This document shows, in pieces, positions 1 through 64,000 of a stretch of DNA of 64,000 nt (positions are counted from its first letter, which is position 1; each line of letters opens with the position of its first letter). This DNA comes from Blastocatellia bacterium (GTDB taxonomy: Bacteria; Acidobacteriota; Blastocatellia; UBA7656): NCBI GenBank assembly GCA_045807765.1, contig JBJMGU010000232.1, positions 1,618-65,617 of the forward strand, in the 5' to 3' direction. The position numbers and the translations under genes were made by a program. The notes under the pieces are model-generated. The model did not search any database, was not told where the DNA came from, and saw only the letters and a program-made list of their open reading frames with translations.

Positions 1-1693
1 CGGTACGTTTCATTCGCTGGCGCATTCGATCTTGCGCCGCCATCCGGAGGCGGCGGGCGTGCTGCGCACCTTCACGGTGCTCGACTCGAACGACGCCGAA
101 GACGTGATCGATATCGTTCGCCGGCAAGCGGGCGCGGCGGCGCGTGATCGCCGGTTGCCGCGCAAGCGAACGCTTGCGGCCATCTTCAGCATGGCGACCA
201 ACAAGTTGCTGACGATTGAAGAGGTGCTGAACCAGTTCTATCCGCAGTTCAGCCACGAAGGCGAAGTGATTGCGTCCATCTTCAAAGCCTTCGACGAGTT
301 CAAGCGGGCGCGTCACCTGCTCAGTTATGATGATCTGCTCGTGCGCCTGCGCGACGCGCTCGATACGGACGAATCGCTCAGGCAGCGATTGTCGGAGCAA
401 TACCGCTACCTGATGGTTGACGAGTATCAGGACACCAATAAGCTGCAAGCGCAGATCATTCGTGGGCTGGCGGCGGCGCACGACAACGTCGCCGTAGTCG
501 GGGACGAATCGCAATCGATCTATTCGTTCCGCGGCGCGACGTTTCGCAACATGCTCGAATTCCCTGAGCTTTTCCCCGGCGCCCGCATTATCAAGCTGGA
601 AGAGAATTTTCGCAGCACGCAGCCGGTGCTTGACGTGGCGAATGCCATCATCAGCGAGGCGCAAGAAGGTTACGCCAAGCGATTGTTCTCGCGCGCGCCC
701 GAAGGCCCGCAGCCGTTGCTGGTCGAAGCCGGCGACGAAAACGAGCAGTCGCGCTTCGTCGCTCAGCGCATTCTTGAATTGCGCGACGAAGGGGTGTCCC
801 TGAATGAAATCGCCGTGTTATTCCGTGCCAGCTCGCATGCCTTCGACCTGGAAGTCGAGTTGGGCAAGCACGGCATCACTTACCGCAAATTCGGCGGCAT
901 ACGCTTCGCCGAATCGGCGCACGTCAAAGACGTGCTCGCCTTCCTGCGCATCGTCGCCAACCCCTCGGACACCGTTTCGTGGTTTCGCTCACTCAAGCTC
1001 ATAGATCACATCGGCGATGCTACGGTGCAGCAGATTCTCGACTTCCTCAACGTCGAAGGCCGTGAGTTTCGCACCGCCCGCGCCAAAGAATCGCTCTTTA
1101 AAAAGCTCTCGGAGTTTCCCGCGAAAGCGAGCTACGAAAGGCCACTCGGCAAGATGGCCCGGCTGCTGCTGACGCTCGCCGAAAATCGCGAGCCGCGCGC
1201 CCAGGTTGCCGTCGTCGAGAAATTCTATCGCCCCATTCTACAAGCCACATTTGACGATTACCCGCGCCGCCAGCGCGATCTTGATCACCTGCTGACCATC
1301 GCCAAACGCTATAAGACCAGCGAAGAATTGCTCGCCGACGTGGCGCTCGATCCCATAGACACGGCAGCCGCCGAAGCCGCCGCGAAAGGCCAGGGCTTCG
1401 TGACACTTTCCACCGTGCATTCGGCGAAGGGATTGGAATGGACAGCGCTGTTCATCATCTGGATGCTTGACGGCTGGTTCCCGTCGTCGCGCGCTTACGA
1501 CGCCTTTGAAGACCTCGAAGAAGAGCGCCGCCTGTTGTACGTCGCGGCGACGCGCGCCAAACAACACCTCTACTTTATCTGCCCGATGAGCGCCTACGAG
1601 AGCGGCGGCCCAGCGATGTTCACCGGCGTCTCGCGCTTTCTCGAAACCCTGCCGGCGGACATCCTGCCGCGCGCCACATTAGATGGAGAGTAG
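1..1693 (+). CDS. ATP-dependent SF1 helicase, UvrD/PcrA family (5' truncated by window)
   Basis: Frame is open from base 2 (GTFHSLAH...). Motifs VDEYQDTN, VGDESQSIYSFRGA, ENFRST, STVHSAKGLEW, EERRLLYVAATRAK. Confidence 0.92.
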   Translation, partial: GTFHSLAHSILRRHPEAAGVLRTFTVLDSNDAEDVIDIVRRQAGAAARDRRLPRKRTLAAIFSMATNKLLTIEEVLNQFYPQFSHEGEVIASIFKAFDEFKRARHLLSYDDLLVRLRDALDTDESLRQRLSEQYRYLMVDEYQDTNKLQAQIIRGLAAAHDNVAVVGDESQSIYSFRGATFRNMLEFPELFPGARIIKLEENFRSTQPVLDVANAIISEAQEGYAKRLFSRAPEGPQPLLVEAGDENEQSRFVAQRILELRDEGVSLNEIAVLFRASSHAFDLEVELGKHGITYRKFGGIRFAESAHVKDVLAFLRIVANPSDTVSWFRSLKLIDHIGDATVQQILDFLNVEGREFRTARAKESLFKKLSEFPAKASYERPLGKMARLLLTLAENREPRAQVAVVEKFYRPILQATFDDYPRRQRDLDHLLTIAKRYKTSEELLADVALDPIDTAAAEAAAKGQGFVTLSTVHSAKGLEWTALFIIWMLDGWFPSSRAYDAFEDLEEERRLLYVAATRAKQHLYFICPMSAYESGGPAMFTGVSRFLETLPADILPRATLDGE

Positions 1694-1730
1694 GCCGTGT
1701 TATCATGAGTCGAAGCAGTTGGAGTTCAGT

Positions 1731-2360
1731 ATGCGGCAAAAGGCAGACTTTCAACAGATTTTATCTTCGCCGACCGAAGCCTATGAAGAAGGGTTGCGAT
1801 TTTTTATGGGCAAGGGCCTTTTGAATAACGCGCTCCGTCGCCTCGCCGCCGACCTTGAGGAGCGTGGCATTGATTACAGTGTGATTGACGCCATCGCATT
1901 GAACCAGCATGGCTACAGACGGTTCACCGAAGATATCGATCTGTTGCTCACCAAAGAAGGATTGCAGCAATTTCACGAACAATTGATTGGCCTCGGCTAT
2001 CGCCCGGCCCTTGTCGGCGCGACCAAAAAGTTTCGCACGGCGGAAGAGAGAGTGCCGATTGAGATCATTACGACCGGCGAATATCCTGGCGATGGACAGC
2101 CCAAGCCTGTGCGCTTCCCGGACCCGCGCGAAAACTTTACGGTGATTGACGGCGTCAAGACGATCCCGCTCGACAAGTTGATCGAATTGAAGCTCGCATC
2201 AGGGATGAGTGCCCCCGACCGTTTGAAAGACCTCGCCGACGTGCAAGAGATGATCAAAATCAAATCACTCGACGCCGCGTTTGCCGAAAAGCTGGACACA
2301 TCGGTGCGGGACAAATTTATCGAGTTGCATCAGGCCGTCGAGCGCGCCAGACAACCCTAG
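1731..2360 (+). CDS. Nucleotidyltransferase-fold protein (AbiEii/DUF6036-like), function unknown
   Basis: Motif YSVIDAIAL-x3-GYRRFTEDIDLL and C-terminal LIELKLAS...RLKDLADV. Start chosen at ATG 1731 after GGAG; ORF track starts at 1683. Confidence 0.6.
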   Translation: MRQKADFQQILSSPTEAYEEGLRFFMGKGLLNNALRRLAADLEERGIDYSVIDAIALNQHGYRRFTEDIDLLLTKEGLQQFHEQLIGLGYRPALVGATKKFRTAEERVPIEIITTGEYPGDGQPKPVRFPDPRENFTVIDGVKTIPLDKLIELKLASGMSAPDRLKDLADVQEMIKIKSLDAAFAEKLDTSVRDKFIELHQAVERARQP

Positions 2361-2389
2361 CCCGGCCCGAACGACTCGCTTGCAGCCGC

Positions 2390-2419
2390 TTGACCGGCGC
2401 GCGCGCGGCTTCGTATTAT
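2390..2419 (+). promoter_or_regulatory. Putative sigma70 promoter of ilvE
   Basis: TTGACC (2390-2395), 18 nt spacer, TATTAT (2414-2419). Confidence 0.5.
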
Positions 2420-2516
2420 TTGGTTTGTTATTCACACCTTTGCACGTCAGGTTGATTGCGGCGGCGGCGCCCGGGGCGCGAGGCAAACTTCACTTCATTA
2501 AGGCGGGAGAATCCAC

Positions 2517-3485
2517 ATGGTAAAAGAACAGGAACACGGCGAGATTGTCTGGCACAACGGCAAGCTGATCTCGTGGCGCGAGGCGACGATTCACGTGATG
2601 ACGCACGTCGTCAATTATGGCTCGTCGGTCTTTGAAGGCATACGCTGTTATAACACGCGGCGCGGCCCGGCGCTCTTTCGCCTCGACGCTCACATCGAGC
2701 GGCTGATCAATTCAGCGCACATCTATCGCATCGAGCCGCCGTTCGGCTACGATGAAGTCTTCGAAGCCTGCCGCGAACTGGTGCCCGCCAATCACTACCG
2801 CGAATGTTACCTGCGCCCGCTGATCTTCCGCGGCTACGGCACCTTCGGCGTTGACCCGTTTCCCTGCCCCATCGAGACTTATGTTTGCGCATGGCCGTGG
2901 GGCAAGTATCTCGGCGAAGAAGCGCTCGAACAGGGCGTTGATGTCTGCGTGTCGAGCTGGACGCGTATCGCCCCGAACACGTTGCCCTCGATGGCCAAAG
3001 CCGGCGCCAACTACATGAACTCGCAGCTCATCAAGATGGAAGCCAAGATCAACGGCTACGCTGAAGGCATCGCCCTCGACCCGGAAGGCTACATCAGCGA
3101 AGGCTCAGGCGAGAACGTCTTCTTAATCAAAAAAGGCGTGGTGATGACGCCGCCGCTTTACTCGACGGTGCTGCCGGGCATCACGCGCGATTCGATCATT
3201 AAGATATGTGAAGAGATGGGCATCCCTGTGCTTGAGCGAGCCATTCCGCGCGAGATGCTTTACATCGCCGACGAAGTCTTCTTCACCGGCACGGCGGCAG
3301 AGATCACGCCGATCCGTTCGGTTGACAAGATCAAGATCGGCGCGGGCCGGCGCGGCCCTTTGACGACAGAGATTCAGCGGCGTTTCTTCGCCATCATCAA
3401 CGGCGAAACGGAAGATCGCTATGGCTGGCTGACGCCGGTCGAAGAACCGAAAGCCGCCGCCCAGACCGAACCGCAACTGGCCTGA
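2517..3485 (+). CDS. ilvE: Branched-chain amino acid aminotransferase
   Basis: [19 protein letters not shown] (PLP lysine), [27 protein letters not shown]. Confidence 0.95.
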
Positions 3486-3519
3486 GCCGCGAGGCTGATC
3501 ACTTCTGCTTTACTGACAG

Positions 3520-3553
3520 AGCGCCGCACCTTGCGTTGAGCAGGTGCGGCGCT
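3520..3553. terminator. Hairpin between convergent ilvE and O-methyltransferase, probable bidirectional terminator
   Basis: AGCGCCGCACCT-10 nt-AGGTGCGGCGCT, perfect 12-bp stem. Confidence 0.6.
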
Positions 3554-3592
3554 TGAGGTTAAAGGCAAAGCTTCGACAGGTGATCGCGGCTC

Positions 3593-4231
3593 TCAAGCCG
3601 GGCGCTTCCACGCCAGCATCATGCCGTCGCGCACCGTCAGGCAGACGTTTTCAACGCGCGGGTCTTCGTTGACGCGCTTGTCGAATTCAACGATGGCGCG
3701 CGAGTCATCGTCTTCAGGGTTGAGCACCCTGCCGCTCCACAAGACATTGTCGGCGACGATCAACCCGCCCGGCCTGACCAGCGGCATGACCGCTTCATAG
3801 TAGTTCAGATAATTCGTCTTGTCGGCGTCAATGAAGACCATGTCGAATGGCTCGGTCAGCGTTTTGATGGTGTCGAGCGCCGGCCCCATGCGAATTTCGA
3901 TTTTGTGGCCATGCTCACTTTCAGCAAAGTAGCGGCTGGCGATGGCTTCGGCCTTCGGGTTCACGTCGCAGGTGATTAAGCGCCCGTCGTCGGGCAAGCC
4001 TTCGGCCATCATCAAGCCGCTGTAGCCTGTGAACATGCCGATTTCCAGCACGCGCCGCGCGCCCGTAAGCCGCACAAGCATCTTCAAGAACTGCCCTTCG
4101 ATTCGTCCGACCTGCATCTGCGGCGACTGCATCTCGCGGTACGTCTCTTCGCGCAGACGGCTAAAAAGCTCGGATTCCGGTTTCGTGTGATCGTGCGCAA
4201 ACTGCTCGACAGCTTCATCTATAAATATCAT
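3593..4231 (-). CDS. SAM-dependent O-methyltransferase (caffeoyl-CoA OMT-like, Methyltransf_3)
   Basis: VLEIGMFTGYS, FDMVFIDADK, DNVLWSG, RDGM. Start MIFIDE after GAGGAG. Confidence 0.88.
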   Translation of the reverse strand: MIFIDEAVEQFAHDHTKPESELFSRLREETYREMQSPQMQVGRIEGQFLKMLVRLTGARRVLEIGMFTGYSGLMMAEGLPDDGRLITCDVNPKAEAIASRYFAESEHGHKIEIRMGPALDTIKTLTEPFDMVFIDADKTNYLNYYEAVMPLVRPGGLIVADNVLWSGRVLNPEDDDSRAIVEFDKRVNEDPRVENVCLTVRDGMMLAWKRPA

Positions 4232-4263
4232 TCGATTGTCTCCTCGATGCTGGCAGATGTTGG

Positions 4264-5667
4264 TTACTTGCGCTTCCACTTGGTGCCCTGCGGCGTGTCT
4301 TCGAGCAGCACACCGCGCTCGGCAAGCTGGTTGCGAATCTCGTCGGCGCGCTTAAAGTCGCGGTTCTTGCGCGCCGCGTTGCGCTCGACGATTAGCGATT
4401 CGACTTCGGCGGCGAGCTGCGCATCAACCTGCTTATCCGCTGCGCCAAAGACGCCCAGCACGCTGTTGGCGCGCTCAAGAAAATCTAGGACGGCCTGGCG
4501 GTCATCTGTGCCGAACTCGCCGGCATCCATCGCAATGTTCACGTCGCGGCGCAGGTCGTGCAACGCCGCCAGCGCCCCCGCCGTGTTCAGGTCATCGTTC
4601 ATGCTCGATTCAAACTCGTCGCGGGCTTTGGCGATGATCTCGGTGACACGCTCGTTGGCGCTGGCTGCGCCGGTGAAATCTTTAACGCGGCGGCGGAAAT
4701 TGTACAGCTTTTCCAGGGCGCTCTCAGCCCCGCGCAAGCCGTCCAGCGTGAAGTTCAGTTGTGTGCGATAGGGCACGCTCAGCAACAGGTAGCGGATGGC
4801 CAGGGCCGAAAATCCCTGCTTGATCAGGTTGCGCACCGTGTAGTAGTTGCCCTTCGACTTGCTCATCTTCTCGCCTTCGACGAGCAGGAACTCGACGTGG
4901 AACCATGTCTTGACGAACGGCTCGCCGGTCGCGCCTTCCGATTGTGCGATCTCGTTCTCGTGATGCGGGAAGATCAGGTCAACGCCACCAGCATGCAGGT
5001 CGAACGATTCGCCGAGGTACTTCATCGACATCGCCGAGCATTCCAGGTGCCAGCCCGGACGGCCCACGCCGAACGGTGAATCCCATTGCGGCTCGCCCGC
5101 TTCTTTCGGCTCTTTCCACAGCACGAAGTCGCGGGCGTCGGCCTTCTCATATTCGTCAACGTCAACGCGCGCGCCGGCCAGATTGCCTTCGAGCTTGAGG
5201 CCCGACAATTTGCCATACCCTTCAAACGAGTTGATGCTGAAATAGAGCGAGCCTTCGCTCTGGTAAGTGTAGCCGCGTGCCGACAGACGGTTCATGATAT
5301 CGATCATCTCATTGATGTGATCGGTGGCGCGCGGGATGATTTCAGCGCGCTCGATGGCAAGCGACTGGCAATCCTCCAAGAAGGCTTCGGTGTAAAACCC
5401 AGTGTACTCTTTGAGGCCCTTGCCCTGCTGCAACATATTGCGGATGATCTTGTCTTCAACGTCCGTAATGTTCATGACGTGCAGGACTTCGTAGCCGAGG
5501 TATTTCAGGTAACGGCGCAGCACGTCAACAGCAACGAAGGTGCGGAAATTGCCAATGTGGCCGTAATCATAAACCGTTGGGCCGCAGGCGTACATTCGCA
5601 CACGGTTGCCATCGAGCGGGCGGAACTCTTCGAGGGCGCGCGTCAGCGTGTTTCTGAGCCTGAGCAT
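4264..5667 (-). CDS. cysS: Cysteine--tRNA ligase
   Basis: CGPTVYD, HIGN, GRPGWHLECS, FPHHENE, KMSKS. Confidence 0.97.
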   Translation of the reverse strand: MLRLRNTLTRALEEFRPLDGNRVRMYACGPTVYDYGHIGNFRTFVAVDVLRRYLKYLGYEVLHVMNITDVEDKIIRNMLQQGKGLKEYTGFYTEAFLEDCQSLAIERAEIIPRATDHINEMIDIMNRLSARGYTYQSEGSLYFSINSFEGYGKLSGLKLEGNLAGARVDVDEYEKADARDFVLWKEPKEAGEPQWDSPFGVGRPGWHLECSAMSMKYLGESFDLHAGGVDLIFPHHENEIAQSEGATGEPFVKTWFHVEFLLVEGEKMSKSKGNYYTVRNLIKQGFSALAIRYLLLSVPYRTQLNFTLDGLRGAESALEKLYNFRRRVKDFTGAASANERVTEIIAKARDEFESSMNDDLNTAGALAALHDLRRDVNIAMDAGEFGTDDRQAVLDFLERANSVLGVFGAADKQVDAQLAAEVESLIVERNAARKNRDFKRADEIRNQLAERGVLLEDTPQGTKWKRK

Positions 5668-5717
5668 AGGAATCTCCTTGTCGAATGAATGCGCTGTTGC
5701 CGTAAGCGGAACGCCAA

Positions 5718-5747
5718 ATCGTAGCGAAGGCGAAAAAAGCCTGTCAA
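5718..5747 (-). promoter_or_regulatory. Putative sigma70 promoter of cysS
   Basis: Minus strand TTGACA, 18 nt spacer, TACGAT. Confidence 0.5.
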
Positions 5748-5844
5748 CAAAGCGACCGCTGCGCCACTGAGGGGAGTCTACACTGTTGTGCTTTCATCAT
5801 CTTGAGACCCATTTTAGCGGATACGATTGGGATTGCAAAAGATA

Positions 5845-5889
5845 AAAAATAAGAGCCGGGCGCGGCCATATCGGCACACCGCCCGGCTC
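5845..5889 (-). terminator. Intrinsic terminator of the aldehyde dehydrogenase gene
   Basis: GAGCCGGGCG...CGCCCGGCTC stem followed on the minus strand by TTATTTTT. Confidence 0.6.
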
Positions 5890-5913
5890 ATCGTTTGTTG
5901 ATTGATCGTTTGC

Positions 5914-7356
5914 CTACAACTGCAACGATTTGGTTTCGAGATACTCTTCCAGCCCGTAGCGGCCAAGCTCGCGCCCGTTGCCCGATTGCTTGTAGCCGCC
6001 GAACGGCGCCAGCGGGTTGTACTTGCCGCCGTTGATGTCTACCTGCCCGGTGCGCAGGCGCCGAGCGACGCGCTTGGCGCGCTCGAGATCATTCGACCAG
6101 ACGCCGCCCGCCAACCCATAGATCGTGCCATTGGCAATTCGTACGGCGTCGTCTTCGTCGTCGTAAGGAATGATCGACAGCACCGGCCCGAAAATCTCTT
6201 CCTGTGCGATGGTCATATCATCGCGCACATCGGCAAAGACGGTCGGGCGCACGAAGTAGCCTTTCTCCAAGCCTTCGGGCGCATCAGCGCCGCCGGTCAC
6301 CAGCCGTGCGCCTTCTTCGATGCCCTTATTGATGTAATGGCGAACCCGCTCGCGCTGGGTTTCTGAAACCAGCGGCCCGAGCTTGGCGCGGCCCTCGCGC
6401 GGGTCACCGACGGTGAAGCCTTCAGCCGTTTCTTTGGCAATCCGCACGGCCTCGTCCTGTTTATCTTTCGGCACCAGCAAGCGCGTGTGCGCCGAGCAGG
6501 TCTGCCCCGAATTGAAATAGCAATTACTCACAGAGCTGCGCACCGCCTTTTCAAAGTCGGCGTCATCAAGCACGATGCTCGCCGATTTGCCGCCCAGCTC
6601 AAGGGCGACGCGCTTGACGGTACGGGCCGCCAGCTCGCTAACGCGACGGCCCGCGCGCGTCGAGCCGGTGAACGACACCATATCGACGTCAGGATTGGCG
6701 ACAATCGCTTCGCCGACGACCGGGCCGAGACCCGTCACCAGATTGAAGACGCCCGCCGGCAAGCCGACCTCGTCGCAAATCTCCGCGAGGACGAATGCCG
6801 TGAGCGGCGCGACTTCGCTCGGCTTCAGCACCACTGTGCAGCCGGCGGCGAGCGCCGGCGCGACTTTGGCGACGACCTGATGCAGCGGGTAATTCCACGG
6901 CGTGATGCAGCCGACGACGCCGACCGGCTCTTTGACGACCAGCGAGTTGCCGATCTGCTCTTCAAATTGATAATCGCTCAGCAGCCGTGCATACGACCCG
7001 CAGACTATCGCCGGCAGCCCCGCCTGCACGGCGGTCGCAAGCGGCAAAGGCATGCCGACTTCACTGGCGATGATCGCGGCGATCTCCGCTTGCCGCGCCT
7101 GAAGCCGCTCGGCAATCTGCTGAAGGTATGCAGCGCGACGGCTTGCCGCAAGCTGCGACCATGAATCGAAAGCGGCGCGCGCCGCGGCGACGGCGCGGGC
7201 GGCATCTGCCGGCGTGCCTTCGGGGACGCGCCCCATGACTTCTTCGGTGGTGGAATTGATAACGTCGAGCCGGCCCGTTCCGGCTGGCTCGATCCACTGG
7301 CCATTGATGTAAAGCTTGTCGTGAGCCTTGATCTCGGTCTGTTGAGAAGCGGACAT
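5914..7356 (-). CDS. NAD-dependent aldehyde dehydrogenase
   Basis: [45 protein letters not shown]. Confidence 0.95.
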
Positions 7357-7370
7357 TTACTCTCCTCGGT

Positions 7371-8015
7371 TTATTGAACTGTCAGTGTGATTTCGATGAG
7401 CTGCGCCGGCAGCGTGCATGGCGGGTTCTGTTTGGCGCAGACCGGCTCGCCCTTGGCCGTCAGCGTGTAGGTTCCCATTGCTTCGGTGCGGAATATGCCC
7501 TGCGTGCCAAGCAGCGGCAGCAGCACCGGCACCGCAAAAAAGGCGTTCGGGTTCGAAAAGCTCCAGCTCCATTCGTAGTTGGTGTCGAGCGCAACAAGAA
7601 ATTGCTCGTGCAGCGACAGCGCGACGCTCTTGCCGGTATCCGCCGCCGTCAGCGTGGTGCCGCCGAAGAAGCGCACATAGGGCGACTTCTCGTTGTTGGC
7701 GTTCTGCACTTCGATGGTGACGACGTCGGTCGCGCCGATGCGCTTGCCGGCCTTCTTGGCGATCAGCGAGCCGGTTGGGTTGCTCTCGTCGTTGGCGGTC
7801 TTCTGCGGCTCGCCATCGAGCAGGATCATCGCGCCAATGTCAAAGCGCTCGCCGGTGACGAACAGCTTCTTACCCTTTCGCCGAACTCCTGTGATCTGCG
7901 GCGTCGTCGTTTGAATCGTAATCGCGCTTACTTTCGATCCGCCGACCGGTGTTGATGCCAGCGGCACCGCAAGCCACAGCGCCAGCATGATGAGCAGGCA
8001 GGTGAGTATTCGCAT
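7371..8015 (-). CDS. Secreted two-domain hypothetical protein (Ig-like/IPT-like plus chagasin-like)
   Basis: True start MRILTCLL with signal peptide, after AAGGAGG. The longer ORF-track start overlaps the SPFH gene. Domain calls are tentative. Confidence 0.6.
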   Translation of the reverse strand: MRILTCLLIMLALWLAVPLASTPVGGSKVSAITIQTTTPQITGVRRKGKKLFVTGERFDIGAMILLDGEPQKTANDESNPTGSLIAKKAGKRIGATDVVTIEVQNANNEKSPYVRFFGGTTLTAADTGKSVALSLHEQFLVALDTNYEWSWSFSNPNAFFAVPVLLPLLGTQGIFRTEAMGTYTLTAKGEPVCAKQNPPCTLPAQLIEITLTVQ

Positions 8016-8068
8016 AGACAAATCCTCCTTGATCCCACTGATGACTGGTTGGGGCGTTACGGCTCTGA

Positions 8069-9196
8069 TTATGACACAGGCGTGCCGCAGCTGGCGCAGA
8101 ATTTTGAGCCCGGCGGCACAGGCGTCTGGCAGTTCTTGCAGGCTTGCGGCACCAGCGATTGGCCGCAGTTGTTGCAGAACTTCGAGCCGGCGACGACCTG
8201 CCCGTGACACGACGGGCATTCGGCGGTGGCCGCCTGAGGCGCTTGCTGCGGCGCGCCGCAGTTCGAGCAGAACTTGGTTCCGGGAGCGTTCGCCGTGCCG
8301 CACTTCGGGCAAGGAACGCCTTGCGGCTGCGCGCCGCCGCCGCCTTGCTGCGGGTGCTGTTGCTGGCCACTGAAAGCGCCGGCCATCACCTGGCCGTAAC
8401 CCATGCCGAGGCCGAAGCCCATGCCCTGGCCTGCCGCGCCGCCTTCCTGCTTGGCCGCGTCTTGAATGGACTGCGCCGCTTTGAACTGCATGTAAGCGCT
8501 CATGTCGCCGATGGCGCCCATGCTCGAACGCTCATCGATCATCTTCTGCACTTCTTCGGGCGGCGTGATGGCCGAGATGATGAAGTCTACCAACTCAAGC
8601 CCCTGCTTGCTGAAGTCTTCGGCGACGCGCGATTTCAAACCGGCGGCCAGCTCATCGTAATAAGCCGGCAGGTCGAAGATCGTCTTCAGGTTTTCGCCGA
8701 GCAGGTCGTTGAGCCGCGCCACGGCAATGTCGCGCAGGAACGAGCCGACCGCTTCAGTCGAAACGACGCCGCGCGTGCCGACGACCGAGGCGACGAACAA
8801 TTGCGGGTCGGCAACGCGCAAGCTGTACTTGCCGAACGCCCGCAGCCGCACAAAGCGCAGCTCGGTGTCGCGAAAGGTGATCGGCTCTTTCGTGCCCCAC
8901 TTCAAATCCTGAAAGGTGTGCCGCGCCACAAACATCACGCTGGCGGTAAACGGCGAGGTGCCGCCGAACGGCAGCGACAGCAGCTTGGTGAGCAGCGGCA
9001 CATTCATCGTCGTCAGCGTGTGGCGACCGGGGCCAAAAACATCGAGCGCCTTGCCGTCGCGGAAGAAGACCGCCGCTTGATTCTCCTGAACGATCAACTG
9101 CGCGCCGAGCTTGATGTCGGCAGAGCCGGTTTCCGGGATGCGATGGACGATCTCCTGACCGGAATTATCGAAATACTGTAAGACTTCAATGGCCAT
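8069..9196 (-). CDS. SPFH/band-7 domain protein with C-terminal zinc ribbons (YdjI-like)
   Basis: [17 protein letters not shown]...[16 protein letters not shown], then three CxxC...KFCxxCG ribbons. Confidence 0.85.
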
Positions 9197-9223
9197 CCTC
9201 TGTGTCTCCTTTGCGTCGTTAAG

Positions 9224-10375
9224 CTACTTGCCAATCTTGATGCCGCCGTTGGTCGTCCTGGCGGTGACGGTCGGACCACCCGAACCGATGGGGCCGCTGG
9301 CGCGCATCCCTACCGGGAATGTCTTTTCGGTCTTCACCTCGGGGAAGGCGTCGTCAACCTTTATCCCCCCGTGCATGGCGCTGGCGTCGAGCGTGCCGTT
9401 GAAGTCATCCTGAAGCCTCAACTCGATGCCGCCGTTCATCGTCTCGAAGGTCATCGGGCGGTCCTTCACGCCCTGCCGCAAGGTCGCCTCAATGCCGCCA
9501 TTGACTGACTTGGCGCGGTCAATGCCTGATACCTGATCGAGCTTGATCCTGCCGTTGGTGGTTTCGACCGTCAGTTGGCCGGTGACGTCGCTGACTGTGA
9601 CGCTGCCGTTGGTCGAGTTGAAGACGACGTTGCCGAGTTCGCGCGGCAGCTTCACTTCAAAGCTGATCTTGCCTTTGGCCGGGGCCGAGATGGCGAGCGA
9701 ATTGTTATCGCTGCGAATGCTCACATCAGAAGGGGTAGCACCGCTGCTCGCCAGGATACGCACTTCGGCCTGCGGCCCGTCCCAGCCCGTCACCGTGATG
9801 CTGCCGTTGATGGTTTGGATGGCCACCGCCGCTCCTTTAGCCAGCGTGAACGTTTTCAAGTCTTCGGCAGTCGTGGCCCCCGGGATTTGTTGAGCAGCGG
9901 CAGGGATGCGGTCGCGGACACGGCGAAAGACCGCGCGCCCGACGATCATCGCGCCGAGCATCAGCGCCAGAAAGATGGCCAGGAAGATGGCCCACCCCGA
10001 GCTACTGCGCGAAGTGGTCGTCGGTGGCGGCGCGTACTGCGGCGGACGCCAGGCAGGCGGCGGCGGCGGCAATTGATACGAAGTCGGCGGCGCTTGATAA
10101 GCGTTTGGAGCTTGATAGGCGGCGGGCGGTTTGCCCACCGGGTTGGTGTTGGGCCGCGCCTGCGGGGCGGTGTTGCCGGCGGAGCGCGCACCCCAATCGT
10201 CCGGCGGCTGCATATGCCGCGTCGTCGCTTCGCCCGGCGACGACAGAGGATCATCACCGAACTGCTGCGTCGGCGCTTCGCCGCTATCGAGCGTTTCAGT
10301 GGAATTACCGCAGGCGCGACAGAATCGCTGCCCCGCGAACAACTCGCTGCCACACGTTTTGCAAATTTCTGTCAT
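9224..10375 (-). CDS. Membrane protein: N-terminal zinc ribbon, Pro-rich linker, TM helix, DUF4097 adhesin-like repeats
   Basis: CKTCG...FCRACG, a single TM segment, repeated TINGSI/STNGSV/TTNGRI/SVNGGI. Confidence 0.8.
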   Translation of the reverse strand: MTEICKTCGSELFAGQRFCRACGNSTETLDSGEAPTQQFGDDPLSSPGEATTRHMQPPDDWGARSAGNTAPQARPNTNPVGKPPAAYQAPNAYQAPPTSYQLPPPPPAWRPPQYAPPPTTTSRSSSGWAIFLAIFLALMLGAMIVGRAVFRRVRDRIPAAAQQIPGATTAEDLKTFTLAKGAAVAIQTINGSITVTGWDGPQAEVRILASSGATPSDVSIRSDNNSLAISAPAKGKISFEVKLPRELGNVVFNSTNGSVTVSDVTGQLTVETTNGRIKLDQVSGIDRAKSVNGGIEATLRQGVKDRPMTFETMNGGIELRLQDDFNGTLDASAMHGGIKVDDAFPEVKTEKTFPVGMRASGPIGSGGPTVTARTTNGGIKIGK

Positions 10376-10380
10376 AACGA

Positions 10381-10452
10381 AGTGCTGAGTGATGCGTGAT
10401 GAGTGACGAGTAAGAGCCGCCTACTCATTACTCTCATTCATCACGCATCACT
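10381..10452. repeat. Junction element J1: inverted arms of tandem 7-mers (AGTGATG type)
   Basis: AGTGATGCGTGATGA (10388-10402) is the exact reverse complement of TCATCACGCATCACT (10438-10452). Overlaps the stop at 10448. Confidence 0.85.
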
Positions 10453-10993
10453 GGAAAAGTGGCTGGCCGGGCGGTTGCCCCTCGCCGAAGCCATTGATCG
10501 CTTGATAGCGATTATCAAAGGCGCGGTCGGCCTCGTCTATCGCCGCGGCGACTTCCGTGGCCGCCGCCTTCAAGCCGGCGGCGGTGCCTGCCTGCGCTTG
10601 CAGGTTCGCAATCTTCGCCTCAATCTTTTCGGCATGCTCGACGAGCGCCAGATCGAAACGATAAATGGCGTCGAGCTGCGGCTGCTCGATCTTCTGAATA
10701 TCGAAGAAGCCGGCATAGCCATAGGTTGCAAATCGTATACGGTTTTCGAGCTTGTCGAGTTTCTTGATGGCCGAATCCACTGGCGTGACTTCAAATAGCC
10801 GCCCGCCATTGGTCAACTCGCGCATCACTTCGGTGAGCGGTTCTTTGGCGCGGCGCAGGCGGTCGGCCAGTTGCTCGCGGTGGCGCTTGTCAAAGTCGCG
10901 GCGGGTTTCGCGGTCAACATAACCGCTGTAGCCGGGAATTTTGCTGGTTAGCCGCTCAAGCCAGTTGCGCTGGTCGCTCTGGTTCGCACTCAT
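10448..10993 (-). CDS. Conserved-looking hypothetical helical protein
   Basis: MSANQSDQRNWLERL...IPGYSGY...R..DK..RE. Start after GGGAGG. Co-oriented with the SPFH gene. Confidence 0.7.
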   Translation of the reverse strand: MSANQSDQRNWLERLTSKIPGYSGYVDRETRRDFDKRHREQLADRLRRAKEPLTEVMRELTNGGRLFEVTPVDSAIKKLDKLENRIRFATYGYAGFFDIQKIEQPQLDAIYRFDLALVEHAEKIEAKIANLQAQAGTAAGLKAAATEVAAAIDEADRAFDNRYQAINGFGEGQPPGQPLFQ

Positions 10994-11089
10994 TAGCAGT
11001 TTCCTCCCTAAGTAAAAATCGCCGCCTCTGACGCCGCGCACAGCGTCGGGCTGACACGCGGCAGAAAAAACTCGTGCCGTCGCCGACAC

Positions 11090-11608
11090 TCACGCGGGCG
11101 CGGGCTGGCCGGCGTGTGAGTCGGCGAGTCGCTTCAAGTACTCGTCATATAGGCGCCGGTCTGCCGCCGGCATCTCGCGGATGTAGAGGCCGACGACCCA
11201 GAAGATGCCCTCGGCTTCGGGCCTGTACCATGCGGCAAAGCCGGTCAGCCGCACCGTGCCGTTCGGCAGATCAACTTCGACTTCGAGCTTGTTCTTAAAC
11301 GCCACCGTATGATCGCGGATGATGTGCAACTGGCCGGTCTCGATTGTGCCGGTCTGAAGACGCATGCCCTGTTGCCCGGCATCAAGTACGCGGCCTTCGA
11401 TGACCCGCGAGCGGTGCCCTTCGTCGCTTTGATCGATGATCGTCATGCGCATGGGCAGAGGCTCGGGCGGCGGCGGAATCTTGCGGCGGCTCTTGTTCTC
11501 TTCAAGGTCGCTGGTGCTCTGCACCGAGCGAATCAGCCGCTCGCCATGCGCCGGGCAGAAGCTAATCTCATCGGGGTACAAGCGTCTACAAGTGGGGCAT
11601 TCTTTCAT
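11090..11608 (-). CDS. Zinc-ribbon plus PilZ-like domain protein
   Basis: N-terminal CPTC...FCPAHG, VLDAGQQGMRL resembling the PilZ DxSxxG strand, AAW...VGLYI. GGAGG SD present. Confidence 0.55.
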   Translation of the reverse strand: MKECPTCRRLYPDEISFCPAHGERLIRSVQSTSDLEENKSRRKIPPPPEPLPMRMTIIDQSDEGHRSRVIEGRVLDAGQQGMRLQTGTIETGQLHIIRDHTVAFKNKLEVEVDLPNGTVRLTGFAAWYRPEAEGIFWVVGLYIREMPAADRRLYDEYLKRLADSHAGQPAPA

Positions 11609-11639
11609 GGCGTCCTCCGCGAGGCGAACTGATTATACA

Positions 11640-11762
11640 AGGGGCTAGGGACTAGGGGCTAGGGGCTAGGGAGGGATTAAAGCCGAAAGTCTGCGGCTAA
11701 GAGCAATCAAACGGATGACGACAAATCCAACCTTCTCTTCCCTAGCCCCTAGTCCCTAGTCC

Positions 11763-11765
<3 letters not shown>
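11640..11765. repeat. Junction element J2: inverted arms of tandem GGGGCTA/GGGACTA
   Basis: Left arm 11640-11672 (AGGGGCTAGGGACTAGGGGCTAGGGGCTAGGGA), right arm 11739-11765 (TCCCTAGCCCCTAGTCCCTAGTCCCTA), which contains the carboxylase stop codon. Confidence 0.9.
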
Positions 11766-13343
<1,578 letters not shown>

Positions 13344-13473
13344 CGGTGTTCCTCGAATCCTTGTGGGCGGTGGCGCCGGAAGATCGGTTGAATTCAGAAG
13401 TGACAGTCTAGCAAAGCCGCCGCGCCGCGGGAAACTCGAACAATCGAAATGAGTTTACGGCTCGCGGGGTTTC

Positions 13474-13502
13474 TTGACACTCGGCGGCGACCTACTTATA
13501 AT
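13474..13502 (+). promoter_or_regulatory. Consensus sigma70 promoter of the HU gene
   Basis: TTGACA (13474-13479), 17 nt spacer, TATAAT (13497-13502). Confidence 0.85.
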
Positions 13503-13562
13503 GAGCCCGCTTCTCAAGCTCGCTCAAGGTTGTTCAATCGCAGCATACAAACGGAGGGTAAT

Positions 13563-13826
13563 GTGATTAAGCTGGACATTGTGAATCAAGTCGCCGACAA
13601 GACCGGTGTACCCAAGACCAAAGCGGAGGTTGCCGTCGAGTCGCTATTTGAAGCGATGAAGAACGCCTTGCAGCGCGGCGAGCGCATCGAGCTGCGCGGC
13701 TTCGGCGTTTTCGTCGTCAAACCGCGCAAGCGCGGCGTTGGCCGCAACCCGCGCACGGGCGAAGTCACCGACATCCCGCCCGGCAAGACCATCCGCTTCA
13801 AGCCCGGCAAAGAATTACAAGCTTAG
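13563..13826 (+). CDS. hup: HU/IHF family DNA-binding protein
   Basis: GTG start after GGAGG. IELRGFGVF...GRNPRTG...RFKPGKEL. Confidence 0.9.
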   Translation: MIKLDIVNQVADKTGVPKTKAEVAVESLFEAMKNALQRGERIELRGFGVFVVKPRKRGVGRNPRTGEVTDIPPGKTIRFKPGKELQA

Positions 13827-13828
13827 TA

Positions 13829-13908
13829 GTCAGTTGCCAGTTGCCAGTCGCCAGTTGTTGGTTATTGCTACTTCATCATTCAGGGAAAACTGATAACTGG
13901 CAACTGAC
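13829..13908. repeat. Junction element J3: inverted arms of tandem CAGTTGC
   Basis: GTCAGTTGCCAGTTGCCAGTCGCCAGTT ... AACTGATAACTGGCAACTGAC, beginning 2 nt after the hup stop. Confidence 0.85.
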
Positions 13909-13953
13909 CCCTGCTGTTGACATCCCGCCGCTCCGCAGATGTATCCTTGAAGG

Positions 13954-14970
13954 GTGGAAAATACCGAGCAGTCGTATCGCCTTAGCGAAGTTCCCGCCGC
14001 GCCATCCACGTTTGATCGTGAAGTCGTTTTCATTGGCTCGCCTGAAAGCGAACTATCGGCGCGGCGCATTCTGATTCACACGCTTCTGTTTCTGGTCACC
14101 GCCGTGACCACTACCGTGACCGGCGCTTCGTGGGTCGTGCGCGCTGTGGATAACTCGATACTCGACCTCTTTATCGGGCCGACTATCGCGGTCGTCCGCG
14201 AAACGATGGCCGGCAATCTTTTTCCGCTGACTCAAGGATTGCTCTTCACCGCGACGCTGCTGGTGATCCTCGCCGCGCACGAGTTCGGCCATTACTTCGC
14301 GTGTCGTTATTATGGCATTCGCGCAACGCTGCCATTCTTTATTCCCGCGCCGCCGGCGGTGACGCTCTTCGGCACCTTCGGCGCGGTGATCAAGATCAAA
14401 GCGCCCATCACCTCGCGCCGCGCCCTGTTCGACATTGGCATCGCCGGGCCGCTTGCCGGTTTCGCCGTTGCGCTGCCGGCTTCGATCATCGGCATGGCGA
14501 TGGCGAAGCCCGCGCCCTTCGCTGAAGGCTTGCCGACCGAGGGCCTACAGTTCTGGGACCCGCCGCTGTTTAAGCTGATCGGTTGGGCGCTGGGAACGCC
14601 AGCGATGATCGATTGGAATCCGGTCTACTGGGCGGCTTGGGGCACGTTGCTGGTGACGGCGCTGAACCTCTTTCCCGTCGGCCAGCTCGATGGCGGCCAC
14701 GTGCTCTATGCGGTGCTCGGCAAGCGGGTTCACAAATGGGTTTCGCGCGCCGTGGTCTTGGCGACGGCGTCGCTATCGATCCTGGCCTTCGTCAAACAGC
14801 AGCCGCCGGTCTATGGCTTCTGGACGCTGGTGCTGCTGTTCCTGCTGAAAGTCGGCCACCCGCAGGTCAGCGAAGACGAGCCGATCGGGCGCGGGCGCAT
14901 CATTCTCGCCATCGTTGCGTTGATTGTCTTCCTGCTTTGCTTCATGCCTTTCCCGATTTCCACCCTTTAA
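13954..14970 (+). CDS. Site-2 protease family (M50) membrane metalloprotease
   Basis: HEFGH, AGPLAG, NLFPVGQLDGGH, multiple TM helices. Confidence 0.9.
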   Translation: MENTEQSYRLSEVPAAPSTFDREVVFIGSPESELSARRILIHTLLFLVTAVTTTVTGASWVVRAVDNSILDLFIGPTIAVVRETMAGNLFPLTQGLLFTATLLVILAAHEFGHYFACRYYGIRATLPFFIPAPPAVTLFGTFGAVIKIKAPITSRRALFDIGIAGPLAGFAVALPASIIGMAMAKPAPFAEGLPTEGLQFWDPPLFKLIGWALGTPAMIDWNPVYWAAWGTLLVTALNLFPVGQLDGGHVLYAVLGKRVHKWVSRAVVLATASLSILAFVKQQPPVYGFWTLVLLFLLKVGHPQVSEDEPIGRGRIILAIVALIVFLLCFMPFPISTL

Positions 14971-15000
14971 GCGCGCCAGCCGGCACGCCTGGAGAGAAGA

Positions 15001-15864
15001 ATGTCCGAGGCCAATCACTTTACCGAGCCGCCGCTGGCTTATCTCAATCACGAGTTTCTGAAAGGCCCTGAGGCGCGCATCCTGCGCATCCTCTCGGAAT
15101 ATCTCGAACCGGCCTCGCGCTTGCGCCACAACCGCATCCGCGACACCATCGTCTTTTTCGGGTCGGCACGCTCGGTGTCGCCAGAGGCTGCGGTCATGCG
15201 GATGGATGCGTTTAAACAGCGGCTCGATGAAGCCGGCGCGCTGACCGCAGAGCTTGAGGCCGAGCAGTCGGGCGCTGAATATGCCGTCAAGCTGGCGCGT
15301 TATTACGCTGACGCTATGGAGCTGGCGCGGCGCGTTACCGAATGGTCGAAGGGGTTGACCGGGCAGCATCACTTCATCGTCTGTTCGGGCGGATCGGGCG
15401 GCATGATGGAAGCGGCCAATCGCGGCGCATCTCAGGCACGCGGCAAGACCATCGGCCTGAACATCGAGCTGCCGTTCGAGCAGGGCGTCAATCCATACGT
15501 TTCGCGCGACCTGATTTTCAACTTCCACTACTTCTTCATGCGCAAGTTCTGGTTCGTCTATCCGGCGAAGGCGCTGGTGGTCTTCCCCGGCGGCTTCGGC
15601 ACGATGGATGAAATGTTCGAGGTGTTGACGCTGATTCAGACCAAGAAGCCCGGCAAGCGGATGCCGGTGATCCTCTTCGGCAAGGCGTTCTGGGAAGAGG
15701 TCATTGACTTCGGTGCGCTGGTGCGCTGGGGCGTCGTCAGCCCGCACGACATGAACATTTTTCACATGACCGATTCGGTAGACGATGCATTCATCTACTT
15801 GACCAGCCAACTCGAAGAACTCTACCTGACGCCAAAGGGCCTGGAAGAAGTGAAGCTGACTTGA
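15001..15864 (+). CDS. LOG family protein (Rossmann-fold nucleotide phosphoribohydrolase-like)
   Basis: VFFGSAR, GMMEAANRGA, FHYFFMRK, PGGFGTMDE. Confidence 0.88.
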   Translation: MSEANHFTEPPLAYLNHEFLKGPEARILRILSEYLEPASRLRHNRIRDTIVFFGSARSVSPEAAVMRMDAFKQRLDEAGALTAELEAEQSGAEYAVKLARYYADAMELARRVTEWSKGLTGQHHFIVCSGGSGGMMEAANRGASQARGKTIGLNIELPFEQGVNPYVSRDLIFNFHYFFMRKFWFVYPAKALVVFPGGFGTMDEMFEVLTLIQTKKPGKRMPVILFGKAFWEEVIDFGALVRWGVVSPHDMNIFHMTDSVDDAFIYLTSQLEELYLTPKGLEEVKLT

Positions 15865-15910
15865 GCCATCAAGCCAGCGGCAGAAGGCGTCGGCTTACCG
15901 CCATTCTGAT

Positions 15911-16633
15911 TTACTCGTCGGGGAGTTTATCCACCACGTCAATGACGCGCTCGATCTGTTTGAGATAACCGGCGAAGGTCGCATCGGTTTCCGATTGCAG
16001 CCCAACGTCTTCGGTGTCGGCGTACTCGAAGATGCGCGCGAAGACTTTCTGATCGAGCTTCAACACTTCAGCGGTTTTCATTACACAATCGCGTCGGGCA
16101 AACGGCGCGTCGTGGCCGGCCATCGCCAGCACATGGCGAAAAAGCACAGCAAAGCTGTCGAGGGAGTTGGCCATCAGCTCGGTGAGCCGCTGCGGGTTGT
16201 GCGCCGTCGCAATCGCCAGCCGCCGCAGGCGCAGCAGCTTGGCGCGCAGCTCGTATTCGAGTTGATGGCGCAGGTTGTGCGTCTGAATGTCGAGGCGCTC
16301 GAAGGGGTCTTTGCCGTACAGCACATGGCGCACCTGGCTCATATCGATGAACTCGATAGGAAAGACGTCGGCGGCGTCGGCGATCTCTTCCGTGGTGAAA
16401 TAGACCGGCAGCGGATTGCCTTCGAGCCGCCAATTTTCGGCGACCGGCTGGGCGACATGTAAATCTTTGGGGGCAATCTGGTCCAGCACGACCAGAATGC
16501 GCTTTGGCACTTCGTCGTCCACCAGCCCGCTCACCACCGACGCGCCGTAAAGCACAATCGACCTCAGATTGTCGCCGTGCGCTGCCGCCAGCGCGTCAAC
16601 CAATCGCTTCAACTCGTCCGCCACGTTGCTCAC
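15911..16633 (-). CDS. Nucleotidyltransferase-like protein of the kind associated with TPM/LemA genes (degenerate motif)
   Basis: NLRSIVLYGAS, DVFPIEFIDM, LRHQLEYELRAKLLRLR. Confidence 0.65.
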   Translation of the reverse strand: MSNVADELKRLVDALAAAHGDNLRSIVLYGASVVSGLVDDEVPKRILVVLDQIAPKDLHVAQPVAENWRLEGNPLPVYFTTEEIADAADVFPIEFIDMSQVRHVLYGKDPFERLDIQTHNLRHQLEYELRAKLLRLRRLAIATAHNPQRLTELMANSLDSFAVLFRHVLAMAGHDAPFARRDCVMKTAEVLKLDQKVFARIFEYADTEDVGLQSETDATFAGYLKQIERVIDVVDKLPDE

Positions 16634-16648
16634 CCTCCGCCACTCAAT

Positions 16649-17548
16649 CTACCAGCTATCGCTGGCGCCGCCGCCGCCGAAATCACCGCCGCCGCCGAAG
16701 CCGCCAAAGCCGCCGCCGCCACCGCCATCACTGCCGCCCCAACTGCCGCCGCTCGAACCGCCCCAGCCGCCACCGCCAAAGCCGCCGCCGCGCCCACCGA
16801 AGATCAGCGGCAAGATCAGCCAGCCCAGACCGCTGCGACGACGGTAACCCCCTCCGGGGCCGCCGCGCCCGCCGCGCCCAAGCGCATTAACAATGACGAG
16901 AAAGATGAAAACGATCACGATGATTATCACCGGCGAGATGCCGCCGCGGCTGCGTTGCGGGCGGCGCGTCGGAGCGCGATAGGCTTGCGTCGCGTCGATG
17001 CCTTCCATCGAGATGCCGAGCTTTTCGGCAAGCGTCGCCAGGATCGTCTGGGTGCCCACGGTCAGCGCCTGGTCGAAGTTGCCTTGCAGGAAATCCAAAC
17101 GCATCTTGCGAATGATCTCGCCCGACAGCCCATCGGGAACGTCACCTTCAAGATGGCGGCTGACTTCTAACCGCGTGCCGCCGTGATAGAGGCTGTCGGC
17201 ATAGCCGCCGGTGTTCGGCTCTTTGATGGCGACCAGCAACAACAGGGCGCGCTTTTGCGCATCACCGCCGACGCCCCACTTGCGTGCCAGTTGCAGGCTG
17301 TAATCTTCAATCGGGTAGCCCTGCATATCATCAAAGCGCATGGTGACGACGGCAATTTCGACACCGCTGTGGGCGCGAAAGTTTTCGAGCAGGCTTTCAA
17401 GCTGCTGGCGCTTGTCGGCGCTCAGCTTGCCGGCAAAGTCATTGACCATGCCCGTGTAGGCGGGCAACTGCGGCTGCGCCAGTGCCACCGCCGCTAAAGC
17501 AAGAAGGAGGCTGAGACAAAGAAATGTTTTCTTGAGTGCTACGATCAT
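16649..17548 (-). CDS. TPM domain protein (YgcG-like) with Gly-rich tail
   Basis: Signal peptide, VNDFAGKLS, EIAVVT, IEDYS...WGVG, TM helix, GGFGGFGGGGDFGGGGASDSW. Start chosen at MIVALKK. Confidence 0.88.
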   Translation of the reverse strand: MIVALKKTFLCLSLLLALAAVALAQPQLPAYTGMVNDFAGKLSADKRQQLESLLENFRAHSGVEIAVVTMRFDDMQGYPIEDYSLQLARKWGVGGDAQKRALLLLVAIKEPNTGGYADSLYHGGTRLEVSRHLEGDVPDGLSGEIIRKMRLDFLQGNFDQALTVGTQTILATLAEKLGISMEGIDATQAYRAPTRRPQRSRGGISPVIIIVIVFIFLVIVNALGRGGRGGPGGGYRRRSGLGWLILPLIFGGRGGGFGGGGWGGSSGGSWGGSDGGGGGGFGGFGGGGDFGGGGASDSW

Positions 17549-17743
17549 TACATGCAATCCTCGCCGCGCTCTATATTCATCGCGGCCTGTCAGCCCGATG
17601 ATCAACGGTTCGACGCGGCTTGACGACTGCGGCAGGCTCCCTCTGACGGTTTCGCTCATACGCTTTACATGATAGCTGACGCGCCGGGGAAAACGAATGA
17701 AGATAGCTCTAGTTGAAGCGCCGCCAGTCGCCCAACTATCGGC

Positions 17744-18526
17744 TCAGTGACCGAGATGCAGCACTTCGAGCATCAGCTCGATGACGTAGAGCAGGGCTAC
17801 GCCGGCAAAGACCATCAACGACGTGCGCAGGCCGCCAGCGCGCGTGTTGACTTCGGGGATCAGGTCTGAGGCGGCGACGTAGAGCGTCACGCCTGCAGAC
17901 AGCGGCAGGACGTGCGCCGACAGCGGCAGCGAGGCGATGGCGGCGTTGCGGAATACTAGCACCAGCGCCACGCCGACGAAGGTAGCCAATCCAACAGCCA
18001 GCGCCGCCAGCCGCGCCGCTCGCCGGCTGCGCCCGGCAGCCAGCATCATCGAGGCCACCGTGAAGCCTTCCGGCAGCTTGTGCAGCAGGATGGCGACGAA
18101 GACCAGGACACCAAGCTGGGTGTTCACGAGCGAGGCGACGGCAATCGACACGCCGTCAAAGAAGGTGTGCACCAGCAGCGCCCCCAGGCCAGCCATTGCC
18201 GCGTGGTGCCGCAGCATCGCCTCTTCGTGCGTCTCTTCGCCGAAGTGAAAGTGCGGCGCGACCGTATGCTCGACAAACTGAATCAGCATATAGCCGACCA
18301 GCACCCAGAGCATGGGAAAGACGCGCTCGCCGGCAGGCCACTGCTCCATGCTTTCCGGGATCAGCTTGATGAAGACGGCGGCGAGCATAAAGCCCGCGCC
18401 CAGAGCAATCAGATAACGCAGGGCCACCTGTCCAAGCCGGCGCGACGACACCAGAAAGCCGCCCAGAAAATTCGCCGTTGCCGCCGCCAATCCGTACGCC
18501 GCGATGAACAGTGCGGTCTTATCCAT
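17744..18526 (-). CDS. ZIP family metal transporter
   Basis: HFHFGEETH loop, HTFFDG, HKLPEG, YVAASDLIPE. Confidence 0.9.
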   Translation of the reverse strand: MDKTALFIAAYGLAAATANFLGGFLVSSRRLGQVALRYLIALGAGFMLAAVFIKLIPESMEQWPAGERVFPMLWVLVGYMLIQFVEHTVAPHFHFGEETHEEAMLRHHAAMAGLGALLVHTFFDGVSIAVASLVNTQLGVLVFVAILLHKLPEGFTVASMMLAAGRSRRAARLAALAVGLATFVGVALVLVFRNAAIASLPLSAHVLPLSAGVTLYVAASDLIPEVNTRAGGLRTSLMVFAGVALLYVIELMLEVLHLGH

Positions 18527-18649
18527 TCAATAAAGCTCCGTCACTCGAAGTCAGCGACTATAGCATACTTGCTCGCGGTGCAGCACGACCAATCACGCCA
18601 CGCGCCGCAGGCTGACCTTCCCGCAAATTCCTATTGATAAAGAATTTCA

Positions 18650-18712
18650 TTGACAGCCCTCTTTATCTGACGTACCATACGGCGACGGTGGAACAAAGTG
18701 GACCAAAATGGA
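18650..18712 (+). promoter_or_regulatory. dcw (mraZ) promoter with three MraZ-type direct repeats
   Basis: TTGACA (18650), 17 nt, TACCAT (18673), then GTGGA/GTGGA/ATGGA at 18688, 18698 and 18708 (10-bp period), matching known GTGG/TGGG MraZ repeats. Confidence 0.8.
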
Positions 18713-18785
18713 GATGCGTTTGAAAAGAAGAATAAGATGGGCAAGGTTGAGATGAAACTTTAGGTTTTGAGGGCAGTCTCGTTGC

Positions 18786-19226
18786 ATGCTGAGGGGCAAT
18801 TATACAGTAAGGATGGATGAGAAAGGCCGGATAAAATTGCCCGCCGCCTACCGCCGCTATATTGATGAGCATTACGGCGCCGATTTTTATGTGACGAGTC
18901 TGACAGGCGAATGCGCCCGCCTCTACCCGATGCGCGAGTGGCTGGCCATCGAAGAAAAGCTGCAAGCCCGTGGCACAATGGACGCCGCCGTGAGGAAGTT
19001 CCTTGACCGCACCAGCTTCTACGGCCAGCCGAGCGAGATGGACACGCAAGGCCGATTGTTGATTCACCCGCTGTTGCGGACGCGCGCCGAGCTGACCGGC
19101 GACGTCGCGGTGATCGGCTACTTGCAATATCTCGAAGTCTGGGAGCTGGATAAGTTCAAGGCGCGGCTCGATGCGGAACCCTACACCGCCGCCGACGCCG
19201 CTGCGCTCGCGCAGATGGGCGTCTAG
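18786..19226 (+). CDS. mraZ: Division/cell wall cluster transcriptional repressor MraZ
   Basis: Two DxxGR motifs (DEKGRI, DTQGRL). First gene of the dcw operon. Confidence 0.93.
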   Translation: MLRGNYTVRMDEKGRIKLPAAYRRYIDEHYGADFYVTSLTGECARLYPMREWLAIEEKLQARGTMDAAVRKFLDRTSFYGQPSEMDTQGRLLIHPLLRTRAELTGDVAVIGYLQYLEVWELDKFKARLDAEPYTAADAAALAQMGV

Positions 19227-19271
19227 CCGGGACGCTCATTCGACAATCAAACGGACGACGATGACGCCGCA

Positions 19272-20315
19272 ATGGACAGAGAAGTCGGAGGGGAAAGTCA
19301 GTCTCACGAGCCGGTGCTGCTCGATGAAATCGTTGATTTTCTCAACCCCGCCGGCGGCGGCCTCTTCATTGATTGCACACTCGGGCTGGGAGGCCATGCG
19401 GCGGCCATTTTAAAGGCTTCGCCGACGGCCCGCGTCATCGGCATTGACCGCGACCGCGAGGCTCTGGCTATCGCCACGGAGCGACTGGCGATCTTTGACA
19501 AACGGTTTCAAGCGGTACACGCGAACTTCACAGAGATTGGCCGCGTGCTGGCACAACAGGAGACGCTGAGCGTTCAGGGCGTTTTGGCCGATTTGGGCGT
19601 TTCATCCTTGCAACTTGACTGCGGTGACCGTGGATTCAGCTTTGCTGCCGACGCGCCGCTCGACATGCGAATGGATCAGAGCCAGGGTGAGACGGCAGCG
19701 GACTTGCTTAGCCGGCTGACGGAAAGCGAGCTGGCCGATTTAATCTTTGAATATGGTGAAGAGCGCGGCGCGCGCCGCATCGCCCGCGCTATCGTGCGCC
19801 AGCGCGAGCGCGCAGAGCTTGCGACCACCAGGCAGTTAGCCGACCTGGTGGTGCGCGTCCTGCACCCGAAGGGCCGCTGGCGGATTCATCCGGCGACGCG
19901 GACATTTCAAGCCCTGCGCATCGCCGTCAATCAGGAGCTGCGTGCCCTGGAAGGCTTCATCCCCGATGCGGTGACGGCGCTCGCAGTGGGCGGGCGGCTG
20001 GCAATTATTTCGTTTCATTCGCTTGAAGACCGCATCGTCAAGCGCAGCTTTTTGCGGGAGTCTGGCCGATGCGACTGTCCGACAGAGGTTAAAAGGATCG
20101 CCCAGGCGAGCCACTGGCTCGCGGAGAACGGTCTTGAATCGAGCAGCGAACAAGACGGCGGCTCTCGTGCATCCGGTGTCCTGGCGTGTCCGCTCTGCGG
20201 CGCGCGCCGCCGGGTCCACCTCCTCACACGCAAGCCGGTTCGCCCGAGCGCCGCAGAAAGCGCGCGCAATCCTCGCTCCCGCAGTGCGCTGTTGCGCGTC
20301 TGCGAGAAACTGTAG
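19272..20315 (+). CDS. rsmH: 16S rRNA m4C1402 methyltransferase
   Basis: HEPVLL, DCTLGLGGH, DLGVSSLQLD, PLDMRM, TRTFQALRIAVN, SFHSLEDR, NPRSRSA. Confidence 0.96.
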   Translation: MDREVGGESQSHEPVLLDEIVDFLNPAGGGLFIDCTLGLGGHAAAILKASPTARVIGIDRDREALAIATERLAIFDKRFQAVHANFTEIGRVLAQQETLSVQGVLADLGVSSLQLDCGDRGFSFAADAPLDMRMDQSQGETAADLLSRLTESELADLIFEYGEERGARRIARAIVRQRERAELATTRQLADLVVRVLHPKGRWRIHPATRTFQALRIAVNQELRALEGFIPDAVTALAVGGRLAIISFHSLEDRIVKRSFLRESGRCDCPTEVKRIAQASHWLAENGLESSSEQDGGSRASGVLACPLCGARRRVHLLTRKPVRPSAAESARNPRSRSALLRVCEKL

Positions 20316-20454
20316 GTTATCAAGCCCAGACCTTCTAGCCCCAAACTCGACCGGACCCGCAGGTGGTCTTTCGTGGCGCGTCCCGGCTTCACGCCCGTTA
20401 GTGGAGCCACCACCCGAGAGCCTTATGCCCGGATCAACCTTTGAGGCAGATGTT

Positions 20455-20817
20455 ATGACTAATCGATTCTATCCTGACAAACAGATTCACAACCGGCAGG
20501 TGGCGCGGCCCGTGAGTGGGCGCATCTTCGTCTGGTTGACGGTGCTGGCGCTGGCCGGCGCCTTGCTGTCGTGCGGTTTCGTGATCAGCGCGCGCCAGCA
20601 CTTTGAAGCCATCTCAACCGGCTATGAGAACGAAGACCTGCGACGGCAGGCGGCGCAGATGGAAGAGAAGCGCCGCCAGCTTGAGCTGGAGTATGCGCGC
20701 CTGGCGTCACCTGTTGAAATCGAAAAGCGCGCGCAGAAGGTCGGGCTGGCCCAACCGCAGAACCAGCCGACAGGCATCCGCCGCCCGACCAACGTCGAGG
20801 CAAAGCCGAAAAGGTAG
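20455..20817 (+). CDS. ftsL: Cell division protein FtsL
   Basis: Short TM plus coiled coil ending LASPVEIEKRA. Position between rsmH and ftsI. Confidence 0.8.
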   Translation: MTNRFYPDKQIHNRQVARPVSGRIFVWLTVLALAGALLSCGFVISARQHFEAISTGYENEDLRRQAAQMEEKRRQLELEYARLASPVEIEKRAQKVGLAQPQNQPTGIRRPTNVEAKPKR

Positions 20818-20823
20818 ATAACC

Positions 20824-20910
20824 GGTGATGAGTGTCGGATGTTAGGTGTTGGGTTCCGGTAACCACTCAACATCTAACACCCAATACCCGATACCCATCA
20901 CCCAACACCT
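20824..20910. repeat. Junction element J4 (ftsL/ftsI): inverted arms of degenerate GGTGTTG/GGTGATG 7-mers
   Basis: GGTGATG AGTGTCG GATGTTA GGTGTTG ... CAACATC TAACACC CAATACC CGATACC CATCACC CAACACC. Confidence 0.8.
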
Positions 20911-20919
20911 GATAGACCA

Positions 20920-22980
20920 ATGATGAGAACCAACAGCCAGGTATCCGCTAAGCGCTTCATCGTCATCCAGGTCCTGGTGATCCTCTGGGTCGTGGTGATC
21001 GGCTATCGCCTCGTCAAGTTGCAGGTCAAAGACCATGAAACGCTACGCGCCCGCGCCGAGCGTCAGCAGCAGGCGGCGATTGACCTGAGCCCGATGCGTG
21101 GCATCGTTTATGACCGCAACGGCAACGAACTGGCGCGCTCGGTCGAAACCCGCTCGCTTTACGCCTCGCCCGCCGAGATCAAAGATGCCGAGCAGGTCGC
21201 CGACCGCCTGGCCGACCTGCTCGACGTTGACCGTGATGCGCTTTACAAACGGCTGACGTCGAAAAATCTAGTACTGGTCGCGGTCAAGCGCAAGCTGACC
21301 GACAAAGAAGCGGCGCAGGTCGAAGCCTTGCACCTCGGCGGGCTGCGATTTGTCAATGAGATGAAACGCAGCTATGTCGCCGGTCCGACCGCCGCCCACG
21401 TCCTCGGCTTTGTCGACATCGAAGAGCGCGGCCAGGGCGGGCTTGAGCAGGCGTATGACAAGCAGATTCGCGGCAAGGGCGGGCGGCTGGTCCTCGACGT
21501 GGATGCGCTCAACAAGTCCTACGATCACTCGCTCGAAGAATCGATCCCCGGCGCCAACGTGACGCTGACGATTGACGTGCTGATCCAGCACTATGCCGAG
21601 CAGGCGCTCACCGACGCTATCCGTCAGCACCACGCGCGCGGCGGCACCATCGTCTTGATGCGGCCTGCGACCGGCGAGATTCTGGCGCTCGCTAACTATC
21701 CAACCTTCGACCCGAACAACGTCAGCGAGTCGGACGACAGCGAGCGGCGCAATCGCGCCATCGAAACATCATTTGAGCCGGGCTCGATCTTCAAGCTGGT
21801 CACCTACTCCGCGGCGCTCGAAGAGAAGCTGATCCGCCCGGACACGCGTATCGATTGCGGCAACGGCCAGATTCGCATCCTCGACCGCGTCATCCACGAT
21901 GGCCACTATGGCGTGCTGACCGCTGCCCAGGCGCTCGCCAAATCATCGAACGTCGCCGCCATCAAGATCGGCATGATGTTAGGCAAGGAGCGGCTGGGGC
22001 ATTACATCGAAGAGTTCGGATTTGGCCGCCGCACCGGCATCGAGCTGCCGGCGGAGGCGCGCGGCCTCTTCCGTCCGGCGAGCGAGTGGGGGCCGACCAG
22101 CATCGGCTCGATCCCTATGGGGCATGAGGTCGGTGTCACCGCCGTGCAGGCCATTGCCGCTTACGCTTGCATTGCCAATGGCGGCGAATATGTCAAGCCG
22201 CACATTGTGAGCCGTATTACAGATGCGGCAGGCAACGTCATCGAAGAGCCGTCTGCCGAGCATCGCCGCATCGTCAGCCAGCGCACTGCTGACACCATCA
22301 AACTGATGCTCGAAGGCGTGGTGATGCAGGGCACAGGCAAGGCGGCGCGGGTCGGCGGCTACAGCGCTGCCGGTAAGACCGGCACGGCGCAGAAGATCGA
22401 TGAGCAGACCAGGCGCTATTCGCAGACGAAATACGTCGCTTCGTTCGCCGGCTTCGCGCCGGTCGAGAATCCTGAGATCGCCTGCATCGTTTCGATAGAC
22501 GAGCCCGTCGGCGCGCATCACGGCGGCGATGTGGCGGCGCCGGTCTTCGCGCGCGTCGTCACCGACGCCCTGCGCACGCTCGGCGTGCAGCCGGCGGATG
22601 AGCCGCCCGCGCAAATGGTCGCCGCCGACACGCACGTTTACAACGTCGCCGAGCTGATGCCCGACAGCCGGGTCGCAGCGCGCGTTGAAAGAGACGAAAC
22701 GCGGCCCGCGCTCGATGTCGCCAGTAACCCGATGCCGGCGGCCATGCCATCGCGCGGCGGCATCGTCATGCCTGACCTGATGGGCTTGAGCATCCGCGAG
22801 GCGCTCGCCTTGTGCGCGGCACGCGGATTGAAGATCAAGCCGAGCGGCGAAGGCGTCGTCGCTCTGCAAAACCCGTCGCCCGGCGCGCTGGTCGCACAAG
22901 ACACAGTCTGCATGGTGAAACTGGCAAAGCAGTATGTGCGCAAAGAGGCCATCGCCCGCTCACCCGGCGGGCGGCGGTGA
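20920..22980 (+). CDS. ftsI: Penicillin-binding protein FtsI/PBP3 with PASTA domain
   Basis: RGIVYDRNG, EPGSIFK (SxxK), SSN, KTGT, C-terminal MPDLMGLS. Confidence 0.93.
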   Translation: MMRTNSQVSAKRFIVIQVLVILWVVVIGYRLVKLQVKDHETLRARAERQQQAAIDLSPMRGIVYDRNGNELARSVETRSLYASPAEIKDAEQVADRLADLLDVDRDALYKRLTSKNLVLVAVKRKLTDKEAAQVEALHLGGLRFVNEMKRSYVAGPTAAHVLGFVDIEERGQGGLEQAYDKQIRGKGGRLVLDVDALNKSYDHSLEESIPGANVTLTIDVLIQHYAEQALTDAIRQHHARGGTIVLMRPATGEILALANYPTFDPNNVSESDDSERRNRAIETSFEPGSIFKLVTYSAALEEKLIRPDTRIDCGNGQIRILDRVIHDGHYGVLTAAQALAKSSNVAAIKIGMMLGKERLGHYIEEFGFGRRTGIELPAEARGLFRPASEWGPTSIGSIPMGHEVGVTAVQAIAAYACIANGGEYVKPHIVSRITDAAGNVIEEPSAEHRRIVSQRTADTIKLMLEGVVMQGTGKAARVGGYSAAGKTGTAQKIDEQTRRYSQTKYVASFAGFAPVENPEIACIVSIDEPVGAHHGGDVAAPVFARVVTDALRTLGVQPADEPPAQMVAADTHVYNVAELMPDSRVAARVERDETRPALDVASNPMPAAMPSRGGIVMPDLMGLSIREALALCAARGLKIKPSGEGVVALQNPSPGALVAQDTVCMVKLAKQYVRKEAIARSPGGRR

Positions 22981-23041
22981 CCACTTAAAGTCACAAGAGA
23001 ACCAGGGGCGTGTAAAGAAAGATTGAAAGGCAATTGCCGAC

Positions 23042-24544
23042 TTGAAGCTCGCGGATTTAGCCAGGGAGATTGACGCGGTCGCCACCAGCGGGCGGCTCGA
23101 CCGCGAGGCGCGCGATGTCACACACGATTCGCGCGCCGTCGCGCCGGGGTCGGTTTTTGTCGCCATTCGCGGCGCCAAGACTGACGCGCACCGCTTCATT
23201 CCACAAGTCATCGAGAGCGGCGCGGTCGCCATCATCTCTGAGCTGAGCCGCAACCAGACCGACATTGATACGGCGGAGATCGGCTGGATTCAAGTCAGCG
23301 AGGCGCGCGCGGCGCTGGCTCGCGCGGCGGCAGCGATTCACGGTCATCCGTCTCGCCGGCTCAAACTCGTCGGCGTCACCGGCACAAACGGCAAGACGAC
23401 GACCGCGCATCTGGTTGATTCGATCATTCGCGCCGCCGAAGGCACATCGGCGATGTTCGGCACGATTCAACATCGCATCGGCGATCAAGCGGCGACTGCG
23501 CATCACACGACGCCCGAAGCCGCGGACATTCAGCGCATGCTGGCGCAGGCCGTCGCTGCCGGTTGTCGCTCGGCGGTGATGGAAGTCTCATCACATGCCA
23601 TCGAGCTGCACCGCGCCGATGGCTTGAAGTTCGCTGTCGCCGTCTTCAGCAACCTGACGCGCGACCATCTTGATTATCATCAGACGATGGAGAGCTACTT
23701 CGCGGCGAAAGCCAAGCTCTTCAACGGAACGATTGATCCGCGGCTCGGCGTATCGGTCATCAACATCGATGACGAATATGGCCGCCGTTTGCTTGGCAGC
23801 GCCAGGGGGCAAATCATTACTTATGGCTTCAGCCCGGATGCCGATGTGCGCACCGACCGCTTCGACTTGTCGCCGCGCGGCCTGTCCTACACGGCGACGA
23901 CGCCGGCGGGTCAGGTTGAGATGGCTTCGCCGCTTGTCGGTCGCTTTCACGTCTACAATACGCTGGCGGCGATTGGCGCAGGACTGGCTCTAGGAGCCAA
24001 GTTAGAGGTGATCGCGCAAGGCATACGCGATTGCCGCACGGTCGCGGGACGCTTCGAGCAAGTGACGATTGACGACGGGCACGAGCCGGGGTTCGCGGTC
24101 ATCGTTGATTACGCGCATACAGACGATGCGCTCAAGAACGTCTTGCAGACGGCGCGCGAAGTCGCCGGCCAGGGACGCGTCATTACCGTCTTCGGATGCG
24201 GCGGTGACCGCGACCGCACGAAGCGCGCGCCGATGGGCGAGATTGCCGCAACGCTTTCGGATGTTGCCATCGTGACGTCGGACAATCCGCGCAGCGAAGC
24301 GCCGCTGGCGATCATTGCCGACGTTGAAGTCGGTTTGCAGAAAGCCGGGCGCGAATACGTGAATCTGCCTGACCGCCGCGAAGCCATCTTTTGCGCCATC
24401 AACGAGGCGCGTGACGGCGACGTGGTGGTGATCGCCGGCAAAGGGCACGAGACGTATCAAATCCTCGGCGATAACACGATTCACTTTGACGATAAAGAAG
24501 TGGCGCGCGAGGCGATGACGGAAAGGCGCGGCGCAAGCCGTTAG
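23042..24544 (+). CDS. murE: UDP-MurNAc-tripeptide ligase (meso-DAP type)
   Basis: GTNGKTT, MEVSSH, DHLDYH, DYAHT, DNPR (DAP-specific), AGKGHE. Confidence 0.96.
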   Translation: MKLADLAREIDAVATSGRLDREARDVTHDSRAVAPGSVFVAIRGAKTDAHRFIPQVIESGAVAIISELSRNQTDIDTAEIGWIQVSEARAALARAAAAIHGHPSRRLKLVGVTGTNGKTTTAHLVDSIIRAAEGTSAMFGTIQHRIGDQAATAHHTTPEAADIQRMLAQAVAAGCRSAVMEVSSHAIELHRADGLKFAVAVFSNLTRDHLDYHQTMESYFAAKAKLFNGTIDPRLGVSVINIDDEYGRRLLGSARGQIITYGFSPDADVRTDRFDLSPRGLSYTATTPAGQVEMASPLVGRFHVYNTLAAIGAGLALGAKLEVIAQGIRDCRTVAGRFEQVTIDDGHEPGFAVIVDYAHTDDALKNVLQTAREVAGQGRVITVFGCGGDRDRTKRAPMGEIAATLSDVAIVTSDNPRSEAPLAIIADVEVGLQKAGREYVNLPDRREAIFCAINEARDGDVVVIAGKGHETYQILGDNTIHFDDKEVAREAMTERRGASR

Positions 24545-24556
24545 CTGGCGCACAAC

Positions 24557-26020
24557 ATGAAACTTAGCGACGTAGCAAAGCGACTCGGCGCGGCGGTTCG
24601 CGAATCACTCGGCGAGCGCGAGCCGCTCGGCTACTCGATTGATTCGCGCACGATTCGCGCCGGCGATGTCTACTTTGCCATTCGCGGCGAGCGCCATGAC
24701 GGTCATCAGTTCGTCACCGATGTCTTGAGCCGGGGCGCGATTGCCGCAGTCGTGTCGTGTGAGTTTCAATCCGCGCAAGCTGACCGCCTGCGCCGCGATG
24801 CAGCGATGCTGATCGGCGTAGACGATACGCTCGCGGCCTTGCAGCAGCTTGCTTCTTCGGTGCTGACTGATTGGCACGGGCAAGAGGTCGCCGTCACCGG
24901 CAGCATGGGCAAGACGACGACGAAAGAGATGACGGCGGCGGCGCTCGGCGCTGCCGGTCGCGTCATCAAGACGACCGGCAACCTGAACAACGACTATGGC
25001 CTGCCGCTGTCAATTTTGAAGATGGAGAGCGACGGCGCGCACACCACCGATTTTGATTACGCGGTCTTTGAGATGGGCATGAATCACAAAGGCGAGATCG
25101 CCCGGCTCGCCGAGATTGCTCCGCCTGATTGCGGCGTCGTTACGGTGGTCGCGCCGGTTCACCTTGAGTTCTTTGATTCGGTGGACGGCATCGCCGAGGC
25201 GAAAGCTGAACTGGTCGCGGGCATCAAGACGGGCGGCATCGCCGTGCTTAACGCCGACGATCCGCGCATCGCTCGCATGCGCGAAGGGCGTGATGACATT
25301 GCTTATCGAATGTTCGGCATCGAAAGCCGAGCCGACATCACGGCGCGCGACATTGAATCCGACGGCTTGAGCGGCACGCGCTTTCGTCTGCTGACGCCGC
25401 GCGGCGAAACCGCGGTCAGGCTGGTGGTCGCGGGCCGCCACAATGTTTATAACGCACTCGCCGCCGCAGCGGTCGCCGATTACTATAACGCGCCGCTTGC
25501 GGGCATCGCCGAAGCGCTCGGTCAATCCGCCTCGCCACGGATGCGCGGCGAAGTCGTGCGATTAACCAATGGCGTCACGCTCGTAGACGATTCGTACAAC
25601 TCGAATCCGCGCGCCTTGATTGAGATGGTCAAGACCGTCAGCGCCAAGCGCGAGGTTGAGCGCCGTGTTGTGGTCGCCGGTGAAATGCTCGAACTGGGTG
25701 AGAGCGGCGCGGCGCTGCACCGTGAAGCGGGCCGGCAGATCGCCGGGCTCGGCATCGATCTATTGATCGGCGTGCGCGGGCTGGCGGCAGAGATCATCGA
25801 AGGCGCACGCGAAGCCGGCATGTCGGCTGATGCAACGATCTTTTGTGCGACGCCCGAAGAAGCGGCTGAAGTCTTGCAGCGCCAGGCGCGCAGCGGCGAT
25901 CTCGTTCTCGTCAAAGGCTCGCGCGGCGTGAAGACCGAGATTGTTGTCGAGCGAATGAAGCAGTGGTCAGTTGCCAGTAATCAGTTGCCAGTTGCCAGTC
26001 GCTCTCTGCAACAGAAATAA
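24557..26020 (+). CDS. murF: UDP-MurNAc-pentapeptide ligase
   Basis: SIDSRTI, TGSMGKTTTKE, EMGMNH, DDSYNSNP, VKGSRG. The last ~19 aa derive from repeat J5. Confidence 0.95.
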   Translation: MKLSDVAKRLGAAVRESLGEREPLGYSIDSRTIRAGDVYFAIRGERHDGHQFVTDVLSRGAIAAVVSCEFQSAQADRLRRDAAMLIGVDDTLAALQQLASSVLTDWHGQEVAVTGSMGKTTTKEMTAAALGAAGRVIKTTGNLNNDYGLPLSILKMESDGAHTTDFDYAVFEMGMNHKGEIARLAEIAPPDCGVVTVVAPVHLEFFDSVDGIAEAKAELVAGIKTGGIAVLNADDPRIARMREGRDDIAYRMFGIESRADITARDIESDGLSGTRFRLLTPRGETAVRLVVAGRHNVYNALAAAAVADYYNAPLAGIAEALGQSASPRMRGEVVRLTNGVTLVDDSYNSNPRALIEMVKTVSAKREVERRVVVAGEMLELGESGAALHREAGRQIAGLGIDLLIGVRGLAAEIIEGAREAGMSADATIFCATPEEAAEVLQRQARSGDLVLVKGSRGVKTEIVVERMKQWSVASNQLPVASRSLQQK

Positions 26021-26076
26021 CTACGCATCAGGCAACCGATAACCGATAACTGGTCACTGGCAACTGGCAACTGACC
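25961..26076. repeat. Junction element J5 (murF/mraY): inverted arms of tandem CAGTTGC
   Basis: GGTCAGTTGCCAGT (25965-25978) pairs with ACTGGCAACTGACC (26063-26076). About six units per arm. The left arm lies inside the murF ORF. Confidence 0.9.
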
Positions 26077-26086
26077 GAGAGGGCTG

Positions 26087-27193
26087 ATGTTCTACTACTT
26101 GAATTTTCTCAGGGACAAACACGACAGCCTGTCATTCCTGCGCGTGTTCGACTATGTGACTTTTCGCACGGCGTGGGCGGCGATTACGGCGCTCGTCATC
26201 AGCCTGATGTTCGGCTCGCGGATGATCGCTATGCTGAAAGAGTTTCAGATCGGCCAGCAGATTCGCGAAGAAGGCCCGCGCTCGCACCAGTCGAAGCGCG
26301 GCACGCCGACGATGGGCGGCGTGCTGATCATCCTCTCGGTCGCCATCTCGACGCTGCTGTGGGCGAACCTGTCGGTGATTTACGTATGGCTCGCCGTCTG
26401 CGCAACACTCTGCTACGGCGCGATTGGCTTTGCTGACGATTATCTGAAGATCAAGCGCCGCCACAACCTCGGGTTGACCGGCAGGCAGAAACTGTTCTTT
26501 CAATTTCTGGTCGCCTTCGCCATCGGCATCGTGCTGCACTACTTCACGACCTATAGCACGCGGCTGAGCCTGCCGTTCTTCAAGAACATCACGCCGGAGA
26601 TATTCTGGCCGGCTTACCTGCTGATCTTCGCGCCACTGGTGCTGGTCGGTTTTTCGAACGCCGTGAATCTGACGGATGGCCTCGACGGGCTGGCGATCTC
26701 GGTGACGGTGGTGACGAGCGCGGCGCTCACCGGGTTTACCTATGTCAGCGGCGATGCGCGCTTCGCCGAGTACCTCGGCTTGCAGCACAACCCCGGCATT
26801 ATCGAGTTGACCATCTTTTGCGCGGCGCTGATGGGGGCGAGCCTCGGCTTTCTATGGTTCAATGCGCCGCCCGCCGAAGTGTTCATGGGCGATGTCGGCT
26901 CGCTCGGCATTGGCGGCGCGATTGGCATTGTCGCCGTGCTGATCAAGCAGGAGTTTTTGCTGGTGATGATCGGCGGCGTCTTTGTCATCGAAGCGATGTC
27001 GGTCATCTTACAGGTTGCCTCGTTCAAGGTCTTCAAGCGGCGCGTCTTTAAGATGGCGCCGTTGCATCATCACTTTGAACTGATGTTCCCGGTTGAGCAG
27101 TCGCGGCGCATGGAGCCGAAGCTGGTCTTTCGCTTTTTGATCGTGGCGATTCTCTTTGCCTTGCTCAGCCTGACGACGTTGAAGCTACGCTGA
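26087..27193 (+). CDS. mraY: Phospho-MurNAc-pentapeptide transferase
   Basis: [39 protein letters not shown]. Confidence 0.97.
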
Positions 27194-27197
27194 AAGC

Positions 27198-27266
27198 AGG
27201 GGCCAGGGGTCAGGGGACAGGGGGCGGTTTTTCCGCCCCGGCCCCCGCCCCCGGCCCCCGACCCCT
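27198..27266. repeat. Junction element J6 (mraY/murD): inverted arms of tandem AGGGGYC
   Basis: TGA-AAGC-AGGGGCCAGGGGTCAGGGGACAGGGGGCGG-TTTTT-CCGCCCCGGCCCCCGCCCCCGGCCCCCGACCCCT-ATG. Confidence 0.85.
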
Positions 27267-28691
27267 ATGAACGTTGCCGGTAAAAACATTCTGGTGGTGG
27301 GCATCGCGCGCAGCGGCGTGGCGGCAGCGCGCTTGCTCGCGGCGCGCGGCGCAAACGTCACGGCGAACGATGTGAAAGACGAATCGCACCTGGCACACGA
27401 AGCCGATGAGTTGCGCGCCGCGGGCGTAAGACTCGCGCTCGGCGGCCATCCCAAATCGTTGTTTACGCAGGTTGATTTAATTGTGCTCAGTCCCGGTGTG
27501 CCCGCCGATTTGCCGGCGCTTGAAATCGCGCGAGGCAGTGGCGTTGAAATCATCAGCGAGCCGGAGCTTGCAGGCCGCTTCCTGCGCGGGCGCATGATCG
27601 GCATTACCGGCTCGAACGGCAAGACGACGACGACGGCGCTCACCGGCGAATTGATGAAAGCGGCGGGCGCCGAGGTCATCGTCGGCGGCAACATCGGCAC
27701 GCCGCTCACGAGCTTGATTGAACAATCGAATGACCAGACGTGGGCAGTGGCCGAGCTGTCGAGCTTTCAGCTTGAGATGATTGACAGCCTGCGGGTTCAC
27801 GTCGCCGTCGTGACCAACATCACGCCGGATCATCTGGATCGGCACGGCACGTTTGAAAACTATGTCCGCGCCAAGCACCGCATCTTTCGCAATCAAACGG
27901 CTGACGACTTCGCGGTGCTGAACGGTCACGATCAAGCGATTGACGAAATGGTGAGCCAGCACGGCGTGCCGTCACGCAAGGTCTGTTTCAGCTCGCGGGG
28001 GCCGCAAACGATGGCCGGCGGCGCAGCAGATATCTATGTGCGCGAAGGCTGCGTGTTCACGAGGCTGGTGGCCGACCGGCAAAGCGAAGTCGAGATTATG
28101 CCGCTTGCCGATATTCCATTGCGCGGCATGCACAACGTCGAAAACGTCATGACGGCGCTGGCCGCGGTGTTCTGTGCGATGCAGACTCGGCTGGCCGATC
28201 TGCCGGTGCTGATCGCGGCGGTCAAGCAGTTTCCCGGCGTCGAACATCGCATCGAGTACGTCGCCGAGATTGACGGCATCAAGTTTTATAACGACTCGAA
28301 GGCGACGAATGTCGACTCGACCGTTAAAGCTCTGGAAGCGTTCGAGCGTAACGTCATCGTGATCCTCGGCGGCAAAGACAAAGGCAGCGATTACACGACG
28401 CTCGCGCCGCTCGTTAGCCGTCGCGTCAAGCAAGTCGTGTTGCTTGGTGCCGCAAGCGACAAGATCGCCGCGCAGCTCGAAGGCGTGCGCCCCATGACGC
28501 GCGCCGCTTCGATGCAAGATGCGGTTCAGCAATCCATGCAGGCGGCAGAGGCAGGCGACACCGTGTTGCTCGCTCCCGCCTGCGCCAGCTTCGATATGTT
28601 CGACAACTACGAACATCGAGGCCGCGTCTTTAAGCAGGAAGTGATGAATCTTGCCAGCCGCTCAGAAGCGGCGGCGCAAAGGAAAGAGTGA
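27267..28691 (+). CDS. murD: UDP-MurNAc-L-Ala--D-Glu ligase
   Basis: SPGVP, GSNGKTTT, ELSSFQL, DHLDRH, NDSKATN, PACASFDMF. Confidence 0.96.
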   Translation: MNVAGKNILVVGIARSGVAAARLLAARGANVTANDVKDESHLAHEADELRAAGVRLALGGHPKSLFTQVDLIVLSPGVPADLPALEIARGSGVEIISEPELAGRFLRGRMIGITGSNGKTTTTALTGELMKAAGAEVIVGGNIGTPLTSLIEQSNDQTWAVAELSSFQLEMIDSLRVHVAVVTNITPDHLDRHGTFENYVRAKHRIFRNQTADDFAVLNGHDQAIDEMVSQHGVPSRKVCFSSRGPQTMAGGAADIYVREGCVFTRLVADRQSEVEIMPLADIPLRGMHNVENVMTALAAVFCAMQTRLADLPVLIAAVKQFPGVEHRIEYVAEIDGIKFYNDSKATNVDSTVKALEAFERNVIVILGGKDKGSDYTTLAPLVSRRVKQVVLLGAASDKIAAQLEGVRPMTRAASMQDAVQQSMQAAEAGDTVLLAPACASFDMFDNYEHRGRVFKQEVMNLASRSEAAAQRKE

Positions 28692-28752
28692 GCGACAAGC
28701 GATAAGTGATAGGTCAGCCCAGCTTATCACTCATCACTGGTCACTCGTCACT
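28687..28752. repeat. Junction element J7 (murD/ftsW): inverted arms of AGTGATA/AGTGACC type 7-mers
   Basis: AGCGACA AGCGATA AGTGATA ... TATCACT CATCACT GGTCACT CGTCACT. Confidence 0.8.
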
Positions 28753-28757
28753 GAGTT

Positions 28758-29936
28758 ATGGCGATTGATTACCGAACCGCGACACCACGATGGAAGCGCG
28801 AAGCCGACTGGCAGGCGCGCCGCGCCGCCGAGTCGCGCTCCGCCGGGCGCGAGCTGGGCGTGGATAGAATCTTGCTGCTCATCGTGCTGGCGCTGACTTT
28901 GTTCGGCGCGGTGATGGTCTACTCGGCGTCGGCGATCATCGCCGAGAAGAGCTTTGGGAATCAGTTTCACTTTCTCTACAAGCAAGGAATGTGGGCGCTG
29001 GTCGGACTGGTCGCTATGGCCATCGGCATGAAGATCGATTATCGCCATTACAAGCGGCCCGGCGTCATCTTCTCGTTGCTGGCCGTGACCGCCGCGATGC
29101 TCGTCGTCGTGATGTTTTTGCCGAAGGTGAACGAAACACATCGCTGGATTCGCTATGCCGGCTTTTCATTGCAACCGTCGGAGATCGCCAAACTGGCTCT
29201 CACAGCCTATCTGGCGTACCTGATCGAGAGCCGCGAGCGCGAGCTGGACGATTTCAAGCGCGTCTTCATTCCGGCAACTGTGGTCGGCGGATTCATCATT
29301 GTGATGGTCGCTGCCGAGCCCGACCTGGGGACGGCGATGGCGCTCGGCATCGTCTACTTGACGGTGACGTTTTATGCCGGCGTGCCGCTGCGCTATCTGG
29401 CGCTGGTCGGCGCGGCGGCACTGCCGGGGCTTGCGGGGATGCTGTTGCTGGTGCCCTGGCGCTTGCAGCGACTGATGGACTTTCTCGACCCGTGGAAGAA
29501 CCAGACGACCTCGAGTTTTCAGGTGGTGCAGTCGTTGATCGCTGTCGGCAGCGGCGGCGCGCAGGGCGTCGGCTTCGCGCAGGGCAAGCAGAAGTTGTTT
29601 TACCTGCCGGCGCCACACACAGACTTTATCTTTGCGGTGATTGGCGAAGAACTGGGGCTGATCGGCTCGGTGGCAGTCGTCGGCATGTTCGCGCTGCTGG
29701 CGTGGCGCGGCTTCCGCGCGGCGCGCTCGGCACCCGACCTGTTCGGGCAGTTGTTGGCGACCGGGCTAACGGTGATGATCATCGCCCAGGCGTTTTTTAA
29801 CATCAGCGTGACGCTGTCGCTCGTGCCGACCAAAGGCATACCGCTGCCGTTCATCAGCTCGGGCGGCTCGTCGCTGGCCATCTCGCTGTTCGCAGCCGGC
29901 GTGCTGCTGAATGTGTCGAAGCACGAAAAAGCGTGA
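28758..29936 (+). CDS. ftsW: SEDS peptidoglycan glycosyltransferase FtsW
   Basis: MVYSAS, RWI...QPSEIAK, EPDLG, HTDFIFAVIGEELG, PTKGIPLPFISSGGSS. Confidence 0.95.
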   Translation: MAIDYRTATPRWKREADWQARRAAESRSAGRELGVDRILLLIVLALTLFGAVMVYSASAIIAEKSFGNQFHFLYKQGMWALVGLVAMAIGMKIDYRHYKRPGVIFSLLAVTAAMLVVVMFLPKVNETHRWIRYAGFSLQPSEIAKLALTAYLAYLIESRERELDDFKRVFIPATVVGGFIIVMVAAEPDLGTAMALGIVYLTVTFYAGVPLRYLALVGAAALPGLAGMLLLVPWRLQRLMDFLDPWKNQTTSSFQVVQSLIAVGSGGAQGVGFAQGKQKLFYLPAPHTDFIFAVIGEELGLIGSVAVVGMFALLAWRGFRAARSAPDLFGQLLATGLTVMIIAQAFFNISVTLSLVPTKGIPLPFISSGGSSLAISLFAAGVLLNVSKHEKA

Positions 29937-29937
29937 A

Positions 29938-30053
29938 GCCAGGAGTCAGGAGTCAGAAGTCAGGAGTCAGAATGGAAGGCAAAGTCTCTACTCTTGAACA
30001 GACACTTATAAACGGACTTTATTCTGACTTCTGACTCCTGGCTTCTGACTCCT
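29938..30053. repeat. Junction element J8 (ftsW/murG): inverted arms of tandem GGAGTCA/GAAGTCA
   Basis: 33-nt arms 29941-29973 and 30021-30053 pair with 4 deviations, 3 of them G-U wobbles. ATG follows immediately. Confidence 0.93.
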
Positions 30054-31166
30054 ATGAGAGTAATCATCGCAGCCGGCGGCACCGGCGGGCACATCTATCC
30101 GGGCGTGGCGATTGCCCGAGAGTTTAAGCGGCGCGACGCGGCAACCGATATTCTTTTCGTCGGCACACCGCGTGGCCTGGAATCGAAGATCGTGCCGCGC
30201 GAAGGCTTTCAGCTTGAGATGATTCAGGTCGGCGCGCTCAAAGGCGTTTCGCTCTTTGCCAAAACCAAATCGCTCGCCGGCTTGCCCTTGAGCTTTGTCG
30301 CGGCGCTCGGCATACTGCGACGTTTCAAGCCGGACGTGGTCATCGGTGTCGGCGGCTATTCGTCAGGGCCGACGTTGTTGATGGCGGCGCTCAAGCGCAT
30401 TCCGACGATGATCGTCGAGCCGAACGCGATGCCGGGTTTTACGAACCGCGTGCTGGCGCGCTTTGTCGGCGCAGCCGCCTTGACCTTTGAAGACGCGCTT
30501 AAGTATTTCGGCAAGCGCGGCGTCGTGACCGGCAACCCTGTGCGCGGCGATTTTGCCGGCATTCAGAAGAAAACGCGCGGCGCGCGCTTGCATGTTCTCG
30601 TCTTCGGCGGCAGCCAGGGGGCGCACGCCATCAACGTGGCGATGACCGAAGCGGCGGGCTTGCTCACGGCGCAAAAGGAACGGATGGCTATCGTCCATCA
30701 GACGGGTGAGAAGGATTACAAAATGGTCGAGCGCGCTTACAACGAAGCGGGATTGACGGAGGCAGAAGTGAAGCCGTTCATTCACGACATGGCGGCGCGC
30801 TTTCGGTGGGCGGACGTGTTGATTTGCCGGAGCGGCGCAACCACCGTGGCCGAAGTCGCGGCGGCGGGCAAAGCGGCGATCTTCGTCCCCTTCCCTTTCG
30901 CCACCGACGATCATCAACGCAAGAACGCCGAAGCGTTCGAGCGCGTCGGCGCCGCCCGCATGATTTTGCAGAAGGACCTGACGCCGGCGCGGCTCGCCGA
31001 GGCGTTACAGCAGTTGCTTGATAACCCCGGCGCGCTTGATCAGATGGAAGCGGCCAGCCGCCAGCTTGGGCGGCCCGATTCCGCAGCGCGCGCCGTGGAT
31101 TTAGCAATGAAGGTGGCCAGCGGCAGGAAGCAGGAAGCAGGAAGCAGGAAGCAGGAAGCAGAATGA
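30054..31166 (+). CDS. murG: Lipid II GlcNAc transferase
   Basis: GGTGGHIYP, GGYSS, TGNPVR, GGSQGA, RSGATT, DHQRKNA. C-terminal GRKQEAGSRKQEAE is repeat-derived. Confidence 0.96.
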   Translation: MRVIIAAGGTGGHIYPGVAIAREFKRRDAATDILFVGTPRGLESKIVPREGFQLEMIQVGALKGVSLFAKTKSLAGLPLSFVAALGILRRFKPDVVIGVGGYSSGPTLLMAALKRIPTMIVEPNAMPGFTNRVLARFVGAAALTFEDALKYFGKRGVVTGNPVRGDFAGIQKKTRGARLHVLVFGGSQGAHAINVAMTEAAGLLTAQKERMAIVHQTGEKDYKMVERAYNEAGLTEAEVKPFIHDMAARFRWADVLICRSGATTVAEVAAAGKAAIFVPFPFATDDHQRKNAEAFERVGAARMILQKDLTPARLAEALQQLLDNPGALDQMEAASRQLGRPDSAARAVDLAMKVASGRKQEAGSRKQEAE

Positions 31167-31237
31167 AAGCGGGAAGCCAAGCGAGTGCGCTTATCGCGCC
31201 TCCGTTTTTATTCTGACTTCTGACTCCTGACTTCTGA
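31123..31237. repeat. Junction element J9 (murG/murC): chimeric arms, (GCAGGAA)5 left and (TTCTGAC/TCCTGAC)n right
   Basis: Left arm 31123-31164 lies inside murG, right arm 31210-31237. Only the inner CAGAATGAA/TTTATTCTG ends pair well. Confidence 0.85.
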
Positions 31238-31248
31238 ATACTCAAGAT

Positions 31249-32628
31249 ATGCTTTTTCGTAGAGTCAGACACATTCATTTCGTCGGCATTGGCGGCATCG
31301 GCATGAGCGGCATCGCCAAGGTGCTGCTGTCGCTCGGCATGAACTTTCGCGTTACCGGCAGCGATGCCAAACGGTCATCCATCACCGACAGCCTCGAAGA
31401 GATGGGCGCAACCATTTGGGAAGGCCATGCCGGCGAGCACATTGCCGGCGCCGACGTTGTCGTCTGCTCGTCGGCGGTGCGCAATGACAACCCCGAAGTG
31501 ACCACAGCGCACCAGCGATTGATTCCCGTCATCCCGCGCGCCGAGATGTTGGCAGAGCTGATGCGCCTCTACCGCTACGGCATCGCGGTCGCCGGCACGC
31601 ATGGCAAGACGACGACGACTTCAATGATTTCGCACATGATGACGCTGACCGATTTCGACCCGACAATTGTCGTTGGCGGGCGCGTGACGACGCTGGCGTC
31701 GAATGCCCAGGTCGGTCACGGCGACTACATCGTCGTCGAGGCGGACGAATCCGACGGCTCGCTGCTACAACTGACGCCGACGATTGCCGTGCTGACCAAC
31801 ATTGACGCGGATCACCTGGATTACTTCAAAGGTGGCATTGAAGAGATCAAAGAATGCTTCGTGGACTTCGCCAACCGCGTGCCGTTTTACGGAACGATTG
31901 TGCTGTGCTTAGACGACCAGAACGTCCAGGCGATTATTCCTGATATCTCGCGGCGCAAAGTCAGTTACGGGCTGGCGGCGCAGGCCGATGTGTCGGCATG
32001 GAACATTCAACTGAACACCGCCTTCGGCTCGGAATTTACGGTGCGGGCTTTCGGCAAAGAAGCGGGGCTGGTCAAGCTCTGGGTGCCGGGCCTGCACAAC
32101 GTCTACAACGCGATGGCGACCATCGCCGTCGGGCTCGATCTCAATATCGAGTTTGACCGCATCGTCGAGGCGCTCGCCAGCTTTCGCGGCGCCGAGCGGC
32201 GCTTTCAGATCAAAGGCGAGAAGCAGGACATTCTGGTGGTGGATGATTATGGTCACCACCCGACTGAGATTAAAGCGACGCTGTCAGCGGCGCGCACTTC
32301 GGGCCGCCGCGTCGTCACCTTGTTTCAGCCGCACCGCTATACACGAACGCGTGACCTGCTTGATGATTTCGCGCGCTCGTTTTACGGCGCGGATGTCTTG
32401 CTGGTGATTGACATCTACGCCGCCAGCGAAGACCAGATCGAAGGCGTCAACAGCGGTGTGCTGGCCGAGCAGATTGAGCGCTTCGGCCATCGGCACGTCG
32501 AATACATCGGGCCGCTATCGAACGCGGCCAACCGACTGAAAGAGATCGTCCAGCCCTACGATCTCGTCTTAACGCTCGGAGCCGGCAACGTCTATCAAGC
32601 AGGAGAAGAGTTGCTGAAGATTCTTTGA
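31249..32628 (+). CDS. murC: UDP-MurNAc--L-alanine ligase
   Basis: [43 protein letters not shown]. Confidence 0.97.
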
Positions 32629-32629
32629 T

Positions 32630-32694
32630 AGGAAGCAGGAAGCAGGAGGCAGGACTGTCTACGCAGTAAACTGGCTCCTGGCTCCTGCCTCCTG
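32630..32694. repeat. Junction element J10 (murC/ftsQ): inverted arms of AGGAAGC/AGGAGGC
   Basis: AGGAAGCAGGAAGCAGGAGGCAGGA ... CTGGCTCCTGGCTCCTGCCTCCTG. Confidence 0.85.
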
Positions 32695-32710
32695 AGTGGG
32701 AGGTGGCGCT

Positions 32711-33730
32711 TTGGCAACAGCTCAACGGAGTGAGCCCAGAGGGCGCGCACAGGTCGTCGCGCCGCGTGCGCCGCGTCGGTTACAGCAGTCGCGCTCGCGC
32801 GGCAGCAGCGTGCGACTCGGCGAGCGATTGAAATCGGCAGCGGTGCTGGTCAAGCCGGCTGTGGTTTTAATCACCATCGCGCTGTTGATCGTCGGTTATA
32901 ACGCGCTGGCCGGCTCACGGCTCTTTGATCTGCATTATATCAATGTCAGCCAGGCCAGCCCGGCTTTGCAGACCGAGATCGAGCAAGCGGTGAAGCGCGC
33001 CGTCGGCCAGACGAAACTGCTCGATGTCAATCTGGCGGTATTGAAGGAGAAGATTGAAAAGCTGCCGCAGGTGCGCACGGCCACGGTGGCGCGATTGCTG
33101 CCCGATGGCCTCTCCGTGCAGATCGTTGAGCGCCACCCGGCGGTGCTGGTGCGACGGCAATCCGTCTCGCAGGAAGAAAAGCTTGTTTGGCTTGATGAAG
33201 ACGCGGTGGAGATGGGCGAGTTCGCCGCCGTCAACGCCAGCGCTCAGACCGGCGAGATGCGCGAAGTGCCGCCCATCGCTAAGGGCTTTGAAGACGGCAA
33301 CCGCTCGCAGGCGGCGGTCAATGCCGACCGCGAGCGCATCGCGGTCTACAAGAAGTTAGAGAGTGAGCTGGGCGACGGCGCCTCGTCGCTGTGGAATTTG
33401 ATTGACGAGATCGATCTGCGCGACGTCAAGGACGTAAACCTGAGCCTCGCCCGCCCGCACGTTCTGATTCACGTCGGCAGCACAGACTTTCGCAAGCGCT
33501 TCGAAATGGCGCTGACGATCATTCAGGCGGCCAAGAGCGGCGACGCCGAAGCCTTGCGCCGTATGCGGACGCCTGAGCAGAGAATTGAACAATTGATCCA
33601 GAACGCCAACAATTTCAGCTTCATTGACACGGCGCGCTCGGATCGTATCGTTGTAAACTTCGCCTCCCCCGGCGTAACCCAGGCCCCGGTGCAGCAGGAA
33701 ACTAAACCGACACAGGGCAAGAAGAAGTGA
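32711..33730 (+). CDS. ftsQ: Cell division protein FtsQ/DivIB
   Basis: TTG start after GGGAGG, TM helix, POTRA-like LPQVRTATVARLLPDGLSVQIVER, IDLR. Position before ftsA. Confidence 0.85.
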   Translation: MATAQRSEPRGRAQVVAPRAPRRLQQSRSRGSSVRLGERLKSAAVLVKPAVVLITIALLIVGYNALAGSRLFDLHYINVSQASPALQTEIEQAVKRAVGQTKLLDVNLAVLKEKIEKLPQVRTATVARLLPDGLSVQIVERHPAVLVRRQSVSQEEKLVWLDEDAVEMGEFAAVNASAQTGEMREVPPIAKGFEDGNRSQAAVNADRERIAVYKKLESELGDGASSLWNLIDEIDLRDVKDVNLSLARPHVLIHVGSTDFRKRFEMALTIIQAAKSGDAEALRRMRTPEQRIEQLIQNANNFSFIDTARSDRIVVNFASPGVTQAPVQQETKPTQGKKK

Positions 33731-33822
33731 TAAGTGATGAGTGATGAGTGATGATTGATGAGACAGTACAGCAGTCACACGCTTGCTTTTTACTCATTAC
33801 TCATCACTCGCCACTCATCACT
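33726..33822. repeat. Junction element J11 (ftsQ/ftsA): inverted arms of tandem AGTGATG
   Basis: AGTGATA AGTGATG AGTGATG AGTGATG ATTGATG ... CATTACT CATCACT CGCCACT CATCACT. The first unit contains the ftsQ stop. Confidence 0.9.
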
Positions 33823-33849
33823 GAATGGACAGCCGGAGGATGAACAAAA

Positions 33850-35085
33850 ATGGCTAAGGGAAGCAGACACATTGCCGCGCTCGACATTGGCACCACGGAG
33901 GTGCGCGCCGTCGTCGGCGAGATTGCGGATAACGATAAGCTCGAAATCATCGGCGTCGGGCGCGCGCCATCACGCGGCGTTCGCAAAGGCGTCGTCGTCA
34001 ATATTGAAGCGACCGTTGACGCCATCAAACAGGCGGTTGAAGAGGCTGAGATGATGGCCGGCGTGCCGATTGATGCAGCGTACGTCAGCATGGGCGGAGC
34101 CCAGGTGCGCGGCATGAATTCGCGCGGCGTCATCGCCATCAGCCGTCGCAACCGCGACATCACCGAAGAAGACGTTTACCGCGTCATTGATCAGGCGCGC
34201 GCCATTAGCGTGCCGACCGACCGCGAAATCGTTGACGTGCTGCCGCAGGAGTTCACCGTAGACGGCCAGGATGGCATCGGCAACCCCATCGGCTTTCTCG
34301 GCATGCGGCTTGAAGCTGCTGTCCATGTGGTCACCTCGCCCATCACGGCGCGGCAGAACATCGTCACCTCGGTGAACCGGGCCGGCATCCACGTTACCGA
34401 CACGGTGGTCAACCACGTTGCCGGCGGCGAAGCGACGCTGACACCGGACGAGAAAGAGTATGGCGCCGCGGTGCTCGACATGGGCGCAGACATCACGAAC
34501 CTGACGATCTTTTTCCGCGATGCGGTGCGTCACACGGCGGTCTTTCCGATGGGCGGCAACCACTTCACCAACGACATCGCCGTGGGCTTGCGCACGCCAG
34601 TGCCCGAAGCCGAGCGCATCAAGCAGCACGAAGGCTGCGCGCTGGCCGGGCTGATGGCCGAAAGCGAGCGCAGTCGCATGGTCGAAGTGCCGTCAGTGGG
34701 CGGACGCCCGGCGCGCATGCTCAGCCGGCAGATCCTTTGCGAGATTTTGCAGCCGCGCGCCGAAGAGATTTTCTCGCACGCCGCGGAAGAGATTCAGCGC
34801 GCCGGCTTCGAGCGGCAAATTCTCTCAAGCGTTGTAATGATCGGCGGCGGCGCGCTGATGGATGGTGTCGTCGAGATGGCTGAGCAGGTGCTCGACCTGC
34901 CGGCGCGTCACGGCATGCCGGACTTCGTCGGCGGGCTGACGGGCGAGATTGACAGCCCGGCTTTTGCGACGGTCGTCGGCGCTCTGCTCTACGGTTTTCA
35001 CAAACAAATGAACTTGAAAAAGATTCATTCGCTAAAAGATGGCGCGCCCAAGCAAGAGGGCTTTTGGAAGCGCTGGTTTCGTTAA
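33850..35085 (+). CDS. ftsA: Cell division protein FtsA
   Basis: LDIGTT, GVRKGVVVNIE, GGNHFTNDIA, AERIK, C-terminal amphipathic FWKRWFR. Confidence 0.96.
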   Translation: MAKGSRHIAALDIGTTEVRAVVGEIADNDKLEIIGVGRAPSRGVRKGVVVNIEATVDAIKQAVEEAEMMAGVPIDAAYVSMGGAQVRGMNSRGVIAISRRNRDITEEDVYRVIDQARAISVPTDREIVDVLPQEFTVDGQDGIGNPIGFLGMRLEAAVHVVTSPITARQNIVTSVNRAGIHVTDTVVNHVAGGEATLTPDEKEYGAAVLDMGADITNLTIFFRDAVRHTAVFPMGGNHFTNDIAVGLRTPVPEAERIKQHEGCALAGLMAESERSRMVEVPSVGGRPARMLSRQILCEILQPRAEEIFSHAAEEIQRAGFERQILSSVVMIGGGALMDGVVEMAEQVLDLPARHGMPDFVGGLTGEIDSPAFATVVGALLYGFHKQMNLKKIHSLKDGAPKQEGFWKRWFR

Positions 35086-35124
35086 AAAAAATTTCACGAT
35101 GACGCAGACAGTGGGAAAAAAAGG

Positions 35125-35153
35125 TTGTCGGGGTAAAGCGGCTGTGCTACTAT
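35125..35153 (+). promoter_or_regulatory. Putative internal promoter upstream of ftsZ
   Basis: TTGTCG, 17 nt, TACTAT with an extended -10 TG. Confidence 0.5.
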
Positions 35154-35451
35154 GCGGTGTGTCTTCAGAAGCTCGGTCTACCACATATTGTAGCAACCGG
35201 CTGCCAGCCTCAACGGCACTGTTAGGAGAACCCCTCACCGGACGGGAGCGCCACAAACGCACCCGCAGGAGTTGGACGTGTGCGTTTGCGTCGCACCATC
35301 CGGCGGCAAGTTACGCCGCCAGCCTGGCAGTGTTTGAAAATAGAAGTCGCACACACGGAGAAGTTCACGCGAGTTAGACGGCCCGGGGTAGCCGCATCTC
35401 CGCCCTCGCTCGCTCGGTTGCTAATGCTCGGTTTGCAGGAGGCACAAACGA

Positions 35452-36585
35452 ATGGCAGTGGATGAACGCAAAGGACTCATCATATTCGACGATTCGGACC
35501 AGCCCGTCACTGGCGCCAAGATCAAGGTGATCGGCGTCGGCGGTGGTGGCGGCAACGCCATCAACCGCATGATCGAGGCCGGCATCGAAGGCGTGCAATT
35601 TCTGGTCGCTAATACCGACCTACAAGCGCTCAAAAGCTCTCGCGCTTCCATCAAGATTCAGATCGGCGAGAAGCTGACGCGGGGCCTCGGTGCCGGCGGC
35701 GACCCGGAGATCGGGCGCCAGTCGGCGCTCGAAGACACCGAGAAGATCATCGAAGCGCTCGAAGGCTCGGACATGGTCTTCATCACCACGGGTCTCGGCG
35801 GCGGCACGGGCACGGGCGCGGCGCCGATACTGGCGAGCCTCGCCACCGAGCTGGGCGCGCTGACGGTCGCGGTCGTCACCAAGCCCTTCCGTTTCGAGGG
35901 CCGGCGTCGCCAGCGTCAGGCCGAGCAAGGTCTCAACGAACTGCGCGAGTGCGTTGACACGGTCATCACTATCCCGAACGAGCGCTTGCTGAACGCGGTG
36001 GCGCGCGGCACCCCGTTCCTCGAATCCTTCAAGCTCGCCGACGACGTGCTGCGCCAGGCGGTGCAAGGCATTTCTGACATCATCACCGTGCCGGGCCTGA
36101 TCAACGTTGACTTTGCCGACGTCAAGACGATCATGGCCGGCATGGGCATGGCACTGATGGGCACGGGTTCCGCCGCGGGCGAAAACCGCGCCCTGGAAGC
36201 GACGCAACGCGCCATCTCCAGCCCGCTGCTCGAAGAAGCCTCCATCGAAGGCGCCAAGGGATTGCTGGTCAACGTTACAGGCGGCACCGACCTGACGCTG
36301 TTCGAGGTCAACGAAGCCATGTCGATCATCCACGACTCAGCTGACCCGGACGCCAACATCATCTTCGGCGCGGTGCTCGACGAGCGGTTGGCCGACGAGA
36401 TGAAGATTACCGTCATTGCCACGGGGTTTGACCGCGCGGCGACAGCGGCAGAGCCCGCGCCGCGCACCTACACAGCGCCCGCGCCCGCTGCGCCGGCAAC
36501 CACCGGCACGCCTGGTGGCGCAACCGGGCCATTGCGCCGCGACGATTTAGACGTTCCCGCTTTCATTCGCAAGAAAGCCGATTAA
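35452..36585 (+). CDS. ftsZ: Cell division protein FtsZ
   Basis: [27 protein letters not shown]-terminal [10 protein letters not shown]. Confidence 0.98.
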
Positions 36586-36618
36586 CTCCTGCACCAAAGT
36601 AATCCTCTGAGCTACTTG

Positions 36619-36652
36619 GCCGCTGTCCCAACGGGCAGCGGCTTTTTGTTTA
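36619..36652 (+). terminator. Intrinsic terminator ending the dcw operon
   Basis: GCCGCTGTCC-CAAC-GGGCAGCGGC-TTTTTGTTT. Confidence 0.85.
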
Positions 36653-37720
36653 TGGGGTGCGCCGCGATTTCGGCAGCCCGGCCAGGAACCTTGCAGCGCG
36701 CAAGAGGCCATAGCCGATTTGAAAGGGGAGCCGCGGCAGGTCGTTAGCCGCGCCTCGTAATTTGAAGGTGGCTTCGAGCGGGTCAGGCCAGCGCCGGCGC
36801 ATCGCATCAAGCGTCCCGGCGGGGTGAAGTAGATGATGAGCCATCGGTCGGTCGTATCGCATTTGCAAATGTGACTGCCGGGTCGCGTAAGGCGCTTGCC
36901 ATTGTTTCAGCACATGGGAAAGGAGCCAGCGAGGCAGTTTCCTGGCTCTCGCGGCCTGCGGCAAATCAGCGTTTTTAACTCCGAGTAGCCGGTGCGCCAG
37001 ACCAATCGTACACGCCACCCAGCCGGCGGTGCGACGGTCGGCGGTCAGGCAGCGTTCCCAGTCAAAGCTTGCGGCGCGAGACTCTAGCGCGACGGCCACA
37101 TCGCACAACCATAGAGGGCGATAGGCGCCGTGCCTGAGCAGGTGCGTACATAAAAGGCGCAGGTGATCTTCAGGGCTTAACACCCGCACGTCTGTATCAC
37201 CCAGTCTCACTAATTGCGAACGGGCATACAACTGGTCGGCGCTCACGTCGTCCAGCTTTGAGAACCCGTCGTGCAAATCTACATGGTATTTTTGACAGTC
37301 GGGACTTTCTAGGATGGCCGCGGCTTTCGAGAATTGCTCAGGTCGAAAACAGAGATCGAGGTCGCCATAGGGCCGCAAGCCGGTTTCGGGATAAAGTCGG
37401 CCAATCGCCCAGCCTTTGACCAGTATCGGCTCGACATCCGCAGCGCGCAGCAGGGCGACGACTTCGCGAAGCTCCTGCTCGTGCAAGGCGGCGCGAATCG
37501 TATGAAACTGGTAAGCCTGTTGCAGCTCGCCGCCAACCACCGCAGTTTTCAAATGCGTATCGCGGATGCGCCACCAGCCCAGCGCCCCCGCACCCGATCC
37601 GAGCAGCAGCGGCGCGATGATCGTCGATTCTTCGAGGGTGAGGTCGAACGCCGGAGGCTTGCGACGCCATGCCCCGGCCAGCGCCTTTGCGACCAGCGCG
37701 CCATTGTTTTTATTGCCCAT
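36650..37720 (-). CDS. Uncharacterised nucleotidyltransferase (NTP_transf_5-like)
   Basis: ILVKG...LYP...LRPYGDLDL, VDLH, LSPEDHL...H, LWLCDVA. Confidence 0.8.
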   Translation of the reverse strand: MGNKNNGALVAKALAGAWRRKPPAFDLTLEESTIIAPLLLGSGAGALGWWRIRDTHLKTAVVGGELQQAYQFHTIRAALHEQELREVVALLRAADVEPILVKGWAIGRLYPETGLRPYGDLDLCFRPEQFSKAAAILESPDCQKYHVDLHDGFSKLDDVSADQLYARSQLVRLGDTDVRVLSPEDHLRLLCTHLLRHGAYRPLWLCDVAVALESRAASFDWERCLTADRRTAGWVACTIGLAHRLLGVKNADLPQAARARKLPRWLLSHVLKQWQAPYATRQSHLQMRYDRPMAHHLLHPAGTLDAMRRRWPDPLEATFKLRGAANDLPRLPFQIGYGLLRAARFLAGLPKSRRTP

Positions 37721-37781
37721 CAGATTAGCTTAGCGAGCCGCCAGCTCGCGTTGCAGTTCAGGAGGGATCATCCATTTCGAC

Positions 37782-38264
37782 TTAAGTCGTGCAAGAGCCG
37801 CTTGTGCAAGTCGGCGGGCACCCCGGCGTAGAGATGCACTGGCTGCTGCTGGCGCAGATAATGGCGCAGGTGCTGGCTTCGACGGCGCGCGGCGCGATGA
37901 TCGAAGTCACCAGCGGCAGGCCAATCGCTGCCGCCCAGCCGATCTTCTGAAGCGCTTTGCGCCGGCTGATGCCCTGCGGTTTCAAACGGCTCGCGCCTTC
38001 GGCAAACAAGTGCGCCTTCTGCAACTGTTCGACGCCCAGCCAGACGACCGCTTCCTCTACGGGCAGGTGTAACTCATCTTCTAAAAGCCGGGCGATGTCA
38101 GCGACCGACCGCTTGCCGTCGCAGTGCCGCCACACCAGCGCGGCGGTCTTGTTTAAACAGTGGGCCTTGTACCGCTCACGATCATAGACCAGCACCTCGT
38201 CTGCCATCTCCTGAATGATCAAACCTTCTTCTCGTGCTGCCGGCAGAATCGCTTGGCTGTTCAT
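37782..38264 (-). CDS. PqqD/RRE domain fused to a Tat-like leader and Cys-rich peptide (putative RiPP precursor)
   Basis: EVLVYD...HCLNKTAALVWRHCDG...IARLL (PqqD fold), then ISRRKAL, a hydrophobic stretch, AVEA, and a 30-aa tail with 6 Cys. Confidence 0.8.
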   Translation of the reverse strand: MNSQAILPAAREEGLIIQEMADEVLVYDRERYKAHCLNKTAALVWRHCDGKRSVADIARLLEDELHLPVEEAVVWLGVEQLQKAHLFAEGASRLKPQGISRRKALQKIGWAAAIGLPLVTSIIAPRAVEASTCAIICASSSQCISTPGCPPTCTSGSCTT

Positions 38265-38332
38265 GGTTTGCCTCATCCCAGAAAGTTAGAAAGCGGTACT
38301 CACAGACGACATCCAATATGAACTCTGAGCGG

Positions 38333-39202
38333 TTATACATTCGTCGGCTGGTGATTGTCAACCGGATTGCCGGCATTCTTCTCCAGTATATTGAAGATGA
38401 AATCAACCACTGCCCGCGCTTCGCCGCGTTTGCCTTTCCAGACCGCAGAGGTCGCGACGACGCGGCGCAGAGTGGCGAGCGCGGCTTGCGGCTCGCGGCG
38501 CGCCGACACAGTGTTTTCTAGCAGCGCCAGCGCGCCTTCGCCTGCTGACAGGCAGCGCGGGCGCCAGTGTGCTCCCAACTTATATTGACTGGCGATGATT
38601 AAGGCGACGGGCAATGGCTTGACGCCGCGCTTACCGCCCAACGCTTCAACCGCATAGCGCGTGGCGCGTTCGGACTGGCCGCGCTCGCGAATGCCGAGCA
38701 GTCGTGTGTAAGGATGGACGCGGCCTGCTTGATCGAGCACCGCGTATTCGTCCGAATAGTAGGTGCAGCCGGCCCGCACCAGCGCTGCCGTCAGCGTCGT
38801 CTTGCCGCTGAAGCTGCGGCCCGGAATGACAACCGCCTGGCCACGCCAGCCGACGACGCCGGCATGCACGAAGACGCGGCGCGGTGCCATCTCGGCGACA
38901 TATAGCTGCACGTCATGCTCAAAAGCCTCTGCGGTTCGCTCGACCTGAGTCGCGCGTAACAGGCGCTCGCCATTGGCGTAGACCAGATGCGAAGGCCGTA
39001 AGCCTCGCCGCTGATCTACGCCACCGGCAACAATTGAATAGAGCCGTTCAACATCGAGCGAGCGAGCAGGCTTCCATCCAGGTGGCAGCACCGGCAGGTA
39101 GTCGGCGATGACGCCTGGACGGTTGGCGCGAATGCCTACGCGCACACCGTAAGCGATCACCGCGATGCCCTCGGCCCATGACAGCCGGTCGAGCTTCGGC
39201 AT
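38333..39202 (-). CDS. HPr kinase-related P-loop kinase
   Basis: FVHAGVV...IPGRSFSGKTTL...YYSDE, typical of HprK-related kinases. Start chosen at MPKLDRL. Confidence 0.75.
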   Translation of the reverse strand: MPKLDRLSWAEGIAVIAYGVRVGIRANRPGVIADYLPVLPPGWKPARSLDVERLYSIVAGGVDQRRGLRPSHLVYANGERLLRATQVERTAEAFEHDVQLYVAEMAPRRVFVHAGVVGWRGQAVVIPGRSFSGKTTLTAALVRAGCTYYSDEYAVLDQAGRVHPYTRLLGIRERGQSERATRYAVEALGGKRGVKPLPVALIIASQYKLGAHWRPRCLSAGEGALALLENTVSARREPQAALATLRRVVATSAVWKGKRGEARAVVDFIFNILEKNAGNPVDNHQPTNV

Positions 39203-39272
39203 GCCGCGAGAATCGCTCTTCAATCGCGGCAAGCTCGCCTGCACCACGCATGCCCTCCTGACACGGCGCGCC

Positions 39273-42200
39273 TCACCGCAATCTGGTCGCCGGGTCGCCG
39301 AGCAGAATGAAGGTACGCCGCGCGTCAAGGCTGCGCACTGCGCCTTTGGCCTGGAGTGCCGCGTCGCCGACTGTCAGACCATTGCCTTGATCGAGCAGGC
39401 GGCGGAACATCTCCAGGTCCATGAGCGACTCGGTGCCCGACTCGCTCATGCCTGTCGAAGCCCACACGGCGATGGCTCCGCCTTTCGCCCGCAACAACGA
39501 CTCGCCGAGACTCTCGTCGGTCGGGTCTTGGAAGTAGCCATTCAAGCAAGTCATCATCACGAACAATGACAGATTGCCGCCGTTTGCGAGCTGTGCCGCG
39601 TCGGCAGAGGTCAACAGGTTGCCGCGCCAGAAGCCGGCGTTGCCGTGACCGTAGTAGTTGACGATGCGCGGGCCGCGGTTGAGCGCGTCGAGCAGACGAC
39701 CTTTCGCAGCCATGGCGTCCAGATTGCCGCGATTGATCTGTTCGACCGACTGGCCGGGCTGAATCACGCCGCGCAGCTCGTTGCTCGCGACTTCGAAGCT
39801 GACGCCTTCGCTATCGTCGTCCGAAACCAGCAGCACGCCTTCGGGCCGCGCTGCCTGCTCGTAAGCGATGATCTTTGCGACTAGAGCAGCGGCTTCTGTA
39901 GCCGTACGCACCGGCAGCCTTCCGACCGCCATCGCCGCCAGCCCTTCACTGCCCATCTCCGCATACCAGTCATCACTCGCCGTCTCCATCAAGCTCGTAT
40001 CCACTAGCTTCGTCGGCACCACGTCGGCTTCGCCCAGCCCCAGGTAATTCTTCGGGTCATAGCTGGCGTCGCCTCCTATCACCACATAGCGCGGCACCGT
40101 CTGCCAGTTCCCTGCCGCATAACTGAGAAAGTCTTTGATCGCCTGCGGCGTCTTCTGTCCATAGCTGAATTCGTCGTAGAGGTCTTCGACATCAACGAGA
40201 GCGACTTTGTAGCCCTGGCGCTCGCGCCACGCCTTCAGCGACGCAAACGCGCGCTCCATATCTCCTCGCGTGATGATGACGTAGTCAGCCGCCTGACCTT
40301 TCTGCCGCCAGTTCGATGCCTGATTGAGCTTGACGCTCACCAGTCGGCGGGCGCTGTCGTCGGCCATTGCCAGAAGCTGTCGCGACCCGCCCTTCGTGGG
40401 AGTCACCGACACGCTGTAGCCTGACTTGGTCTTCTTGACCGTGCCGACCAGTTCGCGCGCCGTGTTTGGATTTGTAACATCAAATACACGAACGTTCGAG
40501 GTGGTGAAACCATCAACGCTCACCGCCTGCCTGGCTGCTGCCGTGAAGCGCAGTTCATTGTTATCGGCAACCAGCGCATGCCAGTAGTTGATGCGCAGGT
40601 AATCGATCAAGGTAATATCGGACGGGCCGCCGAGCGGCACCAGGCGCACGGTGTTCGCGCCTTCTTTCAGTAGCGACTGCGCCACATTGAAACGGGCGCG
40701 TCCGGCATTCTGTTCGCTGAAGACAATTTCGCCGACACGTTGATCGTTCAGTTGCACTTCGATGCGGTGACCGACCAGCGTCATGCCCTGCAAGCCGACT
40801 TCGAGCTGTGCCTCGGCATTGGCCTCGGCGACGTGTCGCAAGGTGAGCAATTGCGCCGGCAACGTGTTGGTGATGATCGGCCCGAAGAAATTGTCGTTAT
40901 CGCCATTGCGCAGGCTGGCGAAGTAGAGGCTGCGCGGTTTGGATTCGACGCTGTCGAAGAAGCTGCCGCCCTTGCTCGGGCTGGCGGGCGCGACCGTTTG
41001 CCGCATGCGCAGACCGGGCTCCGAGCCGTTGACCAGCCAGTAAACATGCTCGGCGGTGACGGCGGACGCCATGCCGACGCCATAGAACTCGATAGCCGGC
41101 GAGCCCGCAGATGAGCCGGCAGTGACGTTGATCGGCACCTGCTCGCCGTCAACATAGAGTTGCAGGTTGCGCGCCTCTGCGCTTGCATCGAAGCCGGCAG
41201 CAGCCAGTTCCGAAAGCGCAACGCGGTAGAAGCCTTCGCCGGTGATGGCGAGCTTTGCCGCCGGTTGACCGGCAAGGCTGCTCTGCACGGTGATGTCTGA
41301 GGGGCTGACGCTCTTGAGCGCCGCACGGCGCTCAACGCGCGTCGTCTGCGCTTCGGTCATGTTGAGCTGGCCAACGTCGCCAAGCGCCGGCGACGCTGCC
41401 ATTGTCGTCACCTTGCCCGGCGCGCGGCCCACGGCAATTGGCCCTTGCCAGGTACTCTGACCGTTCAGATCAATGGCTTCGACCCAGTAGGACGAGCCGT
41501 TAGCAGCAGCGTCAAAACAATTGTACGAGCGGCCCGCGCCGAGCGCCGTCGTCGGCCCGACCATCAGCGCCGAGCCGGCAATCAGTTGCGAGTTGACGCG
41601 CGTCCGCTTGCCGCCCTCTTCGCGGTAGACGTTGAAGCCCAGGTTCTCAACTTCATAACCGGTCTGCCAGCGCACCAGCGCGCCGTCGTTGTAGCGCGTG
41701 GCGCGGGCGGCGCTCGCCGGGTCGTTGTCGAAGCGCGCAGCGGTTGGCGAAGAAACGAAGACCGACAGCAGATAATCGCCCGCGCCAATTGCGTTAGCTG
41801 AGTTGATGCCGATTGAAACGCGTGCGTAGTAAGTGCCGCTCGTCCGCACGCGATAGACCAGCCCTTCAGCGGGCGAGTTCGGCGTCTGCGAAGTGAGCGA
41901 GCCGGCTCCCGATGTCGTGCTTGAAGTCGAGCTGCCGTCATTGACCGCCACCAACACGTTGGTGCCGCTGCTGTCGAGCAATTCGAGCTTGCCGTCTATC
42001 GGCGTGTTGTCGCGCGCCGGATCGCAATCAAGGCTCAGGAAGATCAGCGTGCCCGCCGACGCGGTGAACGAATAATAGTCTACGTCGGTCGAGGGCGCAG
42101 GGCCGCTCAAGGTGCCGCTGAAATAATTATTGGCAGCCGAATCGGCGTTAGCGGCGTCGTTGTTCGGCTCGGACTCGGCGGTCGCCTGTGCGCTCGGCGG

Positions 42201-43952
42201 CTGCACGACGGCATAGAGCCGGTAAGGCTCGAAGGCGCCGGTCGCCGAGAAATGGCTGACGCGCAGGTAGGTCGCCGTGCCGGTCGTCGGTGTGCCGGCG
42301 ACGTTGGGCGCTAGCTGGCCGAATGGCGTGTCATTATCGAAGTCATCGAATTCGAGCGTGTCGGTAGCGGTCGTAACCCGCATGTCGTAATCGATTGAGT
42401 TGCTGGCGACCGCGTCAATCAGGGCAAAGACACGCGAGTTGGCCGCCGGGGTGCCCAGCGAGAAGAAGTCTATGTCACCAGCCGCATTGATCGCGCCTTC
42501 GATGCCAAAGACTGCCGGGTTGGCGGTCGCCGGCGTGTTGTTGGCCTCGGCCTCTTTCGTGCAGCGCGTCGCTTCGATAGTGAAGGTGCTGCCCTCGGTC
42601 AGGCTGTTCTCGTCAACGAATAGATAAATCTGTTGCCCATTGGTCAGCGACAGGCAGGCGATCTCTTCGGAAGAAGAAGATGAGTCACGATTAGCCGCCG
42701 CCAGACAAGTGCTGACGGTGATTGGCGCCGTGCCCGCCGGGCAACTGCTCGCGGCGTAAAGCACCAGGTTGGCGTCGGTGCTGTAGTTGGTCACTCTGAA
42801 GGAGTAGGTGTCTGCCGATGGCGCAGTAAAGGAATAGACCACGTCGCGGCCCACCGCCGTGGACGCCGTCTGCCCGATGCCTGTAAAACAGGCCGAGCCG
42901 GAAAGTTGATAATCGTTCGAGGCGGCAACCGTCGTCCCGTCAACCGGCGTAAACAGGGATAGCGCCGTGGCGCCGGCGCAGGTGTCATTCGATTGAGCCA
43001 GCACACGCGAGACGCGCAGTTGAACCGCGGTCTGGCCGGCTACTGGCGGCGCGGTGTTGTATTCCCAGACCACGACGTAGTAAGTCGTGCCAGCGTTGAG
43101 CTGCGTGGTGATGACCGATTGCAGCGCGCCGGTGACACATCCGTCATCGTCGCAGCCGTCGAAACCACCGCCGCTCGGCACTTCGGTGAACGGGCCGGCA
43201 CAAGCGCCCGTCGAGGTGTAGATCGCCATCACCGTGTCGTCCACGGTCGTAGCGGTCGGCCCGTCCGAACAGCTCGCAATCGTGTAGATTCCCGAGGTGG
43301 TCGGCGCGAAGGTATACCAGATCGACCGCGACACATTGTTTTGACATGAAGGCAGCGGCGGATCGCTGACCGTCGTCGCATCGGTGATGTCTGCCGTGGT
43401 GCTGGTCAAGTAGGGAAACGGCCCACCGGCGGGGATGACTTCGGCGCCGGCGCACTGATCGTTGGGCGGCGCGGCTTGTGGAGTGCGCGGCGCGGCAGCG
43501 GCAGCAGCGGCAATGCGCTGATTCAGCAATTGTTTCTTCAGATCGAGAACGTCGGTCGAATGACGCGCGACGGTTTGCGTGTAGCGGCTCAAGAGGTCGG
43601 ACTGCTCGCGCGTTAATTGCGCTGCCTGAACGTAATGCGCGTAGAGCGCCCGCGAGATCAACACGTCAGCCTCAAGCTCGGTGAGCGATTGGCCGGAACT
43701 GTAGCGGCGCAGCAGGCTAGCTTCTTCTTCTGAGACCGCGCCGCCGGCTTTCCACTGCGCCAGCAGTTTGTCGAGCGCCGCCTGACGTTCCCCGTCGAGC
43801 GCGGCGACTCTGTTTTGCGCCGCGCCGATAGGCGAACGGCCACCGCTTGCCTGACCCGATTGCAGGTTGGGCAGCGCCAACCAGAGGCTCACGCCTGCCA
43901 GCATCAGCAAGAGACTGATGCTATACCGCACGTGCTTGGATGAAGCCTTCAT
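39273..43952 (-). CDS. Secreted C25-family (gingipain-like) protein A, with PPC-like/NDxC repeat cargo
   Basis: Signal peptide, PPNDQC/SNDTC and E-x-E-x-NN repeats. C-terminal module with NYYGHG, MTCLNGYF, LLGDP. Confidence 0.8.
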   Translation of the reverse strand: MKASSKHVRYSISLLLMLAGVSLWLALPNLQSGQASGGRSPIGAAQNRVAALDGERQAALDKLLAQWKAGGAVSEEEASLLRRYSSGQSLTELEADVLISRALYAHYVQAAQLTREQSDLLSRYTQTVARHSTDVLDLKKQLLNQRIAAAAAAAPRTPQAAPPNDQCAGAEVIPAGGPFPYLTSTTADITDATTVSDPPLPSCQNNVSRSIWYTFAPTTSGIYTIASCSDGPTATTVDDTVMAIYTSTGACAGPFTEVPSGGGFDGCDDDGCVTGALQSVITTQLNAGTTYYVVVWEYNTAPPVAGQTAVQLRVSRVLAQSNDTCAGATALSLFTPVDGTTVAASNDYQLSGSACFTGIGQTASTAVGRDVVYSFTAPSADTYSFRVTNYSTDANLVLYAASSCPAGTAPITVSTCLAAANRDSSSSSEEIACLSLTNGQQIYLFVDENSLTEGSTFTIEATRCTKEAEANNTPATANPAVFGIEGAINAAGDIDFFSLGTPAANSRVFALIDAVASNSIDYDMRVTTATDTLEFDDFDNDTPFGQLAPNVAGTPTTGTATYLRVSHFSATGAFEPYRLYAVVQPPSAQATAESEPNNDAANADSAANNYFSGTLSGPAPSTDVDYYSFTASAGTLIFLSLDCDPARDNTPIDGKLELLDSSGTNVLVAVNDGSSTSSTTSGAGSLTSQTPNSPAEGLVYRVRTSGTYYARVSIGINSANAIGAGDYLLSVFVSSPTAARFDNDPASAARATRYNDGALVRWQTGYEVENLGFNVYREEGGKRTRVNSQLIAGSALMVGPTTALGAGRSYNCFDAAANGSSYWVEAIDLNGQSTWQGPIAVGRAPGKVTTMAASPALGDVGQLNMTEAQTTRVERRAALKSVSPSDITVQSSLAGQPAAKLAITGEGFYRVALSELAAAGFDASAEARNLQLYVDGEQVPINVTAGSSAGSPAIEFYGVGMASAVTAEHVYWLVNGSEPGLRMRQTVAPASPSKGGSFFDSVESKPRSLYFASLRNGDNDNFFGPIITNTLPAQLLTLRHVAEANAEAQLEVGLQGMTLVGHRIEVQLNDQRVGEIVFSEQNAGRARFNVAQSLLKEGANTVRLVPLGGPSDITLIDYLRINYWHALVADNNELRFTAAARQAVSVDGFTTSNVRVFDVTNPNTARELVGTVKKTKSGYSVSVTPTKGGSRQLLAMADDSARRLVSVKLNQASNWRQKGQAADYVIITRGDMERAFASLKAWRERQGYKVALVDVEDLYDEFSYGQKTPQAIKDFLSYAAGNWQTVPRYVVIGGDASYDPKNYLGLGEADVVPTKLVDTSLMETASDDWYAEMGSEGLAAMAVGRLPVRTATEAAALVAKIIAYEQAARPEGVLLVSDDDSEGVSFEVASNELRGVIQPGQSVEQINRGNLDAMAAKGRLLDALNRGPRIVNYYGHGNAGFWRGNLLTSADAAQLANGGNLSLFVMMTCLNGYFQDPTDESLGESLLRAKGGAIAVWASTGMSESGTESLMDLEMFRRLLDQGNGLTVGDAALQAKGAVRSLDARRTFILLGDPATRLR
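39859..40280. repeat. 422-bp near-identical direct repeat, copy 1 (inside the C25 domain of protein A)
   Basis: Aligns without gaps to 45057-45478 with about 11 mismatches by manual count. Confidence 0.9.
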
Positions 43953-44272
43953 AATTAAATCTCCTGTATTACATCCTTCAATGATTACCGACTGCCGGGT
44001 GAACTGCCACGGGATCGCAGCGTTGCAAACGCGATGACCTGGATCAGCAACATGGAGTTGCCGCGCGCCTTCACCATATCAAGCATGCGCACATCGCCTC
44101 TTGCGGTGGCGCTGAGTATTGGGACAAACGGGCAAACGATCTCAGTCGCAGTCAGGGTGGAGGCGGCCCATGCCCCGACCGCTTGCGTCCTTATCGTTTT
44201 GCTGCTCTTCTGCGTTGAGGACAAGACGGAACTCGAAAACTTATGACAGAAAACTCTCGCCGAATCGTCGCT

Positions 44273-44302
44273 ATCGTATCGAGTATCACAACGGCAAGTC
44301 AA
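44273..44302 (-). promoter_or_regulatory. Putative promoter of C25 protein A
   Basis: TTGACT, 18 nt, TACGAT on the minus strand. Confidence 0.45.
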
Positions 44303-44321
44303 GTCGGCACGGCGGCTGTGT

Positions 44322-44472
44322 GACACGGCGACGCGGGGACGCGGGGACACGGCGACGCGGCGAAAGAAAGTGATGCCAGGGCAGCGCCGCCTTCTCTTGT
44401 TGCGATCAATCATTGGCGGCGCGGCAGCGCGCGGGAATCTCCCATCGCCGCGTCACCGTGTCCCCGCGTCGC
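44322..44472. repeat. Junction element J12: inverted arms of tandem 8-mers GACGCGGG/GACACGGC
   Basis: Five units at 44322-44363, complementary arm 44445-44472, which begins 4 nt after the stop of C25 protein B. Confidence 0.9.
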
Positions 44473-44476
44473 TTTC

Positions 44477-47400
44477 TTAGCGCAGTCGCGTCGTCGGGTC
44501 GCCCAGCAGAATCCAGGTTCGCCGCACATCGCTGCTTGAAGTCGCCGCTTTGGCTTTCAAGGTCGCATCGCCAAGCGTCGCGCCGCTGCTGAACAGGTAG
44601 CGGAATAACGCCTGATTGACGACCACCTGTTCTGCCGGGCCGCTCATGCCCGATGAAGCCCATGCGGCGACCGCGCCGCCGTGCGGCGCTTTCACCATCG
44701 CTTCGGCGAGGCTGTCGAGCGCCGGCTCCTGGAAATAGCCATTCAGGCAGGTCATGGCGACGAAGAACGTCAGCCGCTCCTGATTCGTCAGCGCCCGCGC
44801 ATCGGCGTCCGTAAGCAAGAAGCCATGCAACTGATCGATATTGCCGTGCCCCAGGTAATTGACGACCTTGCGCCCTTCATTGATAGCTGCCAGCAACCGC
44901 TCGCGCGAGGCCACATCGTCTGTCTGGCCGCGCCGAATCTCTTCGGCCCGCACATTGGACGGAATGAAATCACGCAACTGATTGGCGGCGCCCGCAAAAT
45001 CAAAGTCGTCGCTGCTGTCTGCGACCAGCAACAGCGCGTCAGATGGCGCAGCGCCGTCGTAAGCGATGATCTTTGCGACCAGAGCAGCGGCTTCTGTCGC
45101 CGAACGCACCGGCAGCCTTCCGACCGCCATCGCCGCCAGCCCTTCACTGCCCATCTCCGCATACCAGTCATCACTCGCCGTCTCCATCAAGCTCGTATCA
45201 ATCAGCTTCGTCGGCACCACGTCGGCTTCGCCCAGCCTCAGGTAATTCTTCGGGTCATAGCTGGCGTCGCCTCCTATCACCACATAGCGCGGCACCGTCT
45301 GCCAGTTCCCTGCCGCATAAGCGAGAAAGTCTTTGATCGCCTGCGGCGTCTTCTGTCCATAGCTGAATTCGTCGTAGAGGTCTTCGACATCAACGAGAGC
45401 GACTTTGTAGCCCTGGCGCTCGCGCCACGCCTTCAGCGGCGCAAACGCGCTCTCCATATCTCCTCGCGTGATGATGACCAGATCAGCGGCATTCGCCGGC
45501 TGTCGCCAGTTGGATGGCCTGTCTGCGACAATCGCCGCGGGCCGCCGCATCTGCGCCGCCGTGAAAGCGAGCAGTTGCCGCGTGCCTTCGCCCGGCGCGC
45601 TCACCGTCGCGTTATAGCCGCTCTTGTCATGGCGCACCGTGGCGGCGACTTCGCGCGCGCCGCCCTTCTCGGCTTCGGTAACATCCATTACACGAAGCTC
45701 AGCGCTGCTGAAGCCGCTGAGCGTGACCGCCGCTTTCGCCTGCGCCGTGCAGGCGAGCGCATCGCCGTCGGCGCGGTAGCCGCGCTCGTAGCTGATGCGG
45801 ATCGTGTCAATCAAGCTCACGTCGGTGCTGCCGCCCCCGGCGATCAACTGTATGTCGTTGTCGCCTTCGCGCAGCTTCGCCGGTGGCAGGTTGACACGCA
45901 ACGCCGCAGCCGCCTGACTCTCGAATGCCAAATCACCGACCGCTTCGCCGTTGAGCATTACGTTGACGCGGTGCGGCATCAGCGTCATCCCTTGCATCGT
46001 GACTTCAAGCGTGGCCGGAGCCGTCGCCACGACGTTTGACAGGCGCAAGCTGCGCGTCACGCCATTGCCGCCAACCGCCGCGCCAAAGAAATTCTCGCGC
46101 TCGCCATTGCGCAGCACTGCAAAGTAGACGCTGCGCTCGCGCAGTTCCGCCATCGCCTGATAACTCGCTGCGCCTTCGGCAAAGCCTTTCGATTTGACGC
46201 GCTTGATGCGTTGTCCCGGTTGCGAGCCCGCCACCAGCCAGTAAACGCGCGCCGTAGTGTAAGCGCTGTCGGGCGCAGTGGCGTAGAACTCGACGGCGTC
46301 GCCGACATCGAATCGGCCATCGGCTTCGCCCGGCACCGTGATAGGTCGCTCGCGCCCGTCTTCATAAAGTTGCAGCCGGCGCGGGTCAACGTCAGGGCTC
46401 AGCCCTGCGGCCAACAGCTCGGCTTGCGTCACGTGGTACATACCTGCCTGCTGAACGTAGAGCTTGAGCGCCGTCGCCGTCCCCTGCGCGACAGCGGGCG
46501 CGGCAGAGATGTTAAAGTTGCCGCCATTGCTTTCGTGGTCGCCGCGCTGCCCGCCCAGTTCTTCAAGCAACGGTGAAGGCGCATCGAGATTCGCGCCGGG
46601 AACATAGGCCGCCGTGAACGGCCCGTGCCAGTCGCTGCTGCCATCAAGCCCGATGGCTTCGATCCAGTAGCGGGCCGTGCGCCCACCGGGGGTCAACTGG
46701 TCGAAACAGCGATAGCTGCGCCCCGTTGTCAGCCCGATGCCCTGTCCCGCGAACAAGGCCGAGCCGGCAATCATCTCGCGGTTGACGCGCTGGCGCTGGC
46801 CGCCCTCTTCGCGATAAACGTTGAAGCCGAGGTTGTCGCTTTCGTAGCTCGCATTCCATTCAATCGCCACTCGCCCGTCCTGGTTGACGGTCGCCGACTG
46901 CGACGACATGCGCGCCAGCGTCGGGTCGCCGGTGGCGATGTTCAGGCACCAGCCCCCGCCAATGTTGCCGCTATCGCCGTCTTCGTCATCAACGATGTAC
47001 AGGCTCCAGGTGCCGTTCGGGTTGGTGCCATTGAAGACCGACAGCGCTGAGCTTGCTGAAGGCGTCGGCACACCCGGCCACGAATCGGGCGTCGTATCGT
47101 AATTCCCCGGCCTGTAAGTGCCCGATGTCATTGGGCCTGTATCCGGCTCGTCCGGCAGTGGAGCCGCGGCGTTGTCGTCAAACGTGAGGTTGAGATCAGT
47201 GTCCATCCAACTGCCACCGGCGTCCGACATGATGACGGCGGTGGCGCCAGTCGGCCCGACCAGCAGAATGTCAATATCGTCGCTGAACGTGTGGGTCAGG
47301 TCTCTGAGATCGACGGTCACTTTCGACACCCCGCCGGTTAGCCCGGCGACGTTGATCTGCGAAGGGTAGGGCGTCGCGGTGGTGGGCGGAGAGTGGCTGT

Positions 47401-48460
47401 CGTTGATATCGATGTTGGCCGGGTTGCAGCTCTGTGACGAGGTCAGGATATTCAAGCTCCAGCCGCCGGCGATGGTGCCGGCATTGCTCGTGTTGTCATC
47501 AACGACGTAGAGCTTCCAGGTGCCGTTTGGGTCGGTGCCGTTAAAGGTTGACAGCAGCGCGTTGCCGGTCGGCACGGGCGCGGGCGACGGGAAGTTGTCG
47601 CCCGCGCCCGTGCCGATGTTGGTCGGCTTGAAGGTGCCGGACATGAGCGGCCCATTGTCGGGCAGCGTACCTCCGGCATTATCGCTCAGGGTCAACGTCA
47701 CGTTCGATGCCGCGGTGCCGCCGCCGACATCTGAGAGGATCAGCGCATTGGCGCCGGTCGGCCCCACCAGCAGGATATCGATGTCGTCAGGAAAACTGTG
47801 CGACAGGTTCGTCAACGTCACTGTAACGATGGCCACATTACCGCTCAGCCCCGAAACATTGATGGTTGACGGATAAGGCGTCGCCGTGGTCGGCGGCGAG
47901 CCGCCATCATTGATCGTGATCGGCCCACTGTTTGTAAAGACCATGCCGTCGGGATGCGGCGACGTGGGCAGCGGGCGCGCGTGCTGGATCGTCGCTTTTG
48001 TCGTGCCGCTGACGCGCTGACCGTCTATGGTACTGGCGGTGACTATGATGGATTGATCGCCATCACCGAGCCGTAACGACCGCGCGGCGACAGAGACCAG
48101 CAGATCGTCGTAGCCATCGCCGTTCACGTCTCTTAGCTCGGCGCGCAACTGGCCCTTGGCGCGTTTGGTTGGCGGCGCGCCGGCGACCGCAACGCTGGCG
48201 GCTTGCAGGCTGGCCGCGGCGACGCCGGCGTTGCCATAGATGACCACAGGCACCAGCGGGCGACTGGTTACATCGATCACCTTCGCGGATTCGCCGGGTA
48301 GGATTTCGACTTCGACGCGCCACTCTGTGCCCGCGTCCTTCTGCGCTGCGACGATGCGGTAATAACCGAGTCCGAGCAATGCGAGCGCCAGCATCAGTGC
48401 CGCGCCGGTGCGGATAGACCGCATTGTCCTGCGCATCGGGCGCAAGGGCTGCCTTTTCAT
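44477..48460 (-). CDS. Secreted C25-family protein B, with two proprotein-convertase P-domain-like cargo repeats
   Basis: Start MKRQPL after AGGAGG. Two repeats of PYPSxINVxGL...DDIDILLVGP...FNGTxPNGTWxLY. NYLGHG, MTCLNGYF, LLGDP. Confidence 0.82.
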   Translation of the reverse strand: MKRQPLRPMRRTMRSIRTGAALMLALALLGLGYYRIVAAQKDAGTEWRVEVEILPGESAKVIDVTSRPLVPVVIYGNAGVAAASLQAASVAVAGAPPTKRAKGQLRAELRDVNGDGYDDLLVSVAARSLRLGDGDQSIIVTASTIDGQRVSGTTKATIQHARPLPTSPHPDGMVFTNSGPITINDGGSPPTTATPYPSTINVSGLSGNVAIVTVTLTNLSHSFPDDIDILLVGPTGANALILSDVGGGTAASNVTLTLSDNAGGTLPDNGPLMSGTFKPTNIGTGAGDNFPSPAPVPTGNALLSTFNGTDPNGTWKLYVVDDNTSNAGTIAGGWSLNILTSSQSCNPANIDINDSHSPPTTATPYPSQINVAGLTGGVSKVTVDLRDLTHTFSDDIDILLVGPTGATAVIMSDAGGSWMDTDLNLTFDDNAAAPLPDEPDTGPMTSGTYRPGNYDTTPDSWPGVPTPSASSALSVFNGTNPNGTWSLYIVDDEDGDSGNIGGGWCLNIATGDPTLARMSSQSATVNQDGRVAIEWNASYESDNLGFNVYREEGGQRQRVNREMIAGSALFAGQGIGLTTGRSYRCFDQLTPGGRTARYWIEAIGLDGSSDWHGPFTAAYVPGANLDAPSPLLEELGGQRGDHESNGGNFNISAAPAVAQGTATALKLYVQQAGMYHVTQAELLAAGLSPDVDPRRLQLYEDGRERPITVPGEADGRFDVGDAVEFYATAPDSAYTTARVYWLVAGSQPGQRIKRVKSKGFAEGAASYQAMAELRERSVYFAVLRNGERENFFGAAVGGNGVTRSLRLSNVVATAPATLEVTMQGMTLMPHRVNVMLNGEAVGDLAFESQAAAALRVNLPPAKLREGDNDIQLIAGGGSTDVSLIDTIRISYERGYRADGDALACTAQAKAAVTLSGFSSAELRVMDVTEAEKGGAREVAATVRHDKSGYNATVSAPGEGTRQLLAFTAAQMRRPAAIVADRPSNWRQPANAADLVIITRGDMESAFAPLKAWRERQGYKVALVDVEDLYDEFSYGQKTPQAIKDFLAYAAGNWQTVPRYVVIGGDASYDPKNYLRLGEADVVPTKLIDTSLMETASDDWYAEMGSEGLAAMAVGRLPVRSATEAAALVAKIIAYDGAAPSDALLLVADSSDDFDFAGAANQLRDFIPSNVRAEEIRRGQTDDVASRERLLAAINEGRKVVNYLGHGNIDQLHGFLLTDADARALTNQERLTFFVAMTCLNGYFQEPALDSLAEAMVKAPHGGAVAAWASSGMSGPAEQVVVNQALFRYLFSSGATLGDATLKAKAATSSSDVRRTWILLGDPTTRLR
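45057..45478. repeat. 422-bp near-identical direct repeat, copy 2 (inside the C25 domain of protein B)
   Basis: Matches 39859-40280 at offset 5198. Confidence 0.9.
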
Positions 48461-48604
48461 ATCGCCTCCTGAGTGCAAGTTGCGCAACATTCAATGAGTG
48501 AAGGGGACAGGATGTGTTGCGCTTTGGTTGTTGCTGCAATGATCCGCATCGGCTGAGCGCCTATGCAGTAGTCGCGCCTTGCAGTCCGTGTGTGACCGCC
48601 GGTA

Positions 48605-48634
48605 ATCCTAACCGCCCCGAAAATCACCAGTCAA
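48605..48634 (-). promoter_or_regulatory. Putative promoter of C25 protein B
   Basis: TTGACT, 18 nt, TAGGAT on the minus strand. Confidence 0.45.
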
Positions 48635-48680
48635 GCGAGATGCCGCTGATGCGCCTGAGAATGAATCGAGCGGCATACAC

Positions 48681-48719
48681 ACAAAAGAGCCGGAGGCAGC
48701 CTTTGCGACCGCCTCCGGC
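48681..48719 (-). terminator. Intrinsic terminator of C25 protein C
   Basis: Minus strand GCCGGAGGCGGTC-GCAAA-GGCTGCCTCCGGC-TCTTTTGT. Confidence 0.75.
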
Positions 48720-48750
48720 CCGCTCACATCAAACCAAACGATGGTTGCGC

Positions 48751-51700
48751 TTAATGCAATTTCGTCGTTGGGTCGCCGAACAGAATCCATGTCCGCCGCA
48801 CATCGCCGGCGGTCGCCGCCGCCTTCGCCCGCAGCATGGCATCGCCCAGCCGCTGCTCTTGCTTGCTGAGCAACAGCCGATTGGCTTCCTGATTCATCGC
48901 CGTCTGCGCGTCGGGCAAAGTCATGCCGCTCGATGCCCACACGGCGACTGCGCCGCCATGCTCGGACTTCAGCAATGCCGCGCCCAGGCTGTCGAGCGCC
49001 GGGTCGTGGAAGTAACCGTTCAGACATGTCATCATTATGAAGACCGTCAGCCGGTCGCTGTTTACCAGGCCACTGATATTTCCCCCGGTCAGCAGGTTGC
49101 CGCGCCAGATGTCAACCGAGCCATGGCCAAAGTAGTTCACCACTCGCTGACCACGATTGATCGCCGAGATCAGCCGTGCCTGCGTCGTTGCGTCGTCGGT
49201 GTCGCCACGGTGTAACGACTGGACGCGCACCTCAGGCGGAATCATCGCGCGTAAAGCGGCGCCGGCGCCCGCGAAGTCGTAGGTGTCATTTTGGTCGCTC
49301 ACCAGCAACAGCGTGTCGGCGGACGACTGACTGTCATAGCGAACGATCTTCGTCGCCATCGTCAGCGCCTCGCCTGCCGTCCGCGCCGGCAACCGCCCAA
49401 TGGCCAGCTCCGGCATGCCATCGTTGTTGAAGTCAACCAGCCAATCGTCCGAAGCCGTCTCCAGATAATCGCTGTCGAACAGTTTCGTCGGCACTAGATC
49501 AAAGTCACCGGCTCCGAGATAATTCTTCGGATCGAAACTAGCGTCGCCGGCCAGCAGCACATAACGTGGCTTCTTCTTCCAGCTCGTCGCCGCGTAGGTC
49601 AAAAAGTCTTTCAGCGCTTGCGGCGTCTTTTGCCCAAAGCTGAATTCATTGTAGACCGCTTCGATGTCAACGACGGCGACGCTCAAACCCTGCCGCCGGC
49701 GTTGCGCCACCAGCGAATCGAGCGCGGCGGCAAAGTCGCCGCGTGTGACAATGATCAGGTCTGCGGCATTGCCCGGCTGCCGCCAGGACGAAGCCGCGCT
49801 CGCAGACACTCTGAACGGTCGTATCAATTCGCCTGCGACCGCCAGCAATCGCCGCTCACTCGCGCCCGGCACCAGCAGCGAAACGCCATAGCCGTTCTTC
49901 TGCGCCTGAGGCGTGCCGGTCAGTTCTTGCACCGCGCCGGCATCGGTCACATCCAGCACACGCACCGCCGGCTGGCTGAAGCCATCAATCAGCAACGGTT
50001 GATTGCCCGCCGCCGTCAGCCGCAGCGCGTCGCTGTCCGCGGTGTTGTAATGTTGATAACTGACGCGCAAGTAATCGACCAGGCTGATGTCGCTTGCGCC
50101 GCCCGATGGCACCAGGCGCACCGTATTCGTGCCTTCGTGCAACAACGCATGGGCCACGTTGAAGACGGCGACCGCCGAAGCTTGATTGGCAAATGACACG
50201 GTGCCGACCGGACTGCCGTTCAGCTCGACCGTGACGCTGTGCGCCTGTAAGGTGACGCCTTGCAGGCCGACTTCGAGCGCGGCCAGGGTCGGCGCGGCGC
50301 TATTGACACGCGCAAGCGTCAATGTTTGATCAAGCGGATCGTGGGCGATGACCGCGCCGAAGAAATTCTCTTTGTCGCCATTGCGCAAGGCGGGGAAGTA
50401 GAGCGAGCGGTCGCGCCGTTCGACGGTCATCAGGAAACTGCCACCCGCCGCCGCATCCCCGGCGCTATTCACCTGCGGGATGCGTCTGCCGGGTATGGTG
50501 CCAGTCATCAGCAGGTAGGAGCGCTCGGCGGTGTAAAGGCTATCGCTGCTCGTACCATAGAATTCAATGCCGGCGAGCAGACCGTTTTTGTCGGTCAGGA
50601 CGTTGATCGGCTGCTCGCGCCCGTCAACAAAGAGTTGCAGCATCTGCGGATTGACGCTGGCATCGAGGCCGGCGGCCACAAGCTCTGTGGCTTTGACCTG
50701 ATACCAGCTTTCGCGGTTGACAGTGATCTTGACCGCCGAGATGCCGGCGAGGGCTTGTTGTGTAGCCAGTGCCGCGGCGGTCACCCGCTTCATCGCCGCC
50801 TGGCGCTCGACCGGCTGCGTCGCCGCATCGCGGCTTTGCTCGTCGCCGAGGTCATTCAATAGCCGGGAGTTCGGCTCATAGACATCTGCCGCCAGCTTGC
50901 TCGCAGATACGAACACAGGCCCGTGCCAGTAGCTGTTGCCGTTGAGGTCAACCTCTTCGAGCCAGTACTGCGCGTTGGCGCTCGCGCCGCCGCTGTCGCG
51001 CCACACGTAAGAGCGCCCCGCGCCAAGCATCGTTCTTGCGCCGACGAAAAGAGCCGAGCCGGCAATCAGGTTAGGCGTAAGCCGTGTGCGTTTGCCGGCC
51101 TCGTCGCGATAGAGATTGAAGCCGAGATTGGCGACTTCCATGCCGGTCTGCCAGCGCAGCAAGACGCCGCCTTTCGGCAGGCTTGGCGAGGCGGCCAGAC
51201 CTTCAGCCGTGAAGCCGTTCAGGGCGACGGCGGTCGGCGCGCTCGGCTCGGCCAGCGTCCAGTCAGAGAATGTAGTAACGCCGGTCACGGTCGCCTGATT
51301 TGCGGCAGGCGTGACCGTCTGGTTCGAAGGGACCGAGAACATGCCGTCGTACTTGACGACGATGAAGCTGTTCTCGTTGGCCGTGCCCGGCACGTCGCCG
51401 TCAAGGTAGTTGAACGTCAGGTCGGCGGTGACGCCGGTTGCGGTCAGCGTCCAATAGCGTTGCAGCGCCTTTGTCGGGTCGTTGATATTGAACTGCGCCC
51501 CCTGCACCGCCTTGACCGTGAAGTCGGCAGGGAATGTCCCGGCGGTGAGGTTGACCGCGACCGGCGAATAGCCGTTGGCCGTGCCGACGGCGAAGCTGAA
51601 GCTGCCGGCGCTGCAATAGTTCTTCTTCAGGTTACCGATGATGTAATTGCTCGCGCCCGCGCCACTGACCGTCGCCGTGCAGCCGAGCGTGATCGTGCTA

Positions 51701-54700
51701 GCTCCCGTGTTCAACTTGCCATTCAAGGTCAATTCGTTGGTGACGATGACATCGCCGCCAAGCGTGTCGCCATTGTTTGCGCTGGCATTGTAGTAAGTGC
51801 CCGCCGGAATCGTCCCGCCGGCGCTCATCACGATCTCATCGGCACCGATGTCGGGTGACGAAGCCGGGCGCGGGTCATTGTCAAAATCATTAGCGACGCT
51901 GGCAATGGAGGTCCCGGCAGAGGCAGCCGGACTCGACGCCTGGAGGTGCAGATCAACCGACGATGCCGCAGCCGTGGGCGCTCTGAACTGCGGGTTGGCA
52001 GAGATCGAGTTCGCATCCTGCCCGGTCGCGGTTTGCCAATTGCTCAGGGTCGTCTGATCAACAGCATTAAACAATCCGACAAAACCGCCCGTGCCATTCG
52101 CAAAAAGGTCGTTGTAGTTGGAAGTCAGCCCTGCGGGATTGGCTGCCGTTCCGGCTATGGAAATCGCATAGTTCTTACCCGCGCCGGAGGCGTTGCTGCG
52201 CGCGTTCCAGAAGATGTTGTTGACATAGTTGCGCGTGCTGTTGACGGCGGTGCTGTTGAAGGCGAAGGTGGTCGACGATGAGGCGACGCCGGAGCCGCCA
52301 ATGTAGACGCTGTTGTGGTAGTAGCTGACAACTGTAGTGCCCGCGCCGCCAGTCGCGCCCTGGATGTCACGGATGCCAATGATTTGCAGGCCGCTGGTTA
52401 TCGAATTGCCTGCCGCATCGATGCCGAGCCGGATCATGTTGTTCTGCACCGTCCCGGTGACCGCCACGCCGGCGGTGGCCGAGCCGCGCTGGACGATGCC
52501 ATAGATCTGGGCCGTGTTGTCGGTCGACGTGTTCGTGAGTGAATGGATCAAGTTCCGCTCGATTACATTCGCCGTGATGTTGGTGGTCGCCGGCAACGTG
52601 ACGTCCATCGCGTAGATCGAGGCGTTCGCCGCCCCCGACGCGTTGCTCAACGAATGGATGGTGTTTCGGGAGATGTTGCTGCTGTTCGTGGCAAGCGTGC
52701 TGATATTGACAATGATGCCACTGCCAACGACCGTCGCGGGGAAGTTGGAATTGCCAATCAGGTTGCGCACCGTGTTGCCAGTCATCGAGACGGCAGGCAA
52801 CGCGGTTTGGATGCCGTACATGACATAGCTACCGACCTGTGTGTCGGTGATCGCGCCGCCGGCAACCGCGCCGCCAATGACGTTGTTATTGATTGTCTCG
52901 GTCGCAGTTGAACTGGTGTTGACGAGAATCCCCCTGAAGCCGACGGTGGTTCCCGTGCTCTGGATGGTGATCGCGCCCATCTTGTTGTTGGAGACGTTGC
53001 AGGAACTCAGGCTGAAATCATAGATTCCAATCACCGGCGCGTTGCTCGCCGTCGTCGAGGTCGCGTTAATGACGATGGTGGATGAGCCGTCGAGGCTGCC
53101 AATCGTGTTGCCGGTGATGTTGCCGACGTCGAACAAGCCAGATGTGGTGCCCAGCGAGATGGCGATAAACGGCGAACTGCCGGCCGTCGTCGAGGCGCGG
53201 CTGCTGGTCTGGTTGATGCCGGAAATCGTGTTCCCCTGCACACTGGTTGCCGTCCCGTTGCTGGCGGCTGCCAGATCCAATCCTCTGAACTCATTCGACG
53301 AGCCGGTGATCGTCGTCGTTCCCGTGCCGTTAGCCGCGCCAAAGCCGATGACGTTTCCGGTGATGGTGTGGAAGTTACCATTCGCGCCGGTCGTGCCGGT
53401 AAGCGTAATCCCGGCATAGCGCAGAGCGGTCGTCGTAAAGGTTCGCGGCGCCGTCTGGTAGATGCGGTTGTTGGAGATGGTAAAGTTGAGGTTGCCTGTG
53501 CGGATGTCAAGGCCCGATACGGACACGCCGCCGGTGCCAAAGAAGTCAAAGATGTTGTTGCCATCGATGACGTTGCCGGTGTTGATCGTGTTGTTGTTGG
53601 TCGTCGTGCCGAGGGCGGTAATCGCTTTGATCGGCAGCCCCCCTCCGACGGGGCCGATGTTGTTCTTCGAGATCGTGTTGTTATTGTTGCCCGTGCTGGT
53701 CGTCGTGCTGAAGAGGACCGCGCCGCCGGCATTCGCGCCGACAGCCACCGTTGACGATCCCTGTATGTTGGAATTCTTCACGGTGTTGTTGGATGCGCCG
53801 TTGATAAAGCGAATCGTGCTGGTGCCGGAGGTAGTGCCGGTATTCGAGTTCGCAATCGTCAGCGAGTTGCCGCCCGTGTTCAAGCCATCAATCGTCACGT
53901 TGTCCGCGCCGTTCAAGTCAACCAACGGCGTAGCAAGATTACCTGAAATCGTACGCGCCGCGCCGCCGCTGGGCGCGATGTTCATGCTGATGTAAGAAGC
54001 CGAACCTGAGCCGCTGGCATTCAAGACGGCGGCTGCCGTCTCGGTGGTGTTCCCCAAAATACCAACGTTGATCGTGCCCTGATGCGTGCCGGCATTGACC
54101 GCATCAAAGGCGGCCTTGAGCGTGGCGTAGTCCGTCGGCCCCACTGTGCCGGCGGTTGCCGTCACCGTTACCGGCCCCGCGCCTGACGGCGGCCCAACAG
54201 GGCTACCGGGGACGAGCGAGACGTTCAGCGTGGTGGTGCTGCCATTGCTAATGATGACGTTGTTGATGGTCTGCTGCGTATAGCCGGTTTTGGAAACCGT
54301 GACCGTATAGGTGGCAGGCGATAGCGCGCGTGAATAATTACCGGAAAGGTCGCTCACCATCGAAGCGCCGCCCGTAACCGAGATCACCGCGCCGCTGAGC
54401 GTCGCCGTGGTCATGCTGTCGATGATGGTGCCTTGTAGCGTCCCTGTGGCCGCCGCCGCGCAGCTTAAAAACTTGAACGAGCCAATGCGCGTGTTCCACG
54501 CCGCGGCGGCAGTCGCCGGATAGTATTCATTCGTATGATAGAAGGTGCAGGTATCCACCGGGTCAACGAACATCGAGCTATAGTCGCCCCAGCGACCGCT
54601 CGTATCGGTCTGATGTCCGTCGCTGGCGATAAGCACGGTTTCGCCCTGACTTAGATTATTCAAGGGATCGCCGGCCAGCCGGCCAGCATAACGGATGCCG

Positions 54701-56925
54701 GGGTTGAGCGTCGCGCTTGAAGCGCTGTAGCCAATCGCCAGATTGCCCTGTGAATCAACGTTGAGGCTGGGCATCCAGCGCCACAGACCGTCGCCGCCAT
54801 TATTAAACGTTTGCTGCTGCGTCGGCGTCGTCTGGATGGTGTTCCCCGTGACGTTAAACTGATACCAGCGTATTGCCGTAGGCCCTGTGCCGCCTTGATT
54901 GTTATTGACCGTGTGCGAGGCGTAAACCGATTCTGTGCCGCCGAGATTTTGATAGACGAGCGGGTACATCAGCTTGTCGCCCAGCGTGTCCAGGTACTGT
55001 GTCGTCGTGGCCGTACCGTTGGGGGCGATGGCGGTGCCCGTCGTGCCGTCAAAGGCATCCACAAACCCGTTGACTGTGACGATGCCATCCGGCGTGTGCG
55101 TCGCCCCTACGCCAAACGTCGAGTTGGCCGGCGTCGCAAAATCAACGTGGAAGCGCCTGACGAAGACCTGCGTCTCGACCGTGCCCGCCGCCGCCGAGCT
55201 ATTGATATCCATGAACCACTCGGGCTGGCCCGCCGGCGGCGCACTGCCGTGGCGGAAGGTCGCCGGCAACAAGCTGTACTGGTCACCCAGGTCTGCCGGG
55301 GCAATCGAGAAGGCGATGGTGCTGGCAGCGCCGCCATTGATCATCGCGTTGCGGTTGAGCGCGAAGACGCGGACGCCTTCGAACGTCTCTGTGGCTAGGG
55401 TTAGCCCTGAGAATAAGTTCACTGACATATAGTAGGCGTCAGGCCACACGCCGAACTTTGGGTAATCGCCGATAAAGCCCGTATGCGCCGGGTCGACTTG
55501 TACCGCGTAGAGATACCAACCGCCCGCGACCGGGTCGCCCGTCTTCGACACGCCGACGCACTGATAGAAAGGGCCGGCGCCGGGAAATGCGGAGAAAGCA
55601 AAATCACTAACCACCCAGCGGTCTGCCATGTGGTCGTAGAAGACCACGCCATCACCGTCATTCAGATTACTGCCGCATGGCGTGCCGGTGCCGAGCGCCG
55701 AAAAGAATGAGTTGTAGGTTATCGGGCCGGCCAGGACGTTGCCGCTCTTATCATGGATGCGGATGGACGAGTTGACCGACTGCATATAGTGGTTGGGGCC
55801 GACATCGCCATCGGTGTCGGGCGGCAAGCAACCGTTGCAGGCTAACTGCGAGCTCATACCGGCGAACGTCTGCGATGGGCTAGGAATGGTCGGGACGGGG
55901 GCAGCCTTCCCCGCCGGCGGCACCACTACGGGGTCAGATACGCCCTTAACCTGAACTGATTTGGGGAGATGCCGCGTCAGGCGCTGGCCTTCCACTTCGG
56001 CGCTCGGCGGGATATAGGGGAGCTTGCGCAGGTCTTCATTCTGCAAGACCGGGCCGACCATCCGAGTCACACTCGGGCCGGGAGGCGTTATCGCTTGAAG
56101 CGCAACGCCGCTCGCCGCTGCGCCTGGCTCTCCCGTGCCGACCGGCCCGCGCATCCGCCGTCCGCCCGCCGCGTTGACGGGTTGATCTTTTGCTGAATCG
56201 ACGACCGGCGGTTCGAGTTCGGTCGCGCCCACACGGTGGTTGGCCTTTAGTTCAGGCTTTGATTCTTCCTTAGCTTCTTCCTTGGCCTCTTCCTTTGCTT
56301 CTTCGGTGTCGGTCGTCAGAGTTTCGTCTGGCTTTTCCTGTTTTTCATCGACGGCCTGCGTTGCGGCTAGCCTCTCTTCCTTTGGCGGGTTGACCGCTGA
56401 GGGGTTCGACAGACGACCTGGAAAGATAAACGGCGGAGGCGTCAAGCGCCTGGCTAGCGGCTCGGCTTGAGCGTTCTGCGCAGCTCTCTGAGACGGCGCA
56501 TTGACGGCAGAGGCACGAGGCGGAACGGCAGGTCGCAGGATGAACGGCGACGGCACCAGCAGAGACACTATTCGATTCGGTTGAAGCCGTCGCGGGTCAA
56601 TCTGCGCGACGCTGCGCTTATTGGTTTCAGGCGCGCGCAGCCGATCATGCTGAGCGGGCGTTTGTGGAATGGCCTGGTGAGCCTGTGCCTTTGGGTCGCT
56701 GACTTTTGCGCCGCTAGACTGAGCCACGGCGGTCTGCGCCTCTGGAGAATCTGTGGTTGCCTGCACAGGCGGTTGGATGGTGCGGGCCTGCCGCACGGCC
56801 ATTGCCCCTCGCCAGCCGAACGTCGCCGCGATCACACCGACCAGACATAAGGCAACCAGCAAGAATCGCTGCTGGCTTACTCTCACTGAAAAGATTGCAG
56901 CGATCATCATTCTCATCTTTTTCAT
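48751..56925 (-). CDS. Giant (2724 aa) secreted C25-family protein C, with beta-helix/adhesin-like cargo
   Basis: Signal or TM N-terminus, Pro-rich linker, PPDTDGDVGPNHY domain, carboxypeptidase-regulatory-like segment, many IxxNxI beta-helix turns. NYFGHG, MTCLNGYF, LFGDP. Confidence 0.82.
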   Translation of the reverse strand: MKKMRMMIAAIFSVRVSQQRFLLVALCLVGVIAATFGWRGAMAVRQARTIQPPVQATTDSPEAQTAVAQSSGAKVSDPKAQAHQAIPQTPAQHDRLRAPETNKRSVAQIDPRRLQPNRIVSLLVPSPFILRPAVPPRASAVNAPSQRAAQNAQAEPLARRLTPPPFIFPGRLSNPSAVNPPKEERLAATQAVDEKQEKPDETLTTDTEEAKEEAKEEAKEESKPELKANHRVGATELEPPVVDSAKDQPVNAAGGRRMRGPVGTGEPGAAASGVALQAITPPGPSVTRMVGPVLQNEDLRKLPYIPPSAEVEGQRLTRHLPKSVQVKGVSDPVVVPPAGKAAPVPTIPSPSQTFAGMSSQLACNGCLPPDTDGDVGPNHYMQSVNSSIRIHDKSGNVLAGPITYNSFFSALGTGTPCGSNLNDGDGVVFYDHMADRWVVSDFAFSAFPGAGPFYQCVGVSKTGDPVAGGWYLYAVQVDPAHTGFIGDYPKFGVWPDAYYMSVNLFSGLTLATETFEGVRVFALNRNAMINGGAASTIAFSIAPADLGDQYSLLPATFRHGSAPPAGQPEWFMDINSSAAAGTVETQVFVRRFHVDFATPANSTFGVGATHTPDGIVTVNGFVDAFDGTTGTAIAPNGTATTTQYLDTLGDKLMYPLVYQNLGGTESVYASHTVNNNQGGTGPTAIRWYQFNVTGNTIQTTPTQQQTFNNGGDGLWRWMPSLNVDSQGNLAIGYSASSATLNPGIRYAGRLAGDPLNNLSQGETVLIASDGHQTDTSGRWGDYSSMFVDPVDTCTFYHTNEYYPATAAAAWNTRIGSFKFLSCAAAATGTLQGTIIDSMTTATLSGAVISVTGGASMVSDLSGNYSRALSPATYTVTVSKTGYTQQTINNVIISNGSTTTLNVSLVPGSPVGPPSGAGPVTVTATAGTVGPTDYATLKAAFDAVNAGTHQGTINVGILGNTTETAAAVLNASGSGSASYISMNIAPSGGAARTISGNLATPLVDLNGADNVTIDGLNTGGNSLTIANSNTGTTSGTSTIRFINGASNNTVKNSNIQGSSTVAVGANAGGAVLFSTTTSTGNNNNTISKNNIGPVGGGLPIKAITALGTTTNNNTINTGNVIDGNNIFDFFGTGGVSVSGLDIRTGNLNFTISNNRIYQTAPRTFTTTALRYAGITLTGTTGANGNFHTITGNVIGFGAANGTGTTTITGSSNEFRGLDLAAASNGTATSVQGNTISGINQTSSRASTTAGSSPFIAISLGTTSGLFDVGNITGNTIGSLDGSSTIVINATSTTASNAPVIGIYDFSLSSCNVSNNKMGAITIQSTGTTVGFRGILVNTSSTATETINNNVIGGAVAGGAITDTQVGSYVMYGIQTALPAVSMTGNTVRNLIGNSNFPATVVGSGIIVNISTLATNSSNISRNTIHSLSNASGAANASIYAMDVTLPATTNITANVIERNLIHSLTNTSTDNTAQIYGIVQRGSATAGVAVTGTVQNNMIRLGIDAAGNSITSGLQIIGIRDIQGATGGAGTTVVSYYHNSVYIGGSGVASSSTTFAFNSTAVNSTRNYVNNIFWNARSNASGAGKNYAISIAGTAANPAGLTSNYNDLFANGTGGFVGLFNAVDQTTLSNWQTATGQDANSISANPQFRAPTAAASSVDLHLQASSPAASAGTSIASVANDFDNDPRPASSPDIGADEIVMSAGGTIPAGTYYNASANNGDTLGGDVIVTNELTLNGKLNTGASTITLGCTATVSGAGASNYIIGNLKKNYCSAGSFSFAVGTANGYSPVAVNLTAGTFPADFTVKAVQGAQFNINDPTKALQRYWTLTATGVTADLTFNYLDGDVPGTANENSFIVVKYDGMFSVPSNQTVTPAANQATVTGVTTFSDWTLAEPSAPTAVALNGFTAEGLAASPSLPKGGVLLRWQTGMEVANLGFNLYRDEAGKRTRLTPNLIAGSALFVGARTMLGAGRSYVWRDSGGASANAQYWLEEVDLNGNSYWHGPVFVSASKLAADVYEPNSRLLNDLGDEQSRDAATQPVERQAAMKRVTAAALATQQALAGISAVKITVNRESWYQVKATELVAAGLDASVNPQMLQLFVDGREQPINVLTDKNGLLAGIEFYGTSSDSLYTAERSYLLMTGTIPGRRIPQVNSAGDAAAGGSFLMTVERRDRSLYFPALRNGDKENFFGAVIAHDPLDQTLTLARVNSAAPTLAALEVGLQGVTLQAHSVTVELNGSPVGTVSFANQASAVAVFNVAHALLHEGTNTVRLVPSGGASDISLVDYLRVSYQHYNTADSDALRLTAAGNQPLLIDGFSQPAVRVLDVTDAGAVQELTGTPQAQKNGYGVSLLVPGASERRLLAVAGELIRPFRVSASAASSWRQPGNAADLIIVTRGDFAAALDSLVAQRRRQGLSVAVVDIEAVYNEFSFGQKTPQALKDFLTYAATSWKKKPRYVLLAGDASFDPKNYLGAGDFDLVPTKLFDSDYLETASDDWLVDFNNDGMPELAIGRLPARTAGEALTMATKIVRYDSQSSADTLLLVSDQNDTYDFAGAGAALRAMIPPEVRVQSLHRGDTDDATTQARLISAINRGQRVVNYFGHGSVDIWRGNLLTGGNISGLVNSDRLTVFIMMTCLNGYFHDPALDSLGAALLKSEHGGAVAVWASSGMTLPDAQTAMNQEANRLLLSKQEQRLGDAMLRAKAAATAGDVRRTWILFGDPTTKLH

Positions 56926-57099
56926 AGTGTCTCCATTTGCCCTTTGGTGTTTGATAGGTGTGAGCGCAATACACTTTTACACTGAGCGACGACGATTAAA
57001 ACACGAAGCCAACCTGAAGGTTTGTTACGCGCCCGGCTTGAAACAATTTATCCCCGATGCCTGAGAGAAATGACACGACCCAACGCCTTGATGGGGCGC

Positions 57100-57128
57100 A
57101 TAGTATTGGGCTTTGCCGCACAAGTCAA
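57100..57128 (-). promoter_or_regulatory. Putative promoter of C25 protein C
   Basis: TTGACT, 17 nt, TACTAT on the minus strand. Confidence 0.6.
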
Positions 57129-57184
57129 GCGCAACAGCACGTATGGCGGCGGGCATTTGGAAGGCGGAGAAAGAGTTGCGCGGT

Positions 57185-58375
57185 TCAATCGGGCGGCGAT
57201 ATGACGGGCTGGCCGGCGACCTGCTCCATGCGCCCATCGCGCTTGACTTCAAAGCGCCGCCCGCGCCACTCAACCGTGCGCCCAAACCAGCTCACCGACC
57301 AGATGATGAAGCTCAGCACGTCGCGCAAGGGAATGAGATAAAAGTGCCGCTTCAGGATGCGGTCTTTGAGGTAATGCACGCCGACCAGCCAGCCCATCAA
57401 CAGCCGAACCGTAAGCGTCAGCGCCAGCAGCGCGAGACTCGCCGACGACGCCCGCATCACCGCCACATTGATGAGCGCCAGCGCCGTCCCATACGTCAGC
57501 AACAAGCCGAGATAGCCCGCGGGCCGCGAGATGCGCGTTGACCGCGCCCAGCGCATCTGGTGGCGCATCATGCCGGCAAAGCCTGTCGCCGGCATCGCTG
57601 TCTCAACCACGACATGCGACAGGCGCACTTCGTCGCCGCGCGCGGCAATCAGATTGCCGAGCATGAAATCGTCCGCGAGGTAATCTTTAAGCGCACGAAA
57701 GCCGCCGATGCCGGCGAGCTGCGTCTGCGTCGTCGCCATCGTCGAGCCCAGAGCGAAGCGCACGCCTTCGAGCATGCGCGCCATCAGCACGCCGGCAGCG
57801 AATTCGCCGGTGATGCCGACGGCTTCGAGCCTTGAGGCGAAGTCGCGCGCTTCGGCGGCGCGATACAAACAGGTCACCAGGCCGACGCCTTGCGGTTGCA
57901 GTTCGGCGATGATGCGCCGCAGATAATCGCGCTCGACGCGAATGTCGCTGTCAACGATGATGATCTGTTCATAGCGCCCGCGCGCCAGCATATTTTCGAG
58001 GTTGCTGACTTTGAGGTTGGTGCCCATCACATCGGGACAAACTACCAGTTCGATGTCGTGGCCGGGATAATCGCGCTTGAGCTTTTCGATGATGGGGATC
58101 GATGAATCATCGGCTTCGCGGACGCCAAAGACGAGCTGAAACTGTGGGTAGTCCTGCTTACAAAACCGCTCGTAGTTTTGATAAGCGTCCAAGTCCGCGC
58201 CGTGCAGCGGGATCATCACCGACACCGGCGACAACGCGATGGCTTCCGTATTCTTCTTTTCAGACGAGAACGAGAAGAAGCGATACGCGGCGATCATGGA
58301 CAGCAGATAAAACGCCGTCGCCGCCAGCGTGCAGCCGGCCAGCAAGAGTCCGATGATCGTCGTCAGGCTGAGCAT
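57185..58375 (-). CDS. hpnI: Hopanoid glycosyltransferase HpnI (GT2/GT21-like)
   Basis: QDYP, NLKVSNL, DSDIRV, GLVTCLY, YLADDF, HQMRWAR. Clustered with hpnJ and hpnK. Confidence 0.85.
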   Translation of the reverse strand: MLSLTTIIGLLLAGCTLAATAFYLLSMIAAYRFFSFSSEKKNTEAIALSPVSVMIPLHGADLDAYQNYERFCKQDYPQFQLVFGVREADDSSIPIIEKLKRDYPGHDIELVVCPDVMGTNLKVSNLENMLARGRYEQIIIVDSDIRVERDYLRRIIAELQPQGVGLVTCLYRAAEARDFASRLEAVGITGEFAAGVLMARMLEGVRFALGSTMATTQTQLAGIGGFRALKDYLADDFMLGNLIAARGDEVRLSHVVVETAMPATGFAGMMRHQMRWARSTRISRPAGYLGLLLTYGTALALINVAVMRASSASLALLALTLTVRLLMGWLVGVHYLKDRILKRHFYLIPLRDVLSFIIWSVSWFGRTVEWRGRRFEVKRDGRMEQVAGQPVISPPD

Positions 58376-58743
58376 CAGGGCAGCGAGATAAGCGCGACGC
58401 CTATGCAGACCAGCAGGATGCCGGCCCAGCGCACCGAGGTGATCTTTTCTTTCAAAATCAGCTTCGCGCCAATGGTGGTGATGACAAAGCTCACCGAAGT
58501 CGCCGGCAGCACCAGACTCAGATCAGCCCACGACAGCACGGCGAGGAATGAGAAGAAGCTCACGGTCATGAAGAACAGGCCGAACAGAAACCATTTATTG
58601 GTGAGCGCCCGCCCGGCGATGCGCAACAGCTCGCGCCCGTTGAGCGTCGCGACCTCGCCGACCTGCTTCATGCCCTTTGTGATGAGCACGTCACCGACAG
58701 ATCCGCCCAGCACCACCAGAGCAATCATCAATGCGGTCATCAT
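58375..58743 (-). CDS. Small EamA/SMR-like membrane protein
   Basis: Four TM helices, LSWADLSLVLP, LKEKI...RWAG. Confidence 0.8.
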   Translation of the reverse strand: MMTALMIALVVLGGSVGDVLITKGMKQVGEVATLNGRELLRIAGRALTNKWFLFGLFFMTVSFFSFLAVLSWADLSLVLPATSVSFVITTIGAKLILKEKITSVRWAGILLVCIGVALISLP

Positions 58744-59183
58744 TGCCCTTCCCCCGCGGCGCTCGCCTGCGCCGGTTCAACGGCGGTCGTGCGCTCGCCC
58801 GAACGCGACACAAAGACAACGCCGAGCGTGATGATGAGCGAGCCGATCCAGCGTGCTTTGGTCACTTCTTCATTCAAGAAGTAATGGCCCGCCGCAACAT
58901 TCAGCACGTAACCGAAGGCCGTCGCCGGCAGCACAAAGCTCAAATCGGCCCACGACAGCGCTGCCGAATAGAGCGCGAAGAAGACGATCAACAACAAGGT
59001 GCCGGCCCAGATTTCGGGACTCTGCATGGCCTGCAAGGCGACGTGCAAGGATTGGGAAACCACGCTCATCAATCCGCCGGCGGCGGGCACAGTCGTCGCC
59101 ACAGACTTCATGCCGCGCGTCAAAAAGACATTGCCGGCGGCTTGCGCAAAGATGGCGATGATCAGTACGGCGGCGGTCTTCAT
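58740..59183 (-). CDS. Small EamA/SMR-like membrane protein (paralog)
   Basis: LSWADLSFVLP, LNEEV...RWIG. ATGA overlaps with both neighbours. Confidence 0.8.
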   Translation of the reverse strand: MKTAAVLIIAIFAQAAGNVFLTRGMKSVATTVPAAGGLMSVVSQSLHVALQAMQSPEIWAGTLLLIVFFALYSAALSWADLSFVLPATAFGYVLNVAAGHYFLNEEVTKARWIGSLIITLGVVFVSRSGERTTAVEPAQASAAGEGQ

Positions 59184-60163
59184 CTTTCGGCTTCCATCTC
59201 TGGGTAATTCGTCAGCTTGATGTTCGACTGCGTCAGGCGCTCGCGGACGCGCCGGCTCAACAGGGTTTCAAACTCGATCTGGCATTGCTGCTCGTGGGCG
59301 TCGAGCGCGCGGTCTGCCGGATAGGTCGCCGGGTGAAAATAGATTTCTGCGGTCGCCGCTCGCAGGTTGTCGAGCGTGTAAAGAAAATAACTTTCGTCCA
59401 TGCGCCCGCTCTGCAAGTTGCCATAGACGCGCTCAGGCACAGTAAAGCCCGCCGCATACAGCTTGCGCTGCATGTAGCGCGCCAGCCCACCGAACTGAAT
59501 TGTAAATAGCGTCTTCTGCGCGCGGTGCGAGCGGTCAAAGCCGAGCGCCAGATGGCGTTCTTCCTGGGGCACGCGCATGCGCCGCGCGCCGTACTTAATC
59601 GCCTGCCTGAGTGCTTCGTTGAAGATCACCGGATGGACGTGCAGGTGCAGGTGGCCATCAACGTGCGAGAGTTTCAAGCCGGTCTCATGAAACCGCGCGA
59701 ACTGCGCGGCGATCTCGCGGCGCAGTTCGCGGCGCGCCGGCGGCGAGAAGAAATACTTCAGTCCGGCGGCCACCGGGTTGTTTGAAAAGTTCTGCGCCGC
59801 GTCAACCAGCGAGGGAATCTCTGACGGCGGCAACACGCTGCGGCCCATTACCGCGACCAGATGAATGCCGACCGCAAGCCGCGGATTCTCTTTCGCGAGT
59901 TTCACGGCCTGGGCTGCCGCTTCGCCCGTGACCATCAGGCTGGCGCTGGTCAGCACGCCTTCGCGGTGAGCGCGAATGATGGCTTCGTTGACCGCTTCCG
60001 ACATGCCGAAGTCGTCGGCGTTGACGATCAACCGGCGCGCCGCAGTCGCACTCGCCGCGGGACGCGCGACATCAGGCGTTGCCTCAAAGGCGCTCGCGCT
60101 GCCCCGGCTTGTGGCAAAGGCAGCGCGAGTTGAACTGGTTAGAGGAATGGCGCGGCGGGTCAT
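59180..60163 (-). CDS. hpnK: Hopanoid deacetylase HpnK (YdjC family)
   Basis: LIVNADDFG, LTSASLMV, HVDGHLHLHVHP, EIYFHP. Confidence 0.88.
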   Translation of the reverse strand: MTRRAIPLTSSTRAAFATSRGSASAFEATPDVARPAASATAARRLIVNADDFGMSEAVNEAIIRAHREGVLTSASLMVTGEAAAQAVKLAKENPRLAVGIHLVAVMGRSVLPPSEIPSLVDAAQNFSNNPVAAGLKYFFSPPARRELRREIAAQFARFHETGLKLSHVDGHLHLHVHPVIFNEALRQAIKYGARRMRVPQEERHLALGFDRSHRAQKTLFTIQFGGLARYMQRKLYAAGFTVPERVYGNLQSGRMDESYFLYTLDNLRAATAEIYFHPATYPADRALDAHEQQCQIEFETLLSRRVRERLTQSNIKLTNYPEMEAER

Positions 60164-61596
60164 TTGGCGGCCTGAGCGACAAACTCCTTGCGCTTGGCAC
60201 GTAGCGCGAGGAATTCGCGCGCTTCCTTGTAGAGCCGCCGGCGCTCGCGCCCATTGAAGATCGCCTTGCGAACGATGCGGAAGACGACCTTCGGGCGAAA
60301 GTAGTAACGGTCGTAGAAATGCTCGACCGATTGAACGATCTCTTCGCGCGACAATCCCGGATACTGAATGACCGGCAACTGGTGGCCCATGTCGTCGGTC
60401 ATGTCTTCGTCGAGCAGGTAGTTGTTCTGGCGCAGGTAATCATCGAACTCGGTGCCGGGGTACGAGTGCGCAATCGAGACCTGAATCGTTTCGCAGTCCA
60501 GTTCCTGCGCGTACTTCACCGTCGCTTCGATGGACTGATGGGTTTCGCCGGGCAGGCCGATGATGAAATCGCCGTGAACCTGGATACCGAGCTTCTTACA
60601 ATTCTTGACGAACTCGCGCCCCTGCTCGGCGGTCGCGCCCTTCTTGATGTTCTTGAGAATCTGGTTGTCGGCGGATTCAAAGCCGACGATCAGAAGCCGG
60701 CAGCCGGCATCGCGCATCGCCTTGAGCATGTCGTAATCGGCATGGACGCGCGACGTGCAAGACCATGTCTTCTTGATCGGCTTCAATGCCTCGCTCACTT
60801 CGATGGTGCGGCGCTTGCCCCACGAGAACGTGTCGTCATCAAAGAAGACCTCTTCGAGATTGGGGAACAGCTCCCAGGCGCGCTTGAATTCCTGGGCAAC
60901 GTTTGCAGCGCTGCGTGTGCGCCACGCGTGGCCGCTGATCGTCTGCGGCCACAGGCAGAAAGTGCAGAGTGCCGGGCAGCCGCGCGACGAATAGAACGAG
61001 ATAAAAGGATTCAACAGAAACGGCACGTTGTATTTGGTGATATCGAGGTCGCGTTTATAGATGTCAACGGCGAACGGCAGCGCGTCGAGATCGTGCAGCG
61101 GCGGGCGCTCGGCGTTGTGAACGATCTGGTCATCTCGACGATAACTGACATTGAGAATCTGATCGAGCGGGCGGCCTTCGGCGTATTCGGCCAGCGGGTA
61201 ATCGATCTCTTTGCGGACGACGAAATCAATGGCCGGGCTCGCCTTGAGCGCGGTATCGGGCTGCGTGGTGACGGGCGGGCCGACGAAAGCGATCTTCAGA
61301 TCGGGCTTGGCCGCCTTCATCATCTCGGCCAATCGTATGTCGTTATTCCAGCCGGGCGTGCTGGTGTAGAGCGCCACGAAGTCATAGTCCTTAGAGATTT
61401 CAATCGTCTGCTCAGGCGTCACGTCATGCGGCGGCGCATCGAGCAAACGGCTGTTTTTAATCAGGCCCGCCGGGTAAGACAGCCACACCGGATACCAGAA
61501 CGAAGCGATCTCGCGTGCCGCCGGCCATCGCGAGCCAGCGCCGCCGTCAAAGTTAGGGAACGAGGGCGGATTCAGCAGCAGTGTCTTCATGTGCAT
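60160..61596 (-). CDS. hpnJ: Hopanoid radical SAM protein HpnJ
   Basis: NPPSFxNFDGGAGSRW, CPALCTFC, FFDDDTF, GLPGET. Start may be 61590. Confidence 0.92.
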   Translation of the reverse strand: MHMKTLLLNPPSFPNFDGGAGSRWPAAREIASFWYPVWLSYPAGLIKNSRLLDAPPHDVTPEQTIEISKDYDFVALYTSTPGWNNDIRLAEMMKAAKPDLKIAFVGPPVTTQPDTALKASPAIDFVVRKEIDYPLAEYAEGRPLDQILNVSYRRDDQIVHNAERPPLHDLDALPFAVDIYKRDLDITKYNVPFLLNPFISFYSSRGCPALCTFCLWPQTISGHAWRTRSAANVAQEFKRAWELFPNLEEVFFDDDTFSWGKRRTIEVSEALKPIKKTWSCTSRVHADYDMLKAMRDAGCRLLIVGFESADNQILKNIKKGATAEQGREFVKNCKKLGIQVHGDFIIGLPGETHQSIEATVKYAQELDCETIQVSIAHSYPGTEFDDYLRQNNYLLDEDMTDDMGHQLPVIQYPGLSREEIVQSVEHFYDRYYFRPKVVFRIVRKAIFNGRERRRLYKEAREFLALRAKRKEFVAQAAK

Positions 61597-61622
61597 CCTT
61601 TCATCTGAGAGACCGTCAAACT

Positions 61623-61652
61623 GTTATAGCTTGACGGTTACGCAGGCGTCAA
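61623..61652 (-). promoter_or_regulatory. Putative promoter of the hpnJ operon
   Basis: TTGACG, 18 nt, TATAAC on the minus strand. Confidence 0.5.
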
Positions 61653-61718
61653 GCAAGCGGTTTTTCAAGTTTTTCTCGATGGCATCGGTGTAAAGCGAAT
61701 CTGGTTTGATCGCCTCTG

Positions 61719-62138
61719 CTAGGACTTCAATAAGCGTATGAATCCGGCTTGCTCAAAGTGATGATCGGTCGCCAACGCTTCGATCAGGTTTCGTTGCTGC
61801 ATAATGACAAAGCTCACGCAGTCCACGAGACTCCAGTCCTTGTCCTGCCGGTTTCTGAGCAGTCGCCAAGCGGCTTCGTCAATGGTCTTGTCTACATAAA
61901 CGATGTCGATGAAAGGTGACTGTTTCACGCCTTCAATGAAGGCGATGATGTCTGGCCGCGGGATACGCAGTGGGCTGGTAAGCAAGGCAACCAATTCAAC
62001 AATGATATAACTGGTCGTGATGACCCGATCCTCTCGCAACCGGGCGTCACGGTACAGGCTGGATGCGAGCGAATGGTAAGGTTGGGATGAATCTACCAGA
62101 TTACCCCAACCCGACGTGTCAACGAGCATTCCCGGCAT
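61719..62138 (-). CDS. vapC: PIN-domain (VapC-like) toxin
   Basis: LVDTSGW, TTSYIIVE, WSLVDCVSF, TDHHFEQAGF. Confidence 0.85.
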   Translation of the reverse strand: MPGMLVDTSGWGNLVDSSQPYHSLASSLYRDARLREDRVITTSYIIVELVALLTSPLRIPRPDIIAFIEGVKQSPFIDIVYVDKTIDEAAWRLLRNRQDKDWSLVDCVSFVIMQQRNLIEALATDHHFEQAGFIRLLKS

Positions 62139-62391
62139 CTGTGTCCGCTCCGCCAAGGGTATGCTTCAGCAATTCATCCCCGACATACTTGTCGTGATGA
62201 TCTGCCCAATCGGGAATCCGGCTGTCGAATGCGCCAATAAACTTTTCGACCGGGTCATCCGCAAGATGTTTGACGCTCTCGGTCATCAATTGCACAGCCA
62301 TCTGCTCAGGCGTCTTTCCCGCCTGCCCGGCAGACTTTGCCAGTGGCTCATAAACCTCTTCGGGTATTTCTAGGGTCAGCGTGCGGCTCAT
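62119..62391 (-). CDS. Putative RHH-like antitoxin
   Basis: TLTLEIPEEVYEPL, ending DWADHHDKY. Overlaps the PIN gene start. Confidence 0.75.
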   Translation of the reverse strand: MSRTLTLEIPEEVYEPLAKSAGQAGKTPEQMAVQLMTESVKHLADDPVEKFIGAFDSRIPDWADHHDKYVGDELLKHTLGGADTDAGNAR

Positions 62392-62440
62392 GACTTTCCT
62401 CGCACGACAATCATAGCATATCCCCCTACCAGGCAGATTG

Positions 62441-63178
62441 CTATTTCAGCTTCGCAAGATGCTGTTGGGCTTTGCCCCGCAGCTCGGCCAGCTCGTTCGG
62501 CGTGCGCACCGGGTCGCTTGAACTGATGATGCTCTCATAGAGCTTGCGAGCGTCGTCCTTGCGCCCCTTCTTTTCGTAGGTCTCGGCGAGCGCCATCTTC
62601 AGCTCGGCATTCGTAGGCGCGGCCTGATAACCGGCTTCGAGCCGCGCCAGGCCGCGCCCATCGTTGCCGCCGAACAGGCGCGGCAATTCCAGATCGAGCC
62701 TGCCGAGCGCCAAATAGATCGCGCCGTTCTTGTATGTCGGGTCAATGGCCAGCGCCGTCTCGAACGCTTTGCGCACCGCCTTGACCAGGCCGAGGGCGCT
62801 CAACGCGCCTTTCAGGTCGGCGTACTCGCCTTCGTTGGCCGCCAGCCAGAAATGGCCTTCGACGCGATTCGCATCCAGAGCGACGGCTTTCTTGGCGGCT
62901 TCAATGGCGGCTTCGTAGAGCTTCAAGCGCTTGGCTTTGTCCGGCTCGCGGTCGGCCAGATAGTACTTGTACTGGGCGACGCGATAGACCACTTCAAAAT
63001 TCGCCGGCTCTTTGACGCGCTGCGCTTCGACCATGGCGATAGCTTGCTTCAGGCTATCGAGGTTATCGCGCAAGCTAAACAGGCTGTCGGATTTCGCGAA
63101 CGGTGACTCCTGTGCAATGGCGGCGCTGCACGGCATCAATAGCAGCGTGAGAATAACCGCAAGTCGTTTCATAAGCAT
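62441..63178 (-). CDS. Secreted TPR protein (TatT-like)
   Basis: Signal peptide, AKKAVALD...GHFWLA, ALAIDP...LGRL...LPRLFGG. Confidence 0.7.
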   Translation of the reverse strand: MLMKRLAVILTLLLMPCSAAIAQESPFAKSDSLFSLRDNLDSLKQAIAMVEAQRVKEPANFEVVYRVAQYKYYLADREPDKAKRLKLYEAAIEAAKKAVALDANRVEGHFWLAANEGEYADLKGALSALGLVKAVRKAFETALAIDPTYKNGAIYLALGRLDLELPRLFGGNDGRGLARLEAGYQAAPTNAELKMALAETYEKKGRKDDARKLYESIISSSDPVRTPNELAELRGKAQQHLAKLK

Positions 63179-63190
63179 TGAACGCTCTCT

Positions 63191-63940
63191 TTAATGGCGC
63201 GAGCCTTGACTTGACTGGGCGCGCGGGTCGCCGGTCGGCGACGGCGCGTGATCGGTTTTCGCCGGCGGCCCCAGCAGTTCTGTGAAGATCGGTTTCAAGG
63301 CGTCGGCCCACACCTGATAGCCTTTGACATCCAGGTGCAGCCCGTCGGCATTCGCCATCCCTGCAAGCAAATGGCCCTCGGCGTCGGCCAGTTTGTCGTT
63401 GATGTTGAGATACCTGATCTTTTTGCCGTCGGCGAATCTCGCGATGTTGGCATTGATCTGATTGATGATCGGCATCACCGCCATATTGTCGTTGCGCGGC
63501 GTGATGCCCATCAGCACGATGGTCGCTTCGGGAGCCTTCTGCCGACAAACGTCAAGAATGGCTTTGATGCTGCGACTGATCTCCGCAACGCGCGGGTCAT
63601 CCTTGCCCTGCGGCGACAGCTTGCCGACATTATTGGTTCCGGCCATAATTACGATGATCTTGGGATGGACGTTATCCAGCTCGCCGTTGTCGAGCCGCCA
63701 GAGAATATTCTGCGTGGTGTCGCCGCCCCAGCCGAAGTTGCCGGCATTCCAGCCGAAGAAATTCTGCCGCCAGTTCGCCAGAAAGCCTTTATACTGCTCG
63801 TCACTGGTGCCCCAGCGCCGTGTGATCGAGTCGCCTAAGAAATAAATATCAATGCCGCCTTTGCGCGCCTTCTCTAACAATTGCGTGTGGGCAATCTGCG
63901 AATTCCGGTCACTGCGCGGAGCGGGCTGATCGGCGGCCAT
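63191..63940 (-). CDS. GDSL/SGNH hydrolase (PAF-acetylhydrolase-like)
   Basis: FLGDSIT, FGWGGDTT, AGTNN, DGLHL. ATG 63940 has GGAGG, but the frame stays open to the window edge. Confidence 0.85.
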   Translation of the reverse strand: MAADQPAPRSDRNSQIAHTQLLEKARKGGIDIYFLGDSITRRWGTSDEQYKGFLANWRQNFFGWNAGNFGWGGDTTQNILWRLDNGELDNVHPKIIVIMAGTNNVGKLSPQGKDDPRVAEISRSIKAILDVCRQKAPEATIVLMGITPRNDNMAVMPIINQINANIARFADGKKIRYLNINDKLADAEGHLLAGMANADGLHLDVKGYQVWADALKPIFTELLGPPAKTDHAPSPTGDPRAQSSQGSRH

Positions 63941-64000
63941 GGTCGCGCCTCCGTTGCGAAAGAATAGGTGTTGAGGCTTAACCTCGCTTCCTTTCACCAG

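Follow-up and report, generated by a model that had tools for sequence, protein, structure and literature searches.

The IVSs found in the 23S rRNA of Coxiella, Leptospira and Salmonella resemble the elements reported here: their ends are inverted repeats pairing into a stem of at least about 28 bp, heptamers (GACAGAT in Coxiella) are repeated in tandem within the terminal region, and the loop may or may not contain an S23p ORF (accessible part of PMC4990558). In the same text, the Coxiella IVS is placed in helix 45 with a 28-bp terminal stem, the tandem GACAGAT heptamers and an S23p ORF, and is described as being excised by RNase III. One other paper lists S23p as a function of CRISPR-cas loci, with one gene lying between cmr3 and cmr2 (PMC3936711).

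A second group of similar sequences comprises the GGGAATC repeats of Xanthomonas and the GGGGA(C/T)T repeats of Nostoc. These are also tandem heptamers, with about 4 units preferred, that adjoin or overlap the stop of the 5' ORF, lie mostly between genes of the same direction and vary in sequence at conserved sites; in Xanthomonas 70-75 inverted 'convergent' pairs are counted per genome (accessible part of PMC4692102). The words '23S' and 'intervening' do not occur in the accessible main text of that paper. The TAACTGA repeats of Beggiatoaceae, Cyanobacteria and Bacteroidetes are likewise intergenic tandem heptamers, in 2-6 copies near gene boundaries, and a post-transcriptional role was suggested for them (accessible part of PMC4679880). 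In our search of the freely accessible literature and its main texts, S23p or IVSs were nowhere linked to intergenic inverted heptamer arrays, and no description of such elements in Acidobacteria was found. The STRR sequences of heterocystous cyanobacteria are short tandem heptamers abundant in intergenic DNA, and neither a paired inverted architecture nor pinning to stop codons is known to belong to their definition. Eukaryotic foldback transposons also have arms of short tandem repeats, and integron attC sites follow stop codons in same-direction gene arrays.

The window investigated here is a stretch of 64,000 nt from a 6.1-Mb Blastocatellia draft genome (280 contigs, 97% complete), in which genes were called with our own ORF and codon-score caller. 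The original prediction described 12 inverted tandem-heptamer elements (J1-J12, with 8-mers in J12), and 12 of 12 were confirmed at their positions. Each folded as one long RNA hairpin, with z-scores of -2.8 to -7.4 against 200 dinucleotide shuffles, and an equally good fold was obtained in 0 to 2 of the 200. All 12 had same-strand ORFs on both sides, and the 5' arm overlapped the upstream stop or began at most 6 nt after it, except that in J5 and J9 it lay in the last codons, as had been predicted.

J1 (10381..10452, AGTGATG-type arms, MFE -39.7, z -7.3) separates two genes of the minus strand; one arm contains the stop of the upstream one (10448-10450, minus strand), and the next start is at 10375. 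J2 (11640..11765, GGGGCTA/TAGGGAC arms, z -6.5) has an arm overlapped by the stop of the minus-strand gene 11763..13343. The arm of J3 (13831..13912, CAGTTGC arms, z -4.4) begins 4 nt past the TAG stop (13824-13826) of the plus-strand gene 13449..13826. At the far end, J12 (44322..44470, octamer GACGCGGN arms, z -7.3) ends 6 nt short of the codon (44477-44479, minus strand) that terminates gene 44477..48490.

The eight elements J4-J11 were situated in and flanking the essential dcw (cell-division) operon. J4 (20824..20909, GGTGTTG-type arms, z -5.0) begins 6 nt past the stop at 20815-20817 and ends 10 nt ahead of the ftsI start (20920). In J5 (25968..26074, CAGTTGC arms, z -6.6) the 5' arm is part of the final murF codons (stop 26018-26020), and the mraY start follows at 26087. 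J6 (27197..27266, CAGGGGN arms, z -2.8) fits exactly between mraY (stop 27191-27193) and murD (start 27267), filling their junction. In J7 (28690..28753, AGTGAGC/GATAAGT arms, z -3.4) the arm is overlapped by the murD stop (28689-28691), and ftsW starts 4 nt downstream, at 28758. J8 (29940..30053, CAGGAGT arms, z -6.6) extends from the ftsW stop (29934-29936) to the ATG of murG (30054). J9 (31123..31237, GCAGGAA 5' arm and imperfect TTCTGAC 3' arm, z -4.0) has its 5' arm in the last murG codons (stop 31164-31166), with the murC start at 31249. J10 (32630..32694, AGGAAGC arms, z -5.3) begins 1 nt past the murC stop (32626-32628), ftsQ being the next gene, and J11 (33726..33822, AGTGATG arms, z -7.4) overlaps the ftsQ stop (33728-33730) ahead of the ftsA start at 33850.

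The inverted-repeat stem of the 23S IVSs was thus present in J1-J12, whereas these elements lie between protein-coding genes in mRNA junctions and not in helix 25 or 45 of an rRNA, belong to a population of hundreds per genome and are pinned to stops. Their loops contain no ORF, and specifically no PF05635 (S23p, 23S-rRNA IVS protein) ORF; S23p-encoding loops were found in kin elements described below. Excision by RNase III, known for the IVSs (accessible part of PMC4990558), is putative for J1-J12. We consider it probable that J1-J12 are ORF-less members of a group of dispersed foldback elements of the same kind as the 23S-rRNA IVSs, residing in mRNA junctions as selfish DNA at stop codons.

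The comparison with other repeat classes revealed both likenesses and differences. Tandem heptamers are present as in STRRs, but STRRs belong to another phylum, the host here being a Blastocatellia acidobacterium, and the units here are different and many. With the REP/REPIN-RAYT system the elements have in common that they are hairpin repeats occurring extragenically by the hundreds without target duplications, and that one gene is flanked by inverted repeats. REPs are, however, defined by sequence, a separate REP/RAYT pair exists in this genome, and the heptamer arms flank PF05635 and not a Y1 transposase, so membership was not supported. MITEs are likewise small, non-autonomous and dispersed in families with terminal inverted repeats; here the inverted repeats were found without target-site duplication or a transposase-bearing parent, and the sole long-gap pair holds PF05635. 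As regards attC sites, the neighbours here are core dcw genes and the arms consist of tandem heptamers. The Xanthomonas and Nostoc repeats have one unit per genus, against 202 canonical units here, and were read as G-quadruplex elements (accessible part of PMC4692102). The TAACTGA repeats differ in being direct (169 sets direct, one indirect), in lying just upstream of starts and in having a single unit (accessible part of PMC4679880).

Across the genome, 7 was the top tandem period (1256 of 4971 TRF rows). Scanning for period-7 and period-8 arrays with a reverse-complement partner yielded 342 inverted heptamer pairs under a strict test, 0 direct pairs, and 53 period-8 inverted pairs constituting the family of J12. 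A sensitive detector gave 634 elements, equivalent to 1.1% of the genome; J9 was picked up by neither automatic detector. A genome simulated with a 5th-order Markov model contained 76 period-7 arrays and 0 inverted pairs, and we concluded that the inverted pairs are not due to chance. The G-rich arm was on the 5' side in 339 of the 342 pairs, with 1 opposite and 2 ties. Arms had a median of 4.3-4.4 tandem units, and stems a median of 35 aligned positions at 83% identity. The 202 canonical heptamer units were accompanied by 8-mer and 10-mer versions, the biggest unit family being GATGAAT with 158 arrays, which bears out the earlier proposal of a class defined by structure and not by sequence. 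An element would accordingly be described as two inverted arms of ~30 nt with ~4.4 tandem 7-nt units each (8 or 10 nt in minor families), around a loop that may hold a short unique sequence, a dispersed core sequence, a REP nested within it, or the gene of an S23p (PF05635) four-helix bundle. Unit sequences were also seen to drift inside arrays.

The strict pairs were distributed over 256 co-directional, 42 convergent and 28 divergent junctions. The suggestion that the elements occur at co-directional junctions only therefore holds in the window (12 of 12) but not genome-wide. By the sensitive count 467 of 3066 same-direction junctions (~1 in 7) were occupied. Clustering into operon hot spots was rejected, as 2 clusters of at least 5 were observed against 1.07 expected under random placement over junctions.

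The predicted pinning to stop codons was evident genome-wide. The distance from the in-frame stop to the 5' arm had a median of about 1-2 nt (interquartile range -3 to 5), irrespective of the unit sequence, and the frequency dropped sharply past ~12-15 nt; from the arm to the next start the median was 10 nt. In junctions with at least 60 nt free, 42 of 59 elements were at most 10 nt from the stop and 4 at most 10 nt from the start. Uniform placement would give 4.9 of 59 near the stop and attraction to any stop-like triplet 5.6 of 59, so a stop-like DNA triplet as the target was rejected. At convergent junctions the elements fill the space from stop to stop, and at divergent junctions they are unpinned. 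The arms as the source of the stop codon could be ruled out: stop and heptamer units were in phase only where the stop falls within the array (29 of 29 at d1 <= -4; 16 of 68, about chance, at d1 >= 0), and 78 elements with stop-free units were pinned equally. Slow pinning through erosion of spacer DNA was also rejected, because pinning was equal whether an element had a family core or a unique one. A terminating ribosome has a reach of ~12-15 nt from the stop. Our leading guess is a selective filter, in which the stems would be harmless only with the 5' arm within this reach.

Elements with spacers of at least 20 nt could be divided into two halves. In 154 of 306 the spacer belonged to one of 16 families with conserved cores (sizes 48, 36, 22, 13, 12 and smaller), and members of the families of 48, 36 and 22 copies had 20-60 nt of non-repetitive loop sequence in common; the other 152 spacers were unique. 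Core matches occurred in both orientations (962 plus, 937 minus). With about half of them carrying common dispersed cores, the elements behave like small mobile repeats. For the same reason the expectation that identity-based repeat finders would miss the class is only half right.

The occupation of orthologous junctions differed between relatives. The ftsW-murG junction has no element in relative L001, where the genes overlap as TGATG. In the window it holds the AGGAGTC element J8, with an orthologous one in L003, a GATTTTG element takes this place in L002, and L004/L005 have a GATGAAT element there; in every occupied genome the element is between stop and ATG. At the site of J6, the mraY-murD junction is an empty ATGA overlap in both L001 and L003. 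Among the 29 closest dcw loci, 20 had at least one pair, and the table of junction gaps was bimodal. On the preferred reading, the elements would be selfish repeats that spread within a genome and turn over between relatives, and that end up directly 3' of in-frame stops, in some cases precisely between the stop of one operon gene and the start of the next where the two had formerly overlapped.

The same placement could reflect operon punctuation that benefits the host, with the hairpins kept by selection as intercistronic signals and not as selfish DNA. Such signals might act through RNase III processing, through protection of the 3' end of the upstream cistron, or through joining of the stop and the next start at the stem base for translational coupling. 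Both ends are indeed tight in operons, given the short arm-to-start distance and the filling of the entire stop-to-start gap by J6 and J8, and orthologous dcw junctions are often occupied, but a single junction was found without an element in a close relative and with units of unrelated families in others. The frequency drop matches the reach of the terminating ribosome, yet elements also occur, unpinned, at divergent junctions, the core families are dispersed in either orientation and operon clustering is no stronger than random. In addition, stem mismatches of the sense transcript did not favour G:U (408 G:U-type versus 417 A:C-type, p = 0.78). These counts give no sign that the RNA stem is under selection in the sense transcript, and such selection was rejected. 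We regard host-beneficial punctuation as unlikely.

To return to the IVS-like foldback elements that we favour, the genome contains an RNase III gene, and the transcribed stems of 25-45 bp would probably be cut by RNase III like IVS stems. We infer this processing by analogy; such cuts would punctuate polycistronic mRNAs, for example the dcw transcript. In one soil metatranscriptome a 0.05 share of the sampled words was found, a value with no bearing on expression or habitat.

The original prediction stated that similar arms flank small genes of the four-helix-bundle/IVS type in other genomes and suggested looking for 'filled' versions enclosing a small ORF. Both were found. The genome has one PF05635 gene, and it lies inside the sole long-gap inverted heptamer pair. 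In 30 genomes of the same class, this one included and one gene per genome, 20 PF05635 genes were similarly flanked, L102 not being scored as flanked on account of an incomplete locus. In another phylum, the inverted repeats on either side of the gene exceeded the 95th percentile of 54 shifted-window controls for 27 of 29 PF05635 genes, and in 19 of these 27 the period was 7, 8 or 12. A further likeness to the 23S IVSs was detected in G026, a genome of the same family, in which an insert of ~100 nt with AGTTTTG/CAAAACT arms is present in both 23S genes. It is positioned in the loop of a hairpin at Rfam model positions 1206-1226, which we take to be helix 45 of 23S rRNA. The G041 row (wrong orientation) was left out of the 23S alignment, and no 23S gene is assembled in the present genome.

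The idea that the ORF-less elements are empty shells of a mobile cassette was not literally borne out. Neither blastn nor tblastn found S23p remnants in the ORF-less loops, and we rejected these loops as decayed S23p genes. The upstream arm as ribosome-binding site of S23p is unsupported as a rule, since the distance from arm to S23p start is variable, with a median of 30 nt, 10th and 90th percentiles of 5 and 125 nt and a maximum of 282 nt, and a separate GGAGG is present in many loops. We also compared S23p copy number with element density in 50-100-kb samples. Five genomes without a PF05635 match had 1.0, 0, 4.3, 4.1 and 0 elements per 100 kb, three with 12-22 matches had 5.0, 2.0 and 6.0, and the present genome (1 match) had 10.4; in these small samples of related genomes copy number showed no clear relation to density.

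Local origin without mobility, in which a heptamer is multiplied by polymerase slippage, one arm serves as template for the other through template switching and similar units are convergent, would account for the 152 unique spacers and for the unit drift within arrays, and an excess of heptamer repeats has been ascribed to slippage elsewhere (accessible part of PMC4692102). At the empty murD-ftsW site of L001 we also observed a sequence similar to the initial unit of J7, as such an origin might leave behind. Slippage cannot, however, make the common loop cores of 20-60 nt in the three largest families, and the PF05635 cargo across phyla and the uniform G-rich-5' polarity are left unexplained. 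We hold local origin to be quite improbable.

The means of spreading of the proposed foldback elements was approached through their flanks and the gene content. Stem ends were located in 225 elements, 150 of which, all co-directional and with 8 nt readable on either side, were usable for a target-duplication test. No target-site duplication above chance was detected in these 150; flanking direct repeats were absent in 98 and of 1, 2 and 3 nt in 32, 16 and 4, respectively. RVT_1 is absent from the 97%-complete draft, by which a reverse-transcriptase route was rejected. The repeat flanking the sole Y1_Tnp gene (G000:C210) is a palindrome of another kind, a REP, and no heptamer array is found at positions 14000-18000 of that contig; a RAYT as the mobiliser was rejected, as the REP differs from the heptamer arms. 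No transposase or reverse transcriptase linked to the elements was found in the genome, and mobility is thus deduced from their distribution only.

G-quadruplex or i-motif regulatory repeats, comparable to the Xanthomonas and Nostoc heptamers, would fit the G-runs of some families (TAGGGGC, CAGGGGN) and a G-rich polarity like that of the Xanthomonas 'convergent' pairs (accessible part of PMC4692102). GATGAAT, the largest family, as well as AGTGATG, CAGTTGC and AGTCAGG have no G-runs and yet the same anatomy and placement, which makes this explanation very improbable. A terminator scan called none of J4-J11 as a whole, with one weak match inside the J9 loop. That the elements are ordinary intrinsic terminators or attenuators is barely credible: hairpins do lie just past stops and fill convergent junctions, but no T-run follows the stems of J1-J12, in agreement with the predicted lack of a U-tract, eight elements inside the dcw operon separate genes whose counterparts overlap in relatives, and the real terminator of this operon, located past ftsZ (36618-36643), consists of a GC stem and T-run of the canonical type.

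Taken with the flanked PF05635 genes and the G026 insert, the IVS-like reading suggests that 23S IVSs and PF05635/S23p genes represent a single kind of foldback element, which has arms of tandem repeats and an optional S23p cargo. Three puzzles have so far been kept apart, namely the excess of intergenic tandem heptamers in some bacteria, the sporadic 23S IVSs and the widespread PF05635/S23p genes of unknown role; at least the last two would be joined in this way. A wider proposal, to which we give a rather small chance, is that inverted tandem-repeat arms, rRNA IVSs and orphan S23p/Avd-like genes belong together in a single class of mobile elements found across phyla, whose integration would be coupled to translation termination through recognition of a translated stop and not of a DNA motif, with a pentameric S23p reading the 4-5-unit lattice. 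The Xanthomonas and cyanobacterial heptamer arrays may be members of that class. If true, termination-coupled integration would amount to a way of targeting that is not known from other transposable elements.

The elements offer a system for asking how repeats find, or survive at, in-frame stops and whether RNase III cuts operon mRNAs at such inserts. For annotation, S23p genes within operons may represent inserts and not operon members. In a count by eye with crude neighbour ORFs, S23p pointed the same way as its neighbours in 9 of the 10 co-directional cases. The genome's own REPs were seen nested in the loops of 12 heptamer elements.

Paired period-7 arrays were detected with Tandem Repeats Finder at J1-J11 and a period-8 pair at J12. 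Inspection of the sequence shows that in each element a G-rich arm with 3-6 units is followed, after a spacer unrelated to it, by an arm of reverse-complement sequence. The twelve inverted tandem-repeat elements of the original prediction were thereby confirmed in the window, and the observation extends genome-wide. A single long RNA hairpin was predicted for each of J1-J12, with minimum free energies of -26 to -92 kcal/mol and z-scores of -2.8 to -7.4 against 200 dinucleotide shuffles per element, of which 0 to 2 folded equally well. The genes ftsI, murE, murF, mraY, murD, ftsW, murG, murC, ftsQ and ftsA (Pfam) span 20920-35085, and the ORF after ftsA (35452-36585) we take to be ftsZ. Eight elements (J4-J11) occupy the junctions of the ftsI-ftsA cluster, J4 lying directly upstream of ftsI; J1, J2, J3 and J12 have same-strand ORFs on both sides. 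Apart from J5 and J9, whose 5' arm forms the final codons of the upstream gene, each element has a 5' arm that overlaps the upstream stop or follows it by no more than 6 nt. None of J4-J11 as a whole was reported by the terminator scan, which gave one weak hit within the J9 loop. At the convergent junction 3' of ftsZ (36618-36643) there is an intrinsic terminator of canonical type, with an 11-bp GC-rich stem and a T-run, thus ordinary terminators exist in this organism beside the heptamer hairpins. A GCC-rich tandem repeat of 3, 15 and 24 nt at 16658-16796, within the minus-strand ORF 16649..17659, probably encodes a low-complexity Gly/Ala-rich stretch unrelated to the elements. Downstream of J12, within 39273-56925, the minus strand carries ORFs of 1559, 1337 and 2724 aa, all three very large.

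The draft genome holding the window (G000; 6,104,098 bp, 280 contigs, 60% G+C), whose closest FtsW relatives are Blastocatellia (Acidobacteriota) MAGs, was scanned for tandem arrays with a reverse-complement partner. Seven was the commonest tandem period (1256 of 4971 TRF rows), with 202 canonical units, most frequently GATGAAT-type (158), AGGGGCT (116), AGGCAGT (88), CTGACTT (79), CCCTAGT and CAGGAGT (76 each). After merging, 1034 period-7 arrays remained. Among 399 neighbouring pairs at most 300 nt apart, 342 were inverted with matching units (the strict set; median spacer 46 nt), none were direct and 57 were neither, while a simulated genome (5th-order Markov) gave 76 arrays and no inverted pairs. 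A sensitive detector, which accepted period-7, 8, 10 or 14 arrays whose reverse-complement partner outscored the 99th percentile obtained from the simulated genome, yielded 634 elements. These make up 1.1% of the genome and include 11 of the 12 window elements, J9 being missed. The detector also placed an element on the same contig shortly before window position 1 (G000:C232:218-303, which is -1400 to -1315 in window coordinates). Period-8 inverted pairs numbered 53, mainly of the J12 family, and periods 5, 6, 9, 11 and 12 gave 0-2 each. The 24 inverted pairs with 10-nt units may represent a third arm period of the class. Arms contain a median of 4.3-4.4 units, and stems align over a median of 35 positions with 83% identity. 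The G-rich arm was on the left of the plus strand in 339 of the 342 strict pairs (one opposite, two ties) and is thus 5' on either strand; a cruder measure on the sensitive set gave 556 left, 65 opposite and 13 ties. The largest run of elements (G000:C185:17616-37928) occupies 7 junctions among eight tandem same-strand ORFs of 800-839 aa.

Placement was analysed against 4617 genes covering 88.7% of the genome, called with an in-house ORF and codon-score caller. Strict pairs were found at co-directional junctions in 256 cases (3066 such junctions in the genome), at convergent ones in 42 (638) and at divergent ones in 28 (633), with 11 more at contig edges and 5 within called genes; the sensitive set gave 467, 74 and 46. 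Restriction to co-directional junctions, as originally predicted, is therefore a property of the window and not of the class. Elements were depleted at divergent junctions (Fisher p = 5e-4), and no clear depletion was seen at convergent ones (p = 0.15). The predicted pinning to stop codons, on the other hand, generalises genome-wide. At co-directional junctions the median distance from stop to 5' arm was 1 nt (IQR -3..5), with 97 elements at 0-6 nt, 84 at -10..-1 and 27 at 7-15; just 21 were further than 15 nt away. At junctions with 60 nt or more to spare, the stop was no further than 10 nt from 42 of the 59 elements and the next start no further than 10 nt from 4, compared with 4.9 expected near the stop under uniform placement. 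A DNA motif as target was rejected, since 5.6 would be expected with all stop-like triplets, on both strands, equally likely to be targeted. The arms themselves are not the source of the stops either, as 78 elements with stop-triplet-free units showed equal distances (median 2). Pinning was equal in elements with family cores and with unique spacers. At convergent junctions the element mostly runs from stop to stop, and at divergent junctions elements are unpinned.

The elements are dispersed in families and turn over at fixed sites. Among the 306 spacers no shorter than 20 nt, 154 belong to 16 families (48, 36, 22, 13, 12, then smaller) whose members have non-repetitive cores in common, and matches to these cores are found on either strand (962 plus, 937 minus). 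Junction gaps in the dcw loci of relatives show a bimodal distribution, with one class of about -4 to 25 nt and another of about 50 to 140 nt. The ftsW-murG junction exists in four states across the window and relatives L001-L005: a TGATG stop/start overlap without an element in L001, the same AGGAGTC element in the window and L003, a GATTTTG element in L002 and a GATGAAT element in L004 and L005, the insert always lying between stop and ATG. At mraY-murD, J6 in the window corresponds to an ATGA overlap in L001 and L003. Of the 29 closest dcw loci, 20 contain inverted heptamer pairs, as does 1 of the 20 loci from other phyla. In L002 (5875-6040) mraY is followed by a CGTGGTG-armed element and ftsW, with murD absent from its usual place, which could reflect a deletion between two elements, relocation or misassembly. 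No flanking direct repeats above chance were found at the stems, and no transposase-sized cargo among the G000 elements. A separate classical REP/RAYT system (G000:C210:15400-16200) comprises the sole Y1_Tnp gene with a palindrome of ~26 nt (CCCCGTAGGGGCGAAATGTTTATAGT-like) on both sides; copies of this REP also lie inside the loops of heptamer elements, 12 in all (spacer cluster 5).

The predicted filled versions enclosing a small ORF do exist. When unpaired arrays were examined, only one inverted pair genome-wide had a gap of 300-3000 nt (contig G000:C10, TAGGGGG/CCCTAGC, gap 403), and it encloses the genome's sole PF05635 (S23p) gene (129.7 bits; 121 aa, residues ...SIPSNIAEG...). The pair lies at a convergent junction, one arm 4 nt past a stop and the other overlapping the other stop. 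PF05635 matches were found in 46 of 61 genomes of the class, with a maximum of 22 per genome. In 30 loci, one per genome and including that of G000, the gene was directly flanked by inverted heptamer arrays in 20; the G-rich arm was left in 19 of 21, a script tally that includes the artefact L102. Filled elements share the niche of ORF-less ones, abutting stops, and the S23p gene was co-oriented with its neighbours in 9 of 10 co-directional cases (counted by eye). Eight PF05635 genes in three MAGs of other phyla had clear flanking inverted arrays (period 7-10) in 4 cases, weaker ones in 3 and none in 1. In the phylum of locus L062 (93 genomes sampled; 30 loci, one per genome, 29 testable), 27 of 29 genes were flanked by an inverted repeat that exceeded the 95th percentile of 54 shifted-window controls, clearly periodic in 19 of the 27 (12 with period 7, 6 with period 8 and 1 with period 12). 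The link to four-helix-bundle/IVS-type genes, suggested in the original prediction, was thus borne out, and S23p is the only recurrent cargo of the elements. That S23p is a required factor is counted against by the single copy in G000 despite its highest element density, by the lack of any S23p remnant in ORF-less loops (blastn, tblastn), and by the occurrence of some elements in sampled genomes without a PF05635 match.

In the same-family genome G026 both 23S genes hold an insert of ~100 nt with arms of AGTTTTG x4.6 and its complement. This insert lies between the conserved CACCGAAGC and GGUAGGGGAGC, within the loop of a hairpin (Rfam model positions 1206-1226) that by its position we take to be helix 45. 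A second pair, TGAGGGA/TCATCCC, lies ~350 nt upstream of 23S in the spacer or leader of both rRNA operons (L113:1071-1156, L116:1074-1159). PMC4990558 describes the Coxiella helix-45 IVS as a selfish element whose terminal stem measures 28 bp; its 5' end carries the GACAGAT heptamer three times in tandem, it contains an S23p ORF, and RNase III excises it. The foldback architecture is common to the heptamer elements and the IVS. They fit best into the IVS foldback class, as a new form that resides at mRNA junctions, mostly lacks an ORF and has an affinity for stop codons.

Like the G000 elements, the Xanthomonas GGGAATC repeats, in passages of PMC4692102, prefer ~4 units, form inverted pairs, lie near stops and vary at conserved sites; they are interpreted there as G-quadruplex elements, and '23S' and 'intervening' do not occur in the main text. 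The Beggiatoa TAACTGA repeats, unlike those of G000, are described in PMC4679880 as direct and upstream of starts. In the full text searched, which covered main articles largely from outside the subscription journals, no literature was found joining S23p/IVS with intergenic inverted heptamer arrays or describing such elements in Acidobacteria. PF05635 genes are reported inside cas operons, e.g. between cmr3 and cmr2 (PMC3936711), where subtraction of the coordinates gives 86 and 6 nt to the neighbours; this gene looks as an insert of the heptamer-element kind would.

The stems may act as substrates of RNase III, which is encoded in G000. For the placement at in-frame stops we favour a selective filter, under which a long stem would be harmful where no translation takes place. 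A terminating ribosome covers roughly 12-15 nt, and a stem with its 5' arm inside this stretch would be tolerated, which fits the steep drop in element counts beyond ~15 nt from the stop. Integration targeting coupled to translation termination is a possible alternative. Stem mismatches on the sense strand were as often A:C (417) as G:U (408), which counts against strong RNA-level selection.

Follow-up and report, generated by a model that had tools for sequence, protein, structure and literature searches.

The dcw cluster analysed here lies on the plus strand of a 64-kb stretch of DNA (the window), in which the open reading frames follow the order mraZ, rsmH, ftsL, ftsI, murE, murF, mraY, murD, ftsW, murG, murC, ftsQ, ftsA, and ftsZ and thus form 13 junctions. 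Hairpins are found at eight of these junctions (ftsL/ftsI, murF/mraY, mraY/murD, murD/ftsW, ftsW/murG, murG/murC, murC/ftsQ, and ftsQ/ftsA), as an earlier note on this DNA had reported, and its count of seven consecutive hairpin-bearing junctions, from murF to ftsA, is correct. Positions 20818-33849 span the first to the last of these junctions. Inspection of mraZ/rsmH, rsmH/ftsL, ftsI/murE, murE/murF, and ftsA/ftsZ revealed no heptamer hairpin. The earlier note overlooked the anatomy of the elements: each arm is a series of tandem 7-nt units, and the opposite arm is the complementary array. Minimum free energies of the eight hairpins range from -22.5 to -57.1 kcal/mol, with z-scores of -2.5 to -7.1 against 200 dinucleotide shuffles. 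For seven of them no shuffle folded as well, and for mraY/murD 3/200 did. The element-free control junctions ftsI/murE and mraZ/rsmH gave z-scores of +1.16 and +0.88, respectively.

The ftsL/ftsI hairpin (20824..20902, plus strand, as are all eight; -39.4 kcal/mol, z -4.13) has degenerate GGTGTTG-type heptamer arms with their complement and a period-7 array at 20864-20909. The murF/mraY (25965..26076; -49 kcal/mol, z -5.01) and murG/murC (31123..31237; -51.4 kcal/mol, z -4.03) elements exceed the gaps between the genes, their 5' arms (25968-25999 and 31123-31161) lying within the 3' ends of the upstream coding regions. At murF/mraY, CAGTTGC units form a 5' arm within the last murF codons, the murF stop codon (26018-26020) falls in the loop, and the 3' arm occupies 26048-26073; TRF calls arrays at 25968-25999 and 26048-26073, and an SD-like GAGAGGG stands between the stem and the mraY start. 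At murG/murC, the 5' arm (GCAGGAA x5.6) encodes the MurG C-terminal tail ...SGRKQEAGSRKQEAE*, the stop codon (31164-31166) lies inside the structure, and the 3' arm consists of TTCTGAC units; the TRF arrays span 31123-31161 (100% matches) and 31211-31237. By eye, the loop of this element is similar to the core conserved among loops of the AAGTCAG/AGGAGTC family. The mraY/murD hairpin (27199..27258; -49.9 kcal/mol, z -2.51) is built of CAGGGGN units, which also constitute a G4-type motif, and is followed 8 nt past the stem by a murD start without an SD. GCGACAA/GTGATAA-type units make up the murD/ftsW hairpin (28694..28742; -22.5 kcal/mol, z -3.39). At ftsW/murG (29941..30053; -57.1 kcal/mol, z -7.06), four to five AGGAGTC/AGAAGTC units and their complement form a 33-nt inverted repeat that is 88% complementary, with the stem ending on the base that precedes the murG ATG. 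The murC/ftsQ hairpin (32629..32694; -39.8 kcal/mol, z -5.64) contains CAGGAAG/CAGGAGG units, with an SD (GGGAGG) and a TTG at 32711 downstream of the stem. Finally, the AGTGATG units of ftsQ/ftsA (33733..33822; -47.8 kcal/mol, z -5.42) start at the ftsQ stop codon and form a 30-nt inverted repeat (87% complementary), with an SD (GGAGGA) 3' of the stem. Across the cluster, no SD precedes five of the eight downstream starts, each of which is at most about 15 nt from the stem end. The detector also reported three family members in the window outside the dcw cluster, without strand assignment: AGTGATG units at 10388..10452 and, with TRF support, TAGGGAC/TAGGGGC units at 11646..11765 and CAGTTGC units at 13829..13908.

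The view that adjacent junctions use different units holds loosely for the dcw cluster, but murG/murC shares a unit with ftsW/murG in its 3' arm and with murC/ftsQ in its 5' arm. The further suggestion that differing neighbours are a design against cross-pairing or recombination is unsupported: neighbouring elements share a unit in 6/141 cases against 8% expected (p = 0.06). With 54 unit types in the genome, neighbours would differ by chance 92% of the time.

The proposal that the elements do not block transcription gains support, by inference, from two features of the cluster. None of the eight dcw hairpins carries a T-tail, so RNA polymerase would presumably read through them, and the gaps beside them appear too short to house promoters for the essential downstream genes. 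A terminator scan of 18500-37000 returned none of the eight, and the only strong intrinsic terminator in that interval follows ftsZ. Genome-wide, a T-rich tail accompanies 35/330 copies between co-directional genes and is missing from 295/330. Identity as intrinsic (Rho-independent) terminators was rejected on account of the stems without a U-tract in the dcw cluster and the low frequency of T-rich tails elsewhere. The genome encodes RNase III, which makes cutting of the stems possible; stems of 20-35 bp fit the size requirement of this enzyme.

The 7-nt periodicity, the genome-wide family, and the known analogues, all missed by the earlier note, together show that the dcw cluster exemplifies a widespread type of repeat and has no device of its own. 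Period-7 arrays number 902 in the genome against 14 in shuffled sequence, compared with 173 arrays of period 6 and 201 of period 8, and 1256 of 4718 TRF rows have period 7. At least 453 paired heptamer hairpins occur in the 6.1-Mb genome, along with 142 single (unpaired) arrays. A typical arm is an array of about 3-5 copies of its unit facing a complementary array, and unit numbers vary. Where TRF arrays of the same unit are adjacent, 206 pairs are inverted and none is direct. The order of the arms is equally strict: the G-rich arm comes first in 438/453 copies, read on either strand, and the C-rich arm in five, with splits of 25:0 and 19:0 in two relatives. This topology cannot be changed by inversion. 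Loops are similar among 127 elements, in families of 50, 28, 15, and 15, and loop cores of ~50 nt recur in up to 50 dispersed copies. Relative to gene direction, the cores of these families are oriented 31:19, 12:16, 4:11, and 12:3. Mismatches between the arms on the sense strand amount to 275 A.C and C.A against 202 G.U and U.G, with no excess of G.U, a comparison complicated by the fact that variants are not equally frequent in both arms; the pattern fits arms kept alike by a process at the DNA level and not by selection on RNA pairs.

The automatic detector that found these copies scores 6/13 dcw junctions against 330/3306 co-directional junctions genome-wide (binomial p = 9e-4), and the dcw cluster is thus dense in hairpins but not unique. 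Three hairpins and one single array occur among the six junctions in a stretch of the S10 ribosomal-protein operon on a short contig, and a 20-kb stretch of another contig with rpoN and nuo genes holds eight hairpins. A search of Rfam 15 gave nothing at gathering score; it returned only five microRNA-precursor hairpin matches of 22-32 bits, where the gathering scores are 96-135. Independent MAGs from other studies have arrays at the same junctions, which makes an assembly artefact unlikely. The hairpins probably do fragment short-read assemblies of soil Acidobacteriota; the present genome is in 280 contigs, and its S10 operon sits on one of 3.9 kb.

Placement of the elements is anchored to stop codons. 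Of the 453 elements, 420 are intergenic, 20 lie within called genes, and 13 are at contig edges. Among the 330 elements that separate co-directional genes, 300 overlap the stop codon or lie within 15 nt of it: in 123 the stop codon is inside an arm or overlaps it, and in 177 it stands 0-15 nt ahead of the arm. In spacers with at least 40 nt to spare, the median fractional position of the elements is 0.05. Convergent gene pairs hold 55 copies, most of them wedged tightly between the two stop codons (median distance -1 nt to the nearer and 7 nt to the farther), and a further 35 elements lie between divergent genes. In many cases the stop codon of the gene is part of the first unit. Adjacent stop codons are enriched in TAG (106/266 against 1126/4747 genome-wide) because TAG-bearing units supply the stop. 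The elements affect annotation in two ways: proteins such as MurF and MurG here acquire spurious C-terminal tails, and stop codons are displaced. On the downstream side, an SD core precedes 56% of genes that start 13-25 nt past an element, against an average of 36.5%; genes were called by a simple ORF and codon-usage caller, which makes distances to start codons approximate.

Comparison with relatives concerned both the occupancy of junctions and the identity of the units. The earlier note had proposed checking whether position is kept while the unit turns over, and this pattern was seen in three related Blastocatellia genomes, with 118 orthologous comparisons over 56 junctions. A junction was occupied in the relative in 45/62 comparisons where it is occupied here and in 7/56 where it is empty here (odds ratio 18.5), in comparisons that are non-independent, with three related genomes per junction, and drawn from four regions chosen as element-rich. 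Units differ by at most one position in 18/45 co-occupied pairs, against about 7% of random pairs, and orthologous units are often 0-2 substitutions apart. The arms co-vary: a junction that has AGGAGTC/GACTCCT here has AGGATTC/GAATCCT in genomes G002 and G003. Core-gene identity to the compared relatives is about 84-87%, and arrays are near-perfect in every species. Each genome has a repertoire of its own, with AATGATG (16%) and AGGGGCT (12%) in G000, AAGTGAC (32%) and ATTTTGG (13%) in G001, and ACAGGAT (10.5%) in G003. GGGTGTT in G001 stands at junctions that hold several different units in G000 and G003. Elements of the present genome match many other places, on both strands, in G002 and G003, and far fewer dispersed matches fall in G001 among the matches listed. 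The copies have kept their junctions across related species, with units homogenised or replaced.

Specific examples come from dcw loci in Blastocatellia relatives with an FtsW identity of at least 62%. The junction most often occupied is ftsW/murG, with more than 10 different units; locus L003 has an orthologous copy with a related loop, L002, L004, and L005 carry other units, and the element is absent from the sister genome L001, which has a TGATG overlap instead. At mraY/murD, L001 and L003 have an ATGA stop/start overlap and no element. The murD/ftsW junction is empty (10 nt) in L001 and has a related unit in L003. At ftsL/ftsI, L003 has no element (4 nt), and different units are found in L001, L002, and L004. 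Five different units occur at murC/ftsQ across the window and L001-L005, and related nnAGTGA-type heptamers occupy ftsQ/ftsA in L001-L005. Where relatives lack an element, the junction is an ATGA or TGATG overlap, as is classical for translational coupling.

Several classes of mobile or repeated DNA were considered for the family. Target-site duplications were sought at the stem borders: a 3-nt match occurs in 9/448 copies, against about 7 by chance, and no match of 4 or 5 nt was found. Among the 142 unpaired arrays of this genome, no complementary pair lies 300-6000 nt apart, and no array pair flanks a gene. Membership among DDE-type MITEs was rejected, there being neither a target duplication nor a transposase-bearing relative between the same ends in this genome. 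The only PF01797 match in the genome (contig C210, 15587-16063) is flanked by a different REP family. REP/RAYT membership was rejected, given Y1 flanks that lack heptamer arrays and the absence of a conserved palindrome consensus among 54 unit types. The family has an over-represented 7-nt tandem unit, a non-coding or intra-operon location, and complementary arrays in stem-loops, as do STRR sequences, and it is STRR-like by kind and not by descent, the units here being different words.

We favour, with modest confidence, the view that the eight dcw hairpins are local copies of a genome-wide, STRR-like 'heptamer-array hairpin' class of self-maintaining or spreading repeats. Such repeats might persist or spread by slippage, arm-to-arm templating, copying between sites, or replacement of resident copies, and copies would settle at permissive post-stop positions in tight operons. 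Transcribed within the polycistronic mRNA, the hairpins would fold into 20-35-bp stems that probably protect the 3' end of the upstream cistron and may be cut by RNase III. A downstream start abutting the stem could be unmasked or spatially bridged when the upstream ribosome terminates. These effects on the mRNA would be by-products, perhaps co-opted, rather than the reason each copy exists. Retained occupancy and near-perfect arrays are equally compatible with selection that keeps a hairpin in place. This is the reading of the earlier note, in which each hairpin would be a selected RNA element; it is possible, though we doubt it. Punctuation of this kind might operate through RNase III cutting of the dcw polycistron, a block to 3'-5' exonucleases, shielding of the gap from Rho, or coupling of termination to re-initiation; it would set the ratios of Mur and Fts proteins, with only the fold constrained and the unit free to change. 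Conserved occupancy under changing units (45/62 against 7/56, and the many units at ftsW/murG) speaks for selection, as do arms that stay complementary through changes on both sides, stems of RNase III size in a genome that encodes the enzyme, SD-less dcw starts close to stems where empty junctions of relatives overlap, and the elevated SD share of starts 13-25 nt past an element. For the STRR hairpins between hupS and hupL, the available portion of the source likewise proposes transcript stability or translational coupling (PMC2670836). However, close relatives do well with empty mraY/murD (L001, L003), ftsW/murG (L001), and ftsL/ftsI (L003) junctions, the transcribed strand has no G.U excess, and loop cores occur in either orientation. 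The same elements are also found between convergent and divergent genes and in coding 3' ends, and the genome-wide repertoire shifts between sister species resemble family sweeps and not site-by-site selection.

The remaining explanations concern how the arrays arise. Heptamer SSRs are over-represented in many bacteria, with polymerase slippage as the proposed cause in the text available from PMC4692102, and in-place slippage of a unit beside the stop codon, followed by a templated copy to the other arm, would generate hairpins without any movement. The stop codon within the first unit, the absent target duplications, and the close similarity of orthologous units agree with this purely local origin, to which we nevertheless give little credence: loop cores recur in dispersed copies, whole elements match many places in other genomes, and GGGTGTT in G001 stands at junctions where G000 and G003 have several different units, a convergence that independent drift would not produce. 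Mobilisation of REP elements by a REP-associated tyrosine transposase (RAYT), as in enterobacteria and pseudomonads, is highly improbable. The hundreds of intergenic palindromes after stop codons without target duplications, and the presence of one single-copy Y1_Tnp gene, speak for it, but another palindrome family (GCCCCGTAGGGGC... with TATAAACAT) flanks that gene, one sequence-specific Y1 enzyme would hardly account for 54 unit types, and tandem units are not a feature of REPs. A bolder extension, which we consider unlikely, is that active copying renews the arrays just after stop codons and that the hairpins serve as obligatory operon punctuation, as a stop-start bridge for re-initiation and as RNase III cutting sites. 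New copies might home into resident hairpins, or the arrays might be synthesised from a trans-acting template, as in telomere repeat addition. The idea fits the invariant arm arrangement, the near-perfect arrays, and the genome-wide shift of repertoire between sister species at unchanged sites. In that arrangement the G-rich sequence of either strand points 5' to 3' to the centre, as if two arrays had been extended from opposite sides.

Cyanobacteria have been known for decades, and Xanthomonas for years, to carry heptamer repeats near gene ends, with neither mechanism nor function established. This Blastocatellia lineage offers an unusually clean system, with hundreds of hairpins, dozens of units, a strict order of arms, anchoring at stop codons, and conserved sites with swapped units. 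Two questions become testable: how the arrays are renewed, and whether translational coupling or the processing of mRNA is influenced by long perfect hairpins between essential cistrons. As abundant extragenic palindromes within operons and after stop codons, the elements are reminiscent of the REP/BIME sequences of enterobacteria, which are part of the mRNA. REP/BIME stabilise the upstream mRNA against 3' exonucleases, and a REP within about 15 nt of the stop codon lowers translation of the upstream gene. In contrast to the elements here, REP/BIME have a fixed consensus and no tandem-repeat arms. REPs are tied to RAYT genes in the part of the literature consulted (PMC2817692), whereas the RAYT-like gene here belongs to another repeat family. 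The TAACTGA repeats of Beggiatoaceae, cyanobacteria, and Bacteroidetes, for which the accessible text proposes a post-transcriptional role (MacGregor 2015, PMC4679880), are likewise intergenic heptamer arrays, including in ribosomal-protein operons. As far as that text describes them, they differ in being direct repeats of a single unit just upstream of starts, without hairpins and with one inverted set among 170.

Cyanobacterial STRR sequences are heptamer repeats like those described here, with three heptanucleotide families in Calothrix according to the excerpted source (PMC4692102). The same excerpt states that the GGGGA(C/T)T repeats of Nostoc pair only rarely, whereas the hairpin arrangement is the rule here (453 paired against 142 single). 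The present family also belongs to another phylum (Acidobacteriota, class Blastocatellia) and has many more unit types per genome (54). The GGGAATC repeats of Xanthomonas offer a further parallel. In the portion of Rehm et al. 2015 (PMC4692102) considered, they form 70-75 'convergent' inverted pairs per genome, are 89-93% intergenic, lie on average 28 nt from the upstream ORF against 160 nt from the downstream one, and are under-represented between divergent genes; they persist between the same genes in two species with varying length and sequence, the repeats are transcribed, and that portion reports no function found. G-rich heptamer units, inverted pairs near the upstream ORF, and sites kept between species are thus common to both systems as far as the source describes its own. 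Where the same source gives one unit for Xanthomonas, dozens occur here in species-specific repertoires, most of them unable to form G-quadruplexes, and the elements abut or supply the stop codon and fill the junctions of essential operons.

The dcw cluster runs on the + strand in the order mraZ, rsmH, ftsL, ftsI, murE, murF, mraY, murD, ftsW, murG, murC, ftsQ, ftsA and ftsZ, as read from the ORF listing and homology to relatives, and has 13 junctions. Folding of these junctions gave stable hairpins at ftsL/ftsI, murF/mraY, mraY/murD, murD/ftsW, ftsW/murG, murG/murC, murC/ftsQ and ftsQ/ftsA, so the earlier note was correct in counting eight, seven of them consecutive. Minimum free energies range from -22.5 to -57.1 kcal/mol, with z scores of -2.5 to -7.1 against 200 dinucleotide shuffles. 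None of the 200 shuffles was as stable for seven of the hairpins, and 3 of 200 were for the GC-rich mraY/murD element; equally shuffled control gaps gave z scores of +1.16 (ftsI/murE) and +0.88 (mraZ/rsmH). The arms of all dcw hairpins are tandem 7-nt arrays facing a complementary array, a periodicity that the first sequence-only reading missed. For example, the ftsW/murG arms carry four to five copies of AGGAGTC opposite four to five of GACTCCT, and the ftsQ/ftsA arm has five copies of AGTGATG.

At two junctions, the 5' array extends into the upstream gene. It occupies 25968-25999 within the murF 3' end (tail region with stop, 25968-26020) and 31123-31161 within the murG end (5.6 perfect copies; tail region with stop, 31123-31166). 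Consequently, the structure includes the stop codon, and the repeat encodes the C-terminal tails of both MurF (...QWSVASNQLPVASRSLQQK) and MurG (...SGRKQEAGSRKQEAE), which vary among close relatives. In effect, two essential genes have had their stop codons shifted by repeat invasion.

Several other features of the cluster were recorded. The mraY/murD element (27199-27258) has four GGGG runs at 3-nt spacing in its 5' arm, a textbook G-quadruplex motif. Two common units found elsewhere, AGGGGCT and TAGGGAC, also form such a motif; most unit types do not. The ftsQ start is likelier to be the TTG at 32711, preceded by the Shine-Dalgarno (SD) sequence GGGAGG, than the GTG at 32696 (region 32696-32713); GTGGGAGGT is conserved in relatives, and the equivalent TTG is the start in one of them (locus L002). 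The codon-usage caller picked 32810. In more distant Acidobacteriota (loci L020, L027, L032, L034, L036 and others), murC and ftsQ lie 900-1470 nt apart, presumably around an additional gene (murB or ddl, for instance), which is absent at that place from this genome and its close relatives. The ftsA/ftsZ spacer (35086-35451) measures 366 nt, and 296-398 nt in Blastocatellia relatives; it holds a non-heptamer hairpin at 35245-35297, has a heptamer element in none of the relatives examined, and possibly serves ftsZ as a conserved leader or promoter. Twenty soil or rhizosphere DNA sequencing runs share 0.11 to 0.45 of the words sampled from 25900-33900, and no RNA run was among those listed.

Heptamer hairpins are a genome-wide class. 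Across the source genome (G000; 6.1 Mb, 280 contigs, 60% G+C), which the named relatives of its FtsW place in the Blastocatellia (Acidobacteriota), TRF returned 1256 rows of period 7, compared with 381 of period 6 and 508 of period 8, and our own detector found 902 period-7 arrays versus 14 in shuffled sequence. With a complementary array required within 160 nt, these resolve into 453 hairpins and 142 unpaired arrays, with median arm and span lengths of 25 and 96.5 nt. All 206 adjacent pairs of TRF arrays that share a unit are inverted, with no direct pair. None of the hairpins matched Rfam at the gathering score. Single linkage by one substitution places 441 of the 453 elements in one group, which is uninformative because chance linkage is high among the 54 G-rich heptamers. 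Period-8 arrays (201) were also found, versus 22 in shuffles, and period-10 arrays number 100, the shuffles covering period 8 but not period 10.

The dcw cluster is dense in elements but not unique; the automatic detector assigns an element to 6 of its 13 junctions (p = 9e-4). Part of the S10 ribosomal-protein operon lies on contig C193, where six junctions hold three hairpins and one single array, and eight hairpins lie in a 20-kb stretch of C84 with the rpoN-hpf-rapZ cluster and nuo genes. The longest run, also of eight, is on the 57-kb contig C185, amid a tandem series of about 22 paralogues, each encoding about 800 aa. A hairpin follows most of these paralogues, with alternating unit types; the elements were apparently copied along with their genes, so that this run reflects gene duplication.

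Elements are anchored to stop codons. According to our own codon-usage ORF caller (4918 genes, 89% coding), 330 elements lie between co-directional genes (3306 intergenic regions of that type), 55 between convergent genes (669 regions), 35 between divergent genes (663 regions), 20 inside called genes and 13 at contig edges. Among the 330 co-directional elements, 123 have the stop codon within or overlapping the 5' arm, 177 have it 0-15 nt ahead of that arm and 30 have it further away. The distance from the 3' arm end to the called start has a median of 16 nt and a long tail, and where at least 40 nt of spacer is left, the element sits at a median of 5% of the stop-to-start distance. Elements between convergent genes are mostly tight to both stops (median -1 nt for the nearer and 7 nt for the farther); those between divergent genes are not tightly bracketed. 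The unit's own TAG or TGA often serves as the gene's stop, and TAG makes up 106 of 266 stops adjoining elements versus 1126 of 4747 genome-wide.

The two arms follow a strict order. Of the 453 elements, 438 have the G-rich arm on the 5' side, 5 have the C-rich arm there and 10 have neither; the corresponding splits in two relatives are 25:0 and 19:0; ordinary 11-bp inverted repeats of the genome split 426 to 278. The G-rich 5' arm in 321 of 330 elements might be taken as orientation relative to the gene, a reading that was ruled out since reverse complementing arm-loop-arm' leaves the arm order unchanged; the rule therefore applies to either strand and is unaffected by inversion. The simplest account is an invariant inherited from founder elements, to which selection may possibly add, as the C-rich arm places no SD-like or start-like words before the start codon. 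Orientation is validly tested on the loop core. Similarity families of 50, 28, 15 and 15 members were recognized among 127 loops, and their cores are oriented near randomly relative to flanking genes (31:19, 12:16, 4:11 and 12:3). Whole G000 elements match many places, on both strands, in two related Blastocatellia genomes, G002 and G003, and far fewer in a third, G001, among the matches listed.

Occupied positions are retained among relatives while the units turn over. In a sample of eighty FtsW-anchored loci, dcw heptamer arrays were found in most Blastocatellia (those with an FtsW at least 62% identical) and in some of the Pyrinomonadaceae and other Acidobacteriota. Almost all loci at or below 48% identity (Terriglobia, other phyla) lack them; in some relatives (e.g., locus L014), the gaps are long, structured and GC-rich but show no clean periodicity. 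The pattern that the earlier note proposed to look for, position kept as the unit changes, was supported in the five closest relatives (loci L001-L005), which carry different units at the same dcw junction. The murC/ftsQ junction has five different units across six genomes. At ftsW/murG, G000 and L003 carry AGGAGTC, L002 carries GATTTTA, L004 and L005 both carry GATGAAT, and L001 is empty (TGATG overlap). A concatenated tree makes G000 and L001 sisters (87% nucleotide identity) and places L002 and L003 (84%) outside this pair. Because G000 and L003 share the ftsW/murG element (the loops are related by eye), clean loss in the sister L001 is most likely.

Similar behavior was seen at 56 orthologous junctions compared with G001-G003 in four regions picked as element-rich (dcw, rpoN/nuo, C73 and C231). 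The relative was occupied in 45 of 62 comparisons where G000 is occupied versus 7 of 56 where it is empty, an odds ratio of 18.5 from a small sample of non-independent comparisons in element-rich regions. The 45 co-occupied pairs differ by 0, 1, 2, 3 and 4 substitutions between units in 13, 5, 13, 8 and 6 cases, respectively; about 7% of random unit pairs lie within a distance of 1. Units agree with G000 at 10 of 14 junctions in G003 and at only 2 of 15 in the sister G001. Array density in 400-kb samples of two relatives was 158 and 215 per Mb versus 148 in G000. The commonest units are AATGATG (16%) and AGGGGCT (12%) in G000; in 400-kb samples, they are AAGTGAC (32%), ATTTTGG (13%) and AGTGGCC (11%) in G001, and ACAGGAT (10.5%), CCGGGGG (9%) and AGTGGTC (9%) in G003. 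Concerted change also occurs, in which one substitution runs through all units of both arms (e.g., AGGAGTC in G000 versus AGGATTC in G002 and G003 at a C84-cluster junction). The earlier suggestion that differing neighboring units limit cross-pairing was not supported: 6 of 141 pairs within 5 kb of each other share a unit versus 8% expected from unit frequencies (p = 0.06), and in the dcw cluster the murG/murC element has one arm type in common with the element on either side.

Heptamer hairpins are not terminators. A T-rich tail follows 35 of 330 elements versus 8 of 330 control windows, and the only strong terminator in 18500-37000 comes after ftsZ. There, a canonical intrinsic terminator (36618-36652) consists of an 11-bp GC-rich stem and then TTTTTGTTT; unlike the heptamer hairpins, it is U-tailed, indicating that the organism does use such terminators. 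A promoter scan gave 3 sites versus 4.0 expected in shuffles and is thus uninformative. The hairpins are probably transcribed through, as the earlier note had proposed, because essential genes follow them and the remaining space is too short for promoters. The transcribed RNA would then fold into 20-35-bp stems that are likely to halt 3' exonucleases and may act as substrates of RNase III, which the genome encodes. Moreover, a ribosome terminating at the 5' base of the stem would likely open its 3' base, just before the next start. Such opening would be an attractive fit to five dcw junctions where the stem is followed by the start (of ftsI, murD, ftsW, murG or murC) with no intervening SD; where relatives lack the element at such a junction, stop and start overlap as ATGA or TGATG. 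SD-less starts are common anyway, since an SD core precedes just 36.5% of the genome's genes.

Taken together, heptamer hairpins are an old, dispersed and rapidly renewing repeat class at post-stop positions in tight operons. On balance, we favor self-maintaining repeats whose RNA effects are incidental or co-opted. A DNA-level process would keep the arrays near-perfect, for which slippage, arm-to-arm templating, copying between sites and replacement of resident copies are candidates, and elements would persist at sites where they are tolerated. That the hairpins are instead selected punctuation is possible but rather doubtful. The retained positions bear on both readings, as position conservation alone cannot separate selection from homing into occupied sites or saturation of a permissive subset of junctions. 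In the stems, A.C/C.A mismatches on the sense strand (275) exceed G.U/U.G (202), the opposite of what selection for RNA pairing predicts, with unequal variant frequencies in the two arms confounding this comparison.

Purely local slippage of units could also generate turnover in place, and we consider it unlikely: in G001, the single unit GGGTGTT occupies junctions that have several different units in G000 and G003, a pattern that suggests that an expanding family took over these sites, more than that each unit drifted independently in place. Least probable is a REP/RAYT system, given that the flanks of the genome's single Y1 transposase gene belong to a different REP-like family. In that family, a GCCCCGTAGGGGC-type hairpin stands beside TATAAACAT on both sides of the Y1 (IS200/RAYT-like) gene (locus L081, G000:C210:14198-17542); further copies of the family are found in the murF/mraY gap of L003 (192 nt) and within the loops of some heptamer hairpins. 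No array pair enclosing a gene, as expected of an autonomous parent element, was found in the whole genome. Filled and empty dcw pairs had hinted at TGA/TGAA target duplications, which were rejected genome-wide, where 3-nt flanks match at 9 of 448 elements versus about 7 expected and no duplication is evident; the ftsW/murG pair needs none. The preferred reading of self-maintaining repeats accommodates the replacement seen in G001.

No published description of heptamer hairpins in Acidobacteriota was found in a search that left most subscription journals outside its reach. For known heptamer systems, the portions of the literature available to us contain no report of several features of G000, namely the number of units per genome, the strict arm order, the unit-donated stop codon and the invasion of essential-gene ends, nor of shifts in repertoire between sister species at conserved sites. 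The TAACTGA repeat is direct, whereas heptamer hairpins are inverted (PMC4679880). The closest in kind are the cyanobacterial STRR hairpins, which are built of 7-bp units; one site is between hupS and hupL, and a role in stability or coupling has been proposed (PMC2670836). The inverted GGGAATC pairs of Xanthomonas are also close; they are intergenic, near the upstream ORF, transcribed and of no known function, and are retained between the same genes despite sequence variation (PMC4692102).
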